The position numbers and the translations under genes are program-made. Below are positions 1-64,000 of a DNA stretch of 64,000 nucleotides, one piece after another. The notes below the pieces were generated by a model. That model saw only the letters and a list, made by a program, of their open reading frames with translations, ran no database searches and was not told the origin of the DNA. The DNA is from Armatimonadota bacterium. GTDB taxonomy: Bacteria; Armatimonadota; SYMT01. Location of the stretch: positions 64,001 through 128,000 of the forward strand of contig JBKBRF010000012.1 in NCBI GenBank assembly GCA_046292385.1, read 5' to 3'. Position 1 is the first letter of the stretch, and every line of letters starts with the position of its first letter.

Positions 1-102
1 GACACGCACACGGTACTGCCGGCGACGGCGGCCGTCACAGCGCGGAGCGTTAAAGACCAGCTCCCAGCGTCCTCGGCCCAGATCACGCAGGTGCCCCCTC
101 AT
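1..102 (-). CDS. int: Phage tyrosine integrase, N-terminal arm-binding region (partial, runs off the window)
   Basis: Not in the ORF track. Manual translation gives MRGHLRDLGRGRWELVFNAPRCDGRRRRQYRVRV, resembling integrase arm-binding N-termini. The ATG overlaps the upstream stop (ATGA). Confidence 0.7.
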   Translation of the reverse strand, partial: MRGHLRDLGRGRWELVFNAPRCDGRRRRQYRVRV

Positions 103-356
103 TGCGACCCGTCCTCGCGTCGGCGGATTATGCCACGTGGCATAACTCCACCCTCTGCTGACCAGATCGGCCGGAAGTGCTGCGCGCCGCGGTAGCGGCG
201 GACCGTGGTCTCGATCGCGCTCACCAGCCACTCCGCATCCTCTTCGCTCAGCCCCTCGACCCCGGCCATGTCCGGGCAGTCGCGCAGCGGCCGCATCCGG
301 ATCCGCAGCTCGAGCCACCGCCGGCGGAAGAGATCCGCACCAGATTGTTCCGGCAT
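99..356 (-). CDS. Hypothetical protein
   Basis: Tightly coupled between the ImmA-like gene and the integrase start; contains palindrome copy 1. Confidence 0.6.
   Translation of the reverse strand: MPEQSGADLFRRRWLELRIRMRPLRDCPDMAGVEGLSEEDAEWLVSAIETTVRRYRGAQHFRPIWSAEGGVMPRGIIRRREDGSQ
128..145. repeat. 18-bp palindrome TTATGCCACGTGGCATAA, copy 1
   Basis: Exact match, about 25 bp upstream of the integrase start. Confidence 0.97.
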
Positions 357-359
357 GGC

Positions 360-1187
360 TCACCTCCGCGCCCCGTAGACGGTGCTGCCGAGCCACTGCC
401 CGGCAGCCACCTGCGCCTGTTCCGCGGCCGCCGCGAGGTCGACCTCGACTCGCTGCAGGCCCGAGCACTGGAAGGGACGATGGCGGAGGTCGAACTCCTC
501 CACGGTGAGCGCCATCAGATCCCGGGCGAGTTGATGGGCGACCTGCTCGGCGTTCCGGCGGGTGACCGGAAAGTGGTAGAGGGGCTGGACGCTGCCGCGG
601 CTGGCGACGTAGACCAGCGGATCCTGGCCGGCCTGGTCGCACATCACGTGTCGGTGATGGTAGGCGCTCCACCGCGGCGCCGCGCTCAGATAGACCGGAG
701 CGTAATGGGCGACGGAGCGGACCCGCTTGTCGACAAACTCCACCTCGCACCCAGAGAGCTCGGCTAGGTCCCGCACGTGGCCCCGATAGGCGCGGACCAC
801 CCAGGAAGGCAGGAACCAGGCGCCGACGAATTCCGCCGCGCGCGCCTCGTCGATCATCCGCCACCGCTCCGCCAGGCGGAGCAGCTTCGGGTCGCCGTCC
901 GCTTCCTGGCGGAGGAGCTCTCCGATCCCGAGGCTCAGGAACAGGTGCCCCAGCTCGTGCAGGAGTGCGACACTCCAGCGCTCACCGTGCAGCCGCTCCG
1001 GCAGCGTGATTACCGCCGGCTTGTCCTTCCGGTGCACGATCCGGGGGCACTCGATCGGCTCGTGCCGAATCAGCACCGCCTGCCCCAACCACTCCACCAG
1101 CCGATCCAGGTCGTGATCCGTCGGCACGCCAGGGATCTGTAACGCCAGCCGAACTGCCTCCGCCCTTTCCTCCACCCAGTGAATCAT
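360..1187 (-). CDS. ImmA/IrrE-family zinc metallopeptidase (anti-repressor candidate)
   Basis: LLHELGH (HExxH) motif, downstream E-A-F helix, position between repressor and integrase. Confidence 0.8.
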   Translation of the reverse strand: MIHWVEERAEAVRLALQIPGVPTDHDLDRLVEWLGQAVLIRHEPIECPRIVHRKDKPAVITLPERLHGERWSVALLHELGHLFLSLGIGELLRQEADGDPKLLRLAERWRMIDEARAAEFVGAWFLPSWVVRAYRGHVRDLAELSGCEVEFVDKRVRSVAHYAPVYLSAAPRWSAYHHRHVMCDQAGQDPLVYVASRGSVQPLYHFPVTRRNAEQVAHQLARDLMALTVEEFDLRHRPFQCSGLQRVEVDLAAAAEQAQVAAGQWLGSTVYGARR

Positions 1188-1329
1188 CCGTATGTTCCCT
1201 CTCCATCGTATTCAAACTACTGTTTGCGTATACCATGGGCCGGCGAGGCCGTCCGTAGACGACGGGTGTACGAATGTGCCAATCGGGCTGAACGGTCGCG
1301 GAGCGACTGCGGAGAGGGTGGGGTGCAGT

Positions 1330-2217
1330 CTAGCGGACGGTGTAGGCGAAGTGCGAGAAGACGCCGTTCCCGCCCCCGAAACCGCCCCCACCACCAGCGG
1401 TGCGAAACGTGAGCCGATTCGGAGGGAGTAGAGTCAGGCTCTCGATGTGGCTGATGTCTTTGCCATCCGACGTTTTGCTGCCGGGCGGAAGCACGTGGAA
1501 GACCCGCGAGCCATTCCAGCCGTACACCGCATCGGCAGTGTGCCAGTAGGCATAACCGTTGTCCGCCAGGACCACTCCAGCGATGGAGTTGATGGTGTCG
1601 CCGAGGATCGGGATGGGCTCGCCGGTGCGGACTACCAGCTTGGTAGTCCGATCATTCGCAACGAACAGTGAGGTGCAGTCGGCCGTGCCGTTGAGGTCGA
1701 GATCGACCCGCGTCACGAAGGCCAGGTCACCGCGGCGGTTTCCCACCATCACGGAGGAAGCCCCGTTGTAGTACTGACCGCCGCCAGGCGCCGGAGTAAG
1801 CGCGCGAGCGAATTCGGAGAGGGTGCCGCCCATGCCGGGTCCAGGAGCGAGGCCGGACTCACCCTCGGGGCCTCTCGGCCCGGTGGGACCCTGCGGGCCT
1901 GCGGGGCCACGCTCGCCGACGGGACCTGCCGGACCGGTGGTGCCGGCTGGTCCTACGGGACCCTCGGGGCCGGCGGGACCGCGGAGTTCGGTGCGGATGC
2001 TGGACGCGAGATCGTCTGCGTGGATGCTGCCGTCCTGCACGTGCTGGGAGGTGACCCCGTTCGCGGCGAGGCTGATCTTGGCCTTCGGTCCGGAGCCGCC
2101 GCCCGAGAGACCGGCGCCGGCGATCACCTGCATCAGCGGTTTCCGACCTGGGCCGGCCACCGCAACCCCGCTGGCGACAAACAGCCCCGCCAGGAACCCC
2201 ACCGCTACCTTCCGCAT
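1330..2217 (-). CDS. Secreted collagen-like repeat protein
   Basis: N-terminal signal peptide, about 14 G-X-Y triplets (GPAGPEGPVGPAG...), beta-rich C-terminus with NRRGDLAF. Confidence 0.8.
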   Translation of the reverse strand: MRKVAVGFLAGLFVASGVAVAGPGRKPLMQVIAGAGLSGGGSGPKAKISLAANGVTSQHVQDGSIHADDLASSIRTELRGPAGPEGPVGPAGTTGPAGPVGERGPAGPQGPTGPRGPEGESGLAPGPGMGGTLSEFARALTPAPGGGQYYNGASSVMVGNRRGDLAFVTRVDLDLNGTADCTSLFVANDRTTKLVVRTGEPIPILGDTINSIAGVVLADNGYAYWHTADAVYGWNGSRVFHVLPPGSKTSDGKDISHIESLTLLPPNRLTFRTAGGGGGFGGGNGVFSHFAYTVR

Positions 2218-2234
2218 GGCCGCGTCCTCCCTTG

Positions 2235-2621
2235 TTAGAGCAGACCCTCCGCGGCCTGTCGCCGCAAAACGCCGAGCTCCTGCTCTGCCTTCTCCGGAGT
2301 GAGATTCTGCAGGGTTTCCTCGTCCCAGTTGATCGGGATCGGCCGGTTGAGCTCCTTCCGCAGCTCAACCACGCCCGCCAGCAGGATCTCCGCCCCGGAG
2401 CGAACGACAGGGTAGCCCCACAGTTCTCGCCACTCGTTGACGTCCAGCCCCAGGCCGCGCGCGAATCGCTCCACCACATCCAGCTCGACCTCGTGCCCGT
2501 TCCAGAGCTTCTCGATCGCGGGGCGGCTGATCTCCAGGCGCATATGGGCCGCGTGGCGGGTGAGGTTGCGCGCCTCTAGCGCGGCCTGCACCCGGGCGGC
2601 TCGTTGTTCTCGCAGCGACAT
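2235..2621 (-). CDS. XRE-like HTH prophage repressor candidate
   Basis: HTH-like N-terminus; divergent from the early operon across an AT-richer region with paired operators. Confidence 0.7.
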   Translation of the reverse strand: MSLREQRAARVQAALEARNLTRHAAHMRLEISRPAIEKLWNGHEVELDVVERFARGLGLDVNEWRELWGYPVVRSGAEILLAGVVELRKELNRPIPINWDEETLQNLTPEKAEQELGVLRRQAAEGLL

Positions 2622-2678
2622 CACGGGATGTTGTAACGCACCTTCTAAAGCAACCGTTACGGCGCTTGACTAAACAGG

Positions 2679-2738
2679 TGTTGTCATCGCAGAGACAACA
2701 TGGTAGAACTCGTCTGTAGTTGTCTTCGCGATGACAAC
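2679..2738. promoter_or_regulatory. Two operator-like inverted repeats, GTTGTC-N8-GACAAC (2679-2700 and 2719-2738)
   Basis: TGTTGTCATCGCAGAGACAACA and GTTGTCTTCGCGATGACAAC in the divergent switch region; they are near-inverted copies of each other. Confidence 0.8.
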
Positions 2739-2749
2739 ACGAGGGCAAG

Positions 2750-3016
2750 ATGCCAGTTGAACTGACCCCAGAGGAGATGGCGTTCGCAGACCGGGTGGAC
2801 CGCTACTGTCGCGAACGCAGGACCCAGCCGGAGATGGCGGCGCTCGAACGCCTCAGCCTCGGCGGATTCCGCGCGAGGCTGCAGCGCTGTGGGCTTGAGG
2901 TAGTGAGCACCACCGAACGCCGCCTGGTCCGGCTCCGGAGCGGTGAGCCTTTCATGGAAGCCCGGGAACGTGGCGAGTTCGTCACCGCTCCGGCCGAACC
3001 CGCGGAGGTGGCCTAA
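2750..3016 (+). CDS. Small protein in the Cro position
   Basis: First gene of the rightward early operon, GAGGG RBS. Confidence 0.6.
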   Translation: MPVELTPEEMAFADRVDRYCRERRTQPEMAALERLSLGGFRARLQRCGLEVVSTTERRLVRLRSGEPFMEARERGEFVTAPAEPAEVA

Positions 3017-3282
3017 TGGGCAACACCATCCGCATCACCCCGTGTACTCGGCGCGCGATCGCCCCTCCCCCTCCCCTTTCCGACCCTCTCGCAGACCTTC
3101 CGGCCGTGCTGAAGGTCAAGGAGGCGGCCGAGCTGGTGCGGATGTCCGAGCGCGCGCTGTACGAGGCAATCCGCCGCGGCGAATTCCCGGGCCAGAAGGT
3201 TCGCGGCGCCTGGCGCGTACCAAAGCAGTTGCTCGCACAGTGGCTCTCCGGCGAGTGGCAGTCGGAACGGAAGGCGGCCTGA
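3016..3282 (+). CDS. Excisionase-like HTH DNA-binding protein
   Basis: LKVKEAAELVRMSERALYEAIRRGEFPGQKVRGAWRVP matches the Xis/HTH_17 pattern. Confidence 0.85.
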   Translation: MGNTIRITPCTRRAIAPPPPLSDPLADLPAVLKVKEAAELVRMSERALYEAIRRGEFPGQKVRGAWRVPKQLLAQWLSGEWQSERKAA

Positions 3283-3284
3283 AG

Positions 3285-3413
3285 ATGCCTGACGTCGGTC
3301 AGATCCTAGTCGTCCTGGCGCCGTTGGTGAGCGCGCTCTGGGATCTCTACCAGCAGCGCCGGCCACCCGTGAGTCGGCCGCGCCGGTACCGGCGGAGGTC
3401 GCGCAGATCGTAG
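3285..3413 (+). CDS. Small hydrophobic peptide with a basic tail (42 aa)
   Basis: ATG 2 nt after the upstream stop; MPDVGQILVVLAPLVSALWDLYQQRRPP...RRRSRRS. Confidence 0.45.
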   Translation: MPDVGQILVVLAPLVSALWDLYQQRRPPVSRPRRYRRRSRRS

Positions 3414-3591
3414 GCGCCCGCCGGCAGCCGGGGAGGTGATCTGCGCCACGGCCGAAGGGCCGGACAGCGGGCCACCCATCCTGAGATGCCACGAGGCGGG
3501 CAAAGTGTGCAGCCGAGCAAGCGGGCTGCAAAAAGGGAAGCCCTCACGCGGCGGCTACCACGTGAGGGCCTGATGAAAGGTCGGTGCTTTC

Positions 3592-4077
3592 GTGAGAATG
3601 ATACCCCCACGACGATCCAGGTGGCAAGCAGGCCGGCCGCTAAAGCAGGGCCGGTACGACTTCCTCGGCACGTACTACCACGACTTCGAGAAGGCGCGAG
3701 CCCGCGCGCAGGCTTACGCGGACCAGACCTTCGCCTCAGCGTCGATCTTCGACCGCATGGAGCGTCGCTGGATCTACGTCTACCCCGCGGAGTACCGCTG
3801 CCACCGGTGCAGCCACATCCTGAAGGTCCCGCCGGAGACGATCCTCTCGACCGTTCATTGCTGCGAGCACTGTGCTCCCGAGGCCTGGGACGCGGCGGTT
3901 CGCCAAGCGCTGGAGAAGCTCACTGCCGCCGCTCCGGACAGCGCACTGCTGCTCCCGTTCCTGATCAAGGTCGGGGACACCACCGAACAGATCGACTCGT
4001 ACCTCGTGGCCGCCTACCTCGGCGCACGGCTGGTAGGGCGGGATCGCTGGACGCTCGGGGAGGCCGGCCGTGTGTAG
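3592..4077 (+). CDS. Hypothetical protein with CxxC pairs
   Basis: GC3-biased codons, CHRC and CCEHC. Confidence 0.6.
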   Translation: MRMIPPRRSRWQAGRPLKQGRYDFLGTYYHDFEKARARAQAYADQTFASASIFDRMERRWIYVYPAEYRCHRCSHILKVPPETILSTVHCCEHCAPEAWDAAVRQALEKLTAAAPDSALLLPFLIKVGDTTEQIDSYLVAAYLGARLVGRDRWTLGEAGRV

Positions 4078-4309
4078 CCACCACGCCTCCCGCATCTGCT
4101 GTGCCAACGACCGCTGCCGGCGCCCCATGCCGGAGTGGGTGGCCAAGCTCACTCGGCGCCACTTCGGCCGGCCGCTGTGCCCGTTCTGCACGCCGACTCC
4201 GATGCCCCGTCGCCGGATCCCGCGCGGCATCGTGATCAACGTCTCGCACCTGGTCTCCGGCCCCCGGCCGGTGCCGGTGCTCCTGCGCGAGGAGGTGACC
4301 CGTGGCTAA
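4070..4309 (+). CDS. Small Cys-rich hypothetical protein
   Basis: Overlapping start/stop coupling with both neighbours. Confidence 0.5.
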   Translation: MCSHHASRICCANDRCRRPMPEWVAKLTRRHFGRPLCPFCTPTPMPRRRIPRGIVINVSHLVSGPRPVPVLLREEVTRG

Positions 4310-4826
4310 GACCCTGCGGCCCGAACTCGGTGCGCGGGCTCGGGCGATCGTCCAGCATCGCGGCTTGAGTGTCCGGGCGGCGGCCGCCCGGTGCGGAATC
4401 TGCCGCCTCAGCCTGGCCGATATGCTGGACGGCGTCCCGCTACGGCTGGAACTGATCGAGGCATTCGCTCGCGCCTTCGATGAGGACGTCAACGAGTGGC
4501 GTGAACTCGCTGGCTATCCGCCAATACTGCCGACCGCCGACCCAGCGTCAGAAGCCCGCCGTGATGACGACCCCGAGCGGGACGAGCTTCGGAACGCTGC
4601 CTTCGTCGTCGCCTCCGAAGTCCTTCGCGCCCGCCGCAAGCATCGGCGACTCGCCAGCGCCCATGAAGGCTTTGGGGTCCTGGCGGAAGAGGTTGCGGAG
4701 TTGCTCGACGCGCTTCGCTCCGATGACGCGGAAGCGATCTCGAAGGAGTCCGTGCAGGTTGCGGCGGTCGCCCTACGGATGGCAACGCGGGAATGGCTCC
4801 CGGCTCAGGAGGTGACCCGTGGCTAA
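4302..4826 (+). CDS. HTH domain fused to a MazG-like all-helical domain
   Basis: N-half shares FAR..DVNEWREL.GYP with the repressor; C-half SAHEGFGVLAEEVAELLDA...KESVQVAAVALR has the MazG-like EExxE pattern. Confidence 0.7.
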   Translation: MAKTLRPELGARARAIVQHRGLSVRAAAARCGICRLSLADMLDGVPLRLELIEAFARAFDEDVNEWRELAGYPPILPTADPASEARRDDDPERDELRNAAFVVASEVLRARRKHRRLASAHEGFGVLAEEVAELLDALRSDDAEAISKESVQVAAVALRMATREWLPAQEVTRG

Positions 4827-5232
4827 CACCGCTGTCTGTTGCTGGGAAGACGGGAAGCTGTCGAGCTACTACACCGACAACATCCCGGCCCGGCTCATCG
4901 AGTCGCTGGAGGCGTACATCACCGAGCGGCGCCCAACCGGGAGCTTCCTGCGGGCCGTGCTCCACAACGACCTGCGGGAGAGCGTAGGGCGGGCCGACCC
5001 CCAATCCCTGGCCGCGTTGCCCCACCTCGTGTCGCTGCTCTACACGCAGGCGCCGGCCCCCTGCTGGGGCTCTCCGGAGGCGGTCGAAGCTTGGCTCGCA
5101 GGCGGTGAGGAGGTCTCCACGCTCCACGAGACCTCGGCCGCGTGGGAGCAGGTCCAGGACCTGCTGACCGAGTGCGCCGGCGAGATCACCCCCGAGAGCG
5201 AAGAGGTGGGCTACCACCAGAGGATCCGCTAA
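4819..5232 (+). CDS. Phage hypothetical protein
   Basis: AGGAGG RBS, coupled start, GSFLRAVLHNDL motif. Confidence 0.65.
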   Translation: MANTAVCCWEDGKLSSYYTDNIPARLIESLEAYITERRPTGSFLRAVLHNDLRESVGRADPQSLAALPHLVSLLYTQAPAPCWGSPEAVEAWLAGGEEVSTLHETSAAWEQVQDLLTECAGEITPESEEVGYHQRIR

Positions 5233-5429
5233 TGCGCTGGATGCTGCAGTACAAGCGCCCCGGCTGGCGCGCGTGGGTGGAGATCCCGATCGAGCCGCAG
5301 ACCGAGACGGCGGCCTGGCTCGCGTTCGATGCCGCCAAGGACAACGAGGACGTGTCGGAAGCGCGCCTCCTCTGCGACGGCCAGGTGCTCGACCACCACC
5401 AGAAGGAGGCCGCCGATGTCGCCGCGTGA
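5232..5429 (+). CDS. Hypothetical protein
   Basis: TAATG coupling. Confidence 0.55.
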   Translation: MRWMLQYKRPGWRAWVEIPIEPQTETAAWLAFDAAKDNEDVSEARLLCDGQVLDHHQKEAADVAA

Positions 5430-5778
5430 CGACCGCCGTCAGCCCCGCCGCGGGAGGCCCACCTACCAGACCGCGGCGAAGATGGTCGACGCCGCCTTCG
5501 GGCCGGAACAGCAGGAGCCCTCGGGTCCGGACCTGCCCCGCGAGCGCGCGGAGATCCCGGGCGCGCAGCTCGCCGCCCTGCAGGGCCGCTGGGAGGAGCT
5601 GAACCAGGCGTCCCGCCAGATCTCCGCCGACGCCGCCCGCCTCCAGCGGGAGCACCAGCGGCTCCGCGGGGAGTGGCGGAAGGTCGCGACGTGGCGCTTC
5701 GGGCTCTGGCTCTGGACCGCCGCGGTGGCGTTCAGCGGCTCTCTGATCCTCTGGACGCTCTGGAGGTACCAGCCGTGA
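5416..5778 (+). CDS. Coiled-coil protein with a C-terminal TM helix
   Basis: AGGAGG RBS; hydrophobic C-terminus. Confidence 0.55.
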   Translation: MSPRDDRRQPRRGRPTYQTAAKMVDAAFGPEQQEPSGPDLPRERAEIPGAQLAALQGRWEELNQASRQISADAARLQREHQRLRGEWRKVATWRFGLWLWTAAVAFSGSLILWTLWRYQP

Positions 5779-7103
5779 CCCGCGGGCTCGCCTCCCCCGT
5801 CCGCCTCGCGTACAAGTGCGGGCACCAGGTCGTGCAGACGATGCATGGCTGTCTGGATGCCCTGCGCCTCCGCCAGGCGCTCGGGCTGGACGGAGAGTGC
5901 CCCGCCTGCCAATCCCTATCCCCCGCGGATAGGGCGCTGATCGCGGCTCACCGGCGCCGGATGGTGCCGTACGACCGCGCTGTCCTCGCCGGGGATGGGG
6001 AGCTCCCGCCCCGGCCGGAGATCGATGAGATGACCCAGCACGCTCTCGCGCGGCAAGAGGCTGCGCTCGCTCAACAGTCCCAGCAAGCGCCCACCCGGGC
6101 CGTGGCGCCGGTGGAGTTCACGGAAGAGCAGCTCCGCGTGATTACCGAAACGGTCGCCAAAGACTGCAGCCCGTTGGAGCTGCAGCTCTTCCTGCACACC
6201 GCCAAGCGCACCGGCCTCGACCCGCTCTTGAAGCAGATCTACGCCCTCAAACTCGACGGGCGGCTCACCATCCACACCGGGATCGATGGCGTCCGTCTGA
6301 TCGCGGAGCGGACCGGCCGGTACCGCGGCGTCTCGGCGCCGGAGTGGTGCGGCGAGGACGGCGTCTGGAAGGACATCTGGCTCAGCGAGACTCCGCCGGC
6401 TGCGGCGCGGGTCTACGTCTACCGCAGCGACTGCGCCCAGGGCATCCCGGGGGTGGTGATGTGGCGGGAGTTCGTCCGCAAGACCAAGGACGGCCACGTG
6501 ATGAAGATGTGGCGGGAGAAGCCCGCCCACATGCTCTCCAAGTGCGCAGAGATGAACGCCTTCAAGAAGGCGTTCCCCGCGGAGACCCAGGACCTGGCGA
6601 TCGACGTGGAAGAGCCGGCACCGCGGGAGGTCTACGTCCGCGAGGAGCGGGAGAGCGCTGGCGATCGGCGCGCCCTGGCCGCCACCCAGGCCGGGGAGAC
6701 GCAGGCCAACTACGGCGCCGCCACCGGCGCCCGCGGGAGCCAGTGCCCGGAATGCCACGCCCCCGCCGACCGGCCGCACACCCGCACCTGCAGCCGCCGC
6801 GAGGGAGGCGAGTTGGAGCTGAAGCCTCCTGGCCCCGGCCGGCCCGCATCCGAAGAGCGCCGGGCGCAGATGCGCCGGATGTTCGCCGCGTACGCCGCCG
6901 CGGATGGCCCGGACGGTGATGACGAGCTGATGCGCCGGCACTGTAGCGCCGTGCTCTCCCGCTCGGAAGGGGTGCCGATGGAGGTGACCTCCCGTTCCAG
7001 CCTCACGACGGAGCAGCTCGCCACCTGTGCGGACTACTTCGAGCGCCACGGCCTGCCGCTGCTGGACGACGGGCCGGTCGAGGACAACCCGTTCGAGGAC
7101 TAG
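5775..7103 (+). CDS. bet: Red-beta/RecT-family single-strand annealing protein
   Basis: ELQLFLHTAKRTGLDPLLKQIY...TGIDGVRLIAERTGRY and W.EKP.HML.KCAE...KKAFP; start uncertain (5775 GTG or 6030 ATG). Confidence 0.9.
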   Translation: MTRGLASPVRLAYKCGHQVVQTMHGCLDALRLRQALGLDGECPACQSLSPADRALIAAHRRRMVPYDRAVLAGDGELPPRPEIDEMTQHALARQEAALAQQSQQAPTRAVAPVEFTEEQLRVITETVAKDCSPLELQLFLHTAKRTGLDPLLKQIYALKLDGRLTIHTGIDGVRLIAERTGRYRGVSAPEWCGEDGVWKDIWLSETPPAAARVYVYRSDCAQGIPGVVMWREFVRKTKDGHVMKMWREKPAHMLSKCAEMNAFKKAFPAETQDLAIDVEEPAPREVYVREERESAGDRRALAATQAGETQANYGAATGARGSQCPECHAPADRPHTRTCSRREGGELELKPPGPGRPASEERRAQMRRMFAAYAAADGPDGDDELMRRHCSAVLSRSEGVPMEVTSRSSLTTEQLATCADYFERHGLPLLDDGPVEDNPFED

Positions 7104-7186
7104 GCACTGAGTGCGCGAGGCCGGGTGCTCGCAACACCCGGCCTCGCTGCAGACATTGGGGCTGATCGTGGCTGGAGGCTCCCGGC

Positions 7187-8707
7187 ATGTCTGGCTTCTT
7201 GCATATTACCACCCTTTGCTTGCCGCTGGTACTGATGGCTTCACCAGAGAAAGACCTACTGGCGACTCTTGCCGCTCGCGGCATCACGGTCGTGCGCGAC
7301 CAGGGCAGGATGACCGCTCATCTGGAGTATCCGGATGAGACGGTCGGCACCATCTACCGCGAGCTCACCCTCGCGGGCGCTTCCGCTGGCCTCTCGCTCT
7401 ACTTCGTCGACAACTGGCTCGACGTGGTCAAGCCGGTCCGGGTCAGCGTCTATGCCCGGCTCCGCGGCCTGGCGCGCTTCGGGACCAACCCGAAGCCGTC
7501 CCTCGGAGACCTGGCCGCCAGCATCACCCTCAAGGAGGACGTGGTGCGGCAGCATCTGATTCACTGGTACTTCCACCCGCAGCCGGACAACCTGGAGTGG
7601 CTCTTCTTCCGGGCCGCCCTGGAGATCCAGCGCCGGCCGGGCGGGACGTACGAGTTCCAGCGCGTGCTCCTGGAGGACCTCCTCCACCCGCGGCACCTGG
7701 ATCAGTTCGATGGCATGGTCCGCGCGTTCAACGGCCAACGCGCGTTCCTCTTTACCGAGCAGTATGGACCTGGCTCGGTGGCGGCCGTGGCACAACCCCT
7801 TTCGGCCCCGCTCTCGGGCGGGATCGTGGCACACACCCTTTCGGTCACGCCGGACGGCGCGATCGTGGCCCCCCTGTCGAACCCGTCTGGATTTCAGACC
7901 CCTTACCCGTCTGAAAACCAGACTCGTCTGAAATCCAGACCCCTCGGGATTCCAGACGGGTTCGTGGCTGACCCCCCGGGGAACCCGTCTGGATTTCAGA
8001 CCCCTGGCAATCCCCCTTCCCCCCCATACCCCCCTATCCCCCGGGAGCCTGAGCCTGAGCCTGGCGGCGGCATGGCTCAGAGTACGGCTACCGAGTCCGG
8101 AGAGAGCGCTGGCAGCGAAGAGCGAGCCAGAGCCGCCGCCCTCCTGGCGGACCGGGGCTTTCCCGAACCGGACGCAGCCCGGCTGCTCGATCACCACCCG
8201 GAGGCCCCTCACTGGGCGCTGTGCTGGGGGGAGTGGATCCGGGCGAAGCGCAATCTCCGGGACCCGCTCAGCTTCCTGGCCAAGATGATCCGCGCCGCCT
8301 GCGCCGGCGATGCCGACGCTCGCCGGGAGCCGTGGGCCTACACGGCGCTCCGCGAGCGCGAAGAGCGCGAGGCGGAGCGGGTCCGCGCCCAGGTCAACCG
8401 GCAGCAGGTCGCCGCCGCCCGCCGTGAGGCGGCCGTCACGCAGCCCGCGCCGGAGATCCCCGCGGAGCTGCGGCCGCTCTGGGAGACCCTGTTGCCGGCG
8501 ATCCGGGCGAAGAGCCCGACGCTCTTCGGGCTGCTGGAGAGCGCGGCGCCGGTGCGGATCGACGCCGGCTGCCTGGTGATCCTGACCTCCGCGGCGGACC
8601 ACCTGCGGCGGAAGTGCCGCCAGGTCCGGGAGATCGCGGCGGGCGCTGGCCTGGAGCTCGACGACGTGCGCTTCGTGTCCGAGGCGCGGGAGAACGCGAA
8701 TGGCTGA
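7187..8707 (+). CDS. Putative phage replication initiator
   Basis: Position after bet; internal iteron-like repeats in a low-complexity linker, as in lambda O-type genes. Confidence 0.55.
   Translation: MSGFLHITTLCLPLVLMASPEKDLLATLAARGITVVRDQGRMTAHLEYPDETVGTIYRELTLAGASAGLSLYFVDNWLDVVKPVRVSVYARLRGLARFGTNPKPSLGDLAASITLKEDVVRQHLIHWYFHPQPDNLEWLFFRAALEIQRRPGGTYEFQRVLLEDLLHPRHLDQFDGMVRAFNGQRAFLFTEQYGPGSVAAVAQPLSAPLSGGIVAHTLSVTPDGAIVAPLSNPSGFQTPYPSENQTRLKSRPLGIPDGFVADPPGNPSGFQTPGNPPSPPYPPIPREPEPEPGGGMAQSTATESGESAGSEERARAAALLADRGFPEPDAARLLDHHPEAPHWALCWGEWIRAKRNLRDPLSFLAKMIRAACAGDADARREPWAYTALREREEREAERVRAQVNRQQVAAARREAAVTQPAPEIPAELRPLWETLLPAIRAKSPTLFGLLESAAPVRIDAGCLVILTSAADHLRRKCRQVREIAAGAGLELDDVRFVSEARENANG
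7787..8001. repeat. Iteron-like cluster (candidate replication origin)
   Basis: GTCTG-N5-CAGAC at 7885, 7909, 7926, 7987 and a degenerate copy at 7943; GTGGC-led repeats at 7787, 7826, 7865 with a 39-bp period. Confidence 0.75.
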
Positions 8708-9758
8708 CAAGACCGGCATCGAATGGACCGATGCCACGTGGAACCCGATCCGCGGCTGTACGCGGGTCTCCGAGGGCTGCCGGAACTGCTACGCGGAGCG
8801 GGTTGCCGGCCGCTTCAGCGGCCCCGGGCAGCCGTATGAAGGCCTCGCTCGGATGACCGCCTCCGGCCCGCGCTGGACCGGGGCGGTGTGCCTGGTGCCG
8901 GAGCACTTGGAGGATCCGATCCGTTGGCGAAAGCCGCGCCGGATCTTCGTCAACTCGATGAGCGACCTCTTCCACGAGGGGCTCGGCGACGCGGAGATCG
9001 CCCGGGTTTTCGAGGTGATCTGCCGCAGCCTGAAGGGCCGGCAGCCGCACGAGCGCCACACCTACCAGATCCTCACGAAGCGCGCCGAGAGGATGGAGCA
9101 GTGGTTCGAGTGGGCGGAGCGGAAGTATCCGGGCTGGTTCGGCTCTGACGGGCTGCTCGACCTCGGGGACGTGCAACTCGGGGTCTCGGTGGAGAGCCAG
9201 CAGACGGCAGAGGAGCGGATCCCACACCTGCTGCGGGTGCCGGTGCGGGTGCGATTCCTCTCCTGCGAACCTCTGCTCGGGCCGGTGGACCTCACTCTCG
9301 TGGACCATCTCTTCGGCTGGATCAACGCCCTCACCGGACAGACCTTTGACGGGGACAACGGCAACCCAGTCGGCTCGATTAGCGCCCGCGGTGTCGATTG
9401 GGTGATTGTCGGCGGCGAGAGTGGCCCCGGCGCGCGGCCGATGCATCCGGACTGGGCACGTACCCTGCGGGACCAGTGCCAGGCCGCCGGCGTGGCCTTC
9501 CATTTCAAGCAGTGGGGCGAGTGGAAGCCGATTTCGGAGATGCCCGAAGACGAGTACGACCCGCTCTATGAGCCGGCCCCGGCCCGCGATCCCGAAGCTA
9601 CGCGTCGGTGCCGCGTTGCCACTCGCGCGATCCAGTGGGACGGCGGCGATGGATACCAGTTGATCCAGGGGCACTGCGGCTACCTGACATTCCGCGTCGG
9701 CAAGAAGCGCGCGGGCCGCACCCTGGATGGGCGCACCTGGGATGAGTTCCCCGCGTGA
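8700..9758 (+). CDS. Phage Gp37/Gp68 (DUF5131) family protein
   Basis: TGIEWTDATWNPIRGCTRVSEGCRNCYA, RIFVNSMSDLFH, WVIVGGESG, FHFKQWG. Confidence 0.92.
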   Translation: MADKTGIEWTDATWNPIRGCTRVSEGCRNCYAERVAGRFSGPGQPYEGLARMTASGPRWTGAVCLVPEHLEDPIRWRKPRRIFVNSMSDLFHEGLGDAEIARVFEVICRSLKGRQPHERHTYQILTKRAERMEQWFEWAERKYPGWFGSDGLLDLGDVQLGVSVESQQTAEERIPHLLRVPVRVRFLSCEPLLGPVDLTLVDHLFGWINALTGQTFDGDNGNPVGSISARGVDWVIVGGESGPGARPMHPDWARTLRDQCQAAGVAFHFKQWGEWKPISEMPEDEYDPLYEPAPARDPEATRRCRVATRAIQWDGGDGYQLIQGHCGYLTFRVGKKRAGRTLDGRTWDEFPA

Positions 9759-11563
9759 GCTGGACCTGGTGCGTGGCCTGCACGCGGCCGTGCCCGGGGC
9801 GGGATCCGGATGGCTTCTGCTCTGACGTCGACCGCGCGGAGCTGGCCCGGCGGTCCAACTGGCTCCGGACCGGCCGGTACGAGGACCCGCAGCCGGAGCC
9901 ACCGCCACCCCCGCCCCGCTTTGTCCACCGGCACCTGCCGGAGTACGAGCGGATCGAGGTGCGGCTTGACGGCGAGGTGATGGAGCACGTGTGGTCGGCG
10001 ATCGCGGGCCCGGCCGATCCGGACTGGCGGAACTCCGGCCAGTGCAGCACCGTGCCGCCGGATGGGCGGCAGCGCTACTACCGGGGACACGTGGAGATTC
10101 GCTGGCGGGAGGAGCTAGCGAGAGACGAGGAGACGAGCGAGATGACGATGACGGTAGACCCGCCGGCCAGACTTGCCGGCGTTACGGTGAGAGCTCGGGT
10201 GGCCTGGACCGACCCCGACGGAACCGAGGCATGCGGCACCGTGGTGTCGGTGGATGATGGCGGCCTGGTGGTCAACAAGGATCGCATCGGCCAGACCCGC
10301 CTGCGGTGGAACACGGAGGGGCTGCGGCTGCTGGACGGCTCCGCCGAGACGGAGGCGCCGGCGGAAGGCGGAGTTATGCCACGTGGCATAATCACCGGCC
10401 CGACGCTGCTGCAGATCCAGGTAGGCCAGATCGAGCTCAATCCCCGCAACCCCCGCCAGGTGAGTGAGGCGGATGATGCCGCGGTGGCAGAGCTGGCGGA
10501 GGACATCAAGGCGCGGGGGCTGATCAATCCGATCACTGTCCGCGAGACGGGCGACGAGCACCGGCCTTACGAGGTGATCACGGGCGAGCGGCGCTATCGG
10601 GCCTGCCTGAAAGCGGGCTTGACGCAGGTGCTCTGCATCAATCGGGGCGCCATCCCCGCGGAGCAGGCGTTCGAGGAGACGCTCCGGGAAAACGCGCTGC
10701 GGCAGGACCTCAACCCGCTGGAAGAGGCGCGGGCGGTGGAGCAGGCTCTCGCCGAATTCCACTGGTCGCAGGAGAAGATCGGCACGCTCCTGGGCGGGAA
10801 GTCGCAGAGCTGGATCTCCCGGACGCGGGCCCTGCTGCGGCTGCCGGGAGAGGCGCAGGAGCTGATCAAGGGCGGCAAGCTCCTCCGGAGCATGGGCGAG
10901 GAGCTGCTCACGCTCGCGCAGTGGCCGAAGGACTTAGTCCGCGTCGCGCAGGTCGCCGCGGATGAGGAGTGGACCGCCGCGAAGCTCTCCGCGGAGGTCC
11001 GGGAGCGGCGCCGCCAGCTCGAGGCTCGCGACCAGCCGAAGCTGTTCGGCGGGGACGAGATCGCTCCCGCGGCCACCGCGCCGGCGCCGGTCGCGCCGGC
11101 TGGACCTACCAGCCTGCTCGCGGCCGCGGAGCGGGAGCTGGACGAAGTCGCCGGGCGGATTACGGAGATGGTCTACGCGGATGAGCCGGCCGCTCCCACC
11201 GCTCAGGGTGATAGCACCGGCGCAATCACTACGGCATCCCAACCGACCGCTCCCAGCGCCTCCGAAGCGCTCACCAGCAGCCCCGCGGAGCCGGAGCCGG
11301 AGACCACGCCCGAGACGAAGCCCAACGCGCTGAAGAGCGCTGAGGAGCTCGTCGCGGAGAAGCACGGGGCTGCGGTCCCCACCACCGTCGGCGCGGCCAC
11401 GCTCGATGCCCCCGTCGCGATGTGCATGGTGACGCAGGACTGCGTGACCTGGCTCCGCGGCGACGGCTTCAACGCCAAGGACTTCCTCTTCCGCCTCAAG
11501 TCGGCGGCCTACACCCGCGGCCTCTCCGCCGCGGAGATCCTCACCCAACTGGAGACAGCCTGA
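9755..11563 (+). CDS. parB: ParB/RepB/Spo0J-family protein of the PRTRC cassette, with long N- and C-terminal extensions
   Basis: NPRNPRQ, GLINPITVR, TGERRYRA (CTPase box), ENALRQDLNPLEEA, then HTH SQEKIGTLLGGKSQSWISR; the true start may be internal (e.g. 10142). Confidence 0.9.
   Translation: MSWTWCVACTRPCPGRDPDGFCSDVDRAELARRSNWLRTGRYEDPQPEPPPPPPRFVHRHLPEYERIEVRLDGEVMEHVWSAIAGPADPDWRNSGQCSTVPPDGRQRYYRGHVEIRWREELARDEETSEMTMTVDPPARLAGVTVRARVAWTDPDGTEACGTVVSVDDGGLVVNKDRIGQTRLRWNTEGLRLLDGSAETEAPAEGGVMPRGIITGPTLLQIQVGQIELNPRNPRQVSEADDAAVAELAEDIKARGLINPITVRETGDEHRPYEVITGERRYRACLKAGLTQVLCINRGAIPAEQAFEETLRENALRQDLNPLEEARAVEQALAEFHWSQEKIGTLLGGKSQSWISRTRALLRLPGEAQELIKGGKLLRSMGEELLTLAQWPKDLVRVAQVAADEEWTAAKLSAEVRERRRQLEARDQPKLFGGDEIAPAATAPAPVAPAGPTSLLAAAERELDEVAGRITEMVYADEPAAPTAQGDSTGAITTASQPTAPSASEALTSSPAEPEPETTPETKPNALKSAEELVAEKHGAAVPTTVGAATLDAPVAMCMVTQDCVTWLRGDGFNAKDFLFRLKSAAYTRGLSAAEILTQLETA
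10374..10391. repeat. 18-bp palindrome, copy 2 (inside the parB ORF)
   Basis: Exact match just before the ParB domain. Confidence 0.97.
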
Positions 11564-11748
11564 TGCGAGTGTTCATGTACAACGGCGCACAGCTCGAAGA
11601 TCCGGACCCGTCGATGAGCCCGGACGACGTGCGCAAGCAGTATGCGGCGGTCTACCCCGCGCTTACCAACGCCGGCATCGTGGGACCGAAGCAGAGCGGA
11701 GACGTGGCGACCTATGAGTTCAAGGTCAGTGTCGGCACCAAGGGGTAG
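11563..11748 (+). CDS. PRTRC system protein C (ubiquitin-like)
   Basis: MRVFMYNGAQLEDPDPSMSPDDVRKQYAAVYPALTNA...YEFKVSVGTKG, ends in Gly; TGATG coupling to parB. Confidence 0.88.
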   Translation: MRVFMYNGAQLEDPDPSMSPDDVRKQYAAVYPALTNAGIVGPKQSGDVATYEFKVSVGTKG

Positions 11749-11754
11749 CGAGCC

Positions 11755-13152
11755 ATGCGCGAGTTCTTTCAAGGAAGCGATCGCGCGGGCCCGCAGCGGC
11801 GCCCCCGCCGCCGGCGGGACGGAGCTCGCGTTGGAAGTCGCCGCGGACGAGGGGGCGCTGAAGGTCGGGAGCTCTCTTCAGCAGCTCTGCTCTTCCAAGG
11901 CTGGGGCGAGGGTGGTGATCACACCACCTTCCTCCGCCCTCCCACCACCTCTGTAATCCTGCCGGGGCTGAGAGCGGACGTGCCGCTGGAGGTGGAAGTC
12001 TCCGGCTCAGAGCAGCAGCTTGCCATCTTCGCGGAGGTCCTCTTGGAAGAGGGGATCCTCCGCGAAGAGGACTGGCTCGGCACGCTGTGCGGCTCGATTC
12101 AGCACGGCCTGGTGCGGTGGGTGAACGTGGAACTGGGCTGCGAGCGGCTTCAGCACTTCGACGTGTCGCTAGCCTACACCGACGACATCGATGAGGCGCA
12201 GATGGACGATCCAGGCTGCTTCAACTTCACGGACTGGGGCTGGGTCGACAAGTTCGGTCAGAAGGATGAGACGACCGGCTGCTTCATCCTGACCTGCGCC
12301 ACCGGGCATTACTTCGACGTCGGCACCTGGGGCGCGGAAGTGTTCGTCGGGACCCAGATCTTGGCGCTCGAGCGGCTTTGCCCCGGTGCCGGCTGGAGCG
12401 TGTTCGCCCTGGTCCAGGAAGCGGTGGACCAGCAGTTCTTCGGCGCCACTCCCGTCTGGGGGGATCGCTTCTTGGAGTTCTGCGGCTACACCTTCGGCGA
12501 GGACGCCTCCACGGAGGCGGACGAGGACGGCGGAGACGATCCGGATGAGGGGCAACTGCGGAAGCGCGTGCGGATCGGGGCTGCCGGCGAAGGTTATGCC
12601 GCAGACCTGGAGGACGATCATTTGGCGGAGCTCACCCGTACTCGCTTCCGCCGGGCCTTCCCGGAGCAGTGCTTCAGCGCCACGTGGGATCCCAAGGTCG
12701 TGAAGAAGGCGCTTCGGCGCTGTCGCGGCGCCGGGGATGCATGCCTGCGGGAGACGCTGCAGACCGCGCTCGAGCTGGCGCAGCTCGGAGCGGAGCTCGA
12801 TCCCAAGCGGCCGCTTAACGAGTGGGGCTACTTCGCCCGGGATGGTGTGGAAGTGGTCAACTCGGTGACGGTGCGCTGGTCCGAGGACGACGAGCTGCCC
12901 CGACTGATCGACGACTACTTCGAGCACGCTCAGAACTGCTGCGGGCTCACCACCGAGATCTTCGTGCGCGGTTTCCAACTCGCCGCTCCGGAGACGATCC
13001 GAACCTGCGTGCGCGGTCTCGGCCAGGCGCTGCGGATCCTGGCGAAGACCGACCACCTACTCGAGCTGCTCCATCAGCCGACGCGCCTGGTCGGGATCCT
13101 GGCGGATCGTAAGGGCGAGTCTTGTCCCGAGGAGAGAAGCGAATGCGTGTAG
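11755..13152 (+). CDS. PRTRC system protein F-like
   Basis: Position between C and B; ILPGLRADVP, ALERLCPGAGWSV, RLIDDYFE; acidic. Confidence 0.7.
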   Translation: MREFFQGSDRAGPQRRPRRRRDGARVGSRRGRGGAEGRELSSAALLFQGWGEGGDHTTFLRPPTTSVILPGLRADVPLEVEVSGSEQQLAIFAEVLLEEGILREEDWLGTLCGSIQHGLVRWVNVELGCERLQHFDVSLAYTDDIDEAQMDDPGCFNFTDWGWVDKFGQKDETTGCFILTCATGHYFDVGTWGAEVFVGTQILALERLCPGAGWSVFALVQEAVDQQFFGATPVWGDRFLEFCGYTFGEDASTEADEDGGDDPDEGQLRKRVRIGAAGEGYAADLEDDHLAELTRTRFRRAFPEQCFSATWDPKVVKKALRRCRGAGDACLRETLQTALELAQLGAELDPKRPLNEWGYFARDGVEVVNSVTVRWSEDDELPRLIDDYFEHAQNCCGLTTEIFVRGFQLAAPETIRTCVRGLGQALRILAKTDHLLELLHQPTRLVGILADRKGESCPEERSECV

Positions 13153-13868
13153 AGGATATGACCACCGGCAGCCGTCCCTACTACCTGCGCCGCGCCGTGC
13201 TGTTGTACGAAGCGGAGAACGGCTCCGCCTTCGCCAGCGTGAACCCGGTCCGCCGCCGGAACAAGAAAGCGACGATCGGCGCCGGGCGTTGCCTCTCCCG
13301 GGATGCCTTGGCGGAGCTGAACCGGGAGCTTGCCGGCCTCCCGAGCCGGCGGGAGCTCCTGCCGCCGCACGTGCTGTTCGCCGACGGCTCGCGAACACTC
13401 TGGTACCGGCCGGCGCACCGGGCGCCGATCTTCTTCAACACCGGCAGCAAGAAGCTCGACTCCTTTTTCCGGGGCAAGCAGGTTCTCTATCCCCCGCTGC
13501 TGTTTCTGGCGATGCCCCAGAACCTGTATGCCTGGGGGCTCGGCTCCGATGACCGCCCGTCCGGGGAGACGCACCTCTACCGCGCGCCCTGCCTGAACCT
13601 CTACGGGGACGGGCACATGTGCGCGGGCACCTCGAAGTTGCCGCTGGAGGTCTCTACCGACGTGCGGCTCTTCGAGAAGGCGTTCTTCGACACTGCCTTC
13701 TCCCACAGCAACCTCGGCGGCCAGGAGCTCTGCCGTTACGCGGGTGGGCATGACGCGCTCTGGAAGGCGCTGGCGGACCCGGAAGTAACCCCCGACTGGC
13801 CGGCCTGGCTGGCGCCGCTCCGGGGCAAGAGCGGGCCGCTTACCGCGGCGGAGGTGCTCAACCGATGA
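13143..13868 (+). CDS. PRTRC system protein B (prokaryotic E2-like)
   Basis: LWYRPA.R..FF, YPPLLF, RP..ETHLYRAP..N.Y.DG..C.G, FF.TAFSH. Confidence 0.85.
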   Translation: MRVEDMTTGSRPYYLRRAVLLYEAENGSAFASVNPVRRRNKKATIGAGRCLSRDALAELNRELAGLPSRRELLPPHVLFADGSRTLWYRPAHRAPIFFNTGSKKLDSFFRGKQVLYPPLLFLAMPQNLYAWGLGSDDRPSGETHLYRAPCLNLYGDGHMCAGTSKLPLEVSTDVRLFEKAFFDTAFSHSNLGGQELCRYAGGHDALWKALADPEVTPDWPAWLAPLRGKSGPLTAAEVLNR

Positions 13869-14707
13869 GCGAGCACCGGATAGCCGCACGCCTCCTGGAG
13901 ACGGAGGTCACGATTCACCTGGCCGGCTGCGGCGGTAACGGCGCGCAGATGCTCTACCGTCTGGCCCGGATGGACCGCGCCATCCGCTCGCTGGGGCACC
14001 CGGCCGGGATCTACGTTCGGGCATTTGATCCGGACCTGGTGAGCGCGGCGAACCTCGGGCGCCAGCTCTTCACTCCGGATGACATCGGACGGAATAAGGC
14101 GGACGTGCTGGTACAACGCGTCAACCTGTTCCACGGGCTCTCCTGGGATGCGGAGCCGGAAGCCTACGGTGGCCAGGGCGAGACGTACGAGTCCGATTAC
14201 TTTGGTGCACGCACGTCGATGCGCCGGGCGTGCGACATCCTCATCACCTGCGTCGACTCCGCGAAGGCGCGGCGGGAGATCCATCACGGCATCACGCAGC
14301 ACCGGCGCGGGGCACAGCACACTCCGCTCTACTGGCTGGATCTGGGCAACACCCAATCCACCGGGCAGGTGGTTCTGGGTGAGCCGATCGACGCCGTCAA
14401 CGCCCAGGGCAGCCGACGCCCGCGGCTACCGACGGTGGTGGAAGTCTTCCCAGAGCTGCTGGATGAGACGATCCCGGAGGACAACCGCCCGAGTTGCTCG
14501 CTCGCGGAGGCGCTCGAGTCGCAGGACCTCTTCATTAATGACCTGATCGTCGGATGGGCCGGGCAGCTCCTCTGGGATCTCTTCCGCAAGGGCAAGATCA
14601 CCAAGCACGGAGCGTTCATCAACGCCGGTGACTATCTGGTAAGTCCGCTTCCCGTGCCGGCGCCGAATCCGGAGAAGCCGGCGCGGAAGACGAGGGCACG
14701 GCAATGA
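13865..14707 (+). CDS. PRTRC system ThiF-family (E1-like) protein
   Basis: GCGGNG, FDPDLVSAANLGRQLF..DIGRNKA, CVDSAKAR, YWLDLGN, PSCSLAEALESQDLFIN. Confidence 0.92.
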   Translation: MSEHRIAARLLETEVTIHLAGCGGNGAQMLYRLARMDRAIRSLGHPAGIYVRAFDPDLVSAANLGRQLFTPDDIGRNKADVLVQRVNLFHGLSWDAEPEAYGGQGETYESDYFGARTSMRRACDILITCVDSAKARREIHHGITQHRRGAQHTPLYWLDLGNTQSTGQVVLGEPIDAVNAQGSRRPRLPTVVEVFPELLDETIPEDNRPSCSLAEALESQDLFINDLIVGWAGQLLWDLFRKGKITKHGAFINAGDYLVSPLPVPAPNPEKPARKTRARQ

Positions 14708-14967
14708 GCGAGTTCGACCCCCTCAACCTCGACCTCTGGCAGGAGCTCTGCGAGTTCCTGGCGAGCCGTCCGCGGAAGTGTGCCTACGCCAGGTTCATTC
14801 CGAATCACCTGAGCCCGCTGGTATCGGCCGACGCCAAGTCGGCACGAGCCCAGGTCGGCCTGATCTTCTGGTCCACGGGCTGGGGCTGGCGTCTCCGGAA
14901 GAACTGGCAGGAGCGGCTGGACACGCTGCGGCGCGACGGGATCCCGGCGGAAGGCGGCACCCGATGA
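14704..14967 (+). CDS. Hypothetical protein
   Basis: ATGA coupling on both sides. Confidence 0.55.
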   Translation: MSEFDPLNLDLWQELCEFLASRPRKCAYARFIPNHLSPLVSADAKSARAQVGLIFWSTGWGWRLRKNWQERLDTLRRDGIPAEGGTR

Positions 14968-15620
14968 AGCAGACCCCGATCCTGATGAGCGCTTCGATGG
15001 TTCTCGCCACCCTGCAGGACCGGAAGAGACAGACGCGCCGGCCGATCTCTCCCGAGCCGCACCCCGGCATCCACAGCTTCATTCCGCTCTCTTCCGGGGT
15101 CTGGAAGCCGGCCTGGGGCAGTGCGATCCGGGAGAACCTCACGGAGCACAACGCCTGCCGGCGGTCGCGCTACGGCGTCCGCGGGGATCGCCTGTGGGTG
15201 AAGGAGACCTGGGCGGCCGCCAGCGAGTACGACGCCTACCCGCCGAGCCGGATCCCGCCGGAAGGTCGGCAGCGGATCTGGTACGCTGCCGGCGGCGGTC
15301 TCAAGCCGGAGTGGGTAGGGCGCACCCGTGCCTCAATTCACCTGCCTCGGTGGGCGTCCCGGCTGACGTTGGAGCTGACCGAGGACCCGCGGCCCGAGCG
15401 CCTCCAGGAGATCACCGAAGCCGAGGCGATCGCAGAGGGCTGCCCGGGTGAGAACTGTTACCGGCGCCCGGGAGTTGCTGGCCTGGTCACGGACGACGGG
15501 CTCCTCCCTGACGAGCAGTTTAGCCAGCTCTGGGAGACCCTCCACGGGAAGGGTGCGTGGAAGCTCAACCCGTGGGTGTGGGTGATCTCGTTCAAGCGGC
15601 TGGAGGCCCCCGGATGCTGA
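14964..15620 (+). CDS. ASCH/PUA-like phage protein
   Basis: PILM...MV.A...RK.QTRR, GDRLWVKETW, SIH.PRWASR.TLE, NPWVWVISF. Confidence 0.8.
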   Translation: MKQTPILMSASMVLATLQDRKRQTRRPISPEPHPGIHSFIPLSSGVWKPAWGSAIRENLTEHNACRRSRYGVRGDRLWVKETWAAASEYDAYPPSRIPPEGRQRIWYAAGGGLKPEWVGRTRASIHLPRWASRLTLELTEDPRPERLQEITEAEAIAEGCPGENCYRRPGVAGLVTDDGLLPDEQFSQLWETLHGKGAWKLNPWVWVISFKRLEAPGC

Positions 15621-16255
15621 ACGCCACCTTCCGCCCGCTGGCACAGTGGCCGGGAGCGCCGCGGACCGTCCGCCGTCACTCCCAGTTCCGTGCCGGCTAC
15701 GTCTCCACGCTGGACCTGCTCGAAGCGGAGCTCGACAAGCTCTCGGCCCGGGACATCATCATCCAGATCGCCGTGGATCGGAAGGACATCCGCAACGACG
15801 GCTGGCCACGCGCAGACGCGCGGCCGCGGCATCCGGGCGTGATCCTCAACTTCGTCTCCCGGAAGATCCCGTACCAGTTCGTCTGCGACACCTACCACGA
15901 CTGGCAGGACAACCTCCGCGCGATCGCTCTGACGCTGGAGGCGCTGCGGGCGATGGAGCGCTACGGCGCCACTCAGCACCGGGAGCAGTACAAGGGCTTC
16001 GCGCAGCTCCCGCCGGGCGAGGGCGCACCTCCGCCGCAGCCGGAGGCGATGACCACGGATGAAGCGGCGGAGCTGCTCGGCGAGCTGGGGGGATTCACCT
16101 TCGCCGCCGTGCTCGCCGACGCCGAGGTGGCGCGGATCGCCTGGCGGCGCGCGGCCGACAAGACCCACCCGGACAAGGGTGGTGACGGAGCGGAGTTTCT
16201 ACGCGCGCAGCGGGCCTGGGAGCTACTGCGCGCGCACCACGGAGAGAGCAGATGA
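15614..16255 (+). CDS. Phage protein with a C-terminal J-domain-like HPD motif
   Basis: WQDNLRAIALTLEALRAMERYG; THPDKGGD. Confidence 0.75.
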   Translation: MLNATFRPLAQWPGAPRTVRRHSQFRAGYVSTLDLLEAELDKLSARDIIIQIAVDRKDIRNDGWPRADARPRHPGVILNFVSRKIPYQFVCDTYHDWQDNLRAIALTLEALRAMERYGATQHREQYKGFAQLPPGEGAPPPQPEAMTTDEAAELLGELGGFTFAAVLADAEVARIAWRRAADKTHPDKGGDGAEFLRAQRAWELLRAHHGESR

Positions 16256-16665
16256 GCGAGAAGAGCCTGGCCGACACGATCATCGGCCAGCTACTGGAGG
16301 CCTTGGGGGATTTGCACCCTACTGATCCGGCGAATGCGGACACCTACTGCGTGAGCCGTGAGGACCTGGAGAAGACACTGCGGCCGCTGCTGGAGGGGCG
16401 CGGGAGTGAGATCGTTCTCCCCGAGAAGCTGACACCCGCCATTCAGGATGCACTTGGGCTGCCGAACTTCCGGACCGGTCCGATCGCGCACCTCTTCCGC
16501 GCGGCTGGCCACGACATCCCCTGCCGTTTCGAGGAAGAGCAGGCGTTCGTGCTGTTCTGGGCGCTAGAGCTCGCGCTCAAGCACGGTGAGGCATGGCGTG
16601 CCTGGGCGGGCGACGAGTTGAACGCGCTCCGGGCGTCTCTGCCGAAGGAGCCCGACGGTGCCTAG
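16252..16665 (+). CDS. Hypothetical protein
   Basis: Coupled ORF in the early operon. Confidence 0.6.
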   Translation: MSEKSLADTIIGQLLEALGDLHPTDPANADTYCVSREDLEKTLRPLLEGRGSEIVLPEKLTPAIQDALGLPNFRTGPIAHLFRAAGHDIPCRFEEEQAFVLFWALELALKHGEAWRAWAGDELNALRASLPKEPDGA

Positions 16666-16861
16666 ATACTTCGTCAGCTACCACTACAGCGGCCCCGAAG
16701 TTACCGGCAAGGGTTACTCGGTGCTGGAGTCGGCCCCAATCACCTCCGCCGAGGAGCTAGGGCGGTTAGTCGGTCGGATCGCGAAACAACTCCCCCGAGG
16801 GACCACCGTAATTCCGCTCTATTGGCGGCGGATGGAGCGGCCGGATCGGAGGCGGAAGTGA
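16658..16861 (+). CDS. Hypothetical protein
   Basis: AAGGAG RBS, coupled. Confidence 0.5.
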   Translation: MPRYFVSYHYSGPEVTGKGYSVLESAPITSAEELGRLVGRIAKQLPRGTTVIPLYWRRMERPDRRRK

Positions 16862-17028
16862 CCGCTACCGTCACCACCGAGCTGGAAGAGCTGCGGGACC
16901 GCGCGGCCTACTGGGCGCCCACCGGTGCCGAGGAGGTCTGGCAGCAGCACGGCCGGATCCCGGATCACGAGTTGCGGCGGCTCCTCGCGGCGTTCCTGCC
17001 ACCGGACGAGCGAGACGCGCTGGAATGA
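16858..17028 (+). CDS. Hypothetical protein
   Basis: GTGA coupling. Confidence 0.45.
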   Translation: MTATVTTELEELRDRAAYWAPTGAEEVWQQHGRIPDHELRRLLAAFLPPDERDALE

Positions 17029-17171
17029 GCTGCGTCTGCGGACACCCCTACGAGGAGCACTGGAACGAGTTCGGCCCCTGCCTCGATCCGGACTGCGAGT
17101 GCAGCGGCTTCGAGCGGCCCGGTGACACTCTCGGCGAGGACTACGAGCACCTGACGGAGGATGAGGACTGA
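17025..17171 (+). CDS. Small Cys/His-rich acidic protein
   Basis: Manual translation MSCVCGHPYEEH...CLDPDCECSGF; ATGA coupling. Confidence 0.5.
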   Translation: MSCVCGHPYEEHWNEFGPCLDPDCECSGFERPGDTLGEDYEHLTEDED

Positions 17172-17397
17172 GGCGCCCCTGAAAAAGTCGCCGAAAGTCG
17201 CGATGCATTTCCGCCTCCACGTACGTCATGCCTCCTGATGCGACAAGAGCCCGCTCTCCCGGTGGGAAAGCAGGCTCTGTCATACCTGGGCAGGGATGCG
17301 CCACAGGCGGGCTTCACACTCCAGTTCGGGGTGCCGACCGGCCTTCCCTGCCCCTTTCGACGCGGTGCCACTGACTGGCACCAGGAAGGGAACGACT

Positions 17398-18030
17398 ATG
17401 GTTCAGATCGTCGAACAGAACACCAGGCGAGTCATCCTCGAGGTCGAAGGCGATGACCTTCGGGGGGCCGACCTCCGGGGGCGGTCGCTTCGCAACGCGA
17501 GCCTGGAACATAAGGACCTCTCCGAGGCCGATCTCACGGGGGCGGATCTGCGAGGCGCCTATCTCCTGGGCGTCACCATCAACGCCGGCACCCGTCTCCA
17601 AGGAGCCGATCTCCGCGGTGCCAACCTGAGCTGTGTGGATTTGCGACGGCTGGACTTGAGGGGGATCTCCTTTCGCCACGCGGATCTCGACTCCACCGAC
17701 TTCATTGAGGCGGATCTGAGGGGCGCCGACCTTTCAGGAGCAAATCTCAACGAAGCGAGATTGAACCGAGCAGATCTGGCCGACGCGGATCTCTCCGGAG
17801 CTCGGTTGACTAAAGCTGGGATGAGCCGCGTACACCTGCAGGGTGCCGACCTTCGAGGTGCCGACCTCTCGACCGCCCGTATAAGCGAAGCGTATGTAGA
17901 GGGGGCAGTCTACGACGCCAAAACGCAGTGGCCGGAGGGTATCGACCCCAGAACCGGGGGGGGCCAGTGTATAAGCGCCCCGTGGGAGTATCCGTTCCCC
18001 CTGCGGCAGTTCTTGAACGGTCGAGGTTAG
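17398..18030 (+). CDS. Pentapeptide repeat protein
   Basis: Many A(D/N)Lxx repeats (GADLRGANLS). Confidence 0.92.
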   Translation: MVQIVEQNTRRVILEVEGDDLRGADLRGRSLRNASLEHKDLSEADLTGADLRGAYLLGVTINAGTRLQGADLRGANLSCVDLRRLDLRGISFRHADLDSTDFIEADLRGADLSGANLNEARLNRADLADADLSGARLTKAGMSRVHLQGADLRGADLSTARISEAYVEGAVYDAKTQWPEGIDPRTGGGQCISAPWEYPFPLRQFLNGRG

Positions 18031-18038
18031 GCGGCAGC

Positions 18039-18068
18039 GGCAGGTTATGCCACGTGGCATAACCTGCC
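18039..18068. repeat. Palindrome copy 3 (core 18045-18062), extended to a perfect 30 bp
   Basis: GGCAGG-TTATGCCACGTGGCATAA-CCTGCC just after the pentapeptide gene stop. Confidence 0.97.
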
Positions 18069-18329
18069 ATACCACCATACCACCCTAGAGACTTCGGGCG
18101 GCGGCGTGGCCCAGATGACACGCTCAAGCGCGGGCACGATCGGAAATATCTCGCTGGTTGAAGCGAAACACCGGGCAACCGGGGCCAAGAACTCCCGAGG
18201 CGGTGGAGACGACCACCTTACGAAAAGAGGGGCGTGGGAGGGCAGGGCGAGGCGCGCGAGTACTGGACTGTAACAGCAGCCGGAGAATGACCGGCCCGCC
18301 CGAAGAAACCGCTCGCTCGGTAGGAGGAA

Positions 18330-18358
18330 TAGACACGCAGGGCTAACCCACCTATAAT
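18330..18358 (+). promoter_or_regulatory. Sigma70-type promoter
   Basis: TAGACA-N17-TATAAT, near consensus, in a locally AT-rich patch. Confidence 0.65.
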
Positions 18359-18440
18359 CAAACAAACTTTGTTCCTGCTGTGGCCGCATGGGCCCCGTTC
18401 CGCGACGCTCTGCGCGTCCGGACGGGGCTTTTGGTGTCTT

Positions 18441-18824
18441 ATGGCTGCCAACCAACCACCTCTGCCTCCGGGAGCCACCCGGATCTTTGCTGTCCGGGAG
18501 CACAACGGACAACCCCGGAACCGCTACGTCGGCTACCGCGTGCCGGGGGATTCGCGCGTCTGGATGTGGTCGCACCAGGACAAGGACCACCATCCGTGCG
18601 AGCGCGCGGACCTGGTCGGCGAAGACCTGATCGAGCCCGATACGTTGCTCGGCGCTGCGATGGACGCCGACGACGCCCAGTCGCGGCGCGAATTCCTCAA
18701 GTGGCTGCGGGCCAACACGCCGAGCCTCTTCACCATTTTCTTGAGTGGCCGCATGGGCCCGGACCAGTCGGAGTCTGCCGATGAGCGCAGAGACCGCGGC
18801 CCGGGCTCACCGCCCGCGGCCTGA
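18441..18824 (+). CDS. Hypothetical protein
   Basis: First ATG after the promoter; GC3 bias. Confidence 0.5.
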   Translation: MAANQPPLPPGATRIFAVREHNGQPRNRYVGYRVPGDSRVWMWSHQDKDHHPCERADLVGEDLIEPDTLLGAAMDADDAQSRREFLKWLRANTPSLFTIFLSGRMGPDQSESADERRDRGPGSPPAA

Positions 18825-19389
18825 GAGCGATCAGCAGCCGGCGCGCTCGCGGAAGGAGTTCCTGGCCGCGCCCGGCCGGAACCACAATCCGCATACCGGG
18901 ATGCCGTTGCGCCCCGGCCAGCGTCTCCCCACCGAGGGCGAGGAGCAGGAGTCGTTTGACGACTGGCTCTACCACCGCCGCTCTGCCCCCTTCCCGGATG
19001 ATGGCCGGTGGGAGATCACCGAGAGGCATGCCTACCGTTGGCTCTCCCACCGCTTTGAGGGGCTCCTCGACAATCCCCGTCGCGCTGCGGGGCTGACCCG
19101 CCAGGGCGTCGACGCCAATGACCTCCTCCTCCTGATTCTGGACCTCCACGCCTACGCCGCGCTGCGCGAGCGAGCCTGGCAGGCGGGCCTGCCGACGCCG
19201 TGCCTCGTGGAATACCTCCGCGCGGACCGGGAGCGGTGGGGCTGGTGGGAGAAGGTGTTCCGGCTGGTGCGCGCGATGAACCGGGACGAGGATCCGGCGG
19301 TGATCGACGCGCTGCGTGAGGATCTTCGCGCGGCCGGCGGAAACCCGGATGCGGATGACGAGGGAGAGGGCAATGAAGGGGGGCTATGA
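18781..19389 (+). CDS. Hypothetical protein
   Basis: Overlaps both neighbours; GC3 bias. Confidence 0.55.
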   Translation: MSAETAARAHRPRPESDQQPARSRKEFLAAPGRNHNPHTGMPLRPGQRLPTEGEEQESFDDWLYHRRSAPFPDDGRWEITERHAYRWLSHRFEGLLDNPRRAAGLTRQGVDANDLLLLILDLHAYAALRERAWQAGLPTPCLVEYLRADRERWGWWEKVFRLVRAMNRDEDPAVIDALREDLRAAGGNPDADDEGEGNEGGL

Positions 19390-19990
19390 CCCCTCGGCGG
19401 CGGCCGCGGCGGCCACCAAGATCAAGTGGTTGAAGCGGGAGGACTGGGACGGGCTGGTAGACGCGGCGGCGGAAGAGCGGCGGGAGGAGCTGCTCGGGAT
19501 CCGGGACCAGGCGATCATCGCCCTCGGGCTCTCCTCCGGGCTTCGCGTCTCGGAGCTGTGCAACCTCAACGTCGAAGACCTCGACCTGAAGGACCGGCGG
19601 CTGACTGTCCGGCGTGGGAAGGGCGGCAAGCCGCGGCCGGGGCGCTTCTCCGAAGACGCGCGCGACCTGATCGAGATCTGGTTGCAGGTGCGGCCGACGC
19701 AGCCGGAAGACACCGCCCGGGAACAGCGCGGACCGCTCTGGATCTCCCGCAAGGGTGGGCGGCTGGCGGCTCGGACGGTCCGGGAGATGATGCAGAAGGC
19801 CGGCGAGAAGGCGGCCCTCGGCCACGTCCACCCGCACATGCTCCGCCACTCCTGCGCGACGGAGCTCCTCCGGAAGACCAACAACCTCCGCCAGGTGCAG
19901 GTGCACTTGGGGCACGCCCGGATCACCACCACCGAGATCTACGCGCACGTGATCAACAACGACCTAGAGAAGGCGGTAGAGGACCTGTAG
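19373..19990 (+). CDS. Tyrosine recombinase, catalytic domain only (about 205 aa)
   Basis: SGLRVSEL, RRGKGGK, HPHMLRHS, LGHARITTTEIY: complete R-K-H-R-H-Y set. Confidence 0.92.
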   Translation: MKGGYDPSAAAAAATKIKWLKREDWDGLVDAAAEERREELLGIRDQAIIALGLSSGLRVSELCNLNVEDLDLKDRRLTVRRGKGGKPRPGRFSEDARDLIEIWLQVRPTQPEDTAREQRGPLWISRKGGRLAARTVREMMQKAGEKAALGHVHPHMLRHSCATELLRKTNNLRQVQVHLGHARITTTEIYAHVINNDLEKAVEDL

Positions 19991-20002
19991 AGAGGGAGAC
20001 CC

Positions 20003-20248
20003 ATGAACTACGAGATCAATTTGGAGGTAACTGTCACCGCGGATGAGATCCGAGGAATGGTCGCGGAGAAGGTCAACAACTCCCGGATGCATCGCCTACC
20101 GTTTACGGTCAAGCCGGAGGACGTGGACGTTCAGCCGGACGGCACAGCCCTCATCCGGTGCCAGCGGCAGGCGGCTGATAACAGGACTTGGTGGGCCGAG
20201 AACAACCAGCTCACCGAGGAAGAGAAGCAGAAGCGAGGGACGCAGTGA
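20003..20248 (+). CDS. Hypothetical protein
   Basis: GAGGGAG RBS. Confidence 0.6.
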   Translation: MNYEINLEVTVTADEIRGMVAEKVNNSRMHRLPFTVKPEDVDVQPDGTALIRCQRQAADNRTWWAENNQLTEEEKQKRGTQ

Positions 20249-20619
20249 GCACGATCCATCGACAGCACCGCAAACAGCGCACCTTCTTCCGGCTTCTGGC
20301 GCGCGAGCAGCGCCGGTGCTTCCAGTCGCTACACGACCGCGGAGAACTGAAGGTGCCCGACGAGCCCGCCCGACCGGATGAGCAGGACGACTGGGCCGAC
20401 GAGGAGGATGACGATCCAGGGCAGCAGGGCTGCCTGCGCTGCGGCGCCCCGAGCTGGTACGTCCGCACAGGCTACTGCTCAGACGAGTGCCTTGGAGCGG
20501 ATGCCGCCGAGATCGAAGATGAGGGGCGCTGCGGTCACTGCGGCCGGCCCGGACCCTACGGAGAGCCTTGCTTCCGACCGCTGGACGGGCAGCTCGAAGA
20601 GTGCGGGCAGTTCATCTGA
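20245..20619 (+). CDS. Cys-rich hypothetical protein
   Basis: CLRC, YCSDEC, CGHC. Confidence 0.5.
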   Translation: MSTIHRQHRKQRTFFRLLAREQRRCFQSLHDRGELKVPDEPARPDEQDDWADEEDDDPGQQGCLRCGAPSWYVRTGYCSDECLGADAAEIEDEGRCGHCGRPGPYGEPCFRPLDGQLEECGQFI

Positions 20620-20627
20620 ATTCCGTA

Positions 20628-20665
20628 GCTGAACCGCCGAATTCCAATGAATTCGGCGGTTCAGC
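20628..20665. terminator. Perfect 17-bp stem hairpin between convergent genes
   Basis: GCTGAACCGCCGAATTC-CAAT-GAATTCGGCGGTTCAGC. Confidence 0.65.
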
Positions 20666-20740
20666 GGTCACGGTTCGCAGGTTCGGCGCCAGGGAGGCTA
20701 TTCCGCAAGTTCAATGTGGGGGGGTTAACGCGAGTGCTCC

Positions 20741-22195
20741 TTACTTCACGATTGTCTGGGAGCTGTTCGGCACGTATCCCCAAACGTCGCGCCGTCCATC
20801 TGGAAGTTCTACGGTGAATCGTAACATCCCGCCCTCCCATTTAAGAACACCAACCTGAGGGGCGACCACTCGAAGACTCTGCGCCTTGTTCCGCGTCAAA
20901 CGTGAGAACAAGGCGCGGAAATCATTGATGGCAACCTGATTCATCAATCGTCGGTTCACTTCCGGAGAAAGGCGGGAGATCTCTAGACGCGCCCAGGTTG
21001 ACCCAGCCACTCGCGCTGCATCCTCCAGAACCATGGCATGAGTTCTAGCATAGCGCGCTGTCATCAATCCCACGTTACGCTCTTCGACTCGGCATATTAG
21101 GTCAAGCGACGGTGGAACGCAGGCTTGCATCTTTCGGTAGAGATCGACCGGGTCTTTGGCGGGACCAGGCCGTTCACGACCAAGAACCCAGTCACCGCTC
21201 CGATCCGGTCGTAGTGTCCAACCGTAGAGCGCACCGATCCCGAGCGCCAGATCATCGGCTCTCATGCTCGGAGCCGGAGAAAGGTATACCCGTCGCTTCG
21301 ACGCATAGTCGGGAGTGCGAACGTCCCGCCCGACCCGGTTCTTCAACACTGCCGCAATCGCATCCACTCGGATCTCTCCCTGGGGGAGTTTCAACTCCGT
21401 GTGAAAAGCCTTCGGCGCCTGCGGAAGATCAGCTAATGCCTCACCTCGGAATGAGACTGGTCTGACGTCCCACGGTGGAGGTGGAGGGGCTTGGAAGTTC
21501 GACTTGGCGTTATCCCGCGGATACGCGATCCAGTAGACCATGGGCTCTCGAAGGGTGGGGTCGACTTCGAGTTCCGCGCCTTTCCAACCAACGAAGAGCT
21601 TCTCCATCCGCTCGCTATAGGTCTCCTGGCTGGAGAAGACCTGCGCGGCATTTACGGTAAGCCAAAGCCGACGTTGCTCATCCGGGAGGGCAGCGAGTGG
21701 TAGCCCCTCGGGTCGCCGCATCGCGGCACGCTGCTCCACTGTCAGGGAGTCCCAGAACCGATTCTGGTTCTCGGGGTAGAGCGGCGACAGGGGATATGGC
21801 GCGAACGGGTGAACCAATCGATGCAGATCTGCTCCTGTCTGTTGTAACTCCTCCAGCTCTAAACTGAGCGTCTCGCGTTCATCCCCATAACGACGATGAA
21901 ACAGGAGAACACGACTACCCTGACGTCCGTAAAGGTCGAAATCGGTGGCCAGTGCGTCGAGTGCGCGCGAGACGGGTACGTCCTCAAGCGCCATTTCCAA
22001 GCGGTGTTCGACCTGCGGGATCTCCGCGATGACACTAAGACCTGTAGCCTGTGCTACGGTGTCCAACACCTCGGCGAGCTTCGCTCCGCGGGAGAGCGTC
22101 ACCTTCGGTTCCATCGAGGCCTTGGGACCGTCTTGGGCGGCGGATGCGGCTACCCCGAGGGTGGCTACGAGCGCAAGAATTAACCTAATCTGCAT
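20741..22195 (-). CDS. Secreted protein with STN-like (secretin/TonB short N-terminal) segments; moron
   Basis: Signal peptide; KVTLSRGAKLAEVLDTVAQATGLSVIAE...DVPVSRALDALA; lower GC, opposite strand. Confidence 0.6.
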   Translation of the reverse strand: MQIRLILALVATLGVAASAAQDGPKASMEPKVTLSRGAKLAEVLDTVAQATGLSVIAEIPQVEHRLEMALEDVPVSRALDALATDFDLYGRQGSRVLLFHRRYGDERETLSLELEELQQTGADLHRLVHPFAPYPLSPLYPENQNRFWDSLTVEQRAAMRRPEGLPLAALPDEQRRLWLTVNAAQVFSSQETYSERMEKLFVGWKGAELEVDPTLREPMVYWIAYPRDNAKSNFQAPPPPPWDVRPVSFRGEALADLPQAPKAFHTELKLPQGEIRVDAIAAVLKNRVGRDVRTPDYASKRRVYLSPAPSMRADDLALGIGALYGWTLRPDRSGDWVLGRERPGPAKDPVDLYRKMQACVPPSLDLICRVEERNVGLMTARYARTHAMVLEDAARVAGSTWARLEISRLSPEVNRRLMNQVAINDFRALFSRLTRNKAQSLRVVAPQVGVLKWEGGMLRFTVELPDGRRDVWGYVPNSSQTIVK

Positions 22196-22211
22196 GTTCA
22201 CCCCTGATGAC

Positions 22212-22237
22212 GCGAGCGACGGTCTCCCGTCGCTCGC
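22212..22237. terminator. 11-bp stem hairpin between the two moron genes
   Basis: GCGAGCGACGG-TCTC-CCGTCGCTCGC. Confidence 0.45.
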
Positions 22238-22257
22238 CGGAGCAGGTAACTTCGGGA

Positions 22258-22902
22258 CTAGTTGCCGATCTGGATCTGTGCCCAGGCCACGGCTGATCCA
22301 TGGAATCCCGTACCCATGGAATCAGCAACGGTGAACACCATGATCGACCCCTTCACCTCCATCGTCATGTTGATAGAAGCAGACTTCTGATCGCTGCGGA
22401 AGTTGGTGTTTGCCGGGCCGGGATCATAGGCCGTCCATGTAGGGAATTGTCCTGTTACCGAGTTGTTGGCGACGGCGCTCACGTTCACGGCTACAGTGCC
22501 CGCTGAAGCCGTTGCCTCCGCCTCACCTCTCGAGAATGAGTTTCCGTTCGCAGCGGTAGATCCGGCGGTTGCCTCCGCTCGGCAATCTCCCTTTAACAGC
22601 ACCGAAAGGGCGGCAGGATTCCCATTCTTGGTGTAAACTCTCTTATAGCTAAACTCCTGGTGAGCGTGCGTAAAGCTGTTCTGGCCGTTACTGCTAGCTG
22701 AGTTCGCACTAGCTTGGGCGTAATAGCTATTACTAGCATCGCTTTTACCGCTACCCTCCGTTGAGTGAGAGATGTGGTCCACATCGGAGTCTAACTCGAG
22801 GTTTCCCACGGTCCAGCTATCTGCGAGTGCGGGAGATGCAGCCATGATCCCGACGCAGATGCAGCCGACCGGGACTGTCCGAGTGCGCCAGTTCCTTCTC
22901 AT
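22258..22902 (-). CDS. Secreted Ser/Asn/Ala-rich protein; moron
   Basis: Signal peptide ending ALA-D, AAGGAG RBS, visibly lower GC. Confidence 0.7.
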   Translation of the reverse strand: MRRNWRTRTVPVGCICVGIMAASPALADSWTVGNLELDSDVDHISHSTEGSGKSDASNSYYAQASANSASSNGQNSFTHAHQEFSYKRVYTKNGNPAALSVLLKGDCRAEATAGSTAANGNSFSRGEAEATASAGTVAVNVSAVANNSVTGQFPTWTAYDPGPANTNFRSDQKSASINMTMEVKGSIMVFTVADSMGTGFHGSAVAWAQIQIGN

Positions 22903-23288
22903 ACGGATTCTCCTTAGCGAGCAGTGTCGGCCGAGCGAGCGACGGAACGCCCACAGGCCAGGTAATTGAGGCGAGATAGAATCGAGGGGATCAGGACAGG
23001 ATAGCTAGGCCCCACGACCCTACCGGATCTAGTTTCTTCCTAAAACGTAAGGACCCTTTGCTTGAGTAGTAGCGGTATTGTTGAGAAAATCGCAAGAAGG
23101 TGTGAGAGCCGCATGAAAGCGGCGGTTGGCGCTCACCCCCCGTGGTAGTGTGAGATTAGAAGAGTGAGATCCGATCTCACCACAATGCGTGAGAGCTGAA
23201 TACACCACGAAGGGGCCGGCGACGGCCCCGCAAAGAAGAGAGGGGGCTCCCGAAAGGGGGTCCCCTCTCGCACTTTCTGGGGGCCGCC

Positions 23289-23540
23289 ATGGACAGAGCC
23301 GAGGAGCCGAGGAAGCCGCTGTCCTGGTGGGACATCTCGATCTCCGGACGGAGGGTTCCGGCTCAGGAGGACGTCACAGTCAATGCCGTCGTTCGCCGCA
23401 GCCGCTTCCGCTTCGGGGCGCGCCTGCCCTGGAAATGGGCGCTCGTTATCGGGCTCCTGATCTTGGGCTCCCATCCGTGGGGCCGATGGGTGCTCGAGCA
23501 GGCGCAGTGGTTGGCCCGACAGATGGGGGTGGCGATCTAA
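23289..23540 (+). CDS. Small membrane protein (holin candidate)
   Basis: One hydrophobic segment; first gene of the late operon. Confidence 0.4.
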   Translation: MDRAEEPRKPLSWWDISISGRRVPAQEDVTVNAVVRRSRFRFGARLPWKWALVIGLLILGSHPWGRWVLEQAQWLARQMGVAI

Positions 23541-23803
23541 TGGGAGTTTTCGGCGTCTTCAAAGGCAAGCTCTGGGACCTCGTCAAGGGAAACGTCTGGG
23601 AGATCCTACGCTCGGTGGTCTCCAAGGCCGCGGCCGAAGAGGTCGCAGACGGCATCCAGGCACACTTCCAGCGCATCGGTCCGGAAGGCCGCGAGCGACT
23701 GGCTGCGAAGCTGGTCAAGATCGCGGACCTGCTCCGGGCCGACAAGAGCGGCAAAGCGGCGGCGCAGGCCTCCGCGACACTGGTTGGCGAGCTGGAGCTA
23801 TGA
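23540..23803 (+). CDS. Hypothetical protein
   Basis: TAATG coupling. Confidence 0.55.
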   Translation: MGVFGVFKGKLWDLVKGNVWEILRSVVSKAAAEEVADGIQAHFQRIGPEGRERLAAKLVKIADLLRADKSGKAAAQASATLVGELEL

Positions 23804-24084
23804 CCTGCGCGCTTGACGCGCGCGACCAGACACCAGATGAAGTCCGGCTTCGGGGAGCGATCCTCGAGCCGGGCTTTTTCAATGTCGGCCGCGGCGTAAC
23901 CCTCGACCTTACGGAGTGCACCCTCAGCCTCCGCGCGGTGGGCGGCCTGGTCCGCCTGGTCCGGGAAGAGCGGCGCGTCCAGATCCGGATGCCCTACACC
24001 TGCCAGCCGCAGCAAGCGATCGAGACGGTCTTCGGACCGCACCACCTCCACTACCTCGGCGGCACTGACTGGGAGCTCTCCTGA
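23800..24084 (+). CDS. Hypothetical protein
   Basis: ATGA coupling. Confidence 0.5.
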   Translation: MTCALDARDQTPDEVRLRGAILEPGFFNVGRGVTLDLTECTLSLRAVGGLVRLVREERRVQIRMPYTCQPQQAIETVFGPHHLHYLGGTDWELS

Positions 24085-24920
24085 TGTTCAAGCTTCGGGA
24101 CCTAGACCTCGACCGGATCTGCGAGCTCAACGAGTTCCTCGTCCCCCAGGACGGCCTGGCCATGGTCGGTATCCGCGGCTGTTTGCCGGCGAAGCCCGGC
24201 GCCTGGGGCCGTGAGGTGGAGCTGGAGGCCGCGAAGGTCGACTACACCCACCCCCGCTGCACCATCATCCTCTGGCAGCCCCGCTTCGGCTCCCTCGCGG
24301 CCTTCCCGGGCAGCACCGTCCCGCACATCAGCGAGATCAAGAAGGCGGCGGCGAACGGCGGCAGAGGCGCCAATTGCCTGATGACGGGCTGCTACAGCTA
24401 TGTCCGCGGGTGGCACCGCTACGGATCCCGGACCGCGCACCAGGCATTTCGGCAGGATGGAGTCCGGCCGCTGCGGCGGACCAGGGATGACCTCACCTAT
24501 TCCCTGGCCGACCCGGTGGAGATCTCGAACCCGGGCGACAACCTCCACGCCGGGTGGTGTGACAGCGTCGATTCCGAATACTACGGCTCGGCCGGCTGCC
24601 AAGTAGTGGTAGGCCGCCCCACCCGTGGCCACTGGCGGACCTTCTACGCCGAGGCGGTGGCGAAGGGCCAGACCGCTTTCACCTATCTGCTGCTGACCTG
24701 CCGGGACATCAAGTTCCCCCAGCCGGTGGTGCGCTTCGGCAGCCGCGGCCCGCGGACGAAGGCGCTGCAAGAGGCGATGATCCGGGGCGGCCGGCTGAAG
24801 GGACCCGCGGACGGCGTTTGCGGGCCCAACACGTTCTTGTCGCTGGTCCAGGCGCAGGGTGACCGGGACACTGGCGTCTTCGGGGTCGACCTCGCGCGAC
24901 AGATCGGAGCCCGCTGGTGA
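24084..24920 (+). CDS. Endolysin candidate: H...SAGC catalytic-like motif plus C-terminal peptidoglycan-binding domain
   Basis: NLHAGW...GSAGCQV; VRFGSRGPRTKALQEAM...ADGVCGPNT. Confidence 0.65.
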   Translation: MFKLRDLDLDRICELNEFLVPQDGLAMVGIRGCLPAKPGAWGREVELEAAKVDYTHPRCTIILWQPRFGSLAAFPGSTVPHISEIKKAAANGGRGANCLMTGCYSYVRGWHRYGSRTAHQAFRQDGVRPLRRTRDDLTYSLADPVEISNPGDNLHAGWCDSVDSEYYGSAGCQVVVGRPTRGHWRTFYAEAVAKGQTAFTYLLLTCRDIKFPQPVVRFGSRGPRTKALQEAMIRGGRLKGPADGVCGPNTFLSLVQAQGDRDTGVFGVDLARQIGARW

Positions 24921-25041
24921 CCTGGCTGGATCACTTTTGGAAGCGGCTGCAGTGGCGGATCCACCGTCGCCGGCCGGGGGCCAAGCCCCACAAGCCCGTG
25001 CGGCCCCTGGAGACGGCGCTGGCCTGGAAGGAGCTGTGCTG

Positions 25042-25263
25042 ATGCGTCTCGGTTGGATTGGAAACGGCATACTCGCCGCACTGGCGATGATCGGCCTGGC
25101 CGCGCGGACTCCGCAGGGATCGGCGCGGCCCGAGCGCTCGCCGTACATCGCCGCCTCTTCCGGGCGTGAGCTGGTCTTCGGCCGGCGTCTCCCGGACCCG
25201 CCGCGGCAGGGCCGACCGTTCCGCCGCTGTCACCGGACCGGGCTCAAGCTCCGCGCGCTGTAG
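25042..25263 (+). CDS. Small protein with a hydrophobic N-terminus
   Basis: AAGGAG RBS. Confidence 0.35.
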   Translation: MRLGWIGNGILAALAMIGLAARTPQGSARPERSPYIAASSGRELVFGRRLPDPPRQGRPFRRCHRTGLKLRAL

Positions 25264-25270
25264 GGCGCGA

Positions 25271-25288
25271 TTATGCCACGTGGCATAA
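25271..25288. repeat. 18-bp palindrome, copy 4 (extends to 24 bp, 25268-25291)
   Basis: Intergenic, 16 bp before the packaging genes. Confidence 0.97.
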
Positions 25289-25304
25289 TCGGCGGAGATC
25301 TCCG

Positions 25305-25940
25305 ATGGAAGACCTGGCGCGGCCCCAGCCGCCCGTGGACCTGCTCGCCGCGGATGAGGAGACGATCCTCTTCGCGCCGGCGCACGAGCTGGCGGAGTGG
25401 GTCGAGGCCACGTTCCTGGACGAGAGCGGCCTACTCCACAACTGGGAGCACGAGCACCTCCAGGATGCCACCGTCGCCTTCCTCTGGACGAACACGCGAA
25501 ACGAGAAGGGTGGCCGGCGCATCGTCGGCACCGCGGAAATCCCCGCGAGCCAGGGGGCCACGCGCTGGGTGAAGGCGAGGCTCGAGTATCAACTCTGGAA
25601 CTGGTTCGGCGAGCTGCCGGACTTCCTCATCACCATCGACGCGAGCTACTGGGCGGCGATCTCCGACGCGGCCGCGTGTGCCCTGATTGAGCACGAGCTC
25701 TACCACTGCTCGTTCAAGGTGGATCGCGACGGCGACCCCCGCACCGATCCGGATGGTGAGCTGATCTGGTCGCTGAAGGCGCACGACGTCGAGGAATTCA
25801 TTGGCGTGGTCCGCCGCTACGGCCCTGGGGCTGCTTCGGGCGGGGTGGCCGCGCTGGTAGAGGCGGCGCAGCACCGGCCGCTTTTCTCCGCGGAGGAGAT
25901 CGCCGAGGCGTGTAGCGGCTGCGGTGTCTGCGCCCGCTGA
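25305..25940 (+). CDS. Phage putative metallopeptidase
   Basis: ALIEHELYH and HDVEEF.GVVRRYG. Confidence 0.85.
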   Translation: MEDLARPQPPVDLLAADEETILFAPAHELAEWVEATFLDESGLLHNWEHEHLQDATVAFLWTNTRNEKGGRRIVGTAEIPASQGATRWVKARLEYQLWNWFGELPDFLITIDASYWAAISDAAACALIEHELYHCSFKVDRDGDPRTDPDGELIWSLKAHDVEEFIGVVRRYGPGAASGGVAALVEAAQHRPLFSAEEIAEACSGCGVCAR

Positions 25941-25958
25941 CTTTGATGGGCTTTGACC

Positions 25959-26513
25959 ATGGCGAATCTCACGCGTAAGCAGAAGGTGGCCGTGGTGGCA
26001 CGCCTGGCGACCTTCGAGATGCCAGCCGATGTACGGACCTGGCTCAAAGAGGAATGCGGCGTGGAGATCAGCCTCCAGGCGGTCTGCTACTACGATCCGA
26101 CGAACGCCCAGGGCGCCCGGGAACTGTCGCAGGACCTCAAGGATCTCTTCTTCGAGACGCGGGCCCGCTACCTGGATGCCGTGGCGGACATCCCAATCGC
26201 AGACCGGCGTTACCGGCTCCTCCGGCTGCAGCAGCTCCTCGACCTCAAGAAGTACCGCGAGAACGCCAAGACGGCGCTTGCGATCCTGGAACAGGCGGCG
26301 AAAGAGGCGGGGGGCGCCTACACGAACCGGCGAGAGCTGACTGGTGCCGGCGGCGGGCCGATCGAGGTAGCCAACGTCGACCTGTCGAGGCTCACGGATG
26401 AAGAACTCACGGAGCTCGAACAGCTCCTCGCTCGCGCGGAGGGTTCCGACTCTGGCGGCGGTGAGGGCGGAGCGGGAGCGCCGGCGGGTTCTGACGTTCA
26501 AGGAGTTCGTTGA
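25959..26513 (+). CDS. terS: Terminase small subunit (DUF2280-like)
   Basis: YDPT, IPIADRRYRL.RL, ILEQAAKE.GG.YTNRRELTG..GGPI; directly before terL. Confidence 0.8.
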   Translation: MANLTRKQKVAVVARLATFEMPADVRTWLKEECGVEISLQAVCYYDPTNAQGARELSQDLKDLFFETRARYLDAVADIPIADRRYRLLRLQQLLDLKKYRENAKTALAILEQAAKEAGGAYTNRRELTGAGGGPIEVANVDLSRLTDEELTELEQLLARAEGSDSGGGEGGAGAPAGSDVQGVR

Positions 26514-27867
26514 CCGCGTCCGGCCGCGCTACCGCTGGTACCGGCACTGCCTGATCCTCGCCGAAGTCCTCCAGCGGGTAGCGGACGGCGAGATCAAGCG
26601 GCTGATGGTCTTCATGCCCCCGCGGCATGGAAAGAGCGAGCTCGTCTCCCGTCTCTTCACGGCCTACTACCTCTACCGCTTTCCGGACCGCTGGGCCGGC
26701 CTCTGCAGCTACGGCGCGGAGCTGGCCTACACTCTCTCCCGCTCCGCGCGCGAGTTCTACACCCGCAGCGGCGGGCCGCTAGCCAGCGACGCCACTGCGG
26801 TCAAGCACTGGGAGACCGGCCGGGGTGGCGGCTTCTGGGCGGCCGGCGTGGGCGGTCCGATCACCGGTAAGGGGTGGCACCTCGGGGTCATCGATGACCC
26901 GATCAAGAACGCGCAGGAGGCGAGCTCCAGCACGATCCGGGAGACCCAGTGGGACTGGTATGGCTCCGCGTTCTACACCCGGGAAGAGCCGAACGAGAAC
27001 GATGAGGCGGACGGTGCGCTGATCGTCGTGCAGACCCGCTGGCACGAGGACGACCTCTCCGGGCGCCTGGTGACCGCGGAGAAGGACGAGGAAGAGGCGG
27101 AGCGCTGGCACATCGTCTCCTTCGAGGCGGTGAAGGATGAGAACCCTGCCACCTTCCCGGCGGCCTGCACGGTGGAGCCGGACTGGCGAGAACCGGGCGA
27201 AGCGCTCTGTCCGGAGCGCCGGCCGCTGGAGAAGCTGAAGCGGATCCGCCGCGCGGTCGGCGAGTACACGTGGAACGCGCTCTACCAGCAGCAGCCGCGG
27301 CCCCGGTCCGGCGGCTTCTTCAAGGTCGGCCTGATCGACGTGGTCGACCGGGTGCCGGCGGACGCCGTCCGGGTCCGCTTCTGGGACAAGGCGGCCACTG
27401 AAGACGATGGCGACTACACGGTCGGCCTGCTGCTGGCGAAGGGCGCCGACGGGATCTACTACGTGGAAGACGTGGTCCGCGGGCGCTGGGGACCGCTGGT
27501 ACGCAACCAGAAGATGCGAGAGACCGCGGAGACAGACGCGGCCCGCTACGGGAAGCAGGTCCGGATCTGGGTCGAGCAGGAGCCGGGCAGCAGCGGCAAG
27601 GACAGCGCGATCGCCAGCGTCCGGCTGCTGGAAGGGTTCCCGTGCCGCTTTGAAAGGCCGACCGGCGACAAGCAGCTCCGCGCCGACCCGTTCGCCGCCG
27701 CGGTCGAGGCCGGCCTGGTGAAGCTCGTCAAAGGGAGCTGGAACCACCAGGCCTACCTGGATGAGCTCGAAGCTTTCCCGCGCGGAACGCATGACGACCA
27801 GGTGGACGCCAGCAGCGGCGCGTTCAACAAGCTCGCTCCGGAGCAGCGGAAGGTAGTTATCGGCTGA
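26398..27867 (+). CDS. terL: Terminase large subunit
   Basis: MPPRHGKS, GVIDDP, QTRWHEDDL, RFWDKA, HDDQVDA; start approximate. Confidence 0.95.
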   Translation: MKNSRSSNSSSLARRVPTLAAVRAERERRRVLTFKEFVDRVRPRYRWYRHCLILAEVLQRVADGEIKRLMVFMPPRHGKSELVSRLFTAYYLYRFPDRWAGLCSYGAELAYTLSRSAREFYTRSGGPLASDATAVKHWETGRGGGFWAAGVGGPITGKGWHLGVIDDPIKNAQEASSSTIRETQWDWYGSAFYTREEPNENDEADGALIVVQTRWHEDDLSGRLVTAEKDEEEAERWHIVSFEAVKDENPATFPAACTVEPDWREPGEALCPERRPLEKLKRIRRAVGEYTWNALYQQQPRPRSGGFFKVGLIDVVDRVPADAVRVRFWDKAATEDDGDYTVGLLLAKGADGIYYVEDVVRGRWGPLVRNQKMRETAETDAARYGKQVRIWVEQEPGSSGKDSAIASVRLLEGFPCRFERPTGDKQLRADPFAAAVEAGLVKLVKGSWNHQAYLDELEAFPRGTHDDQVDASSGAFNKLAPEQRKVVIG

Positions 27868-30317
27868 TGCGCAACCCCCTGGACCGGTTCGCGGACTGGC
27901 TGGCCGTGAAGGCCGCGCAGCGCGTGGTCTCCCGGCTCCCCTACTCCGGCCGGACCGGCGCGGGCTACGGGGCGCGATTCACGGGGAGCGGCTGGGAGTT
28001 TGTCGACTACCTGGCGACCGGTGGCCGGCCGCTGCCGATCCAGCCCCACGAGGCCGGCGACCTGCGCCTCAACTCGATCGTGGCGGCGTGCCTCCAGTGG
28101 ATCTCTACCTCGTGGCCCCAGGCGGTGCCGCAGGTCGGGACCCTGAACGGCGCGGAGTTCGTGCCGGACAAGAAGCCGCACCCGCTCACGGTGCTGCTCC
28201 GGCAGCCGTCGCCGCACTGTAACGGCCGCTGGCTGATCGCGGCGCTGAACGAGGATTTCTGGTTTCGGGGAAACGCCTACGCCCAGATCATCACCGGGCG
28301 CGGCGGGCTCCCGGCGGAGCTGAACTACCTGCCGGCGCGCAGCTTCACTCCCGTGGGGGATGACAAGGGCTACCTGTCTCACTACCGCTATGAAGCGGGC
28401 ACGGGGACCTACGAGGTCGACCCGGCGGAGATCCTGCACTTCCGGTATGGCATCAGCGATGAGAACCCGCTGGAGGGTGTCTCGCCGCTGCGGTCCGGCT
28501 TCCGGGAGATCGTGACCGACAACAGCGCCAGCGACTACGCGGCGGGGCTCTTCCGGAACGGAGGGATGCCCCCGGCGCTCCTGACGCCGCGGCTGAACAA
28601 GGACGACCTGACGGGCCAGGCGCTTCTCTCCGCGGACGATGCGGAGGTGCTGACCAAGCAGCTCTCGGAGAAGATCCGCGCGCAGCCGGGACACCTGCGC
28701 TTCATCAGCGCCGCGATGGAGCTGCTGCAGCTCTCCTTCAAACCCGGGGAGATGGGGCTGGAGATCTGCCGCGAGGAGCCGGAGACGCGCATCCCTGCCC
28801 TCTTCGGCATCCCGCCGGTGGTAGTGGGGCTGCGGGCCGGGACCCTCCGGAGCACCTACAACAACGTGGAGACGGCGTTCCGACAGGCCTGGAATGGCTG
28901 CCTTAGCCCACTCCAGGATTACTTCGCGGAGGTCTTCACCAACCGGCTCCTGCCGCTCTACCCGGGCAGTGAGGGCAAGGTGGTCCGGTACGACCGCTCC
29001 AACGTGGGCGAGCTGCAGCCGGACATGAACGCGCTCCGGGATCAGGCGCGGAAGGATCACCAGGCGGGGATCATCACGCTGGAGGAGGCGCGCGCCGAAG
29101 GCGGCCGCCAGACCGACGAGAAGACCCGGCAGCAGCTCCAGCAAGAGCGGGAAGAGCGGATGCCGCCGGCGCTGGCGGCCGGGGAAGACCCGAAGCCGGA
29201 GCCGGACCCCAAGAAGGACCCGAAGAAGGAGAAGGAGGGCGACGGGCGCAAGTACCGTGATCCCTTTCGTGTGAAGTCGAGCTCCGAGCTCTGGACCACC
29301 CTCGACTCCTTCCGGACGGCCCTGCGGGGACACGAGGACTCCGCCGTCGAGCAGATGACGGCGGCTTACGAGACCACGCGGGAGAGCATCCAGGGGAAGC
29401 TGGACGCCCTCACCGAGCGGATGGAGCAGGCCGAGGCCGCCGGAGAGACGATCTCCGAGGCCTGGCTCGCGCAGGAGACCCGATACGAGGAGCTGCTCTC
29501 CCAGATCGAGGCCTCACTCTCGGAGCTGGCGGCGGACCAGGCGGAGCCGCTGGCGGAAGCGCAGCGCGGCGCCGTCACCGCGGCGGCCGACTACGCGCAG
29601 GATCTGACGCGGGCGGCGCTGGGAGAGGCTCCCGAGGGGGTCTCCCTCACCTGGAACCGCCTCTCGAAGGAAGCGCTCGAAGCGTTCGTCGGGTTCGCCG
29701 GCGACGGTAGCCCGCTCCATCAGCTCCTGGAAGAGCTGGGGCCCGACGCCCGGGACCAGGTGAAGGACGCCCTCCTCACCGGGATCGCCGAGGGGCGGAA
29801 CCCCCGCGCCATCGCCGGCGAGATCTCGAAGGCGCTGGACGGCAACCGGGCCCGCGCCCTGACGATCGCCCGCACCGAGGTGCACCGGGCGAGCCGGGAA
29901 GCGTCCCGCGAGAGCTACGCCGCCAACAGCGACGTGGTCGAGGGCTGGACCTGGGTCGCCAAGCTCGACACGGAGACGTGCGCCGGCTGCTGGGCGATGC
30001 ACGGGAGTCACCACGCGCCGACCCAGATCCTGGACGATCACCCGAACGGCCGGTGCGTGATGGTGCCCCGCACGAAGAGCTGGGCCGAGATCCTGGGCGA
30101 CTCATCCATCCCCGACACCCGGCCGGTGATCCCGACCGGCGAGAGCGAGTTCCTGAAGCTCTCGGAAGAGCAGCAGAAGGAGATCCTCGGGCCGGGGATG
30201 TGGAAGCTCTGGAAGGACGGCAAGGTCCAGTTCAGCGACCTGGTCCACCAGGAGACGGATGAGCGCTGGGGCACGATGCGCCGGCCGGCGACCCTAGCCG
30301 AGGCGCAGGGAGCGTGA
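27867..30317 (+). CDS. Portal protein fused to a MuF/SPP1 gp7-like head morphogenesis domain
   Basis: N-part GNAY, EILHFR, GVSPL, FRNGGMP, FGIPP; C-part RALTIARTE, W.W.AKLD..TC..C..MHG, HPNGRC; no stop between them. Confidence 0.88.
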   Translation: MRNPLDRFADWLAVKAAQRVVSRLPYSGRTGAGYGARFTGSGWEFVDYLATGGRPLPIQPHEAGDLRLNSIVAACLQWISTSWPQAVPQVGTLNGAEFVPDKKPHPLTVLLRQPSPHCNGRWLIAALNEDFWFRGNAYAQIITGRGGLPAELNYLPARSFTPVGDDKGYLSHYRYEAGTGTYEVDPAEILHFRYGISDENPLEGVSPLRSGFREIVTDNSASDYAAGLFRNGGMPPALLTPRLNKDDLTGQALLSADDAEVLTKQLSEKIRAQPGHLRFISAAMELLQLSFKPGEMGLEICREEPETRIPALFGIPPVVVGLRAGTLRSTYNNVETAFRQAWNGCLSPLQDYFAEVFTNRLLPLYPGSEGKVVRYDRSNVGELQPDMNALRDQARKDHQAGIITLEEARAEGGRQTDEKTRQQLQQEREERMPPALAAGEDPKPEPDPKKDPKKEKEGDGRKYRDPFRVKSSSELWTTLDSFRTALRGHEDSAVEQMTAAYETTRESIQGKLDALTERMEQAEAAGETISEAWLAQETRYEELLSQIEASLSELAADQAEPLAEAQRGAVTAAADYAQDLTRAALGEAPEGVSLTWNRLSKEALEAFVGFAGDGSPLHQLLEELGPDARDQVKDALLTGIAEGRNPRAIAGEISKALDGNRARALTIARTEVHRASREASRESYAANSDVVEGWTWVAKLDTETCAGCWAMHGSHHAPTQILDDHPNGRCVMVPRTKSWAEILGDSSIPDTRPVIPTGESEFLKLSEEQQKEILGPGMWKLWKDGKVQFSDLVHQETDERWGTMRRPATLAEAQGA

Positions 30318-30335
30318 TAGATCGACGCATCTCCC

Positions 30336-31136
30336 TTACTGAGGAGAGCGAGTGAGCGGCCCAACGGGCTCGTGGTGAAGTACAACTCGGGCGTTGTCCC
30401 CGAGGTGACGGATCAGGATCGCACGGCCGAAGTGTCGCTTCGAGCGCGCCAAGGGTGCGCACATCATCTTGTCGCTATAGACCCGCAGCACCACTCGCTC
30501 CGGATTACCAGGAACGACTAGGTAGGACCGAGTCAACGCCGCCTCAGCCGCGCCATGGATTAGCCCGTAGCTCGTCGTCAGGGCGAGGATGCTAAATGCT
30601 AGCGTGGGGAGTCTCCACCGGTCCCACCGGCGAAGGGCTGACGAAAGATCCGGGGCACGACTCAGGTAAAGTGGAGGCGCGATCAGCACGGCGATGAGGG
30701 CGGCGAGCGAAAGCAGCAAGTGCCATTGGAGAGTTCCCATGAAGTAGGCGCCGACGCCGGATAAGACCAGGACGTACACCGCTGTCAATCTGAGCATTCC
30801 CATAAACGCTCGCTGCACCTCTCGTCGCCAGTTAACGTTCAGCTCGCGCGCTTGCTTGATCAGCAGCTCACGTAGGCTCTCCTCCGGGCCCGGGATCACC
30901 AGCATCAGCGGCAGGGAGATAAGGCCGAAGAAGAGGAGCGGAAGCAGCGAGCGAAACACTTCGCCCGGTCCGATGACAATGAACTCTACCGGCACTCCGT
31001 ATGCCGTGCAGGCGCCGATCTCTCGCGTAAGGGCAACGAAGTAGGCCGCGACGCTGAGGGCGACCGGCAGCACGGCCGCAACCAGGCTGTCCGGTAGTAT
31101 CCATTGCCGATCTGGTGTGTGTTGGCTCTGTTCCAT
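30336..31136 (-). CDS. Multi-pass membrane protein; moron
   Basis: About five hydrophobic segments; antisense insertion in the head operon. Confidence 0.7.
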   Translation of the reverse strand: MEQSQHTPDRQWILPDSLVAAVLPVALSVAAYFVALTREIGACTAYGVPVEFIVIGPGEVFRSLLPLLFFGLISLPLMLVIPGPEESLRELLIKQARELNVNWRREVQRAFMGMLRLTAVYVLVLSGVGAYFMGTLQWHLLLSLAALIAVLIAPPLYLSRAPDLSSALRRWDRWRLPTLAFSILALTTSYGLIHGAAEAALTRSYLVVPGNPERVVLRVYSDKMMCAPLARSKRHFGRAILIRHLGDNARVVLHHEPVGPLTRSPQ

Positions 31137-31213
31137 CGTTCGCACAGGTCGCCCCGCGATCAAGATGAGCATTACGGGCTCTCGACGCTAGGCAACCACT
31201 TTACTGAACAACG

Positions 31214-31241
31214 GGCCGGTTCCTCCGGGAACCGGCCTTTT
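31214..31241 (+). terminator. Intrinsic terminator-like hairpin
   Basis: GGCCGGTTCC-TCCG-GGAACCGGCC-TTTT. Confidence 0.55.
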
Positions 31242-31276
31242 GCATGGTTGCCGTGTGGCGACCGCCGAGAGGCACG

Positions 31277-32008
31277 ATGCAGCTTCAATACAAATCTTTC
31301 GAGTTCAAAGCCGCGGGCGAGGGCTTGGCCGACGGCGAGTTCGCCGGCTACGGCAGCGTCTTCAAGGTGGTCGACACCTACGGCGACATCATGGGGCCCG
31401 GCGCCTTTAGCAAAACGCTGGACTTCTTCCTGGAGAACGGGCAGGTCCAGTGGCAGCACCGGATGAGCCAGCCGATCGGGAAGCCGATCGAGGCCCGGGA
31501 AGACGCCAAGGGCCTCTGGGTCAAGGGCAAGATCTCCGACACCGCGATGGGCCGCGACGCCCTGACGCTGGTGCGGGATGGCGTCGTCCGGAAGCTCTCC
31601 ATCGGCTTCGTCACCAAGGGCTACGAGGTGCTCTCCGAGAGCCGGGCCCGGGAGATCCTCGGCGACGCCGGCTACGAAGAGGCGATCAAAGCGCTGCCCT
31701 GGTGGGTGGACGAGCTCCGCCTCATCACCGAGGTCAAGCTCTACGAGGTCTCTCTGGTGAGCTTCCCCGCCAACGAACAGGCGGAGATCGTCTCCGTGAA
31801 GGCCGCGCCGGATGGCCGGCTGCCGGAGACGGAGCGACAGTTGGAGCGGTTCCTGCGGGATGCAGGGTTCAGCCGCAAAGCCGCGGTGGCGATTGCCAGC
31901 CACGGCTTCAAGGGGCTCCAGCGGGATGCTGCGGGCGAGCGTGAAGACGACACGAACGGAGTTCTGGACGCGCTGAAGCGCGCCGAGCTGGCGCTCCAGG
32001 CATCCTGA
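31277..32008 (+). CDS. HK97-family prohead protease
   Basis: FAGYGSVF..VD.YGD...PGAF, WQH....PIG, LSIGF, LYEVSLVSFPAN. Confidence 0.95.
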   Translation: MQLQYKSFEFKAAGEGLADGEFAGYGSVFKVVDTYGDIMGPGAFSKTLDFFLENGQVQWQHRMSQPIGKPIEAREDAKGLWVKGKISDTAMGRDALTLVRDGVVRKLSIGFVTKGYEVLSESRAREILGDAGYEEAIKALPWWVDELRLITEVKLYEVSLVSFPANEQAEIVSVKAAPDGRLPETERQLERFLRDAGFSRKAAVAIASHGFKGLQRDAAGEREDDTNGVLDALKRAELALQAS

Positions 32009-32021
32009 CAAGGAGCAATGC

Positions 32022-33236
32022 ATGAGTGAAGTGATGACCGCTATCGAGCGGATCGCCACGGGGTTTGAGGAGTTCAAGCGAACGAACGACGAGCGCCTCA
32101 AGCAGATCGAGACCCGCGGCAAGGCGGACCCGCTGCTGGAAGAGAAGCTCGACCGCATCAACGCCGACCTCGACCGGCTGCAGGAGATGCTCCAGAAGGG
32201 CCAGCGCCTCCCCCTCCCCGGCTCCGATGGCCGTGAGCAGAAGGGCCTCACCGCGGAGCAGCTCGAGCACAAGACCGGCTACCTGAAGTTCCTCCGCAAG
32301 GGGAACGAGGACGGCCTGCGCGACCTCGAAGCGAAGGCGATGAGCGTCGGCAGCGACCCGGACGGCGGTTACCTGGTGCCGGCGGATATGACGGGCCGGA
32401 TCGTGACGAAGGTCTACGAAACCAGCCCGATGCGCCAGTACGCGCAGGTGGACACCACCAGCTCGGACACCTACGGCGGCCCCACCGATCTGGATGAGGC
32501 CGGCGCGGGCTGGGTGGGCGAAACCGAGGACCGGGACGAGACCGACACCCCCGAGATCGGGGAGTGGAGCTTCCCGATCCACGAGATCTACGCGGAGCCG
32601 CGGCAGACCCAGAAGTTCCTGGACGACGCCGCCTCCAACGTGGAGGAGTGGCTCGCCCGGAAGCTGGCGGACAAGTTCGCCCGCACCGAGAACGCTGCGT
32701 TCATCAACGGCAACGGCGTCAAGAAGCCGCGCGGCCTCTTCTCCTATGAGACGCTGGCCACCGGTGACGGCGTCCGCGCCTGGAAGAAGATGGAGCACGT
32801 GCTCACCGGCGCCGCGGGCGACTTCGCGGCGGCCGATCCGGGTGACGTGCTCTTCGACGTGGTCGGCGCCCTCAAGGCAGCCTACCGCCAGGGCGCGGTG
32901 TGGGTGTGCAACCGCAGCGTGGTCACCAAGGTCCGGAAGTTCAAGGACCAGAATGACCAATACTTGTGGCAGCCGTCCCTCCAGGTCGGCCAGCCGCAGA
33001 CCCTGCTCGGCTTCCCGATCGCGGAGATGGAGGACGTCCCGGCGCTCGCGAATGGCTCGCTCTCGATGGGCTTCGGCAACATCAAGATCGCCTACCAGAT
33101 CGCGGACCGGATCGGCATCCGTACCCTGCGCGACCCGTTCACCAAGAAGGGCTGGGTGAAGTTCTACACCACCAAGCGCGTCGGCGCGGACGTGGTGAAC
33201 TTCGAGGCGTTCAAGTTCCTGAAGTTCGGCGCCTAA
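32022..33236 (+). CDS. HK97-family major capsid protein
   Basis: DPDGGYLVP, WVGETE.R, FINGNG.KKPRG, YLWQP, TLLGFP, RDPFT.KGWVKFYTTKRVG. Confidence 0.95.
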   Translation: MSEVMTAIERIATGFEEFKRTNDERLKQIETRGKADPLLEEKLDRINADLDRLQEMLQKGQRLPLPGSDGREQKGLTAEQLEHKTGYLKFLRKGNEDGLRDLEAKAMSVGSDPDGGYLVPADMTGRIVTKVYETSPMRQYAQVDTTSSDTYGGPTDLDEAGAGWVGETEDRDETDTPEIGEWSFPIHEIYAEPRQTQKFLDDAASNVEEWLARKLADKFARTENAAFINGNGVKKPRGLFSYETLATGDGVRAWKKMEHVLTGAAGDFAAADPGDVLFDVVGALKAAYRQGAVWVCNRSVVTKVRKFKDQNDQYLWQPSLQVGQPQTLLGFPIAEMEDVPALANGSLSMGFGNIKIAYQIADRIGIRTLRDPFTKKGWVKFYTTKRVGADVVNFEAFKFLKFGA

Positions 33237-33272
33237 CCGCGCGGACAGCCTGACCAGAGCTACGGGGCCGGG

Positions 33273-33290
33273 TTATGCCACGTGGCATAA
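33273..33290. repeat. 18-bp palindrome, copy 5, embedded in a larger hairpin (33264-33300)
   Basis: GGGGCCGGG-core-TTCCGGCCCC after the capsid stop. Confidence 0.97.
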
Positions 33291-33329
33291 TTCCGGCCCC
33301 TTCGTCGTTCCGGTCCGGCGGAGACCAAG

Positions 33330-33740
33330 ATGAGAGATCTACACAATAACATCGGGGTCCGGCGCGCGCTCAGCCCCGTCTCCGTAGCCGACAACACCCC
33401 CCAGGTCTCGGAGATCGTCGATCGGCAGGGCTTCGAGAGCCTGGAGTTCCTGATCTCGATCGGGGCCGTAGGCGACGCTGATGCGACCTTCACGGTCCTG
33501 GTGGAGCACGGCGACGAGGCCAACCTCTCGGACGCGGCGGCCGTGCCGGATGACCAACTCCTGGGCACCGAGGCCGAGGCCGGCTTCCAGTTCGACGACG
33601 ATAACGAGGTCCGGAAGATCGGCTACCGCGGCTACAAGCGGTACGTCCGTCTCACCATCACCCCCGTGAACAACGCGGCGGCTGCCCTGCTCTCTGCGGT
33701 GGCGGTACTGAGCCACGCGTCGGTACGTCCGGTCGCCTAA
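33330..33740 (+). CDS. Head-associated protein
   Basis: Follows the capsid gene; IVDRQGFES, IGY.G.KRYVRL. Confidence 0.75.
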   Translation: MRDLHNNIGVRRALSPVSVADNTPQVSEIVDRQGFESLEFLISIGAVGDADATFTVLVEHGDEANLSDAAAVPDDQLLGTEAEAGFQFDDDNEVRKIGYRGYKRYVRLTITPVNNAAAALLSAVAVLSHASVRPVA

Positions 33741-33789
33741 CGGCGGCGCTTTTCCCCTGGGCCGGGGGTAACCGGTCCACCCCTTTTCT

Positions 33790-34275
33790 ATGCTCACCCT
33801 CCAGCAGGCCGTCAGCCGGCTCCGGATGCTCGTCTCCGCGGAGACCGATCCGGAGCTTACGGACGCGGAGCTGCGCGCGATCGTGGCGATGCAGGAGCGC
33901 GCCACGGTCTGGACCGCAGAGACGGCCTACCAGGTGGGCGACCGCGTCATCCCTACCGGGCCGAACGGCCGGGTCTACGTGTGCCGCACCGCCGGCACCA
34001 GCGACGCCATCGAGCCGGACTTCGGTGAGGCCGGGGACCACTTCCTCGGGCGCCTGGTAGACGACGGCACGGAGCTGGAGTGGCAGGACGGTGGGCCGAT
34101 GTTCGCGGAGCGCTTCGACCTGCGGGCTGCCTGCCACGAGGCGTGGATGCTCAAGGCCGCGAAGTGCTCGGACCGCAGCTACTTGGCCAGTGGCGGCCAG
34201 ATGTTCAGCCGCCAGCAGGTGCACGAGCACTGCCTAAAGATGGCGGCGCGGTATACGCCGCTCATGATCGCGTGA
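33790..34275 (+). CDS. Head-tail connector-like protein with an inserted carbohydrate-binding-module-like motif
   Basis: WTAETAYQVGDRV...GRVYVCRTAGTS; DLRAA..EAW..KAA. Confidence 0.6.
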   Translation: MLTLQQAVSRLRMLVSAETDPELTDAELRAIVAMQERATVWTAETAYQVGDRVIPTGPNGRVYVCRTAGTSDAIEPDFGEAGDHFLGRLVDDGTELEWQDGGPMFAERFDLRAACHEAWMLKAAKCSDRSYLASGGQMFSRQQVHEHCLKMAARYTPLMIA

Positions 34276-34284
34276 GAGGAATCT

Positions 34285-34530
34285 ATGCAGCCCGGATTCT
34301 CGTTCAAACACCACAGCCGCGAGCAGGCGGAAGAGCTCTGGAAGGCGATGCTCGCCAACGTGGAGCGACAGGCGATGGAGTGCTACGCCAACGGCGTGAT
34401 GCACCCCAACGACAAGCAGCTCAAGCAGGCCGCGGAAGGCGCACAGGCGCAGCTCCGCCGCCTCGAGGCGGAGTATGAGCGCTGGCAGGCGGAGAACCCC
34501 GCGCCGGCGCCGCCCGCACCCGAAGCCTGA
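34285..34530 (+). CDS. Hypothetical protein
   Basis: GAGGA RBS. Confidence 0.55.
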   Translation: MQPGFSFKHHSREQAEELWKAMLANVERQAMECYANGVMHPNDKQLKQAAEGAQAQLRRLEAEYERWQAENPAPAPPAPEA

Positions 34531-34550
34531 TCCCGTAAACCGGAGTCGCT

Positions 34551-35636
34551 ATGTTTGGCAAGATCCTGGTCCGTCTGTCCGAGCTACGTGAGTGGGAGAT
34601 CCCCACCGCGCCGGCCGCGGACGCCACCAAAGCGCGTCTGCTCCTCGGGGCCGCGCTGGCGGCGGGCAGCGCGCAGGGGACCTGGCTCGGCATCAATGCG
34701 GCGGGCGGGTTCAGCGGCAACCTGATCGATTACCAGGTCGGCGGCTCCCGCCGAATGGTGCTCACTGCCGCGGGCCGGCTGGGTCTCGGAGACACTCCGG
34801 ACGCGCTGCTTTCGATTGCCGTTGGCAACAACAATACCGGGCTGTTCCGGTTGCAGCATCCGAGTTCCAACTTCGACTTCGCCCTGTCTGCGTTCCAGAG
34901 CGCGACCGAACTGGCGGTGGTCCTCGGGAACAACGCCTACATCAATAGCACAGGCACGGCGTTTCCGCAGTTCGACGCCACGCGCACCTCCGCCTTTATT
35001 GCGCTCAACAATACCGGGTCGAGTGTCTCCGGCAACCAGGGCATCTTCTTCGGATGCGTGCCGGTGGCGGCCGGAACAAGCACCTATTTTGGAGTGATGG
35101 GCCAGAACGCCAGCAGCCACTTCAAGGGTGTGTTGGGTGGGTCGGGGATCAACAACATCGCCGCCTGGAACAGCATCCTGCAGATCAAAGGACCGGCCAA
35201 CGCGATAGTCTCGCTCTACGACACTACCAGCAGCGTTGGACATGATCTCGCCTGCACGGGCGGTGAGTTCGCGATCTACCGGCAGGACACCACCTCGGGC
35301 TACCGGCTGCGGATCGACACTAGCGGGCGCTGGACCTTTAACAACAACAGCGTCGTTACCACCGACGCGTATCATTTCCGGTGGACCAACATCGCTCTGG
35401 CAGGGATAGTGCTGAACGCTCCCAGCGGGCAGACTGCCGACCTCGCGCAATTGAAGGTGAATGGCACGACCGTGTTCCGGGTTTTCTCCTCTGGAAAGGC
35501 TACCGCGACAGGCGGTATTGGCGTGGGAAACTCTGCGGCGGCGACCACGCTGGGCACCCTAACGAAGAAGATGGAAGTATTTGACGCGGCCGGGAGCAGT
35601 CTGGGCTTCGTGCCGATTTACGACGCGATCACTTAA
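34551..35636 (+). CDS. Fibre-like virion protein
   Basis: RMVLTAAGRLGLG..P, RLRIDTSG; Gly/Ser/Thr/Asn-rich. Confidence 0.65.
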   Translation: MFGKILVRLSELREWEIPTAPAADATKARLLLGAALAAGSAQGTWLGINAAGGFSGNLIDYQVGGSRRMVLTAAGRLGLGDTPDALLSIAVGNNNTGLFRLQHPSSNFDFALSAFQSATELAVVLGNNAYINSTGTAFPQFDATRTSAFIALNNTGSSVSGNQGIFFGCVPVAAGTSTYFGVMGQNASSHFKGVLGGSGINNIAAWNSILQIKGPANAIVSLYDTTSSVGHDLACTGGEFAIYRQDTTSGYRLRIDTSGRWTFNNNSVVTTDAYHFRWTNIALAGIVLNAPSGQTADLAQLKVNGTTVFRVFSSGKATATGGIGVGNSAAATTLGTLTKKMEVFDAAGSSLGFVPIYDAIT

Positions 35637-35646
35637 GGGGACCATC

Positions 35647-36042
35647 ATGCCCATCTTGCCTTTCGTCCCGAAAGAGACCGCGCCCGTGCCGGTAGAGGCG
35701 CAGATGAAGCTCATGGACGTGCGGCGTAGCACCCCGAACGATCCGGGACACTTCGCGATCGTCCTGCAGCCGGTGGACGCGGACGGGAACTGGGACGAGA
35801 GCTACCGGGTGCAGAAGCTGATTGCCCGCAACAACCGCGGCGCGGAGGACCCGAACGCGGCCAGCATCGCGGACGACATTCGCGCCGCCCTGCTGGGGGC
35901 GCAGGTGCTGTCGAGCGAGGCGGTCTCCCGCCTGGAGGCGCTCACCGGACTGACCCTGGTCGGCATGTCCTACCAGGAGTTCGGGGAGACCCTGATGGGA
36001 GTGCTGGGGCAGCAGGGTCTGCTGGAAGTGCAGCAGGGGTAG
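35647..36042 (+). CDS. Hypothetical protein
   Basis: RBS, GC3 bias. Confidence 0.6.
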   Translation: MPILPFVPKETAPVPVEAQMKLMDVRRSTPNDPGHFAIVLQPVDADGNWDESYRVQKLIARNNRGAEDPNAASIADDIRAALLGAQVLSSEAVSRLEALTGLTLVGMSYQEFGETLMGVLGQQGLLEVQQG

Positions 36043-36050
36043 GCACGGCG

Positions 36051-36278
36051 ATGGACGGCGATCACAAGCCGGACGTGGCGGGCACCCTGCTCGCTGGCGC
36101 GGCGGCGGCGGTCTTCACCGGCTGCGCCGTGCCTCTGGCGTACGAAGCCTACGCCCTCCACCAGGGCAAGAAGCCGATCACCGAGTTCGTGCGCGAAGAG
36201 GCGCGCGAGAGACCCCGCCTCACCCTCGTCTCCGGCACGATCATCGGCCTCGTACTCGGTCACTTCTACTGGCACTGA
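36051..36278 (+). CDS. Small two-TM membrane protein
   Basis: Two hydrophobic segments; possible holin. Confidence 0.55.
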   Translation: MDGDHKPDVAGTLLAGAAAAVFTGCAVPLAYEAYALHQGKKPITEFVREEARERPRLTLVSGTIIGLVLGHFYWH

Positions 36279-36281
36279 TCC

Positions 36282-37118
36282 ATGGCGAACGAACTCCGCA
36301 TCCCGCACACTACCGCCAAGACGGTCTACGCGCTCCTGCTCAACGCCACCGGCCAGGCGTGGAACGGCGCGGCGTTTGAGGCGCTGACCTCCGCCAACTG
36401 GGCGACCTACGCCATCGCGCTGACGGAGGTCGCCGGCACCGGGATCTACCTGGGCAACATGCCGGCAGTGGCGGCGGGGGTCTACTCGGTCACGCTGTAC
36501 GAGCGCCAGGGCGGCGCCCCGGCCACGAGCGACTACGTGATCGGCCTGGGCGCGGTCCAGTGGGACGGCGCCGCGGTGGTCCTGCCCGGCTCGGCGGCGG
36601 CGCTGGCCGCGGTGGATGACCTGGTCGATGACCTGGAGAGCCGTCTCACCGCGGGCCGCGCGGCCGCCCTGGATAACCTGGACGCGACCGTCTCCAGCCG
36701 GCTGGCCGCTGCGGCCTACACGGCTCCGGATGACACGGCCGTCCTGGCCGCGCTCGACGCCCTCCCCACCGCGGCGGAAATCGACGCGCAGCTCTCGGAC
36801 AGCCACGGGGCCGGCCAGTGGGAGAGCGGCGCCGCCGTGGATCCGGACTTCTGCCGGGTCTCCGACACCGAAAAGACCGGGCTGGGTAAGCCGGTGGCCG
36901 GTCGCACCATCACGGTGGAGCTGGTCGACCCTGATCCGGATGCTGACGCCGCGATCTACGAGACGGAGCCGCATGAGACCGTCAGCGGAAGTGACGGCTA
37001 CTGGTACTTCGATCTGATCCGAGGCAAGACGTACCGCGTCGTGATCGCGGAGGCCGGGATCGATCAGAACGTGCTCGTGCCGGCGGACGCCGCGGCCACC
37101 CTCCGGAGCCTGCTCTAA
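36282..37118 (+). CDS. Virion-associated hypothetical protein
   Basis: Ig-like beta-rich ends with an Ala-rich linker (LDNLDATVSSR). Confidence 0.65.
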   Translation: MANELRIPHTTAKTVYALLLNATGQAWNGAAFEALTSANWATYAIALTEVAGTGIYLGNMPAVAAGVYSVTLYERQGGAPATSDYVIGLGAVQWDGAAVVLPGSAAALAAVDDLVDDLESRLTAGRAAALDNLDATVSSRLAAAAYTAPDDTAVLAALDALPTAAEIDAQLSDSHGAGQWESGAAVDPDFCRVSDTEKTGLGKPVAGRTITVELVDPDPDADAAIYETEPHETVSGSDGYWYFDLIRGKTYRVVIAEAGIDQNVLVPADAAATLRSLL

Positions 37119-37471
37119 TGCTCTCCGCGAAAGAGCTGGCGAGTATGCGGACGGCGGTGGCGCAGACGTTCGTGACGGCCGCGACCCTGCGCCGACGGAC
37201 CAGCGTCAGCGATGGCCAGGGCGGCGAGAGCTACACCTACGCCGACGCCGGCACGATCCGCGGGCGCCTGCAGCCCCGCAGCGCCAACGAGAAGCAGGAG
37301 GGCGGTCAGCTCGCCGGAGTGACCCTCTGGCGCTGGCTGTGCCCTCACGACACCGAGCTCCGCCTCACGGACCGGCTCCGGATCGACGGCGCCGATTACG
37401 AGGTGACCGGCACGAGCGCCGGAATGAGTGACGCGCTGGAGCTGCGCGCCGACCTGGTGAGGATCGACTGA
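37118..37471 (+). CDS. Head closure / head-tail adaptor
   Basis: SDGQGG, P.DT.L...DRL.IDG..YEV. Confidence 0.8.
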   Translation: MLSAKELASMRTAVAQTFVTAATLRRRTSVSDGQGGESYTYADAGTIRGRLQPRSANEKQEGGQLAGVTLWRWLCPHDTELRLTDRLRIDGADYEVTGTSAGMSDALELRADLVRID

Positions 37472-37669
37472 TGGTGAACTGCGAGCGGTGCCACGACGCT
37501 CCGGCCGAACGTGAGGTCTACTTCCAGGCCCGCAGCCGGCTGCGATTGCTCCTGTGCCAGCGGTGCATCCGGAGCGAGACGGCCCGCCTCGGCGGCAGCC
37601 GCTTCCCGCTGCCGCGCCTGGAACTCGGTCGCCGACTTCCCCCACCGGATCGGGCTCCCGAGGCGTACG

Positions 37670-38167
37670 GTGGCGAGTAAGCCCCGCATCCGCCTGGAAA
37701 GCCGGATCGGCCGCGTCACGAAGGAGACCCGCCGGAAACTGGCAGCCGTGGTCTACAAAACGGCGAGCGACATCGAGGCGCATGCGAAGGTGGCGATCCA
37801 GACCGGGCCGAAGACCGGCCGGATCTATCGCGCGGAGCAGACCGTCAGCTTCAAGAGCGGAGACACCGACGTCAGCTTTACCGCCTACGCCGGCAAGAAG
37901 GGCCACCAGGCCTCCGCGCCGGGAGAAGCGCCCGCGACCGACACCGGGAACCTGGCGGCGAGCATCACCACGAAGAAAACCGGGCTCCTTCGAGCGCAGG
38001 TGACGGTGGGAGCGGAATGCGGGGCGGCGCTGGAGTTCGGCACGGCGGACGGGAAGATCGCCCCCAGGCCCTTTCTTCAGCCGGCGGTAGACGCGGTCGA
38101 GCCTGCCTTTGAGCCGGCGATCCGCGCGGCACTGGTTCAGGCGGCGCGGGAGGCGGGCGATGGCTAA
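37670..38167 (+). CDS. HK97 gp10-like neck protein
   Basis: ASAPGEAPATDTGNLAASI, LEFGT...IAPRPFLQPA. Confidence 0.85.
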   Translation: MASKPRIRLESRIGRVTKETRRKLAAVVYKTASDIEAHAKVAIQTGPKTGRIYRAEQTVSFKSGDTDVSFTAYAGKKGHQASAPGEAPATDTGNLAASITTKKTGLLRAQVTVGAECGAALEFGTADGKIAPRPFLQPAVDAVEPAFEPAIRAALVQAAREAGDG

Positions 38168-38597
38168 CGAAGTGCAGGCCGCGGACCGGGCCCTCTACGA
38201 GGCGCTCACGGGAGACGCGGCGGTCTCCGGTCTGGTCGGCGCGCGAGTCTACGCCAGCGTGGCACCGCAGGGCGCCCAGGTGCCGTACATCCTCTTCCAC
38301 CGGCAGGGCGGGCTCGACCGCGTGAACGTCGGCGCCGACCGGGTGACGGTCTCGCGCCCGGTCTACCAGGTGCGGGCGGTGACGCAGAGCGATGGCTATG
38401 CCGCGGCGGATGAGATCGCGGACGTGCTCGACGCGGCGCTGATGGGGATGCAGCGGTCCGTCACGATCCGGGGCCAGCTCTACCGCGTGACGGCGACCTA
38501 CCGGCAGGAGCCTGTGCGGCTGGCGGACGTGAGCAACGGAGTGCAGTGGCGGTCCGTGGGCGGGATCTACCGGGTGGTCGTGCAGCGATTGCCCTGA
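38160..38597 (+). CDS. Tail terminator (DUF3168-like)
   Basis: ALY.AL..D..V..LVG.RVY..VAPQ....PYI. Confidence 0.8.
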   Translation: MANEVQAADRALYEALTGDAAVSGLVGARVYASVAPQGAQVPYILFHRQGGLDRVNVGADRVTVSRPVYQVRAVTQSDGYAAADEIADVLDAALMGMQRSVTIRGQLYRVTATYRQEPVRLADVSNGVQWRSVGGIYRVVVQRLP

Positions 38598-38612
38598 CGG
38601 AGGTGAGCGGAG

Positions 38613-39584
38613 ATGGAACGAGTTACCGCGCTGGAGCGCGTGCAGATCGGCGTGGAGGCCACGCCCGGAACCCTGGTAGATGCGGACCAGCGGCTCCACA
38701 CGCTGATGATTACCCCGCAGGCGCGGGTCAACTCGCGGGCGCTGCCCGGACTGGGGAGCAAGAGCCCGGTCGTGCAGGTGGTAGGCCGCGAGCACACCGA
38801 GGCGAGCCTGGAAGGGCCGGCCTCGTATGACGAGCTGGCGTATCTCCTGGCGGCGCACCTCTGCGTGCCGAGCACCTCCGGGGACGCGCTGCTCTTCGAG
38901 CCGCAGAGCGAGAGCGAGGACACGATCAAGACGCTCACCGTGGAGGTGGGCAACGAGGACATTGCCGAGGCGTTCGGCTACGGCTTCGTGCGCAGCCTCC
39001 AGTTCCGCGCCACGGGGGTCGAGGTGGCCGTCTCCGGCACGATGATCGGCCAGGCGCTGGCGGTGGGACAGACGCTGACGGCCGCGCCGGACGACGTGCC
39101 GGCGGTGGTGATCACCGAGAAGGACTGGGTCGTCAAGATCGATGACCTGGCGGGCGGCACGCCCGTCACCCTGGAGCGGGTCGACGAATTCGAGTGGTCC
39201 TCACAGGACAAGTGGCGGGAGCGCTTCTACGCCAACCAGGGTGCGAGCTGGGAGTTGCCCCTCGGCGGGCGCTGGAACCAGACGCTGCGGCTCTCGCTGC
39301 AGTATGACACCGAAGCCAACGCCCTGATGGCGGGGATGCGCAACGGCGAGACCTACCTGGTGGTGTTCGAGGCGGCGGGGCCAGCGATCGACGTGGATAC
39401 CGACTACGCGCTCAACCTGAAGTTCGCGGCCCGCGTGACCTCGATCGAGCGGCAGGAAGTGGACGAGGTGACGAACGCCCAGGCGGAGTTCGTCGTGGTG
39501 CATCACCCCGACTTTAACACCACGGGCGGGGCGATGACGGCCCTGCTCACTTGCACCGTGACGGGACTGGCGCCGGCGCCGTAG
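38613..39584 (+). CDS. Major tail tube protein
   Basis: VQIGVEATPGT N-terminus, position and size. Confidence 0.75.
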   Translation: MERVTALERVQIGVEATPGTLVDADQRLHTLMITPQARVNSRALPGLGSKSPVVQVVGREHTEASLEGPASYDELAYLLAAHLCVPSTSGDALLFEPQSESEDTIKTLTVEVGNEDIAEAFGYGFVRSLQFRATGVEVAVSGTMIGQALAVGQTLTAAPDDVPAVVITEKDWVVKIDDLAGGTPVTLERVDEFEWSSQDKWRERFYANQGASWELPLGGRWNQTLRLSLQYDTEANALMAGMRNGETYLVVFEAAGPAIDVDTDYALNLKFAARVTSIERQEVDEVTNAQAEFVVVHHPDFNTTGGAMTALLTCTVTGLAPAP

Positions 39585-39601
39585 TCCGAATGAGGAGTAG
39601 C

Positions 39602-39637
39602 GGCCGGGGGCGGGGTAATCCCTGCTCCCGGCCTTTT
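39602..39637 (+). terminator. Intrinsic terminator after the tail tube gene
   Basis: GGCCGGGGGCGGGG-TAAT-CCCTGCTCCCGGCC-TTTT. Confidence 0.65.
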
Positions 39638-39654
39638 CTGTGCATGGAGGCGGG

Positions 39655-39990
39655 ATGTCGGAAGAACGGTTGAGCCTGGCGGCGCTGCAGGCCGCGGCGA
39701 TTGAGGTGCCGGTCAAGATCGGCGGCGTGCGGTTCCGGGTGAGCTATCGGCCGGCGGTCTACACCCCGGCGTTCCTGGAGTCGCTGCTCACGGAGAAGAC
39801 GCTGGACGAGGCGCTCTTGGAGCTGATCTCCGAGTGGAGTCTAGGGGACGGGCTGGGCGGGCCGCTGCCGGTCACGCGGGAAGCGCTGGAGAGCCTCGGC
39901 GTTGTCATCCAGCGGGAGATTATGACGGCGATCGATGGGGCCGCCTTCCCAAACCCGAAGAGGGCAGGAAGCTCCGCCAGTACCTCGTAA
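39655..39990 (+). CDS. Tail assembly chaperone (gpG-like)
   Basis: Between tube and tape measure genes; ends near slippery site C CCA AAC. Confidence 0.75.
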   Translation: MSEERLSLAALQAAAIEVPVKIGGVRFRVSYRPAVYTPAFLESLLTEKTLDEALLELISEWSLGDGLGGPLPVTREALESLGVVIQREIMTAIDGAAFPNPKRAGSSASTS

Positions 39991-40172
39991 GCGGGGGACG
40001 GCGGGGCGCCTGCCCGCGCTGGTATACGCTCATCCGTGCCGCGCGCTACCTGGGCGTAGCTCCGTGGGAACTGCTGCAGCAGCCGGCGGTGTGGCGCGAG
40101 CTGGCGATCGAGAGTGAGAGCGCCGAGGTGTGGGCGGAAGCGGAGCAGCGGAAGCGGCTAGCGGGACGCTAG
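39948..40172 (+). CDS. -1 frameshift extension of the tail chaperone (gpT-like)
   Basis: X XXY YYZ heptamer at 39948-39954 in frame; -1 frame open to 40172 (WYTLIRAARYLGVAPWEL). Confidence 0.75.
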   Translation, partial: PKPEEGRKLRQYLVSGGRRGACPRWYTLIRAARYLGVAPWELLQQPAVWRELAIESESAEVWAEAEQRKRLAGR

Positions 40173-40669
40173 CGCTCCTGGATGTCCAGGTCGATGAGTT
40201 GGAAATCGTAAGACCCTCGCCGCTTGAGCCGGCAGACGTAATTGTGCCGGAGCTTCGCCCCGAAGCTGTTCTGGGCGTCCACCTGACTTCTCACGAAGAA
40301 CGTCACCCCATCGGACGACGTTACCTGCCCTTCCTCGTAGTCCGCGAAGCTGGCGGTGGCGGGAGCTTTGAGCTGGTCGCGCACGAACTCGCGTGACACG
40401 AAGAAGGCTTCGCGTCGGTGGTCCTCGGTCCTTTCCGCCTGGCGAGCCCACGGGCGGAGGTTCCAGAAGAGGAGCACCACGAGTGCCAGTAGCGGCCAAT
40501 GCCACCACCGAGACGGCTGCTGCGTATCGGGCTGTCCGTCGGGCGGCGCAAGGGGCTGCGGCACCAGAGGCGGAGAGGCGGCAACGGCGCAGTAAGCGCA
40601 GAGCTTCTGATTGTCGTCAATGACGCGAGTGCATCCGCGTCCAGGGCAGGGGCGTAGCGAGACTCCCAT
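40169..40669 (-). CDS. Single-TM protein with an N-terminal zinc ribbon; moron
   Basis: CPGRGC..CAYC, TM helix, QLKAPATASF, VDAQNSFGA; GGAGG RBS. Confidence 0.75.
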   Translation of the reverse strand: MGVSLRPCPGRGCTRVIDDNQKLCAYCAVAASPPLVPQPLAPPDGQPDTQQPSRWWHWPLLALVVLLFWNLRPWARQAERTEDHRREAFFVSREFVRDQLKAPATASFADYEEGQVTSSDGVTFFVRSQVDAQNSFGAKLRHNYVCRLKRRGSYDFQLIDLDIQER

Positions 40670-40734
40670 TGACCGTCCTCCGATCCCCCTAACGAGTCCT
40701 TGCTTGGTCCGGCACCTATTGAGGGTTTTCCTCC

Positions 40735-43713
40735 ATGTCCATCACCGTGCAGCGTCTTCGGGCCGAGATCGGCCTGGACGACCGCGACTACAACCAGCGG
40801 ATGGAGCAGGCGGACCGTCGCTTCTCCGAGTTCGGGAAGTCGGCAGAGCGCCACTCCAGCCGCGCAGCGGAGGCGCTCAAGCGGACATTCTCCGGGGTGG
40901 ACATGACGCGGCTCGGCGACCGAATGATGGTGGGCGTGACGCTGCCACTCCTGGCGGGTGGGGCTGCGGCGCTGAAAGCCGCCTCCGCGGTGGAAGAGGC
41001 GGAGAACAAGATCGGGGTGGCCTTCGGCCGGAACGCCCGCCAGGTCTCCGCCTGGGCCGAGGGGATGGCCGACCGGATGGGTCAAAGCCGTCGATCGGCG
41101 CTTCAAGCTGCCGGCGGCTTTGGGATGCTGCTCAAGTCTCTGCCGCGCAAGGAAGCGGCAGAGATGTCGATGAAGCTCACGGAGCTGGCCTCAGACCTGG
41201 CGAGCATCCACGATATCGATCCGGCCGAGGCGCTGGAGAAGCTGCGGGCCGGCCTGGTCGGCGAAGCGGAACCGCTCCGGACGGTCGGCGTACTCCTGGA
41301 TGAGAACCGGGTCAAGCAGAAGGCTCTCGAAATGGGGCTTGCCTCCAGCGGGAAGGAGCTGGACGGCAACGCCAAGATGATGGCCCGCTACGCAATCATC
41401 CTGGACGACACCCGGATGGCGCAGGGTGACTTTGGCAATACTCAGGACTCCGCCGCGAACGCCAGTCGCCGCCTGAAGGCACAGCTTGAGGATCTTGCCG
41501 CATCCGCCGGAAAAGAGCTGCTTCCCGTTGCCAAGGACGTGCTCTCGGTCGCCAACGACCTGGCGAAAACCTTCAACGAGTTGCCGGAGGGCATCCGCCG
41601 GACCGGGGTTCAGTTCGCGATCTTGGCAGCGATTGCCGGCCCGTTCATTCGCGGGGCTGCGGGCCTGAAAGGGCTGCTCGGCAAAGGTGGCGGGGCGGTG
41701 GCCACCGGCGCGGCTGCCGGCGCAGCGTCGGCTCTCGGTGCGGGCGGTGCGGGCGCCGTCATTCAAGGCGGCCGCACGGCGGCCACGGCGGCCACGGCGG
41801 CTGGACAAACGGTCCCGATGCAGATGCAGGTCGTCAACGAAGTGACACCCTGGGTTCCGGTAGCGGCCGGCGCTGTTCTCGCCGGAGGCGGCACCGCTCT
41901 CGGAACCGCTCCTGCAGCAGCCGGCACGCGCGCTGCCCTCTCGGCCGGGTGGAGAGCCGGCGGAGCCCGGGGTCTCGCGGGGGCGGTAGGCGCAGGCGCG
42001 CGGAGTGCCGGCGCGTCCGCAGTAGGAGTGGCGGGCGCGTCAAGACTCCCCGTCCTCCTGGCTGCGCTAGCTGGCTGGGGCATCGGGGAATGGATCAACG
42101 ACTCTGGTATCCCCGGCATTACGGAGGGAATTGGCTCGCTGGATCGGGACGCGGAAGCTCGGAACAAAGAGACCGCCGAAGCGATGCAGCGGGACCCGGC
42201 TCTCAATCGCATTCAGCGGCTCAAGCGGCTCCTCCGCACCCTGCCGGAAGGCTCGGAGCGGGCGGCGGAAGTGCGTGCCCGGATCAACCGAATTCGCAGC
42301 AGCGGCGGGGAAGACGGCGTTAAGAACGACGAGCCCGAAGGGCCGAACCTGGAGCTCCGGGATGCCACTTTCGCCCGAGAGCTGGCCCGCGCCGGCCTCG
42401 CCTCGGCAGTCGATCCGAAGGACACTCAGGCCCGGCGCGAAGCCGATGCGCTCCTGCCAATCCTGAGGCAGCGTCTCCAGGAGCTAACGGGCCGCGCCGA
42501 GAAGTCGAGCGGCGTGGAGCTCGAGAAGCTCCGGACGGAAGGGTTCCGGCTGCAGGAGCAGCTCGTCACGCTGGAAGAGCGGGCCCGCCAGGAAGGCGAG
42601 GATGCGGCCCGGGAAGCGCAGGAGAAGCAGCGCCGCGCCCAGGAAGCCTCCCACGAGCTGGCCCGCGAGCGCGCCGGTATGGTGCTCGCCCTCGCCGCCG
42701 AAGACCAGCGCGCCCAGGCCGAAGCCGCCGCGATGCTGCCCGTCATCCGGCAGGAGCAGGCTCGCCTGATCGAGCAGGGCCGCGCGGCCGCGGAGGGAAG
42801 TCGGGAGCGGATCGAAGCGGAGCGCGAGATCACCCGCCTGGAGACGGAAGCGCTCACGCTGCAGCGCGCCGCCACGGAAGAGCGGCAGCGGAACGCGGAG
42901 CAACTCGTGCAGGAGCGGCTGGCAGTCGCTGCCGCGGACGCCCAGGCGGAGCGCGCCCGGATTGATGCGGAGCTGGCCGGCGTGGAGCGCGAGCAACAGG
43001 CGCGCGCGGAAGCGGCCCGGCTGATCCCGCAGATCCGGCACGAGATCGAGACGGTGATCCGGCCACAGATAGAGGCAGCGAAGGAAGGCACGGCGGAGTA
43101 TGCCCGCGCCTATCAGGCGCTGTGGAGCGCGCGCGCCGACATCGCCCGCCTGGACCGCGCCGCCGCGGATGAGCAGCGGGACGCCGCCAGGAAGGCGATC
43201 GATGAGACCCGCCGCCAGGGCGAAGAGGTGCGAGAGCTCGCGGCGCTTCGCACGCGGCTGCTGGAAGCGCAACTGGCCGCGATCCCGGGGCTGAGCGATG
43301 ACCAGCGGAAGCGAGCCCTGGTGCCGGCGATGCTGGAACAGTTCCGCACGCAACTCACTGCCGTGGCCGGCGAGACTGAGAAGGACCGCCTCACGCGGCT
43401 GATCGAGGCGGCGCAGCTCCGCGGGAGCATCCTGCAGGCTGTGGCCGGTGACGGCGGGCGGGGCATCCGGCTCGCGGGCGGGGGTTACCTGGGTGGGATG
43501 AATGAGCGTGCGCTGCTGCAGGCGAACGCCTACCTCTCTCAGGTGGAGAGGCAGGCCACGCTGCCTTCTGGACGGGGCGCGCCGCCGCCAGTGGCGGTGC
43601 CGATCACCATCCAGGGCCGGCCGGACCTGCGGGACCCGCGCACCCGGGCGGAGATCCACGCCGCGGTAGATGACCGCCTGGATGAGTATGTGCGCCGGGG
43701 GTATGCGCGGTAG
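40735..43713 (+). CDS. Tape measure protein
   Basis: 992 aa, Ala-rich helical; LASDLAS.H..D..EA...L..GL.GE.EPL. Confidence 0.9.
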   Translation: MSITVQRLRAEIGLDDRDYNQRMEQADRRFSEFGKSAERHSSRAAEALKRTFSGVDMTRLGDRMMVGVTLPLLAGGAAALKAASAVEEAENKIGVAFGRNARQVSAWAEGMADRMGQSRRSALQAAGGFGMLLKSLPRKEAAEMSMKLTELASDLASIHDIDPAEALEKLRAGLVGEAEPLRTVGVLLDENRVKQKALEMGLASSGKELDGNAKMMARYAIILDDTRMAQGDFGNTQDSAANASRRLKAQLEDLAASAGKELLPVAKDVLSVANDLAKTFNELPEGIRRTGVQFAILAAIAGPFIRGAAGLKGLLGKGGGAVATGAAAGAASALGAGGAGAVIQGGRTAATAATAAGQTVPMQMQVVNEVTPWVPVAAGAVLAGGGTALGTAPAAAGTRAALSAGWRAGGARGLAGAVGAGARSAGASAVGVAGASRLPVLLAALAGWGIGEWINDSGIPGITEGIGSLDRDAEARNKETAEAMQRDPALNRIQRLKRLLRTLPEGSERAAEVRARINRIRSSGGEDGVKNDEPEGPNLELRDATFARELARAGLASAVDPKDTQARREADALLPILRQRLQELTGRAEKSSGVELEKLRTEGFRLQEQLVTLEERARQEGEDAAREAQEKQRRAQEASHELARERAGMVLALAAEDQRAQAEAAAMLPVIRQEQARLIEQGRAAAEGSRERIEAEREITRLETEALTLQRAATEERQRNAEQLVQERLAVAAADAQAERARIDAELAGVEREQQARAEAARLIPQIRHEIETVIRPQIEAAKEGTAEYARAYQALWSARADIARLDRAAADEQRDAARKAIDETRRQGEEVRELAALRTRLLEAQLAAIPGLSDDQRKRALVPAMLEQFRTQLTAVAGETEKDRLTRLIEAAQLRGSILQAVAGDGGRGIRLAGGGYLGGMNERALLQANAYLSQVERQATLPSGRGAPPPVAVPITIQGRPDLRDPRTRAEIHAAVDDRLDEYVRRGYAR

Positions 43714-44766
43714 ATGGCGACCTATCTCAGCCTCCCCAGCGGCTCCGCCTGGACCTGGGCCACCTTCGTCCGCACGCGCTCCGGCGGACTGGTGACGGCG
43801 CAGGCGCATCCGGCTGCGAGCGGGAGCGGCAGCCGGCTCTCCGTCTCCGTGTGGACGGATGCCGACCCGCCCGAGGCGGGCGCGGAGGTGGAGATCGAGG
43901 CGAGCGGCGTGGGGCACGCCAACGATCTCCGCGTGTTCTCCCTGGGGGAGGCGCGGGACGGCACGCTGGAGCTGTTCTACCTCTACGGCCTGACGACGCT
44001 CTACCGGCGCGAGAGCCGGGACGGCGGGGCGACGTGGAGCAGCCGGGAAGCGGTGCCGGTGACGCTCACCACGCCGGGCCCGGAGTGGAATCCCTACTTC
44101 GACCTGGGGCTGGACAGCATCGGCCACAGCTATACGCGGGACGGGATGACCTGCCTCTCCATCCTGCAGGGGTTCACAAGCTTCGGCAACCGTCTCGGGG
44201 TCAACTCCTGGCATGCCGGCGAGCGAGACGCCAGCGGCACCTACGCGTGGAGCCCCACGGTGTTTCCGCCGGCGCGGCCGGATCCGCTCGTTGCCACCGG
44301 AGTCTATACCGGTGCGCCGCTGCAGCTCCTCCGCACCGGGGACTTTTCCATTCGGGGGCGCCCTTTCCGAGCGACCCGCTGCAAGGCGGACGGCACGGCG
44401 ACCTACGTGATCGACAGCGCCGTCACCACTGGGGAACCCGACTGGTGGACGGACGAGCGGACCGGAATGCGGCTGGTGGTCCGCGTGCAAGTGCAGAGCA
44501 GCACGCAGCACTGGCTGCAGTGGCGGACGCGCCGCCTCGATACCGCCGGCGCCCTCTGGGAGAACGTCGCCACGGCACAGGCGAACGCGAGCGCGCCGAC
44601 TCCCGTCCCGCTCTCCACCGGGGCTCCCGTCCTGAACGTACAGCGCCGCGGCGATGGCGTGTGGGAAGTGCTCCACGCCGACAACAACCAGCGGCTCCGC
44701 TTCGCCCGCTGCCGTTCCCTTCCGATGGCTTCGACCGCCGCTAACACGACCTGGCAGGTAGACTGA
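43714..44766 (+). CDS. Tail protein with an Asp-box (propeller-like)
   Basis: SRDGGATWS motif; follows the tape measure gene. Confidence 0.6.
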   Translation: MATYLSLPSGSAWTWATFVRTRSGGLVTAQAHPAASGSGSRLSVSVWTDADPPEAGAEVEIEASGVGHANDLRVFSLGEARDGTLELFYLYGLTTLYRRESRDGGATWSSREAVPVTLTTPGPEWNPYFDLGLDSIGHSYTRDGMTCLSILQGFTSFGNRLGVNSWHAGERDASGTYAWSPTVFPPARPDPLVATGVYTGAPLQLLRTGDFSIRGRPFRATRCKADGTATYVIDSAVTTGEPDWWTDERTGMRLVVRVQVQSSTQHWLQWRTRRLDTAGALWENVATAQANASAPTPVPLSTGAPVLNVQRRGDGVWEVLHADNNQRLRFARCRSLPMASTAANTTWQVD

Positions 44767-46862
44767 TGAGCCTCTCCGCCCGCCGCACTCCCCTCCTAGA
44801 AATCCGCCTCTTCGACGCGGGCGAAGGCGATCCGGTCATCACGTCCCGGGCCTACGGCTGGTACGATGCGCTGCTGCAGTCCGGTCTCTACGGCCGCAGC
44901 GACTTCGACGCCTCGGGCCGGCCGAAGCTGGAATTGCTGCCAGGGATCGGCCTCGCTTGCCGCGCGCAGCTCCAGCTCCAGGACACCCGCCTCAACCACT
45001 ACTCGACGAGCGGCGGCACCTGGGAAGAGCGCCGGCCCGGGGTGGGCGCCCCGCGAACCTACCGCATCATCCAGCTCGACACGACGGCGGGCGTCCAGTG
45101 GAGCGCGACGTCCACCTGGGACCACCCGAGCGATCCGGACTGCGCATTGGAGCTGCTGCTGCCGGACAGCCCCCCGGACTGGGACGCCACCACCTACCCA
45201 CCGTATGTGCAGGTGGAGCTGGGCGGCGGCGCCTACGCGGTCCGCTATGACACCGAGGGCGGGTTCCTGCTCCGGAAGGTCGCCGGATCCTGGCAGCGGG
45301 TGATGTCTCTCCCGCGGCCGGCCCGGGGCGACGGCTACGGCCGGGACCGGGAGACGACGCTGCTCTACCTCCGCTTCCTGCGGGGGATGCTGGGGATCAG
45401 CGCGGACGGCGGCGCGTCCTACGCGTGGTATGCGGACCCGACCGGCGCGGCGGTGACGATTCCCGCCGGCAGGCTGGCGGTCCGCGGCCAGGGCGGCGCG
45501 TGCCTCTTCGGACTCCACAAGCTCGGCTACTCCGAGGGCGTCTACACCAGCCCGGAGCGAAACACCCTGTCGAGCCGCTCGGCGCCGACGCAGAGCTTCG
45601 TGGGCCGCTACGCCGCCCCGGGCGCCACCTCGCTGGTCCTGACGGATGTCTCCACTCCCCTCTCTGCCGTAGCGTGCTACACCGCGACCCTTACCCCAGA
45701 GGATCGTGCGGCGCTGTCGTTCACCTTCCAGCGGTCGCCGGTCCTCTACGCGACGGAATTCATTTACGCGCCGGCCGTCACCGCCGGGGCCGAGACCTAC
45801 ACGACGCCCTGGCCGAAGGCGCACTCGATCCGCGTGAGCGAGCCGGAGCAGCTCCACGCGGGGCACGCGGAGTGGACGATCGAGATCCCGCCGGGCGAGG
45901 AGCCGAACTGGCAGAGCCTGCGCCGCCGGAAGGTGCAGATCCGCATGGGCTACACGGAGGATGGGGTCGAGCACTGGTGGACGCTCTTCACCGGCTACAT
46001 CGACAGCATCCGCCCGCAGTGGAACGACTATGGCGCCTGCACGGCGACGATCCGCGCAGACAGCGCCACGGCGCGGTTCAAGCGCTCCTGCTGGTCGCCG
46101 CTGGAGCAGTTCGCCCTCGGCGGGCGCACCCTCAACGCCGCAGCAGACCTTATCCTGGCGAGTGAGGGGCTGAACAGCAGCTTCCAGAGCTGGGACGGGC
46201 TCGGGGATCTCTTCACCCTGCCGGCGGGCCTGCCGGAAGACCCTTGCGAGTTATGTCGGCCGCAGGAATGGAAATGGGAGACGCTGACGCGATTGATGGG
46301 TTACGCCAACCTGGAGCCCTACGCGGACCGGGACGGCCACTACCGCAGCGTCCGGCGCGACTACTACGGCGCCGTCACGGCCGAGCTCCACGTCACCGAT
46401 CCGAGCGAGATCTCAGAGCTGCCACAGTCGCTCGCGAGCCAGATCGATTTCAACCAGGCGTATACCGCAGTCCTGGTGACGGGCGTGCTCCCGTGGGGCG
46501 AGGCTGGGGCCGGCTACGCGGTGGACGCTCCGGCGGAGACCGACACGAGCAGCGACCGCTTCTGCCACTGGCGGGAGCTGGTGATCGAGCAGCTCCCCGG
46601 CACCGTCTCCCCGGGGATGCTCCTCGCCCGCACGCAGGCGCTGGCGTGGGAGCACTTCGGCCGGCGGGAGACGCCCTCGATCTCCGTAGAGCTCAACCCG
46701 GACGTGCAGCGCCGGGACCGGATCAGCATCTACGGGGCGGAGCGCGCGGGGATTCCGGACGGGACGGAGTATGTGGTCCTCTCCCTGGAGCACGCGATCC
46801 AGGCGGACCCGGAGAGCGGTGAGGTGACGATGACGACCACGGCGGGGCTGCGGCTGAAATGA
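44766..46862 (+). CDS. Tail tip / hub-like protein
   Basis: SADGGASY; LFTGYIDSI; position. Confidence 0.65.
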   Translation: MSLSARRTPLLEIRLFDAGEGDPVITSRAYGWYDALLQSGLYGRSDFDASGRPKLELLPGIGLACRAQLQLQDTRLNHYSTSGGTWEERRPGVGAPRTYRIIQLDTTAGVQWSATSTWDHPSDPDCALELLLPDSPPDWDATTYPPYVQVELGGGAYAVRYDTEGGFLLRKVAGSWQRVMSLPRPARGDGYGRDRETTLLYLRFLRGMLGISADGGASYAWYADPTGAAVTIPAGRLAVRGQGGACLFGLHKLGYSEGVYTSPERNTLSSRSAPTQSFVGRYAAPGATSLVLTDVSTPLSAVACYTATLTPEDRAALSFTFQRSPVLYATEFIYAPAVTAGAETYTTPWPKAHSIRVSEPEQLHAGHAEWTIEIPPGEEPNWQSLRRRKVQIRMGYTEDGVEHWWTLFTGYIDSIRPQWNDYGACTATIRADSATARFKRSCWSPLEQFALGGRTLNAAADLILASEGLNSSFQSWDGLGDLFTLPAGLPEDPCELCRPQEWKWETLTRLMGYANLEPYADRDGHYRSVRRDYYGAVTAELHVTDPSEISELPQSLASQIDFNQAYTAVLVTGVLPWGEAGAGYAVDAPAETDTSSDRFCHWRELVIEQLPGTVSPGMLLARTQALAWEHFGRRETPSISVELNPDVQRRDRISIYGAERAGIPDGTEYVVLSLEHAIQADPESGEVTMTTTAGLRLK

Positions 46863-47065
46863 GACGGGACCCGGTAGCGGCCCAGGCGCAGGAGACGGCG
46901 CGGCAGGCTCGGGTGGCGGTCGGCTCCACGGCGGAGGTCACGCGCGCGAGCGCCGGCACGGAAGCGCTCGGGGCTGCGGGCGCGAGCGACCCGGTGACGG
47001 GTAAATGGCAGGGATACGGGCTGCTGGGAGTGACCGCTCTCAGCAGTTTCCGGGTGAGGGGATAA
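46859..47065 (+). CDS. Hypothetical protein
   Basis: ATGA coupling. Confidence 0.5.
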   Translation: MRRDPVAAQAQETARQARVAVGSTAEVTRASAGTEALGAAGASDPVTGKWQGYGLLGVTALSSFRVRG

Positions 47066-47068
47066 CGA

Positions 47069-47203
47069 ATGCGAACATACGTTGTGACCGGGTTCGATCG
47101 CCACACGGGACAGCGCCGAACCATTACCGTGCGTGCATCTTCTGCCAGAGAGGCGCGCACGCTGGCGTACGACCAGCTCACCTATCCCGAAGTCCAGGAG
47201 TAG
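47069..47203 (+). CDS. Small hypothetical protein (44 aa)
   Basis: Manual translation MRTYVVTGFDRHTG...; fills the gap with 3-nt spacing on each side. Confidence 0.45.
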   Translation: MRTYVVTGFDRHTGQRRTITVRASSAREARTLAYDQLTYPEVQE

Positions 47204-47206
47204 GCG

Positions 47207-47893
47207 ATGTCAACCACGATCCTCGCACTGAAGAACGACTACGCCGACCTCGATCCGGTGGCGGCCGCGGAGCTGAACGCGCGCGCGGATGCGCTGGAGG
47301 CGGTCTTCGCGAGCCGCCTGGTCAAGAGCGTCGCCGGAGGCGTCGAGGTCACCCTCACGGATGAGGAGGCGGTAGCGTTGGTGCTCGAGCTCTCAGGGCT
47401 CCTCACCGCCAGCATCAACGTCGTGCTTCCTCTGTGGGCCGGCCGGCGCTGGGTGATCCGGAACGACACCACCGGCGCCTTTGAAGTGACGGTCAAGACG
47501 CCCGCCGGCAGCGGGATCGTGGTGACCCAGGGCTACCGGGCCGAGGTGTTCTGCGACGGCACTGACGTGGTGCGGGCCGCGCCAGACGTGAGCAACGCCG
47601 CGGCGCTGGTGATCGGGGGCGGGACGCCGATCGCGAAGTATCTCTCCGCCACGAAGGTCTGGGATCCGCCGTCGATCGCGGACGGCGCTATCACCTCGAC
47701 CACCGTGACCGTCACCGGCGCCGCGGTGGGAGACCTGGCCGTCGCCGGCCTCACCACCCTGACGGCCGGACTCGCGCTGCTCTCCGCCCACGTGACCGCC
47801 GCCGACACCGTGACCGTCGTGCTGCTCAACAAGACGGGCGGGGCGCTGGACGTGGCGAGCGGGACCCTGCGCGTCGGGGTGTGGAAGCACTAA
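47207..47893 (+). CDS. Tail fibre-like protein
   Basis: W.IRNDTTGAF.VTVK...G.G, WDPPSIA.G...TTVTVTGAAVGD, VTAADTVTV. Confidence 0.7.
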   Translation: MSTTILALKNDYADLDPVAAAELNARADALEAVFASRLVKSVAGGVEVTLTDEEAVALVLELSGLLTASINVVLPLWAGRRWVIRNDTTGAFEVTVKTPAGSGIVVTQGYRAEVFCDGTDVVRAAPDVSNAAALVIGGGTPIAKYLSATKVWDPPSIADGAITSTTVTVTGAAVGDLAVAGLTTLTAGLALLSAHVTAADTVTVVLLNKTGGALDVASGTLRVGVWKH

Positions 47894-47898
47894 CCCGA

Positions 47899-47916
47899 TT
47901 ATGCCACGTGGCATAA
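47899..47916. repeat. 18-bp palindrome, copy 6
   Basis: 5 bp after the last tail gene stop, at the left edge of the cargo block. Confidence 0.97.
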
Positions 47917-47967
47917 CCGTCGCTGAACCGCTAGCGGAGAGTCCTGGTTGTACCGTGAGGGCCTGGT

Positions 47968-48720
47968 CTACGGTCGGCGTGTCGACACTGCCTTGAGATT
48001 TGGATGGTGCGAGCCGGCTGGCGAGGCGGAAGCGACCACCGAGACGCCTTGATCTACCAGCCCCAGGCGCAACCCGCAGAGGAAGAGGTCTCGTTGACCG
48101 TCCAAGCGGAGCTTTCGCCGGATTGCAGTGCGATGCGACTCCACCGTCCGCGGGCTCAGATAGAGTGTCTCCGCGATTCTGGCGGAAGTCCAACCCTGTA
48201 GCGCGAGCGCCATCACCTCCCGCTCCCGAGGGGATAGGCGCTGATACGCAGCGTGAAGCCACTCGCTGTCAAGTTCTGGGCGAACAGCCGGCGAAACGGC
48301 GTGTAGGGAGTCACCGCTCGCGGGCTCGTCGCCAGCCGCAGTGTCGCTGCGGATGAATCGCAGCAGCTGCGCCGATGCCACATCCATGGGAAGGCGAAGG
48401 AGCCGGGACGAGCAACGGGGGTCCGGCAGCACGGTCGCTGAAAGCGCCGGATCGAGCGCGAGAATCCGCGCGCAGGGCCGGAATTCGTGCAGTCGTCTGA
48501 CGTAACTCTCTTCGGGCTCCGGCAGTAGCCGGGTGTCCACGATAATCCCACTAGCGTTGCGCTCTCGCGCGAGTGACAGCAGAGTGCCCGCATCCTCCGC
48601 TTCCCCGGCCAGGAGAAACTCTCGCAAGAGCGAGCGCAGTCCCAAGCGCAGTAACTCCGACGCACTGGCGAGCAGCACGGATGGCAGCGCAGGTTTCGCA
48701 GGACACGGCGGTATGGCCAT
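47968..48720 (-). CDS. NarL/LuxR-family regulator with a degenerate receiver domain
   Basis: LSPREREVM.L..QG.TS..IAE.LYLSPRTVESHR..I.RKL. Confidence 0.85.
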   Translation of the reverse strand: MAIPPCPAKPALPSVLLASASELLRLGLRSLLREFLLAGEAEDAGTLLSLARERNASGIIVDTRLLPEPEESYVRRLHEFRPCARILALDPALSATVLPDPRCSSRLLRLPMDVASAQLLRFIRSDTAAGDEPASGDSLHAVSPAVRPELDSEWLHAAYQRLSPREREVMALALQGWTSARIAETLYLSPRTVESHRTAIRRKLRLDGQRDLFLCGLRLGLVDQGVSVVASASPAGSHHPNLKAVSTRRP

Positions 48721-48763
48721 CGGCTCGCTTCGGGAACGGAGTTCTCCCGCTCTCACCTGCTAA

Positions 48764-49546
48764 GTGTCAGGCGTGTTAGGAAGCTATCGCCCTCACCCAG
48801 AATTACATCCTTCGATTGAGGTCAGTACGCGCCGGTACGGATTTTTCATCGCGGCCGATAGTTCAAGCGCCCAGGAGGCACTCAAGGTACTAGAAGCACC
48901 TTACTCTGCCACTAGGGATTCACCCGACGGGCGAGGCAACCTCTTGATTGGCCTCCGGCGAAAACTAGAGCGGTTTCGGGAACCTGACCCTACGCCCGCA
49001 CCTCGCGAACCGCTGGGTGAAGAGGTCGCGGCACGCCTTCTGGATCTCGTCTATCGGTACGTGTCTCGGCGCGTCGTCAATCGAGAGGACGTGGCGGACC
49101 TCACGGGGGAGATCCTGCTCCACGTGACAGCCCAGTTCCCGAACTTCCGGGGTGAAGGCAGAATGGAAAGCTGGCTCTTTCGCATTGCCGAACGGAGGCT
49201 GTCACGGAGCCGGCGACGGATGCAGCGATGGGCATCCGTCGCGGTGGAGGCGCTCCTGCCGGAACACGAGGATACGGTGGCCGATCCGGCGGGCGAGGAT
49301 CCGGCCGCGATAGTGCAGCGCCGAGAGCGGATCTGTCATACCATCAGGGTGGTACAATCATTACCGCCCGACCAACGGGAAGCACTGTTGCTGATGTATG
49401 CAGAAGGTCTGTCGCAGGAGGAGATCGGCCAGGTGATGGGCCGCTCCACTGAGGCCGTCAACAGCCTGCTGCAGCGGGCGAGGAAGGCGGCTCGGAAGCT
49501 GGGTGGGAGTTACTACCTAACGGGGGAACCCGGAGGGCCTCGATGA
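48764..49546 (+). CDS. ECF sigma factor (start uncertain)
   Basis: VYRYV.RRV, FRGE....SWLFRIA, LPPDQREALLL.Y.EGLSQEEI..VMG. Confidence 0.88.
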   Translation: MSGVLGSYRPHPELHPSIEVSTRRYGFFIAADSSSAQEALKVLEAPYSATRDSPDGRGNLLIGLRRKLERFREPDPTPAPREPLGEEVAARLLDLVYRYVSRRVVNREDVADLTGEILLHVTAQFPNFRGEGRMESWLFRIAERRLSRSRRRMQRWASVAVEALLPEHEDTVADPAGEDPAAIVQRRERICHTIRVVQSLPPDQREALLLMYAEGLSQEEIGQVMGRSTEAVNSLLQRARKAARKLGGSYYLTGEPGGPR

Positions 49547-50391
49547 AGCACGAGGAGTCTCAACCCAGCGAGCGGCCGGACCGGGGAGCCCCCGGGGACC
49601 CGTGGGAGGCAGCGTTCGGCAATGCAGTCCGCGAAGCCTTTCCGGGTCGTTCCCCAGCCCCCGAAGAGAAGGCGCGGATTCTTCAGCGCGTGAGACAACG
49701 CGCCGCGCGTCGGTCCCAGCGCCGTGCCACCTGGCTCCCTCCGCTTCGCTTCCGGCTGTCCTTCGCTGCCGTCACCGCGCTGCTACTCATCCTCGCGTTC
49801 GTGGTGCTGCAGCCACGAGAAGTAGACGCTGGCTTGCTGGATCGCGTTGTAGCAGCGATGGCACAGTTCCGCTCCGGCCACCTGGTGTTTCTGCGGCTCA
49901 ACGACCAGGGCCAATGGGAGTACGAACGCCAGTTGTGGTACCGCGAAGGCTCCTGGCGGACAGAGATGGACGGGGATACCTGGATCTACACGCCCCGAGC
50001 GACCTGGCGACAGAAGCTGCCGGACCCACGCTGGGTGCGTCGTCCCGAGAAATCGAACTTCGGTCGTGACCTGAGTGGGTTAGCTCCCACCGTCCTGGGA
50101 GGCGACTTCGAGAAGTGGGGCCGGGAAACGCAAATCCGGTACCTAGAAGCTCCGGATGGTCCGCCCGGCTCCTTCCAGGTAGTCGTCGAGCCGGAAGGTG
50201 AGAAGGAGCGGATCCTGCTCGCCATCGATCAGGCCACGAGCGTCCCGCGCTACTTCGAATTCCACAGCCTGCGCGGAGGCCGGTGGCACATCACGCACCG
50301 CGTGCAGATCGAGCTCGGGCTGCCCTTGTCTCCCGCCCTATTCGCCCCGGGAGCTCCCGCTCCGGAGCAGTCCCCCGCACGCTTGGACTGA
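49543..50391 (+). CDS. Single-TM anti-sigma-like protein
   Basis: ATGA-coupled to the ECF gene; TM helix then a beta-rich extracytoplasmic domain. Confidence 0.65.
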   Translation: MKHEESQPSERPDRGAPGDPWEAAFGNAVREAFPGRSPAPEEKARILQRVRQRAARRSQRRATWLPPLRFRLSFAAVTALLLILAFVVLQPREVDAGLLDRVVAAMAQFRSGHLVFLRLNDQGQWEYERQLWYREGSWRTEMDGDTWIYTPRATWRQKLPDPRWVRRPEKSNFGRDLSGLAPTVLGGDFEKWGRETQIRYLEAPDGPPGSFQVVVEPEGEKERILLAIDQATSVPRYFEFHSLRGGRWHITHRVQIELGLPLSPALFAPGAPAPEQSPARLD

Positions 50392-50594
50392 TACCAGAAA
50401 CCAGGTCCCCTACCGCTCCTGCGGATCCCAGCCGGTCTTCGCCTCTACGGTGGCCGAGAACACGCCTACGATAGGTGTGCTCTCGGCCATCGTTGCTCAT
50501 GTCGGTGCCGAGCCGAGCGCCGCCAAGCTCGCACCAGCCCACTCCACTCCGCCTCCGGGTGGCCTACCTCACGGCCACCCGGAGGAGGAAACCG

Positions 50595-51170
50595 ATGGTT
50601 GTGGGTTCACCTGAGTGGCAGGTGGCACTGAGAGCTGCAAAGGATGGTTGTCGATACGGCGCCGAGCGTCTGGCGGCAGTTCTCCTGGTGTGGGCGTACC
50701 GAGAGCTTCGGAAAGGAAGCTGGCGGGAGCCTGAGGACATTGTGGGTGAGTTCGTGGCGAGGATGCTCCGCGAGCAGGCCCGGGATCTGCCGGATGGAGA
50801 TTGTCGACGCACGGAGGCCTACCTACGACGCGCGCTACGCAGGTTGCTCGTCGATCGCTGGCGAGAGCAGCGACGCTGGCGCGCGAATGAGTTGCTCCTC
50901 TCCGAGCTGTCGGCGGATGACGACTCGTCCTACCAACCCTGGACGATTGCCGAGGCCGATCCGCTCGACCAGGTTCTCCGCGCAGAGGAGCGTCAAACCC
51001 TCCAGCGAGCGCTGGAGCACCTGGCTGACCAGAACCGGATGCTGATCCGCTTGACCCTCGACGGCTGGACGCCGACGGAACTTGCCGGGCGGACCCGGTT
51101 GACGCCGAACACGGTCCGGCAGCGGCTCTGGTCGATCCGCCGCCAACTCCGACGTCTGCTCCAGGAGTAG
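50595..51170 (+). CDS. Second ECF sigma factor
   Basis: GGAGGAGG RBS; AYLRRALRR.LVDRWR; L....R.LI.L..DGW...ELA......NTVRQRL. Confidence 0.8.
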   Translation: MVVGSPEWQVALRAAKDGCRYGAERLAAVLLVWAYRELRKGSWREPEDIVGEFVARMLREQARDLPDGDCRRTEAYLRRALRRLLVDRWREQRRWRANELLLSELSADDDSSYQPWTIAEADPLDQVLRAEERQTLQRALEHLADQNRMLIRLTLDGWTPTELAGRTRLTPNTVRQRLWSIRRQLRRLLQE

Positions 51171-51310
51171 CGGCCGCGAGAGCTCGCGCCGGGGTAGCCG
51201 GAAAGGGCTCTCGGACAGAGCCTAACGCGGCCCCCTAAGGCTCCGTCTCTTCCCCCTGACGGTAGCCGCTTGGGAAACCTCCCGAGCGTTAGCTGACTGC
51301 CAGGGGGAAG

Positions 51311-52888
51311 ATGATGCAGACCGCGCGGAAGCGCAACACGACCAGGGCCCGATGGATCGGAGTGGAAGATGCGGTCCGCGTCGCCCTCGCCGGCGTGCTC
51401 CTCACCGCCGTCGTCGGGAAGCTCCTCGACTTCGACGGCTTTGTCCCGGTGGTGAACCGCCTGGAGCTGGTGCCCGCCACCTGGAGCGCGGCCGCCGCGG
51501 CACTCCTACTGGTCCTGGAAACCGTGGCCGCCACCCTGCTGCTGACCCGCAGCGCCGCGCTGGCGGGACCTCTACTCACCTTGCTCTTAGCTGGAGGCTT
51601 CACGCAGGTCACGCTTCGATTCCTGCTCGAAGGGCGGCCGAACACCTGTGGCTGCTTCGGGCTACTCCTGCAATTACCACCGCTCGCCGTGCTCCTGCTT
51701 GATCTCACTCTGGGGCTGGGGGCCTTCTTTCTGCTGCGAAAAGGGTGGCGCGCCCGCCGTGTGGCTCTCACTGCGCAGCCGGAGATCGGGAGTTCAGCAG
51801 GAGTCCCGTCGGGAGCTCCACTGAGTTCTTTCCGCTCCGGGACTCTTTGGTGCGGCTGCTATCTCCTGGTGATGGTCGCCGGGTTGCAGGCGGGCTTTCA
51901 CGCGCAGTGGCAGCATGCTGATGACGGCGAGACCCGGGAGATCAATCTCCGACTCGGCGATCGGGCGCCGCTGTTCCGTCTCCGAACGCTCGGCGGTCGA
52001 GTGATCACCCCGGCCTCTCTCGCCGGAGAACCGGCGCTCGTGGTGTTCGTCCAGGACGGCTGCACCCCCTGCGAAAGCGAGCTGCGGGAGTTGGCGACCC
52101 TCGCCTCCGAGTTGCGCGGCCACGTGCGCCCGCTGGTCGTGCTCACCGGTCGACCACTCTGGGGCAGTGCCGAAGCCGCGGCGCGCCGTTTCGCTCGCCG
52201 CCTCGCCCTTCCCTTCCCTGTGGCCTTGGATCCGGACCGCACGGCCCTAGGGCGTTACGCCGACCGCCCCGCGCGCACTCCCTTCAGTGTGCTGCTGAAC
52301 TCCGCGGGCCGCGTGAGCTATGTCCAGGATGGCCGTGAGAGCGGCGAGATGAGCCTGAAGCGGGATCTCCAGGCCCTCCTCGCTGATGAGCCGTATGGGG
52401 CGCCGGTTCTCGCCTCTCGTTCTCCGCACGTTGGCCGGCCCGCACCAGACGGGGTGCTCTCCGGCCCCGCCGGACCGGTGCGGCTCTCCACGCTCTGGCA
52501 GCAAGGCCCCCTGCTACTGACCTTCCTGCTCCCCGACTGCCCGGGTTGCCGAGAGCGGGTCGCGCTGCTAGAGCGTGCCGCCGGTGCCAACCAGGGTTTG
52601 CGGTCAATCTACGTCTACCCGAGTGCCGCGGCGGCGGCCGCCGCGCGAAGGAGGCTGCGGACTCAGGCAGTTGTGGCGAGCGATCCGAGCCGGGAGGTCC
52701 ACACTCGGTTCGCGGTGTGGAATGCCCCAACCTCCGTCCTAATCGAGCGCGGACGGATCCAGCTGGTCACCGGTGAGCGCGCCGGTGACCGGGAACTGCT
52801 GCGAGCTCTGCGCTCTGTGCCCTCGGCCGTGATCGGCCTTTCGACCACGGACCTCTCTGCCCGAAGGGCGAACGCGAAAGCCAGGTAA
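51311..52888 (+). CDS. MauE/DoxX-type membrane domain fused to two TlpA/AhpC-like thioredoxin domains
   Basis: TM helices with CGCFG; GDRAP.F.L..L.G...CTPC; G.PAPD..L...CPGC. Confidence 0.82.
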   Translation: MMQTARKRNTTRARWIGVEDAVRVALAGVLLTAVVGKLLDFDGFVPVVNRLELVPATWSAAAAALLLVLETVAATLLLTRSAALAGPLLTLLLAGGFTQVTLRFLLEGRPNTCGCFGLLLQLPPLAVLLLDLTLGLGAFFLLRKGWRARRVALTAQPEIGSSAGVPSGAPLSSFRSGTLWCGCYLLVMVAGLQAGFHAQWQHADDGETREINLRLGDRAPLFRLRTLGGRVITPASLAGEPALVVFVQDGCTPCESELRELATLASELRGHVRPLVVLTGRPLWGSAEAAARRFARRLALPFPVALDPDRTALGRYADRPARTPFSVLLNSAGRVSYVQDGRESGEMSLKRDLQALLADEPYGAPVLASRSPHVGRPAPDGVLSGPAGPVRLSTLWQQGPLLLTFLLPDCPGCRERVALLERAAGANQGLRSIYVYPSAAAAAAARRRLRTQAVVASDPSREVHTRFAVWNAPTSVLIERGRIQLVTGERAGDRELLRALRSVPSAVIGLSTTDLSARRANAKAR

Positions 52889-52892
52889 CTGA

Positions 52893-53282
52893 ATGCGAAA
52901 TCAATCCACTCTCCACTCCCGAGGCGAGCGCACGAGCCGTCCGTTACTGTGGCTCGTTCTCTCTCTCTTTCTCGCTGCCACCGGCCCCGGGACACTCGAG
53001 CTCGCCTGGGGGGATTCAGAAAACTACTGCCCGGGCTCTCCATGGAACTGCTATCCGCAGACCACCTGCGGAGAGCTGACGTGGTGCGAGACGACCGGCG
53101 GCGACTGGTGCAATACGACGTACGCCCACTACGCCAAGAAGAAGTACCTGATGGTGAAACGCTGCACGAATCTTTCCGGCGGAGAGCTCACCTGCACCTC
53201 TTGCGGCCCGAAGCAAGACAATGGCTGCTGTAAGGATCTGTCCGCAGAGCCGTCGTGCCCGAACGGGACACAGTGCCCGTAG
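52893..53282 (+). CDS. Secreted 12-Cys peptide
   Basis: Hydrophobic signal segment, then about 90 aa with 12 Cys and several Trp. Confidence 0.75.
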   Translation: MRNQSTLHSRGERTSRPLLWLVLSLFLAATGPGTLELAWGDSENYCPGSPWNCYPQTTCGELTWCETTGGDWCNTTYAHYAKKKYLMVKRCTNLSGGELTCTSCGPKQDNGCCKDLSAEPSCPNGTQCP

Positions 53283-53310
53283 CGGGAGACAGGCTGCACG
53301 GAGGCTTCTC

Positions 53311-54006
53311 ATGGTGTTCAAGTCGACTCTTCGTTGGATGTGTTCTCGGGAAACCCGGAGCGCCGCCCGGTCACGGCCCGGTTTTACCCTGCTGGAGGTG
53401 CTGGTCGTGTCGGGAGTCCTCCTGATTCTGTTGGGCCTATTGGTTCCCGTCGCCGCCAGCGCCCGCGCTCGCGCACAGGAAGGCGCATGCGCCGGGCAAC
53501 TTCGACAGATCGGAAAGGCTATGCGGCTCTATCTGGATGACCACGATGGGCTGCGGCCACCGCGGCTGACCGATCTGATCCCGAACCACTTGGCCGAGCG
53601 GCGCCTCCTGCAGTGCCCGCGAGATCCTTGGCTGGGCCGTGGCGGCTGGGCCTGGTCCGCCTGGGGACGCCTGACCACCCCACCCCAGCGGTGGCCGGCC
53701 CCTGTTTCTTACGGCTACTTCTGGAGCCCGCTCCCGCACGACCGCCTCTGGCGCGAGGCGCAACAGGCCCCGGGGCGACCCGGCTACCTCGTCTGCGTGC
53801 TGCATGGAGAGTCGGGCGAGAGCTCTCCTGACGGGGACGGAGAGGCGCCGTACTATCGCGGGCGCGTGCTGCGGCTCTGCTTCGACGGCAGTGTCGTCAC
53901 CCGCGAGTTCCCCGGCCGGGGCTTTAACGCCTGGCGGCTGATGACCGACCAGGCAGTTCCAGCGGCGCCACGTGCGGCCGGGACCAGGAGTGAGGGGATC
54001 AGATGA
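53311..54006 (+). CDS. Prepilin-type N-terminal cleavage/methylation domain protein
   Basis: GFTLLEVLVV...LL.P....AR..A....C...LRQIG.A..LY..D; CP.D; FDGSV. Confidence 0.88.
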   Translation: MVFKSTLRWMCSRETRSAARSRPGFTLLEVLVVSGVLLILLGLLVPVAASARARAQEGACAGQLRQIGKAMRLYLDDHDGLRPPRLTDLIPNHLAERRLLQCPRDPWLGRGGWAWSAWGRLTTPPQRWPAPVSYGYFWSPLPHDRLWREAQQAPGRPGYLVCVLHGESGESSPDGDGEAPYYRGRVLRLCFDGSVVTREFPGRGFNAWRLMTDQAVPAAPRAAGTRSEGIR

Positions 54007-54428
54007 CGACCGTACTACGAGTCGGGATGGGCTGCCTGCTGGGAGCGCTAGTGGGGATGGTGGGATTCGTGAGTGTGTCCGTGGTGTTCTTCGCGCTCGG
54101 GGTCTACTCCCATCACCAACTCACACTCGGCGCCGGCCTGGGTCTCATCTGGGGAGCGTTGGCAGGGCCCTGGAGTGTTTGGCGACGCCGCCCGCTTGCT
54201 CGGGGCGTGCTCGGGCCGGCGCTGGTGTCTGTCGGCGTCTTCACCGGGTATCTGCTTTGGCTGGGCTCGCAGCGCAGTGTCTTTACGTCCTGGGAGCAGT
54301 TCCGCAGCGGGCTTCTCGCGGGGAGCGCGTTCGTGCTCCTTGCGAGTGGGCTATCAGCGATGGCCTGCCTCCGGATCTGGGACTTACTCCCCTCGGACCT
54401 GGCGAACTCTTGGGAACCGCGAGGCTGA
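54003..54428 (+). CDS. Four-TM membrane protein
   Basis: ATGA coupling; four hydrophobic segments. Confidence 0.7.
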   Translation: MTTVLRVGMGCLLGALVGMVGFVSVSVVFFALGVYSHHQLTLGAGLGLIWGALAGPWSVWRRRPLARGVLGPALVSVGVFTGYLLWLGSQRSVFTSWEQFRSGLLAGSAFVLLASGLSAMACLRIWDLLPSDLANSWEPRG

Positions 54429-54682
54429 TCGTGACTCGAGGCCAGTCCAATACCTGGCGATGAGATCTCGGGCGGCGGGGACTGCTCCCCCGACTGGGCG
54501 CCGGCCACCGCTGATGTGCGGGCCGTACTCGAGGTGACGCTGTAATCGTGCGCCCGGACCGCTGAATCGTGCACCTGCCGCGCGATTCGGTGCACGATCC
54601 GCCGTACGAATGGCAGCGGCCCCGGCGGACACCCGGGGCCGCGATCGCGCCTCGTCACAAGCGCGGACAATACCCACGGCGA

Positions 54683-54700
54683 TTATGCCACGTGGCATAA
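54683..54700. repeat. 18-bp palindrome, copy 7
   Basis: 7 bp past the stop of the XRE-IrrE gene, at the right edge of the cargo block. Confidence 0.97.
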
Positions 54701-54707
54701 CCACCAG

Positions 54708-55802
54708 CTACAGCGCGTACCCTTGGCGAAGGAATGGCGAGACGTTCACCGGCGGCTGCTTTTCTGCCACTCTGATCTGCGGCGCAAGCTCCGCCAGATC
54801 AGAGTGGCGCATGTGCACCTGATCGGCGATCTCGCGAGGGCTCATTCCACGATCCGAAAGACGCGAGAAGATTTGCTCGTGAAGTCGGGACTCCTCCGCT
54901 GAAAAGGCATCATCCTCGGGCTCTTTGGTGCGCCAACCTCTGCGCGAGATCTCGATGCACGCGCTCTTATACTGCCACTCGGAGATGATCTCGAGATCAA
55001 AGGCTCGTCGGACGAGCGCTTGCACCGAAACGCCCCATCGCTTCTTCAGTTCCAAGAATTGTGAGAACACCACGTGTGATGCACACTCTTGTCGGAACTG
55101 ATCCGCCGGAAGCAGGAAGGCAGAGGCGAAACGATGGGCTTCCTGCTCAATCTCCCGGGACTGCAGCACTGGCGAGCTCCGATGGAGTACAAGGTGCCCC
55201 AGCTCGTGCGCTGCGTCAAATCGACCCCTGACTCCACAGGCCTTCGCGGCGTTCATCAGGACGTAAGGCTGACCGTCTCTCCAGAAGGACAGCGCATCCA
55301 GTGCGTCGCTTTGCTCCCGGGTCCAGTAAACATCCACCCCCTTCAACTCAAGAAGGTGCACCATATTCGGGATCGGTCCGAATCCTTGCTTCCAGTGACG
55401 GCGGAGGACTTCCGCCGCGAGTTCTGGCCCTTCATGGGAGAGGTCGGGTACGTCTGGAGACGGCAGGCGAAAGCAGTGGCGGAAGTGGGGGGAGAGAACG
55501 CCGCTGGCAATCTTTCCGCAAGCGAGCATTCTCTCCCTTACTGTGGCAGTGATACTTCGCGCAGATCGAAAGCTCACGGCCTTCTGGGGTATGGCATCAA
55601 TCTCTGCCTTATAGAAAAAGCTCGGCAGAAACTGCAGCCGAAACACCAGGCTGTTGATCACCTCTTCCGGAGGCTCGATGGCTCCCGACTCGTAATGGGT
55701 GATCATGGGGGCAGAGACCCCAACGAGGGATGCTAGGTCCCGTTTCGTCAGGCGACGGAACTGCCTCGCAATCGTCAGTCGCGATGCAGAGAATCCGCTC
55801 AA
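54708..55802 (-). CDS. XRE HTH fused to an ImmA/IrrE zinc peptidase
   Basis: RL..AR..R.LT...LA..VGVS...I..YESG; RFDAAHELGHLVLH; E.EA..FASAFLLP; LK.RWGVS. Confidence 0.92.
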   Translation of the reverse strand: MSGFSASRLTIARQFRRLTKRDLASLVGVSAPMITHYESGAIEPPEEVINSLVFRLQFLPSFFYKAEIDAIPQKAVSFRSARSITATVRERMLACGKIASGVLSPHFRHCFRLPSPDVPDLSHEGPELAAEVLRRHWKQGFGPIPNMVHLLELKGVDVYWTREQSDALDALSFWRDGQPYVLMNAAKACGVRGRFDAAHELGHLVLHRSSPVLQSREIEQEAHRFASAFLLPADQFRQECASHVVFSQFLELKKRWGVSVQALVRRAFDLEIISEWQYKSACIEISRRGWRTKEPEDDAFSAEESRLHEQIFSRLSDRGMSPREIADQVHMRHSDLAELAPQIRVAEKQPPVNVSPFLRQGYAL

Positions 55803-55817
55803 GTGAAACTCCTGGTT

Positions 55818-56462
55818 CTATTGAAGCCCCGGACCATCCTCGATAGAAGGTTCCGATGCAACTCCCTGGGGAAGGTTGTTCCCAATAGTGGGCGAGGGAA
55901 GTAACGATCCGGTGTAGATTGTTTCGATGTCTTGGGCAATCATAGCTGTGCCGTCCTTCTGGATCTCCTCCGGCACTACCAGATGAAGGGACAGTTGCTC
56001 CGCATCGTTCCGATCAGCGATCGCCCAAACCGTAAGTGGCCCTAATGAAGCCCGCTCTTCCGGAGTTTTGAAAAGTGAGAGCTGGCCAATGAGGCGCAGG
56101 TTCTTACGAACCAAGCCCTGCGAGACCGCACCCTTCTTGTTCATCGTGACTACGTTGCCGATGCGCTTTCCGTGGGCAAAGACGATTTGAACGGGGTTTG
56201 GGCCTGGGGTAGTTATCCGAGGCTGACCCTTAATCTCTTTGTAGCTGCAGCCATAACTAACGAGATGAAGCGCAGCCAAGTGCACCATCTCCGCATACGC
56301 CTGCGTGCCACGGTAGTTCGACGGGTGGTAGGTCTCGCGCTCTTCGAGCGCTGTCGTCTCACCGACGATCATGGCATCGCGAAGCATCGACACAATCGGC
56401 TCCGCGAGGACTACAGCTAAAGGACGATCCGGTTCCGGGCAGGGTTTGATGATACTCTTCAT
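55818..56462 (-). CDS. Hypothetical protein upstream of XRE-IrrE (toxin candidate)
   Basis: Co-oriented, 15-bp gap, lower GC, GGAGG RBS. Confidence 0.7.
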   Translation of the reverse strand: MKSIIKPCPEPDRPLAVVLAEPIVSMLRDAMIVGETTALEERETYHPSNYRGTQAYAEMVHLAALHLVSYGCSYKEIKGQPRITTPGPNPVQIVFAHGKRIGNVVTMNKKGAVSQGLVRKNLRLIGQLSLFKTPEERASLGPLTVWAIADRNDAEQLSLHLVVPEEIQKDGTAMIAQDIETIYTGSLLPSPTIGNNLPQGVASEPSIEDGPGLQ

Positions 56463-56622
56463 TGAAACCTCCGGCCTTGCGGCCTAACGCTTACTCACCA
56501 CCCAAGCGTAGCACTCAGGGCCGGAGACCGCCTACTTTTTCTGCAGAAAAATTAAATGGGCGGTCGTCCAGGCACGGATTCCCTCAATCCGGGGCGGGAG
56601 TGACCCCGCCCCGCCATCGTCG

Positions 56623-57126
56623 TCAGTCCCACAGCTCCCGGTCGCGGAGCGCCTGTGCCCGCCGCTCGTTCACCGCCGGCACCGTCGGGAACCCGGTGAC
56701 CGTCCCGCGGCCGAGGTGCGCCTCGACCACCGCGTGATGCTTGCAGAGGCACCCCGCCGGCCGGCAGCGGTAGACGTGATCCGGGCACGTGCAATCGTGG
56801 TGGAGCGCCACCTCATAGACCTCCCCACTCCCCAGGTTGCACACCCAGTGGAACCTGCCGCTGGGATCCGCCGCCACGAGGTAGCTGTCCGCCTGCTCCG
56901 CGCCGCGCGCGTCCCGCAGCGCCTGCTGCCGGGCGAGGATGCGCTCCCCGCTCGGATCGCTGGCGCTGGTGAACGTCACGAACGCCTGGCCGGCGCTCTT
57001 GCTCGGGTTGACCATCACCCCGTGGAAGCGCTCGTTCGCGCGCAGGCATCGAGCGAAGCGGAAGGCCGCGCTCTCGTCCATCGTCTTGCTGCGGAACTGG
57101 CCACCGTTGCGGGATAGAATGTCCAC
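56623..57126 (-). CDS. SWIM zinc-finger protein
   Basis: YEV....CTCPD.......CKH. Confidence 0.8.
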   Translation of the reverse strand: MDILSRNGGQFRSKTMDESAAFRFARCLRANERFHGVMVNPSKSAGQAFVTFTSASDPSGERILARQQALRDARGAEQADSYLVAADPSGRFHWVCNLGSGEVYEVALHHDCTCPDHVYRCRPAGCLCKHHAVVEAHLGRGTVTGFPTVPAVNERRAQALRDRELWD

Positions 57127-57202
57127 TGTGATCTCCTCGGAGGTCGGGGAAGGGCCGGTTTCTTCTTGGCGGGAGGGCCGGCCCTTCGTTGTCGCTATTC
57201 TG

Positions 57203-57277
57203 TGCTAGTATTTTACTACCATATAACCTCCGCGTCAGGTGATGGCGTGAAAATAATTTGGTGGTAAGATACTGGCA
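57203..57277. promoter_or_regulatory. Inverted 19-bp operator-like pair in a divergent promoter region
   Basis: TGCTAGTATTTTACTACCA (57203-57221) matches the reverse complement of 57259-57277 (TGCCAGTATCTTACCACCA) at 16/19. Confidence 0.6.
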
Positions 57278-57279
57278 CC

Positions 57280-57471
57280 ATGACCGAAACAGAGAAGCGC
57301 AAAGGGGGACGGCCGGCGACGGGCCGCGCCTACCCGATCAAGGTGTTCAGCTACGTCGATGACGAGCTGCTGCGGCTCCTGCAGGAGCTGGCGAAGCGGG
57401 GCAACCGCGGGCAGGCGGAGGTGCTCCGCCAGGGCATTCGCGCGCTGGCGGAGCGGGAGGGCGTGGAATGA
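57280..57471 (+). CDS. CopG/ribbon-helix-helix-like DNA-binding protein
   Basis: GGRPATG, beta strand then L.ELA......AEVLRQGI. Confidence 0.7.
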   Translation: MTETEKRKGGRPATGRAYPIKVFSYVDDELLRLLQELAKRGNRGQAEVLRQGIRALAEREGVE

Positions 57472-57695
57472 GGAACCTGGTTCCTGAGACGCGTTTGGCG
57501 GCCATCGAGACTCAGGCACAGCGCACCCGCGCGAGCATTGAGCGAGGTGAACCCGACGGGAAGGAGCTGGCTGTCACGCTAGCCGCGCGGGATGTCCCCG
57601 ACCTGGTAGCCGAGATTCGCCGGCTGCGAGGTGCACTAGATGCGCTGGCTGGTCTCTGCACGACCCTCAAGCACGAAGAAGAAACCCCGGTCTAA
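57468..57695 (+). CDS. Hypothetical phage protein
   Basis: ARDVPDLVAEIRRLR; ATGA coupling. Confidence 0.55.
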   Translation: MRNLVPETRLAAIETQAQRTRASIERGEPDGKELAVTLAARDVPDLVAEIRRLRGALDALAGLCTTLKHEEETPV

Positions 57696-57839
57696 CCGGA
57701 GTCTCCGGACCTCCCCCACTTCGGCGCCCCCGCCCGCTCCAACTCGGCGAAGAGATCCCGTGTCCCAGCGCGGCGGAAAGGCCGCCGCTCCCCCATCGAC
57801 TCCGCGTGGCAGTTTGTCGCCGGGATGTCGCCGCAGTTC

Positions 57840-57941
57840 TTGCCGGAACTTGCCGGAAGTGGCTTCCGCACCTATACTCCGAACTAGCAATCAGGGCTGA
57901 AACCGCGATCCGTGCCGGGATTTGCCGAAGCTTGCCAGGCC
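57840..57941 (+). repeat. Five 10-bp direct repeats (TTGCCGGAA-like), candidate integrase arm sites
   Basis: Copies at 57840, 57850, 57912, 57922 and 57932, just inside the att core. Confidence 0.6.
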
Positions 57942-57951
57942 GGGCGGCGCA

Positions 57952-58003
57952 CTCAAAAACCGATTCTCGAAAGAGAGTGCGGGTTCGATCCCCGCCTTCG
58001 GCA
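57952..58003 (+). tRNA. 3' half of tRNA-Leu(CAA), attR fragment (not an intact gene)
   Basis: CTCAAAA loop, ACCGA 3' stem, variable arm TTCTC-GAAA-GAGAG, GCGGG-TTCGATC-CCCGC, CTTCGGC-A; 5' anticodon stem and D arm missing. Confidence 0.85.
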
Positions 58004-58022
58004 AGCACAACTTGTAGTCCCC

Positions 58023-58064
58023 AAGAGGGAGGGTACGTCCAGTGACGTGCCCTCTCTTCGTGTT
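58023..58064 (+). terminator. Terminator-like hairpin of the original tRNA gene
   Basis: GAGGGTACGTC-CAGT-GACGTGCCCTC followed by a T-rich run. Confidence 0.55.
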
Positions 58065-58434
58065 CGCGGAACGGGCGAATGGAACCCTGCGGTTTTAAGA
58101 CGGCAGCGCGCATTTCGGGGCCACACCGCGGTTCCGGAGGGGTATAATACGCCGGTTTCGCGCAGTTGGCGCGTGCCGTAGGCTTCCTCGGTTTGCGAGG
58201 CGGATCGATCAGCCCGGCCCAGCCGGGAGGGTCTGGAGCCGCGCCGCAGATCGATCCGGAAGCATGGCGGCGGCTCTGCGATCCGGTTCGTTTGAGTGAT
58301 GGCAGACGGACGGGGGGTCCCACAAGGATCAACCGCCTGGTAGGTCATTCTGAGTAGGGATGCTATCCCCTGGCTCGGGATGGCCTTTTCTGCGTACCGG
58401 GCGCGCTTCGGTGCCTCCGGTGGGGTCACTTGCC

Positions 58435-60600
58435 ATGGCGAACGTGCTTCGCCGCCTGGTATTCGGGCGGCCTTTCGAAACGGCGCAGGCGCACCACACG
58501 CGCCTGCCGAACACCCTCGCTCTCCCGGTCTTCGCCTCGGACGCGCTCTCGTCCGTGAGTTACGCCACCGAGGAGATCCTGCTGGTGCTGGTGCTCGCCG
58601 GCGCCTCCGCAGCATCCCTGGGTAAGGCGTGGCCCCTGGCGCTGGCGATCGCCTTGCTGCTGGCGATCGTGGCGACTTCCTACCGGCAGACGATCCACGC
58701 GTACCCCCAGGGCGGCGGTGCCTACCGGGTCGCTCGCGAGAACCTGGGGGTCTTCTGGGGCGTGCTGGCCGGCGCCTCGCTGTTGATCGACTACGTACTG
58801 ACGGTGGCGGTGAGTATCTCGGCCGGCGTGGCCGCCATCACCTCCGCGTGGCCGGCGCTCGCTCCCCACGCCGTGGCGCTCGCGGTCGGCTTCGTCATCT
58901 TCGTGGGGCTGGCGAACTTGCGCGGGGCGAAGGAGTCGGGGCTGCTTTTCGCGGTGCCGACCTACCTCTTCATCGCGTCGATCTTCACCTTGCTCGCGGT
59001 CGGGTTCTTCAAGCTGCTGGCCAACCAGCCGATGACCCCGCCGTCGCCGCCGGCCGCCACCTGGGCCAACACGACGGAGAGCCTGACGCTCTTCCTGATC
59101 CTGCGCGCCTTCTCGTCCGGCTGCACCGCGCTGACCGGGATCGAGGCGGTCACCGACGGCGTGCCCGCCTTTCGACCGCCGGAGGCGAAGAATGCCGCCC
59201 GGGTGCTGGCTGCGCTGGGGGTGATTCTGATCTCCATGTTCGTGGGGATCACCTACCTGGCGCACCGGCTGGAGGTAGTGCCGTTCCCCGCGGAGTTCGA
59301 GGGGCCGCATCACGAGCACCGGCATACGGTCGTCTCGCAGATCGCGTATGCCGTCTTCGGGCCGACGCCGCTCTACTACGTGATCCAGGTCGCGACCGCG
59401 GTAATTCTGATCCTGGCGGCCAACACGGCGTTCGTCGACTTCCCGCGCCTGAGCATGTTCCTGGCACAGGATAGACTCCTGCCGCGGCAGCTGGCGAACG
59501 TAGGGGATCGGCTGGTCTATTCCAACGGCATCATCGGCCTGTCGGTCCTCTCCATCCTGACGGTGGTCGCCTTCAACGCCAGCACCCACCACCTGATCCC
59601 GCTCTACGCGCTGGGCGTCTTCCTTTCGTTCACCCTCAGCCAGTCCGGCATGGTGGTGCGCTGGCTGCGGCTGCGACCACGCGGGTGGCAAATGGGCGCG
59701 GCAGTCAGCGGGGTCGGGGCGGCGGCCACCTTCGTGGTGCTGATCATCATCGGGGTGACCAAGTTCATGGCGGGCGACCCGGTCAGCCTCTGGCCGGTCA
59801 CCACCCCGCTCGGGCTCTGGTTGGTGCTCACGCTCGCCGGCTTCGTGCTGATCTCCATGTGGCACCGCTGGATGGGTCGCTGGCTGCTGGCGCTCTCCAC
59901 GCTCGGCTTCGCCGCCTGGGCGCTCGTCGCGCAGCCGGACCTCGTGCGGCCGTTCGAGGTGCGGCTCGGCGCGTGGCTGGTGATGGTGGCGATTCCCACC
60001 GTCGTCTGGATGTGCTTCCGGATCAACGCGCACTACAGCGAGGTGGCCGGCAAGCTGACGATGGAGCGCTACCAGCCGCCGCGGAAGTTCCGGCACACCG
60101 TGCTGGTCTCGGTGCCGGGGGTCCACCGCGGCATCATGCCGGCACTGGAGTACGCCCGCTCGATCGGGGGCGACGTCCGCGGGGTCTACGTGGAGATCGA
60201 TCCCGCCCGGACGCCGGATGCGCTGGAACGCTGGCGTAAGTGGGTGCCCGACATCCCACTGGTGGTGCTCGAATCCCCCTACCGCGCGCTGACCACGCCG
60301 CTGCTGGAGTATATCGACCAGGTGGAGCGGGAGCGGGATGACGACGTGGTGACGGTGGTCCTGCCGGAGTTCGTGCCGGAAAAGTGGTGGACCGTGCTGC
60401 TTCACAACCAGTCCGGATTGCTGCTCAAGTGGGCGCTGCTCTTTAAGAAGGGCGTGGTCGTCACCAACATCCGCTACCACCTCCAGGACTGGGAAGAAGA
60501 AGCCCTGGGAGCGCACCCGCTGCTCTGCGACAACCTCGCACTGGAAGCAGCCGAGTGCGCTCCAAGGGAGGGCTCCCGCCGGGTTGACGCGCGGCACTGA
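58435..60600 (+). CDS. APC-family permease, KimA/YdaO-like (host)
   Basis: ALPVFASDALSSVSYATEE, YPQGGGAY, GCTALTGIEA, LESPYR, LLHNQS. Confidence 0.9.
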   Translation: MANVLRRLVFGRPFETAQAHHTRLPNTLALPVFASDALSSVSYATEEILLVLVLAGASAASLGKAWPLALAIALLLAIVATSYRQTIHAYPQGGGAYRVARENLGVFWGVLAGASLLIDYVLTVAVSISAGVAAITSAWPALAPHAVALAVGFVIFVGLANLRGAKESGLLFAVPTYLFIASIFTLLAVGFFKLLANQPMTPPSPPAATWANTTESLTLFLILRAFSSGCTALTGIEAVTDGVPAFRPPEAKNAARVLAALGVILISMFVGITYLAHRLEVVPFPAEFEGPHHEHRHTVVSQIAYAVFGPTPLYYVIQVATAVILILAANTAFVDFPRLSMFLAQDRLLPRQLANVGDRLVYSNGIIGLSVLSILTVVAFNASTHHLIPLYALGVFLSFTLSQSGMVVRWLRLRPRGWQMGAAVSGVGAAATFVVLIIIGVTKFMAGDPVSLWPVTTPLGLWLVLTLAGFVLISMWHRWMGRWLLALSTLGFAAWALVAQPDLVRPFEVRLGAWLVMVAIPTVVWMCFRINAHYSEVAGKLTMERYQPPRKFRHTVLVSVPGVHRGIMPALEYARSIGGDVRGVYVEIDPARTPDALERWRKWVPDIPLVVLESPYRALTTPLLEYIDQVERERDDDVVTVVLPEFVPEKWWTVLLHNQSGLLLKWALLFKKGVVVTNIRYHLQDWEEEALGAHPLLCDNLALEAAECAPREGSRRVDARH

Positions 60601-60756
60601 CCCCTCTCCCCGGCCGCTGCGGGGCGAGTTGAGGCCGCGGCTCACGGTTGTAGAGAACCCCACGGAACCGGCTCCGCAAATGCAGGTTGAACTCCGGTTT
60701 CGTGGGGTGCGTCTGCTCTCTGAGCAGGAGCTCCATTCTGAGTTCAGGAGGCGACC

Positions 60757-61251
60757 ATGGATCGACGGCACTGTTTGCACCTGGCGGCCGCGGCGGCGGG
60801 CCTGGCGGCGCTCAACGCCGAGGCTCGAGCGGAGGACGAGTTGCCGCTGCCGCTCGGAGAGGCGGTGGAGGCGTTCAACCGGCGGGCTGCCGCCGATCCC
60901 GTGGGACGAACGCAGCCGCCGCTGACCGAGGATGAGGTGGTGGCAGCGATCCGCGGGTGGATGCGCGAGCGAGTAGAGGTTACCGACAACGTCTTCGCGC
61001 GCTTCCAGCGCGTCGCCGAAACCGGCCGCTTGCCCGAGGGCGCCGAATTCCGGTTCATCACGGGCTGGGGTGGCTTCCGCGGCTTTGACTTCGAGGTGTG
61101 GTGGGTCGATCTGGTGCTCCGCACCGGGCCGGATAAGGTCTTTGCTTACCGCATTCGGGATCAGAAGCTCCGCTCGCGCCCCAGTCCGCCGCCGGCCGAG
61201 CCGGACCCGAGGTTCCCGATCCGGCTCCCTCGTGCCGTCCTCAAGCCGTAA
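60757..61251 (+). CDS. Exported hypothetical protein (host)
   Basis: AGGAGG RBS, RR-type signal. Confidence 0.65.
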   Translation: MDRRHCLHLAAAAAGLAALNAEARAEDELPLPLGEAVEAFNRRAAADPVGRTQPPLTEDEVVAAIRGWMRERVEVTDNVFARFQRVAETGRLPEGAEFRFITGWGGFRGFDFEVWWVDLVLRTGPDKVFAYRIRDQKLRSRPSPPPAEPDPRFPIRLPRAVLKP

Positions 61252-61316
61252 CCGGCGGGCGGCCGGGCGCATCCTATCGACGGGCGATCCTGCGCCCGCC
61301 CATCACCTCGAGAGGA

Positions 61317-61817
61317 ATGCCGATGCGACTCCCGAACCGATTGCGACCACTCCTCGTCCTTGCCGCCGCGTCTGCCCTCCTCCTCGGGGTGCAAGCGCGG
61401 GCACTCGCCATCGTGCTGATCAAGGACGTCTCCGCCGCGGAAGCGAAGGAGCTGGGGATTACGGTGAAGGTGGGCCCGTCCGCCAACGACGATCTGCGAG
61501 TCATGGTGGAGTTCAAAGAAGTGGGCCGGCTGAGCAGCTTCCGGTACGCAGATCTCCGCCTGGAGCAAAACGGCAAGCGGGTGGTCAGCGCATCGCTGCA
61601 GGCGCGGAAGCCGGCGGTCGACAGTCCCCCGGAACGCAAGCTGCTGGAGTTCTACATCGATCCGGATCAGCTCGCTAACGCCAGCGTAACCATCGTTTCG
61701 TACAACGAGCCGCACAGCGGCACCGGCTACCGGCTCAAGATGAAAGACTACGTGTCCCGGGAGAAGGGACGCGAATCCGGCAGCACCTACCTCGCCTCCG
61801 TTAGCGCGCCGCGGTGA
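61317..61817 (+). CDS. Secreted hypothetical protein (host)
   Basis: Signal peptide. Confidence 0.65.
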   Translation: MPMRLPNRLRPLLVLAAASALLLGVQARALAIVLIKDVSAAEAKELGITVKVGPSANDDLRVMVEFKEVGRLSSFRYADLRLEQNGKRVVSASLQARKPAVDSPPERKLLEFYIDPDQLANASVTIVSYNEPHSGTGYRLKMKDYVSREKGRESGSTYLASVSAPR

Positions 61818-62157
61818 ACGAACCGGCTCCCCAGTTAAGGAGGACCACCAGCGCCACGACGAGGCTGAACAGGGCCAGCCATCCGAGACACAGGTAGATC
61901 GCGAGGTGCTGCCGGCTAGCGGGCGGCGCCACCTCGGGAGCGCCGATGCGAAGGAGGCCGCGGTAACAGAGGAACGCGCCGAGGGCCCCTGCGATGCCGA
62001 TCACCAGAAAGGCCAGGACGCCCGGAGGATCGGTGCGGGTCTGCGACCCACCGCCGGCCAGGTCGAGCCCAACCAGGCAGGCGCCGGTGCCGACGTAGAG
62101 CGCAGCTATCGCCAGCACGACAAAACTCACGGTGAGCACGACGCGGCGCACCCTCAC
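61801..62157 (-). CDS. Three-TM membrane protein (host)
   Basis: Hydrophobic 3' part of the long track ORF; GTG 11 bp after the upstream stop. Confidence 0.5.
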   Translation of the reverse strand: MRVRRVVLTVSFVVLAIAALYVGTGACLVGLDLAGGGSQTRTDPPGVLAFLVIGIAGALGAFLCYRGLLRIGAPEVAPPASRQHLAIYLCLGWLALFSLVVALVVLLNWGAGSFTAAR

Positions 62158-62168
62158 CGCTAGCCGGC

Positions 62169-63296
62169 TCACAGCTTGATCGACCGGAGATCGATCTTTT
62201 CCCGGTCCCATTCGCCCAGGCCCAGCGCGCCGGCGATCTCCACGTGCTCCGGCTGCCGGTGAATGAAGGTGCTGAACTGGTCCGGCTTGTCCTCCACCAG
62301 CTTCGGCTTCCCGACTTCCACCCGCTTGGCGTCGATCACTTCCCAGCCGATTCGATCGAGCGCTACCGGATCGGTAGCGAAGTAGAGCGACTGGTGCTCC
62401 CACACGAACTGCGGGTTGGCGCTCGGACCGCCGTGATAGAGGCCCTTCACCCCATCCATGATGTGGAGCACCGTCTTGTTCCGGATGATCGGCATGGAGA
62501 CCACGGCCGGGATGAAGAAGTTGCACGCGTTCAGGCTGCGAGTGCCGTGGCTGCGCGCGACGTTGTTCACCAGTCCGTGGGAGAGGTTCTTCAGCGCCAT
62601 CGTGATCCCGGCCGACTGGTGGTCTTTCAGCAGCGGCAGGTTGATCAGCTTGTCGACCTCCTGCGTGATGAACTTCGCGGCGTAGGAGCGGCGCGCCGTC
62701 TCGTTCTCCAGGGGGTAACCGGGCAGCGTGAGCGGCAGGTCGAGGTAGTGCTCCGGATCGTAGCCGGTGATGTCGTGCTGGACGTCGTCGTACTTCTCGG
62801 CCGCGTGGGAGATCCGGACCCCCTCCGGCAGCCACTTGTCGAACCCCGCCTGGAAGAACTGGTCCTTGTAGCGGTCGTAAACGACGATATCCTTGCGCTT
62901 GATCCCCGCTGCTTCGAGCCCGGCGATCACCTCCCGCACGACGGAGGCGTCCGAGATCACGTGCGGCATTCCCACCGGGTTGAGCTTCAGGCCGATCACC
63001 TCGCCCGGCTGGACGAACTGCTTCCACGCTTCCGCCCAGTCCGAGGCGCCGGTCAGCTCCGTCATCCCGCGGCGGAGCATCGCCCGGATTGTCTCCGGGT
63101 GGTAGACCCCACCGGTGATCGACCGCTCGCTCTGCACCTTCACGACCCGGCCGCGGTGCGGGCCGGGGATGGCAAGCTTCGACTTCGGCGCGTTCGACCG
63201 TGTCTCCGCCGAAGCGCCGGTCTGCGTCAGTCCCGCGGCGGCCAGCGCGGCCACTCCCCCACCCAGCGACTTCAAGCACTCGCGACGATCGAGCAT
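62169..63296 (-). CDS. Tat-exported DUF362-like protein (host)
   Basis: DRRECLK signal; IGLKLN, D.LINLPLLKDH..AGITMALKN..G, TDPVALD. Confidence 0.85.
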   Translation of the reverse strand: MLDRRECLKSLGGGVAALAAAGLTQTGASAETRSNAPKSKLAIPGPHRGRVVKVQSERSITGGVYHPETIRAMLRRGMTELTGASDWAEAWKQFVQPGEVIGLKLNPVGMPHVISDASVVREVIAGLEAAGIKRKDIVVYDRYKDQFFQAGFDKWLPEGVRISHAAEKYDDVQHDITGYDPEHYLDLPLTLPGYPLENETARRSYAAKFITQEVDKLINLPLLKDHQSAGITMALKNLSHGLVNNVARSHGTRSLNACNFFIPAVVSMPIIRNKTVLHIMDGVKGLYHGGPSANPQFVWEHQSLYFATDPVALDRIGWEVIDAKRVEVGKPKLVEDKPDQFSTFIHRQPEHVEIAGALGLGEWDREKIDLRSIKL

Positions 63297-63422
63297 GGCG
63301 AAACCCTCCTCGACACTCCCCTACCAGAGATTTCACCGCGGGAGGCCGGGTCCCTCTGCCGACGCGCGGAGTGCACTCGAACTCGGCCGGAGCCCCGGAC
63401 GTCTATTGTGCCGGAGGAGCCG

Positions 63423-63764
63423 ATGAAGCCCCCCTCGCTCGCCCGCCCCAGCACTCAGAGAGTGAGTCGAACTCGCCTGACCCGGATTGCGGCGGTCGCA
63501 GTCAGCCTCGCTCTCGGGGTACCAGTCGCACTCTTCGCAGTTTCGCTCTCGGCACCGCTTCACGTGGTCGTGGGCGGCCACGGGATCTTCGCGGGAGTCC
63601 GGGTAAATCCGTTCGTTCCGACGCATACTCCGCCGGGAGCTCCGAAGGTCTTCTCCGGACCGATCTCGTACTCGTCGAGCTCAACCCCTGGCGCTCGGGG
63701 CAATCGGATGCAGCAGTGGACCTGGACAAGAGGCGACTACAGCTATACGATCGTCCTGTGGTGA
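63423..63764 (+). CDS. Hypothetical membrane-anchored protein (host)
   Basis: GGAGGAG RBS, one TM. Confidence 0.45.
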   Translation: MKPPSLARPSTQRVSRTRLTRIAAVAVSLALGVPVALFAVSLSAPLHVVVGGHGIFAGVRVNPFVPTHTPPGAPKVFSGPISYSSSSTPGARGNRMQQWTWTRGDYSYTIVLW

Positions 63765-64000
63765 CGAGGAGCACCTGCGGAGAGCGCGGCGCTCGCGCTC
63801 GGCCTATTCGTAAGCGCAGCCGGCTTCAGCCGGCTTACTAAGGAGACAGGGTGCTCCTTTAGGGGCACCCGTCCGAGCGCTGCCAAGCCTACCGATCGGG
63901 CCAGCCCGCCCTACTTATGCGGGCCGTGGGCTTTGCGGTAGAGGCGGTTGCTGAGCGGCTTGCCGGCGGTGAGGTGCTGATCGACCACCTGCTCCGCCTC

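Follow-up and report, generated by a model that had tools for sequence, protein, structure and literature searches.

Identical palindromes dispersed along an Armatimonadota prophage are probable parS-type docking sites of its orphan ParB

An integrated prophage with a ParB gene next to PRTRC genes

The window, that is, the whole 64,000-nucleotide stretch of Armatimonadota DNA analysed here (part of contig C12), contains a 59.8-kb prophage that is integrated in a tRNA-Leu gene and extends beyond the left window edge. The prophage is bounded by 55-bp direct repeats, with attL at C12:62194-62248 (the 3' end of tRNA-Leu-CAA), left of the window, and attR at its right end (Table 1); a tyrosine integrase is encoded just left of the window. 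Within the early recombination/replication module, a 602-codon gene encodes a 206-aa Cys-rich N-terminal part, followed by the ParB_N and HTH_ParB domains and a Pro/Ala-rich tail that ends in a small conserved domain. The homolog of the Cys-rich part is a separate gene in a second prophage of the same genome. Next to the ParB gene are those for the ThiF-type, E1-like protein and the E2-like protein B of the PRTRC system, both of which score above the curated cut-offs; no PRTRC protein A, C or E was detected. The two phrog genes downstream of ThiF are 70–90% identical to their counterparts in the second prophage. In agreement with the preliminary description of the window, no ParA was detected among its 75 ORFs by Pfam search, and three ParA queries produced no tblastn match on C12 or on the contigs of the two other prophages discussed below (C45 and C37).

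Seven copies of one palindrome, confined to the prophage

The palindrome TTATGCCACGTGGCATAA is present in the window in seven exact copies, precisely at the positions first reported for it (Table 1), and a scan of the window allowing up to 3 mismatches yielded no others. The chance expectation, from 100 dinucleotide shuffles, is 0. Across the assembly (7,043,135 bases, 91 contigs), the exact 18-mer is confined to these seven places, that is, 7 copies inside versus 0 outside the prophage in 7.04 Mb, rather than with equal frequency across the host chromosome, the pattern that the preliminary description had regarded as evidence against a phage-specific site. The host flank (58007-64000), described as free of copies, indeed contains none. 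As also noted at the outset, two purines and two pyrimidines bracket each of the seven copies; beyond these, the flanks are unrelated, so the copies are not part of a longer repeat unit. The site is AT-rich relative to the 68% GC genome and is centred on CACGTG, a hexamer that by itself occurs 1865 times genome-wide. Among the prophage palindromes with 6-nt arms, only this one reaches 3 or more copies.

The relaxed core TATGCC-N4-GGCATA is found 13 times in the genome, always within three prophage regions, and the perfect matches to three control patterns of matched composition numbered 0, 1 and 0. The motif is missing from all 6 genomes of the same family; among 60 related genomes, 9 contain 1–2 copies and the remainder none.

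The gaps between the seven copies range from 6784 to 14626 bp and are more even than random (for seven random points, the probability of a minimum gap of at least 6784 bp is 3.7e-4). Even when a generous ORF set, spanning 88% of the prophage, is used, five copies fall outside ORFs. A possible 86-codon minus-strand ORF (102-359) overlaps copy 1 with its 3' end, and copy 2 contains an in-frame ATG (10376), with the reading frame of the 602-codon ORF continuous there. The metallopeptidase gene downstream of copy 4 is the first of the packaging/head module, and no sigma-70-like promoter was seen at this site. Sites 3 and 5 are embedded in longer inverted repeats that are specific to each site and closely follow genes, and the same applies to a lesser degree to sites 1 and 4; these repeats could confer an additional RNA-level hairpin role.

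Table 1 Palindrome copies and selected genes of the prophage (window coordinates)
Feature	Position	Strand	Context
Palindrome copy 1	128..145	.	Between lysogeny genes and integrase
Gene for cI-like HTH protein	2235-2624		Candidate regulator
ORF, 602 codons: Cys-rich N-terminal part and orphan ParB	9755..11563	+	
Palindrome copy 2	10374..10391	.	Within ORF 9755-11563, ~10 codons before ParB_N domain
PRTRC protein F-like gene (alpha-helical)	11755..13152	+	Below cut-off here, above it in second prophage
PRTRC protein B (Prok-E2_D, E2-like)	13122..13868	+	
PRTRC ThiF-family E1-like protein	13865..14707	+	
Two conserved phage genes, phrog_874 and phrog_9210	14778..16255	+	After ThiF; function unassigned
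Palindrome copy 3	18045..18062	.	15 bp past stop of pentapeptide-repeat gene; within inverted repeat with 13-bp stem
Palindrome copy 4	25271..25288	.	Ends 17 bp upstream of metallopeptidase ATG (25305)
Palindrome copy 5	33273..33290	.	37 bp past stop of major capsid gene; within ~16-bp stem
Palindrome copy 6	47899..47916	.	6 bp past last tail-module gene; adjoins 3' end of convergent LuxR-type gene
LuxR-type gene	47968-48756		Candidate regulator
Palindrome copy 7	54683..54700	.	8 bp beyond stop of minus-strand HTH-M78 gene
HTH-M78 (ImmA/IrrE-like) gene	54708-55802	-	Candidate regulator
attR, 55-bp direct repeat of tRNA-Leu 3' end	57952..58006	+	Right prophage end

The prophage protein resembles chromosomal ParBs

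The ParB of the window exceeds the cut-offs for Pfam ParB_N, HTH_ParB and TIGR00180 (110 vs 58.45) and fails the PRTRC-ParB model TIGR03734 (65.3, cut-off 278.6). Its closest relatives of solved structure are chromosomal ParBs (7bnk, 6.7e-25; 1vz0, 6sdk, 6t1f), followed by Noc. From these matches, the protein is best classified as a canonical, chromosomal-type ParB. It is neither a Noc, with a score of 112.9 vs 315 against the model TIGR04285, nor the ParB of the host. The GERRYRA box and the KSQSWISR helix previously pointed out were both found in the protein, the former accompanied by ENALRQDLNPLEEA and the latter lying within the recognition helix GKSQSWISRT. The ParA-contact motif (L/F/I)G(K/R)G(L/F/I) is absent, but it is also absent from the host ParB ORF, which makes the comparison uninformative. 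Counting against a role as docking protein, this ParB is atypical: Pfam search detects no C-terminal dimerisation domain PF23552, a Glu aligns with the DNA-contacting R204 in our reading of the structure-relative alignment, and the 206-aa part is fused to the N-terminus.

Sites in two other resident prophages

The second prophage, on C45, encodes a ParB that is 53% identical to the window ParB over 220 aa and carries PRTRC F, B and ThiF. It contains centre-variant copies of the palindrome, of the TTATGCCGCGCGGCATAA type, at 18760, 30756, 42151 and 56723, 11–15 kb apart, one of which coincides with codons 12–18 of its parB. The parB-internal copies of the two prophages are translated in different reading frames (MPRGII vs DYAARHN), which implies conservation at the DNA level.

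A third resident prophage, with a Mu-like head (C37:40-66.6 kb), has three perfect sites plus one with a single mismatch, and three different centres occur among them. Its visible 33 kb, which the contig end cuts short, yielded no ParB; in the remainder of the assembly, the only ones found were those of the other two prophages, the chromosomal one and a single unrelated ParB-like gene. Retention of the motif by a related phage without parB had been named beforehand as an argument against the assignment, and this pattern is partly observed, to the extent that C37 is visible. Its sites could be explained by a ParB acting in trans, by an unassembled gene or by another reader.

The palindrome recurs next to ParB genes outside this genome

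Outside this genome, five genomes or proviruses hold at least two copies of the 16-bp core TATGCCACGTGGCATA, and in all five a ParB-family gene lies within 1 kb of a copy. In a Casimicrobium MAG, four copies fall within 600 bp immediately upstream of parA-parB-trfA; in two further MAGs, one of Competibacteraceae and one gammaproteobacterial, a copy is located 20 or 8 bp past the parB stop of a parAB operon, with additional copies 5–11 kb away; and an Elusimicrobiota MAG has one copy within parB. The provirus IMGVR_UViG_3300032070_000779 contains three copies, 10–14 kb apart, one of them within its parB; tblastn found no homologs of the window PRTRC proteins in it, and no ParA was found among the 22 ORFs tested. 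In a sixth record, a single-copy provirus, the copy is likewise within parB. Most single-copy public occurrences are not close to parB, with a ParB-like sequence within 300 bp of a copy at 4 of 38 loci, and the public total of 35 stretches with the core equals the chance estimate for 596 Gb, so that the cross-genome argument depends on the multi-copy cases. As the same palindrome accompanies ParB genes of bacteria and phages that are not related to one another, it defines what appears to be an undescribed ParB/site pair.

The residues of the linked ParBs point the same way. All eight palindrome-linked ParBs have Gln at position 173 (Caulobacter numbering throughout), and their residue at 178 is always basic (R, R, K, R, R, H, R, H), compared with R173/N178 in the host chromosomal ParB. 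Among 29 Armatimonadota ParB loci, 15 could be parsed by pattern, with R/N in 13, Q/Y in 2 and Gln plus a basic residue in none. In the work of Jalal et al. (2020), guanine 1 is recognised by R173 and adenine 1 by Q173, and base pair 6 is the one that residue 201 faces (PMC7383237). The window half-site, A1 T2 G3 C4 C5 A6 C7, has adenine at position 1. The window and C45 sites differ solely at base 6 (A vs G), and the respective ParBs have identical recognition helices and differ at 201/202 (S-M vs T-N). The signature of the linked ParBs fits the published ParB/Noc code.

The palindrome had originally been proposed as the loading site of the PRTRC ParB, and one half of this proposal holds up. 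That it is the cognate site of the prophage ParB is strongly supported by three independent comparisons: the position at the parB 5' end, kept in two diverged prophages, the core next to ParB genes in other phyla and the residue signature. Identity of the protein as a PRTRC ParB is rejected, given its score against TIGR03734 and the occurrence of the ParB/site pair without PRTRC: the pair is also found in plasmid-like parABS modules and two proviruses in which no homologs of the window PRTRC proteins were found. Two PRTRC phages, Dina and BgVeeders33, have neither ParB nor a repeated palindrome. From these comparisons, we conclude that the site belongs to ParB and that its link with PRTRC is one of gene adjacency only. 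On the basis of that adjacency, the neighbouring E1/E2-like genes may act with ParB.

Probable docking sites and possible coverage of a phage genome

Taken together, the seven palindromes are very probably parS-type docking sites bound by the orphan ParB of the prophage. The recognised core would be TATGCC-N4-GGCATA, and the reader a ParB subclass with Gln173 and a basic residue at 178. This ParB retains the GERRxRA and ENxxR nucleotide-binding boxes and, by analogy, would use each site for loading as a CTP-gated clamp, from which it would then slide outward. The even spacing of the sites and the intergenic location of five of the seven are consistent with genome coverage by spreading. ParB coverage next to a parS is typically given as 10–15 kb (PMC12409273). 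There is perhaps an even chance that clamps load every 7–15 kb in this way and cover the whole 60-kb genome. The use would be genome-wide organisation or control of phage DNA and transcription during development, in the manner of KorB or BisD, and we consider this overall scheme, docking together with coverage or control, likely. Because the element is integrated, lacks a detectable ParA and has parB in the early module, organisation or control of phage DNA is the most likely use, and plasmid partition is less likely.

Partition proper would require that the sites are centromeres, at which the excised or plasmid-like circular phage is segregated by ParB with an unlinked or host ParA-type ATPase. 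In Proteobacteria, the palindrome does serve plasmid-like parABS modules whose initiator is Rep3 or TrfA, and the SopB sites of phage N15 are described as four separate inverted repeats, IR1-4 (PMC7205306). Nevertheless, the integrase and att repeats mark an integrated element, no ParA was found on any of the three prophage contigs, and prophage and flank have nearly the same depth (about 60 and 53–58, respectively, contig-level figures that are weak evidence), which together make this scenario unlikely.

The sites might instead act primarily as RNA or single-strand hairpins at the ends of transcription units, that is, as terminators without a U-tract, mRNA end-stabilisers or processing sites, with the ParB link being secondary. 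Four of the five intergenic copies lie 6–37 bp past a stop codon, and the flanks lengthen the stems to 13 bp at site 3 and ~16 bp at site 5 (z-scores of -6.6 and -5.2). Yet a structure requires neither 18 identical bases seven times over nor the same 16-mer by parB in five phyla; moreover, two copies are within ORFs, a T-tract follows none of the seven, site 4 yields no terminator-like call and no Rfam family matches. We regard a primary hairpin function as quite improbable, although a hairpin role and a ParB-site role are compatible.

Operators of another DNA-binding protein, either a phage regulator (for candidates, see Table 1) or a host factor, would account for the sites in the C37 prophage, where no ParB was found, and a single host harbours all three site-bearing prophages. 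Against this stand the lack of a DNA-binding protein common to C37 and the other two prophages (blastp at 1e-3), the absence of the motif elsewhere in the host chromosome and in the same-family genomes, and the fact that the common neighbour outside this genome, in hosts of other phyla, is ParB; this explanation thus appears very unlikely. Targets of restriction-modification or DNA modification for self-marking, which the palindromic, AT-rich, CACGTG-centred site might evoke, are hardly credible given the abundance of CACGTG in the genome, the conserved arms with variable centres (ACGT, GCGC, GTCC) and the failure to find a methylase or nuclease beside the sites.

Comparison with known systems

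The PRTRC cassettes (TIGR03734-03742) of plasmids, islands and phages, for example, Ralstonia phage Dina, resemble the locus in having an E1-like ThiF and the E2-like protein B beside a ParB gene, but the ParB here is not of the PRTRC type.

The N15 SopB sites are reportedly spread over the phage genome, as work by Ravin and Lane in 1999 and by Grigoriev and Lobocka in 2001 is said to have found. N15 is likewise a temperate phage whose ParB-type protein relies on several single palindromes at separate places rather than on an array (PMC7205306); it is, however, an extrachromosomal plasmid prophage with SopA, whereas the prophage described here is tRNA-integrated, has no detectable ParA and carries seven evenly spaced sites beside an E1/E2-like cassette.

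Chromosomal ParB-parS and Noc-NBS share with the prophage pair the fold, the domain order and a 16–18-bp palindrome, and chromosomal parS has the same C5-A6-C7/G-T-G centre. The prophage site has G at base 3 and C at base 4, its ParB has a basic residue at 178 where Asn is conserved, and, unlike in the chromosomal systems, there is neither a ParA nor origin-proximal clustering. In combining Gln173 with adenine 1, the prophage pair follows Noc (PMC7383237).

BisD of ICEclc loads at parS-like palindromes, some of them intragenic, spreads over at least 50 kb and, jointly with a partner protein, controls genes of the element (PMC12409273). The BisD/bisS system is thus also a combination of a ParB-like protein and parS-like palindromes on an integrated mobile element, the CTP clamp being described for BisD (PMC12409273). 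BisD differs in its fused activator domain, its partner BisC, an upstream ParA and two sites 2 kb apart (PMC12409273), compared with the seven dispersed sites and no detected ParA in a phage rather than an ICE.

Plasmid RK2, of the IncP group, carries 12 OB sites, and its KorB also serves partition with IncC (ParA). The prophage pair differs from KorB in that its ParB is far closer to chromosomal ParBs than to KorB (8qa8, 3.1e-8 vs 7bnk, 6.7e-25), the window yielded no KorA-like partner, the site has another sequence and the element is an integrated tailed prophage. KorB is a ParB-family CTPase clamp that acts on genes at a distance, with KorA as a clamp-lock, and it loads at OB operators that are, like the sites described here, identical palindromes dispersed over a mobile element (PMC11790492); for the prophage, clamp loading is an analogy. 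If the ParB/site pair is genuine, it would represent a parS-type system applied to covering a whole phage genome.

Seven identical palindromes along an integrated prophage

The 18-bp palindrome TTATGCCACGTGGCATAA occurs in the window in seven exact copies (see the table), as the preliminary description had it, and each copy (7/7) is bordered by two purines and two pyrimidines, as was also claimed there, the flanks being otherwise unrelated in sequence. A search of the window with up to three mismatches yielded no further copies, and none are expected by chance (100 shuffles of the window). The genome-wide count proposed in the same description places the exact 18-mer at these seven positions, with no copy outside the prophage in the entire assembly (7.04 Mb, 91 contigs).

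A 55-bp direct repeat, with a tyrosine integrase gene adjoining its left copy, delimits the element, which is therefore an integrated prophage of 59.8 kb that encompasses all seven sites. The stretch was found in a single public sequencing run, a hot-spring metagenome that is its likely source, and there is no RNA run among the listed holders; the contigs of this metagenome aligned to positions 52000-62000 reveal no joints and one contig break at the att repeat.

The palindromes are evenly spaced, spanning 54.6 kb of the prophage with gaps of 6.8 to 14.6 kb; for seven random points on 59.8 kb, the probability of a smallest gap of at least 6784 is 3.7e-4. Five of the seven sites are intergenic, even though ORFs fill about 88% of the prophage. 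The inverted repeats at sites 3 and 5 resemble terminator hairpins without a U-tract, and because these two sites are embedded in such stems just 3' of genes, some sites may double as transcript-end hairpins. A promoter and terminator scan at site 4 detected nothing, and an Rfam search gave no match.

Some genes of the prophage merit separate mention. A homolog of the split XerC-like tyrosine recombinase elsewhere in the genome (C3:36931-37824) is a single frame, and the split is either a frameshift or an assembly error. The cargo block additionally encodes a protein with a prepilin-type N-methylation motif that has many paralogs in the genome. Phage tail-fibre PHROGs match the collagen-repeat protein over the repeat only.

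Features of the prophage (window positions unless a contig is named)
Feature	Position	Description
Left 55-bp repeat	C12:62194-62248	3' end of tRNA-Leu(CAA)
Left end		Integrase, then cI-like HTH protein
Site 1	128	Overlaps the end of a possible small ORF
Collagen-triple-helix-repeat protein	1330-2217 (minus strand)	In the lysogeny region
Early module		In order: RecT, DUF5131, ParB, PRTRC F-like, E2-like PRTRC B, ThiF, two conserved unknown genes, pentapeptide-repeat protein
ParB ORF	9755-11563 (+)	602 codons; opens with a 206-aa Cys-rich part (9755-10375)
Site 2	10374	Inside the ParB ORF, ~10 codons ahead of the ParB_N domain
Site 3	18045	Longer site-specific inverted repeat, 18035-18072 (13-bp stem, -25.9 kcal/mol), directly 3' of the pentapeptide gene
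After early module		Split XerC-like recombinase, then packaging, head and tail genes
XerC-like tyrosine recombinase	18745-19990	Two overlapping frames, 18745-19389 and 19316-19990
Site 4	25271	
Site 5	33273	Longer site-specific inverted repeat, 33263-33300 (~16-bp stem, -29.7 kcal/mol), directly 3' of the capsid gene
Site 6	47899	
Right part		Cargo block (LuxR-type regulator, ECF sigma factors, MauE-redoxin), last HTH-M78 protein
Cargo block	48764-54006	Two ECF-type sigma factors and a likely anti-sigma partner
MauE-AhpC/redoxin fusion	51311-52888	In the cargo block
Site 7	54683	
Right 55-bp repeat	57952-58006	

Related sites in two further prophages of the same genome

Of the relaxed core TATGCC-N4-GGCATA, the genome has 13 occurrences: seven on C12, the contig whose positions 64001-128000 are the window, and three each on contigs C45 and C37. 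Five of the six one-mismatch sites map to the same three prophage regions; three composition-matched control patterns gave 0, 1, and 0 perfect matches.

Contig C45 (57,346 bp; loci L012-L014) is a second complete-looking prophage that encodes RecT, a primase-polymerase, a helicase, a ParB 53% identical to the window ParB over 220 aa, PRTRC F, B, and ThiF, and its own structural proteins. Its sites, 11-15 kb apart, have the centre GCGC, as opposed to ACGT in the window: the variant TTATGCCGCGCGGCATAA is found at 18760, 42151 (as a 16-mer), and 56723, position 30756 has a near copy, and two degenerate ones are found at 7762 and 8646. Each of the two prophages has one palindrome within the 5' part of its parB ORF. 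For the C45 ParB, the most likely start is ATG 18725, overlapping the upstream stop, and with this start, the copy at 18760 covers codons 12-18, which are read in a different frame from the window copy. That both parB genes keep the palindrome at the same place but in different frames points to selection acting on the DNA itself. Selection on an encoded peptide, MPRGI, was considered given the ATG within the palindrome and the synonymous-looking change of the centre (CCA CGT vs CCG CGC), and was rejected in view of the different frame in which the C45 copy is translated.

About 250 bp are nearly identical between the two prophages (window 14704-14967 and C45:23022-23273; 94% at the protein level), the rest of the PRTRC regions being only 40-50% identical, which suggests a recent exchange between these co-resident elements.

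The preliminary description raised the prospect of related phages that keep the motif without parB, and the genome offers one possible case of this kind and one that differs. The Mu-like-head prophage at C37:40000-66665 (loci L015 and L016), interrupted by the contig end, has perfect sites at 46748, 50194, and 64224 (centres GTCC, ACGT, and GCGC) and a one-mismatch copy at 49639, and no ParB was detected in its visible part up to the contig end, which counts against a simple ParB-based picture. Both ParB and the motif are absent from the related structural module on contig C40 (TerL 73% identical). The C37 prophage has just two tail proteins in common with C45; it also encodes a small HTH protein (L015:15925-16308) with a sub-threshold match to the KorA family (19.9 vs 26.7 bits).

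The assembly yielded no canonical parS core. The sequence TTCCACGTGGAA, present at C42:24211, C42:29229, and C50:2686, resembles the Pseudomonas parS consensus quoted in an excerpt of PMC12409273 and may be the parS of the host itself. Three degenerate motif-like palindromes with one or two mismatches within 13 kb (C1:315630-328447) and two GATGCC-N4-GGCATC sequences (C79:8532 and 16227) may be remnants of related elements.

A canonical-type ParB next to a PRTRC cassette

Judging by its domain matches, the window ParB is a ParB of the canonical type (PF02195, 61.5 bits against a cut-off of 26.3; PF17762, 53.8 against 22.6; TIGR00180, 110 against 58.45), and the closest solved structures are those of chromosomal ParBs and Noc, with KorB far weaker. 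The two nucleotide-binding boxes, GxxRxxA (GERRxRA) and ENxxRxxL, which bind CTP in ParB, are intact in both phage proteins: GERRYRA, as noted in the preliminary description, and ENALRQDLNPLEEA in the window ParB, GERRLRA and ENEFREQLSPIEQA in the C45 ParB. A Pfam search did not detect the C-terminal dimerisation domain PF23552 in the window ParB; this domain is present in two palindrome-linked ParBs from other MAGs (L210 and L212), and the window and C45 ParBs have another conserved C-terminal end in common. The homolog of the Cys-rich N-terminal part is a separate 112-aa gene in C45 (C45:11180-11518), 7 kb upstream of parB, so that either the two parts are naturally fused in the window or the ATG within the palindrome is the start of ParB. 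The claim that the window lacks ParA holds up, with no ParA, CbiA, or AAA_31 match among the 75 window ORFs and no tblastn match to three ParA queries on C12, C45, and C37. A pattern search found the ParA-contact motif to be lacking in the phage ParB, and in the host ParB ORF too, which leaves the pattern uninformative.

The PRTRC genes directly downstream of parB are identified by the ThiF-family protein (TIGR03736, 290.4 bits; cut-off 144.75) and the E2-like protein B (TIGR03737, 138.9 vs 131.45; Prok-E2_D, 88.4 bits), whereas protein F (TIGR03742) scores 43.4 against a cut-off of 58.4, its C45 homolog reaching 59.6. For PRTRC A, C, and E, the ORFs 14704-14967, 14778-15620, 15557-16255, and 16252-16665 gave no NCBIfam match. 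The preliminary description took the phage protein to be the PRTRC ParB, an assignment that fails at 65.3 bits against a TIGR03734 cut-off of 278.6, with profile positions 6-130 of 555 matched. Nor is the proposal that the palindrome is the cis site of PRTRC supported by two PRTRC phages: neither Burkholderia phage BgVeeders33 nor Ralstonia phage Dina, which is annotated with PRTRC E, C, F, B, A, and ThiF, has any ParB-like sequence or any palindrome with arms of 6 nt that is present at least three times. Because these two phages have neither ParB nor a repeated palindrome, the palindrome, as far as can be judged from these genomes, goes with ParB rather than with PRTRC; the link between ParB and PRTRC consists of their adjacency in two prophages of one genome.

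The palindrome and ParB in other genomes and viruses

Among 60 related genomes, the core is present in 0-2 copies each, with none in any of the six genomes of the same family. In 596 Gb of species-representative genomes, TTATGCCRCGYGGCATAA occurs in 35 stretches, the number computed for chance; a ParB-like sequence lies within 300 bp at 4 of the 38 loci, and most single matches are not near parB. Four genomes of this set have at least two copies, with a copy at a ParB-family gene in all four, and each of the five multi-copy elements outside the source genome (5/5) has the palindrome inside parB or at most 1 kb away from it. In a Casimicrobium MAG, four copies are packed into 600 bp (L209 9853-10439) immediately ahead of parA, a ParB-HTH gene, and trfA. 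In a Competibacteraceae MAG (L210 and L211), one copy is located 20 bp past the stop of parB in a ParA-ParB module, with three more, 5-11 kb apart, on two contigs; in a gammaproteobacterial MAG with a Rep3 initiator and ParA-ParB (L212), one copy is 8 bp past the stop and another beside rep. At these loci (L209-L212), the 16-bp palindrome apparently serves as the centromere of parA-parB modules that resemble those of plasmids or chromids and have TrfA or Rep3 initiators. In an Elusimicrobiota MAG, a copy lies inside parB.

In IMG/VR, the 16-mer occurs in nine stretches on seven contigs. Three copies, separated by 14.4 and 9.7 kb, are present in a 32-kb provirus (95% complete, 48% GC), where the gene for a 461-aa ParB contains the first; tblastn with the proteins of the window found no PRTRC homologs in this provirus, and there is no ParA among the 22 ORFs tested. 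A second provirus has a single copy inside the gene for a 52%-identical ParB. Further single-copy cases look like chance matches, namely five genomes in which the sole ParB_N match is elsewhere than the palindrome and four viral fragments with no ParB_N match. The loose pattern TTATGCC-N4-GGCATAA is at background level in viral contigs, with one per contig among the matches listed.

Close relatives of the phage ParB are scarce, with one 27% match in viral contigs, one 38% match on a 1.9-kb metagenome contig, neither of them in a usable context, and none in genome contigs. A search of 400 genomes of the phylum recovered only chromosomal-type ParBs (33-44% identity), and PLSDB plasmids contain nothing above 60% identity to a linked proteobacterial ParB query.

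A putative recognition code

The eight palindrome-linked ParBs are 22-53% identical to the window ParB, and all eight have Gln after G-K-S (position 173, Caulobacter numbering), followed five residues later (position 178) by R, R, K, R, R, H, R, and H. The helix GGKSQSWISRT is identical in the window and C45 proteins; that of the host chromosomal ParB reads GKSRSAVSN. Among the 15 of 29 Armatimonadota ParB loci that could be parsed, 13 have R/N, two Q/Y, and none Q with a basic residue. Two ParB homologs in chromosomal context from this phylum (L039 and L050) have GKSQSTIAY (Gln173, Tyr178) and may form another specificity class.

In Jalal et al. 2020 (PMC7383237), the conserved contacts comprise G170, K171, S172, N178, and R204; residue 173, when Arg, bonds to guanine 1 of parS and, when Gln, to adenine 1, and the residue facing base pair 6 is 201. 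With the 14-bp core numbered like the parS sequence quoted in the preliminary description, the window half-site is A1 T2 G3 C4 C5 A6 C7, with G3/C4 where parS has T/T, and we infer that the basic residue 178 would read G3/C4. The window and C45 sites differ at base 6 only, and among the residues in which their ParBs differ are 201/202 (S-M vs T-N), which, on the strength of these two cases, fits the ParB/Noc code. A testable rule emerges, pairing Gln173 with adenine 1 and basic 178 with G3/C4, that would extend the ParB/Noc code of Jalal et al.

Possible functions

Sequence and comparison show that the sites occur in the prophages alone, at even spacing, and go together with a subclass of ParB. 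Very probably, the window ParB binds the palindrome specifically. We consider it an even bet that ParB would then undergo CTP-gated loading at the sites and spread from them, covering the phage genome. According to PMC12409273, the stretch next to a parS that is covered by ParB is typically 10-15 kb long. In these integrated tailed prophages, the orphan ParB would use evenly spaced sites, from which it could coat a whole 60-kb genome. Since the prophage is integrated, lacks ParA, and encodes ParB in the early module, we favour over partition a role like that of KorB or BisD, in which ParB would organise or control phage DNA and transcription.

A more far-reaching and rather unlikely scenario is that ParB clamps loaded at the evenly spaced sites make the phage chromosome as a whole serve as a platform for the adjacent E1- and E2-like PRTRC enzymes. 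Phage DNA coated with ParB would then be the place of ubiquitin-like tagging, or direct it, with ParB itself or DNA-bound phage or host proteins as substrates. The sites would function between phages as well: the ParB-encoding neighbours would act in trans on the ParB-less C37 prophage, which would be marked, silenced, or exploited. If true, this scenario would provide the first cis element and mechanism for the uncharacterised PRTRC system. That in two prophages such a ParB immediately precedes an E1/E2-like PRTRC cassette is, in itself, a concrete handle on PRTRC.

Comparison with known systems

We found no published description of this ParB/site pair, and a full-text search returned no paper with the 14-mer core. 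In the main text of a 2025 survey of the ParB fold, as far as it is excerpted (PMC12704722), about 1% of ParB homologs are on prophages, with their roles left open, and PRTRC, ThiF, or ubiquitin are not mentioned. Among the matches listed for PRTRC, which judging by their titles are annotation or transcriptome reports, there is no functional study.

Of the characterised systems, N15 is an extrachromosomal plasmid prophage with SopA/ParA, unlike the window prophage, which is integrated in tRNA-Leu with 55-bp att repeats and has no ParA. The identical palindromes spread over the element recall the operators of KorB, but the window ParB matches KorB (8qa8) at 3.1e-8 only, and no KorA-like partner with a KORA domain was found in the window. 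Against the Noc profile (TIGR04285), the window ParB scores 112.9 vs a cut-off of 315; the one feature that it has in common with Noc is Gln173, which goes with adenine 1 as in Noc.

Follow-up and report, generated by a model that had tools for sequence, protein, structure and literature searches.

The PRTRC system (TIGR03734-03742) is operon type 6d of Iyer, Burroughs and Aravind (2006), in whose account such operons combine a ubiquitin-like protein (Ubl), an E1-like protein, an E2-like protein and an alpha-helical protein (PMC1779556). PRTRC genes are widespread, occurring in 373 plasmid records that hold the ThiF type treated here, as well as in ICEs and phages, and we found no published function for them in the literature searched. 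Phage-borne relatives are known from Ralstonia phage Dina (NC_055026), Burkholderia phage BgVeeders33 (OK665841) and, as described in PMC13366799, B. gladioli prophage AB2. Cassettes without the JAB peptidase, protein A, occur on plasmids of P. aeruginosa (NZ_CP099961), Tunicatimonas (NZ_CP120684) and Vibrio (NZ_OQ622009). The Bil (BilABCD) and Bub systems also follow the logic of a Ubl with E1 and E2 and no E3; both are host-encoded, and in the description of PMC11601596 Bil is antiphage, whereas phage protection by Bub had not yet been shown.

The locus described here lies in an Armatimonadota genome, within a window (the whole stretch of DNA analysed) of 64,000 nucleotides, and is carried by a 59.8-kb prophage whose ends are marked by a 55-bp att repeat (Table 1). 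Its gene order is ParB-C-X-F-B-ThiF, without A, without E, and with a ParB that profile scores place in the Spo0J/Noc type. With PRTRC/6d it shares protein families (C, B and ThiF clearly, F with weaker support), the C-F-B-ThiF order with ParB upstream, and a mobile-element carrier. It differs in its lack of A and E, in its ParB, in an extra small ORF (X) between C and F, and in its carrier, which is a prophage and not a plasmid or ICE. Like the phage-borne relatives, it sits in the early, non-structural region of a temperate phage, with ThiF 42–46% identical to theirs, and in BgVeeders33 an X-like ORF likewise lies immediately ahead of F; these relatives, however, carry A and E. The A-less plasmid cassettes resemble it in having ThiF directly after B with no JAB between, and in a C that ends at Gly. 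Unlike it, they retain E or an E-sized gene, no X was detected in them, the Pseudomonas plasmid ParB is of the PRTRC type, and their ThiF is only 33–40% identical to the one here. Profile and PADLOC searches gave no Bil or Bub sequence-family match in the cassette. Type II Bub operons, as described in PMC11601596, likewise typically have no JAB, but Bub operons carry a BubE serine protease and have E1 and E2 proteins without the catalytic Cys, while Bil retains JAB. We consider the cassette to be an intact, maintained A-less and E-less variant of PRTRC, with a probability of roughly 0.85.

Table 1. Cassette genes and other mapped features of the prophage. Positions are those of the window unless the contig is named.
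Feature	Position	Strand	Evidence or remark
attL	contig 62194-62248		1.8 kb left of window
ParB-family ORF, 602 aa	9755..11563	+	PF02195 61.5 bits, PF17762 53.8 bits
PRTRC protein C (Prok_Ub), 61 aa	11563..11748	+	TIGR03738 82.1 bits (cut-off 45.95), PF14454 81.2 bits
ORF X, unannotated small ORF, 80 aa from ATG 11714	11714..11956	+	homologous ORFs at other loci
PRTRC protein F, longest ORF 465 aa	11755..13152	+	TIGR03742 43.4 bits (cut-off 58.4)
PRTRC protein B (Prok-E2_D)	13122..13868	+	TIGR03737 138.9 bits (cut-off 131.45), PF14460 88.4 bits
PRTRC ThiF-family E1-like protein, 280 aa	13865..14707	+	TIGR03736 290.4 bits (cut-off 144.75)
Small ORF, 87 aa, coupled to ThiF stop	14704..14967	+	94% aa identity to counterpart in second prophage (C45)
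PF18894 metallopeptidase-family gene	25305-25940		same prophage
attR	57952..58006	+	55-bp direct repeat of 3' part of tRNA-Leu(CAA)

The preliminary description, made from the sequence without database searches, had read this stretch (9755-14707) as five coupled genes encoding ParB, PRTRC-C, F, an E2-like B and an E1-like ThiF. The coupling is tight: DUF5131 and ParB overlap by 4 nt, ParB and C by 1 nt (TGATG), B and ThiF by 4 nt and ThiF and the next gene by 4 nt, while a gap of 6 nt separates C from the longest F ORF. All reading frames of the cassette are intact. A search with the PRTRC TIGRFAM and Pfam profiles, the check proposed at the time, upheld C, B and ThiF, each scoring above its curated cut-off. 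The assignment of F has weaker support: the TIGR03742 match spans model positions 4-343 of 343 (E 2.1e-11) with a score below the cut-off, and the paralogue in a second prophage of the same genome (C45) scores 59.6 bits, above it.

The five-gene make-up did not hold, because between C and F there is also a conserved small ORF, X. Read in the +1 frame relative to F, X shares its first 35 nt with the end of C and closes with ...PPSSALPPPL-TAA exactly at the start of the conserved F core, which begins near residue 69. Homologues of X were found at the same position in 8 further loci, including L140, which was not a seed (E 4e-12). As a frame control, significant pairs numbered 8/36 in the X frame versus 0/36 in the F frame. 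The X profile matched nine database proteins, though no Pfam or NCBIfam family corresponds to X. The profile also scored 10.7 bits on the in-frame F N-terminus of locus L139 and 14.1 bits on the BgVeeders33 ORF just upstream of F, against a best score of 6.3 among 240 shuffled controls. The F frame is stop-free across the X stretch in 9/9 loci, and X may be translated on its own, joined to F by frameshifting, or never translated. Because X occupies that stretch, the Arg-rich first ∼68 residues of the longest F ORF are probably a frame artefact and no real protein. GC3 is 0.63 in this extension versus 0.85 in the F core, and in the AF2 model of F pLDDT is <50 throughout residues 1-73 but ≥90 at 267 residues. 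F probably starts near 11959-11980; a database protein identical to the F of the window is called from GTG 11980 (390 aa).

For B, TTG 13122, ATG 13143 and ATG 13158 are all possible starts. Numbered from ATG 13143, its Cys160 and His188 are invariant in 18/18 aligned sequences, and the Cys in all 44 of a wider alignment; an invariant Cys with a His C-terminal to it is likewise described for the E2-like protein of 6d (PMC1779556). The AF2 model of B has a pLDDT of 89.6. In a wide structural search with its UBC-like region (residues 72-223), the top 24 matches were UBC/E2-type entries, the best being 1zdn_A (Z 4.8, rmsd 3.9, 101 residues aligned). No chain of the 48,161 searched reached Z 5, and Foldseek returned nothing at E≤0.001; the modelled match of B to the E2 fold is thus weak. 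ThiF has a GxGGxG loop (residues 21-26), a CVD motif and Cys211 within PSC, invariant in 18/18 sequences, and this Cys is the putative catalytic residue. The nearest solved sequences to ThiF are Uba1 adenylation domains (E 7.8e-6).

ParB matches the generic TIGR00180 at 110 bits (cut-off 58.45) but with the PRTRC-specific TIGR03734 falls far short of the cut-off of 278.6 (65.3 bits), in a match confined to model positions 6-130 of 555. On these scores it belongs to the Spo0J/Noc-like type, outside the PRTRC-specific family. Nine cassette ParBs were aligned. The protein combines ParB_N and HTH (residues 218-418, including a GERR motif), a Pro-rich acidic linker and, at its C-terminus, a small domain; comparison of this C-terminal region with four E proteins found no similarity. 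A distinct ORF of the second prophage (C45:11183-11458) shares 42% identity with residues 4-103, and GC3 is 0.80–0.92 throughout the ParB ORF. A ParB does accompany the cassette, as had been pointed out, but a ParB immediately upstream is the general PRTRC order, plasmids included.

The lack of A and E, noted previously from part of the prophage, extends to the whole prophage and genome (98.45% complete, 91 contigs). The protein A profile (TIGR03735) had no match genome-wide at E≤10, with Dina (271 bits) and BgVeeders33 (224.7 bits) as positive controls. For protein E (TIGR03741) the best genome match had an E value of 0.37 and lay on another contig, both phages again being positive. Protein D (TIGR03739) matched nothing in the genome, Dina, BgVeeders33 or a canonical-cassette genome, and hence had no positive control. 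A JAB gene in the part of the prophage left of the window would have overturned the earlier reading; that end holds an integrase only. Among 401 sampled genomes of the host phylum, 12 have PRTRC-ThiF, of which none has A and none has E, and the ParB-C-F-B-ThiF order is kept in 10 of the 12 loci, in several families of the phylum. The view that PRTRC cassettes usually include A needs qualifying: against the 373 plasmid records with this ThiF type, only 154 have an A homologue, and A-less cassettes are common. JAB was found nowhere on the P. aeruginosa megaplasmid or the Tunicatimonas plasmid. JAB is dispensable in much of the PRTRC family. Dina and BgVeeders33 retain it, and a lytic lifestyle alone therefore does not account for its loss.

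Protein C ends ...VGTKG, followed directly by a TAG stop, so the free C-terminal Gly read earlier is indeed present. A KG-stop ending recurs in 10/10 C-holding A-less loci of this lineage, and C ends at Gly in 13/13 A-less cassettes examined. Such an ending is not peculiar to JAB-less cassettes, since 87 C matches in A-containing loci also end TKG-stop; C normally terminates in a free Gly whether A is present or absent. The regularity runs the other way, from A-less cassettes to a Gly-ended C: extensions of C (about 60 aa) were seen only alongside A, in Dina, BgVeeders33 and Xanthomonas. In the phage-borne relatives the extension of 60 residues lies past KG, and cleavage is presumably needed there, unlike here.

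In the mechanism we propose, ThiF would adenylate the already-exposed Gly61 of C and take C on Cys211, C would be handed to Cys160 of the E2-like B, and B with F and X would attach it to target lysines. F is modelled as a well-folded protein of no recognised fold; X would be translationally coupled to it, and is fused to F in one relative. ParB, made from the same transcript, would be a DNA binder of the CTP-clamp type and serve as a platform on phage DNA or as the substrate itself. As C is produced in its mature form, no processing peptidase would be needed. Nor would tagging be actively reversed in a short lytic or induction programme, there being no dedicated isopeptidase. We infer each chemical step, and rather favour the view that the cassette conjugates C to proteins as proposed. 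Irreversibility, expression timing, the target and the functions given to F, X and ParB are all putative, as are the counter-defence role and the targets on ParB-coated DNA that had been suggested earlier. The role of F in particular is a guess, because it has no invariant Cys, His or Ser in 102 sequences and a structural search gave no fold match; its near-invariant residues are D106, W107, G213, P303, W375 and D386.

Alternatively, deconjugation could occur in trans, by a host JAB, the prophage metallopeptidase or F, in which case the system would be reversible and its lack of JAB only apparent. There is one Prok-JAB gene in the genome (contig C19, 83.5 bits), but it adjoins a PALP (CysM-like) gene, a setting that we take to be that of sulfur-carrier cysteine synthesis. 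The metallopeptidase-family gene lies in the same prophage, yet none of 74 neighbour ORFs of related cassettes matched a peptidase family (family scan, E≤1e-4). As to F, Iyer et al. suggested a possible enzymatic role for the alpha-helical protein (PMC1779556), against which stands the absence from F of any invariant Cys, His or Ser. Two A-less plasmids (98 kb and 395 kb) moreover have no JAB whatsoever. We regard deconjugation in trans as unlikely.

The proposed placement in an early replication and recombination operon agrees with the neighbouring genes, the coupling and the lack of a promoter or terminator of the cassette's own (the scan covered sigma-70-type promoters only). To its left lie tRNA-Leu, an integrase, a divergent HTH repressor, an excisionase-like HTH and RecT, and to its right terminase, portal, protease, capsid and tail genes. 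Translational coupling occurs at both flanks, and terminator-like sites show no excess (9 found versus 6.3 ± 2.5 in shuffles). Related cassettes adjoin RecT, primase, helicases, recombinases and HNH. The cassette of the second prophage is also JAB-less and has diverged, the two paralogous cassettes sharing only 31–55% protein identity (51% for ThiF). DNA identity between the two prophages rises sharply from 0.57–0.74 to 0.96–0.98 at about 14738; the small ORF coupled to ThiF marks the 3' mosaic boundary of the cassette, a boundary that falls sharply at the ThiF stop. We read the cassette as a PRTRC operon in a lineage-specific variant and as an exchangeable module in the early replication and recombination operons of temperate phages in the phylum of the host.

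These diverged alleles and their sharp recombination boundary also suit a prophage-borne module for defence, exclusion or inter-phage competition, acting for the lysogen or against rival elements, with divergence reflecting specificity or incompatibility. The characterised bacterial Ubl systems treated in PMC11601596 (Bil, type II CBASS) are antiphage, and a preprint names PRTRC protein B, in a prophage of Phocaeicola, as a recurrent hotspot of variation (10.64898/2026.10.01.756045). Yet no PADLOC 2.0 defence model matched ParB, C, F or B, and ThiF gave weak E1-E2 matches only (≤20.8 bits). The cassette is coupled within an early lytic operon, its position is unlike that of a moron, and its GC is the same as that of its neighbours. 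A defence or competition module seems to us improbable. Any particular biological role is doubtful. One detailed version of our conjugation reading casts ParB-C-X-F-B-ThiF as a self-contained Ubl tagging machine working one way in temperate phages of the phylum, in which ParB would load the machine on phage DNA early in infection or induction, X-F, a pair not seen before, would be an E3-like substrate selector, and allelic divergence between co-resident prophages would give orthogonal tagging as a mark of phage identity or competition, not host defence; taken as a whole, this is quite improbable.

Thiocarboxylates are the classical product of ThiF-family enzymes paired with small beta-grasp proteins, and C and ThiF might instead form a sulfur-carrier or other acyl-adenylate system, for example one modifying phage nucleic acid, which would fit the missing deconjugase. 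A DUF5131 gene lies directly upstream of the cassette and DNA methylases flank it in loci L033 and L134, but DUF5131 adjoins the cassette in only 2/12 loci. Sulfur carriers end in GG, whereas C ends in KG; the E2-like protein, whose Cys is invariant, is never missing, and the scan of the neighbours turned up neither a rhodanese nor a desulfurase. We hold this very unlikely. That the cassette is a decaying, non-functional remnant of a full PRTRC operon, as missing A and E and the sub-threshold score of F might suggest, can practically be dismissed, given a reduced gene set kept across several families, intact and coupled frames, invariant putative catalytic residues, and an F profile that finds 733 representatives at E≤0.001.

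The second JAB-less cassette in the same genome, the mosaic boundary at the ThiF stop and ORF X are new. They come with a corrected picture of the family, in which JAB is dispensable to a large extent, C is always made mature where JAB is absent, and a small gene before F had been overlooked in this lineage. The locus is a minimal natural version of PRTRC, well suited to reconstitution. Those bacterial systems that have been characterised serve host defence; if C does tag proteins during phage development, this would be a phage-encoded ubiquitin-like conjugation system.

Profile comparison confirmed the coupled cassette of ParB, C, F, B and ThiF genes, without the JAB peptidase A, that the preliminary description had reported. 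C, B and ThiF scored above the curated NCBIfam and Pfam cut-offs; F fell below its own, with 43.4 bits against TIGR03742 (cut-off 58.4), in an alignment that covers the whole model. The cassette ParB is of the generic type, scoring 110 bits with TIGR00180 and 65.3 bits with the PRTRC-type model TIGR03734 (cut-off 278.6). Cassette genes meet at 1–4 nt overlaps or a 6-nt gap, and coupling continues on both sides, to a DUF5131 gene upstream and an 87-aa ORF downstream. The ubiquitin-like C terminates ...VGTKG-TAG. The N-terminal ~100 residues of ParB resemble a stand-alone ORF of another prophage in the same genome, on contig C45, so the window ParB may be a fusion protein. A fusion of E to the C-terminal part of ParB was unsupported, the similarity being of low complexity only. 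The canonical parS consensus gave one 3-mismatch match at 20887, no more than chance.

The same search, extended to the PRTRC families and JAB over the whole prophage and genome (7.04 Mb, 98.45% complete), bore out the lack of A and E. The A model (TIGR03735) had no match in the whole genome even at E ≤ 10, versus 271 bits in Ralstonia phage Dina and 224.7 bits in Burkholderia phage BgVeeders33, two controls that carry A and E. For E (TIGR03741) the best genome match was at E 0.37 on another contig, the controls giving 89.6 and 66.2 bits. The D model (TIGR03739) matched nothing anywhere, controls included, and so is uninformative for the window. The genome has a single Prok-JAB gene, on contig C19, adjoining a PALP-family gene.

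A JAB gene could have lain in the left part of the prophage, which the preliminary description had not seen. A tRNA-Leu(CAA) gene and a tyrosine integrase gene lie just left of the window, and the 3' part of the tRNA recurs as a direct repeat; this att-type repeat and the left-end genes indicate that the missing part holds only the integrase. After the integrase come a divergent HTH repressor, an excisionase-like HTH protein, RecT, a gene of unknown function, DUF5131 and the cassette; terminase, portal, protease, capsid and tail genes lie to its right. Contig ends mapped at attR are loose only at both edges of the att repeat, which the attL copy explains, so they are uninformative on excision. 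By consensus scan no promoter or terminator frames the cassette, and terminator-like sites numbered 9 versus 6.3 ± 2.5 in shuffles. Among promoter-like sites in the early region, the best-scoring one falls downstream of the cassette, where a further transcription unit may begin. Other features of the prophage are listed in the table, along with a terminase homologue on contig C40, which suggests that the genome carries one more related prophage, a third.

Coordinates of the cassette, its prophage surroundings and related features (window positions unless a contig or locus is named)
Feature	Coordinates	Strand	Details
ParB-family ORF, PRTRC C, F, B and PRTRC ThiF-family protein	9755–14707	+	NCBIfam/Pfam profiles
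ParB residues 1 to ~100	9755–10070		Cys-rich, Pro run after; 42% identical to stand-alone C45-prophage ORF 7 kb upstream of ParB
ORF X	ATG 11714 to TAA 11954–11956	+	GGAG 12 nt upstream; unannotated, frame differs from F
DUF5131 gene	8700–9758	+	coupled to ParB start; PADLOC candidate-system models PDC-M41B (240 bits), PDC-M30B (232.6 bits)
Pentapeptide-repeat protein	17296–18030	+	in phage early operon; many paralogues across host genome
Sigma-70-like promoter match	18330–18358	+	11/12 positions
Short tyrosine-recombinase ORF	19316–19990	+	224 aa; mid-prophage
Lower-GC island	20000–24000		GC 0.60; after short recombinase
ORFs in lower-GC island	20741–22201, 22258–22902	−	match no family
55-bp direct repeat of tRNA 3' part	recurs 57952–58006		bounds ~59.8 kb prophage
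Large-terminase homologue	C40:19089–20423		73% identical to window's
Second diverged JAB-less ParB-C-X-F-B-ThiF cassette	C45:18788–23920 (locus L132:10632–15923)		other prophage, same genome
Extended C, ~60 residues after KG motif	L002:6037–6426, L003:5818–6207, L149:2942–3337		Dina, BgVeeders33, Xanthomonas plasmid; all JAB-carrying
Reduced locus on IMG/VR contig	L032:8756–10864		only B (N-terminally extended) and ThiF; small Cys-rich ORF between

The count of five genes needs amendment, as a conserved small ORF, X, adds a probable sixth between C and F. The longest F ORF begins with 68 Arg-rich residues at a GC3 of 0.63, versus 0.85 in the core, and six other loci do likewise. Frame +1 of this 5' DNA encodes a conserved peptide, F.EAIA..RSG ... 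G.PVLPPS..LPPLP-stop, present in eight seed loci and in the non-seed locus L140 (E 4e-12). When the last 198 nt were compared in each frame (36 pairs per frame, BLASTP E ≤ 1e-3), 8 pairs were significant in the X frame, none in the F frame and 0–1 in each of the other four. The X stop abuts the conserved F core, position 4 of TIGR03742 falling at F residue 68, and in most loci it overlaps an F-frame NTG codon (CTGA in five, GTGA in one). X belongs to no Pfam or NCBIfam family; its profile matches nine database proteins, unnamed or 'hypothetical'. It also scores 10.7 bits on the in-frame F N-terminus of locus L139 and 14.1 bits on the ORF just before F in BgVeeders33, the best of 240 shuffled controls reaching 6.3 bits. 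No fusion of X to longer proteins was found, a search that is weak evidence. Probably, then, X is a genuine gene that acts together with F; the Arg-rich residues at the start of F as annotated are probably an artefact of X lying in the other frame. F would then probably start near 11959–11980; a database protein identical to the window F is called from GTG 11980.

Related loci gathered with the window ThiF as query comprised 21 on viral contigs and 80 in genomes. A lies between B and ThiF in 19 of the former and 79 of the latter, the exceptions (L012, L032 and L033) being the three closest relatives of the window ThiF. Searching viral and metagenome contigs with the F alignment returned only L012, found already. 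Within the host phylum, PRTRC-type ThiF occurred in 12 of 401 sampled genomes (10 over the cut-off), none of the 12 having A or E. The order ParB-C-F-B-ThiF is kept in 10 of the 12 loci compared; L140 is cut at a contig end, and L032 has only B and ThiF, with C, F and ParB undetected nearby, and may have been reduced still further. Neighbours of the related cassettes are replication and recombination genes of phages or integrative elements, and a scan of 74 neighbour ORFs gave no match to a peptidase family. By these comparisons the cassette without A and E is a lineage, not an accident.

The second cassette of the host genome has diverged throughout, with protein identities to the window of 52% (ParB), 55% (C), 31% (F), 40% (B) and 51% (ThiF), versus 94% for the ORF right after ThiF. 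DNA identity rises from 0.57–0.74 to 0.96–0.98 about 30 nt beyond the ThiF stop. With this sharp mosaic boundary the cassette acts as a module that can be exchanged and whose alleles have diverged.

That PRTRC cassettes usually include A, as had been stated, holds only in part. ThiF of the window type was found in 373 plasmid records (140 from Pseudomonas), a homologue of Dina A in only 154, although that count comes from a single tblastn query, by which divergent A proteins may have been missed; Pseudomonas, Vibrio and Aeromonas are not among the ten commonest genera of these A records. A Pseudomonas aeruginosa megaplasmid (NZ_CP099961) has the order ParB-E-C-(458 aa)-B-ThiF, with 3 nt from B to ThiF, and a Tunicatimonas plasmid (NZ_CP120684) has E-C-x-x-ThiF. 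On both entire plasmids neither TIGR03735 above noise nor the Prok-JAB model PF14464 was found, Dina serving as positive control; a single TIGR03735 match on the Pseudomonas plasmid (11.9 bits, E 0.024) is far under the cut-off. A Vibrio plasmid (NZ_OQ622009) also lacks A, and Xanthomonas and Methylomonas plasmids have it. On a ThiF tree of 31 rows, presence and absence of A needs 3–4 changes and deep branches are unresolved, so we claim neither a single loss of A nor its ancestral absence. By gene content, what sets the window cassette apart is that it lacks both A and E, has a ParB of this type and is carried by a phage. In the literature, a B. gladioli prophage carries PRTRC with all parts (PMC13366799), a preprint (10.64898/2026.10.01.756045) reports PRTRC B as a hotspot in a prophage of Phocaeicola, and PMC11601596 does not mention PRTRC. 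The literature searched yielded no functional study of PRTRC and no description of JAB-less forms.

The free C-terminal glycine of C, on which the preliminary description had built, is real but not peculiar to the JAB-less form. In loci containing A, 87 C matches end in TKG-stop, 7 in KGR and 1 in KGAA; a ready-made glycine is thus the family norm. These counts come from a profile seeded with the window C and a 61-aa X-like ORF of BgVeeders33, whose iteration converged on true C proteins; two C-labelled rows ending in VLP are that X-like ORF, not C. C of Dina and BgVeeders33 runs 60 residues past KG, and C of the A-carrying Xanthomonas plasmid is also extended, which suggests a pro-protein cleaved by JAB. 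All 13 C proteins of A-less cassettes (10 loci of the window's lineage and the Pseudomonas, Tunicatimonas and Vibrio plasmids) end at glycine. Strictly mature C where A is absent would fit A as an optional processing enzyme and deconjugase, as a correlation only. A link between X and the C extension of Dina and Xanthomonas was unsupported (−1.1 and −1.5 bits).

The catalytic signatures of B and ThiF are intact. In B, a Cys and a more C-terminal His are invariant (44/44 in one alignment, 18/18 in another), in agreement with operon type 6d as described by Iyer et al. 2006 (PMC1779556); in ThiF the GxGGxG, CVD and PSC motifs are invariant. An AF2 model of B (pLDDT 89.6) had no Foldseek match at E ≤ 0.001, and neither B nor C had a PDB sequence match. 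In a wide structural search with this model, the top 24 rows were all UBC/E2-type entries, matched over residues 72–223 of B, the best being 1zdn_A (Z 4.8, rmsd 3.9, 101 residues aligned), with no chain at Z 5. The model is consistent with, and does not prove, a diverged E2 fold.

F matches 733 representatives at E ≤ 0.001 in a profile search, and none of its Cys, His or Ser residues is invariant in the alignment. Its AF2 model is mixed alpha/beta (pLDDT 77.5, pTM 0.76), with 267 residues at pLDDT ≥ 90 and residues 1–73 below 50. No match was found among PDB sequences (best E 0.33) or with Foldseek (best E 1.6), and in a wide structural search with the whole model (>400 residues) none of 48,161 chains reached Z ≥ 5 (best 4.6). 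A stored model of the identical 390-aa form is poor (pLDDT 0.30) and gave no usable matches.

The preliminary observation thus stands, and its interpretation is borne out in part. Judged from its sequence, the locus is a phage-borne variant, without A and E, of a widespread, uncharacterised ubiquitin-like operon, and its role may lie in counter-defence, replication control or inter-phage competition.
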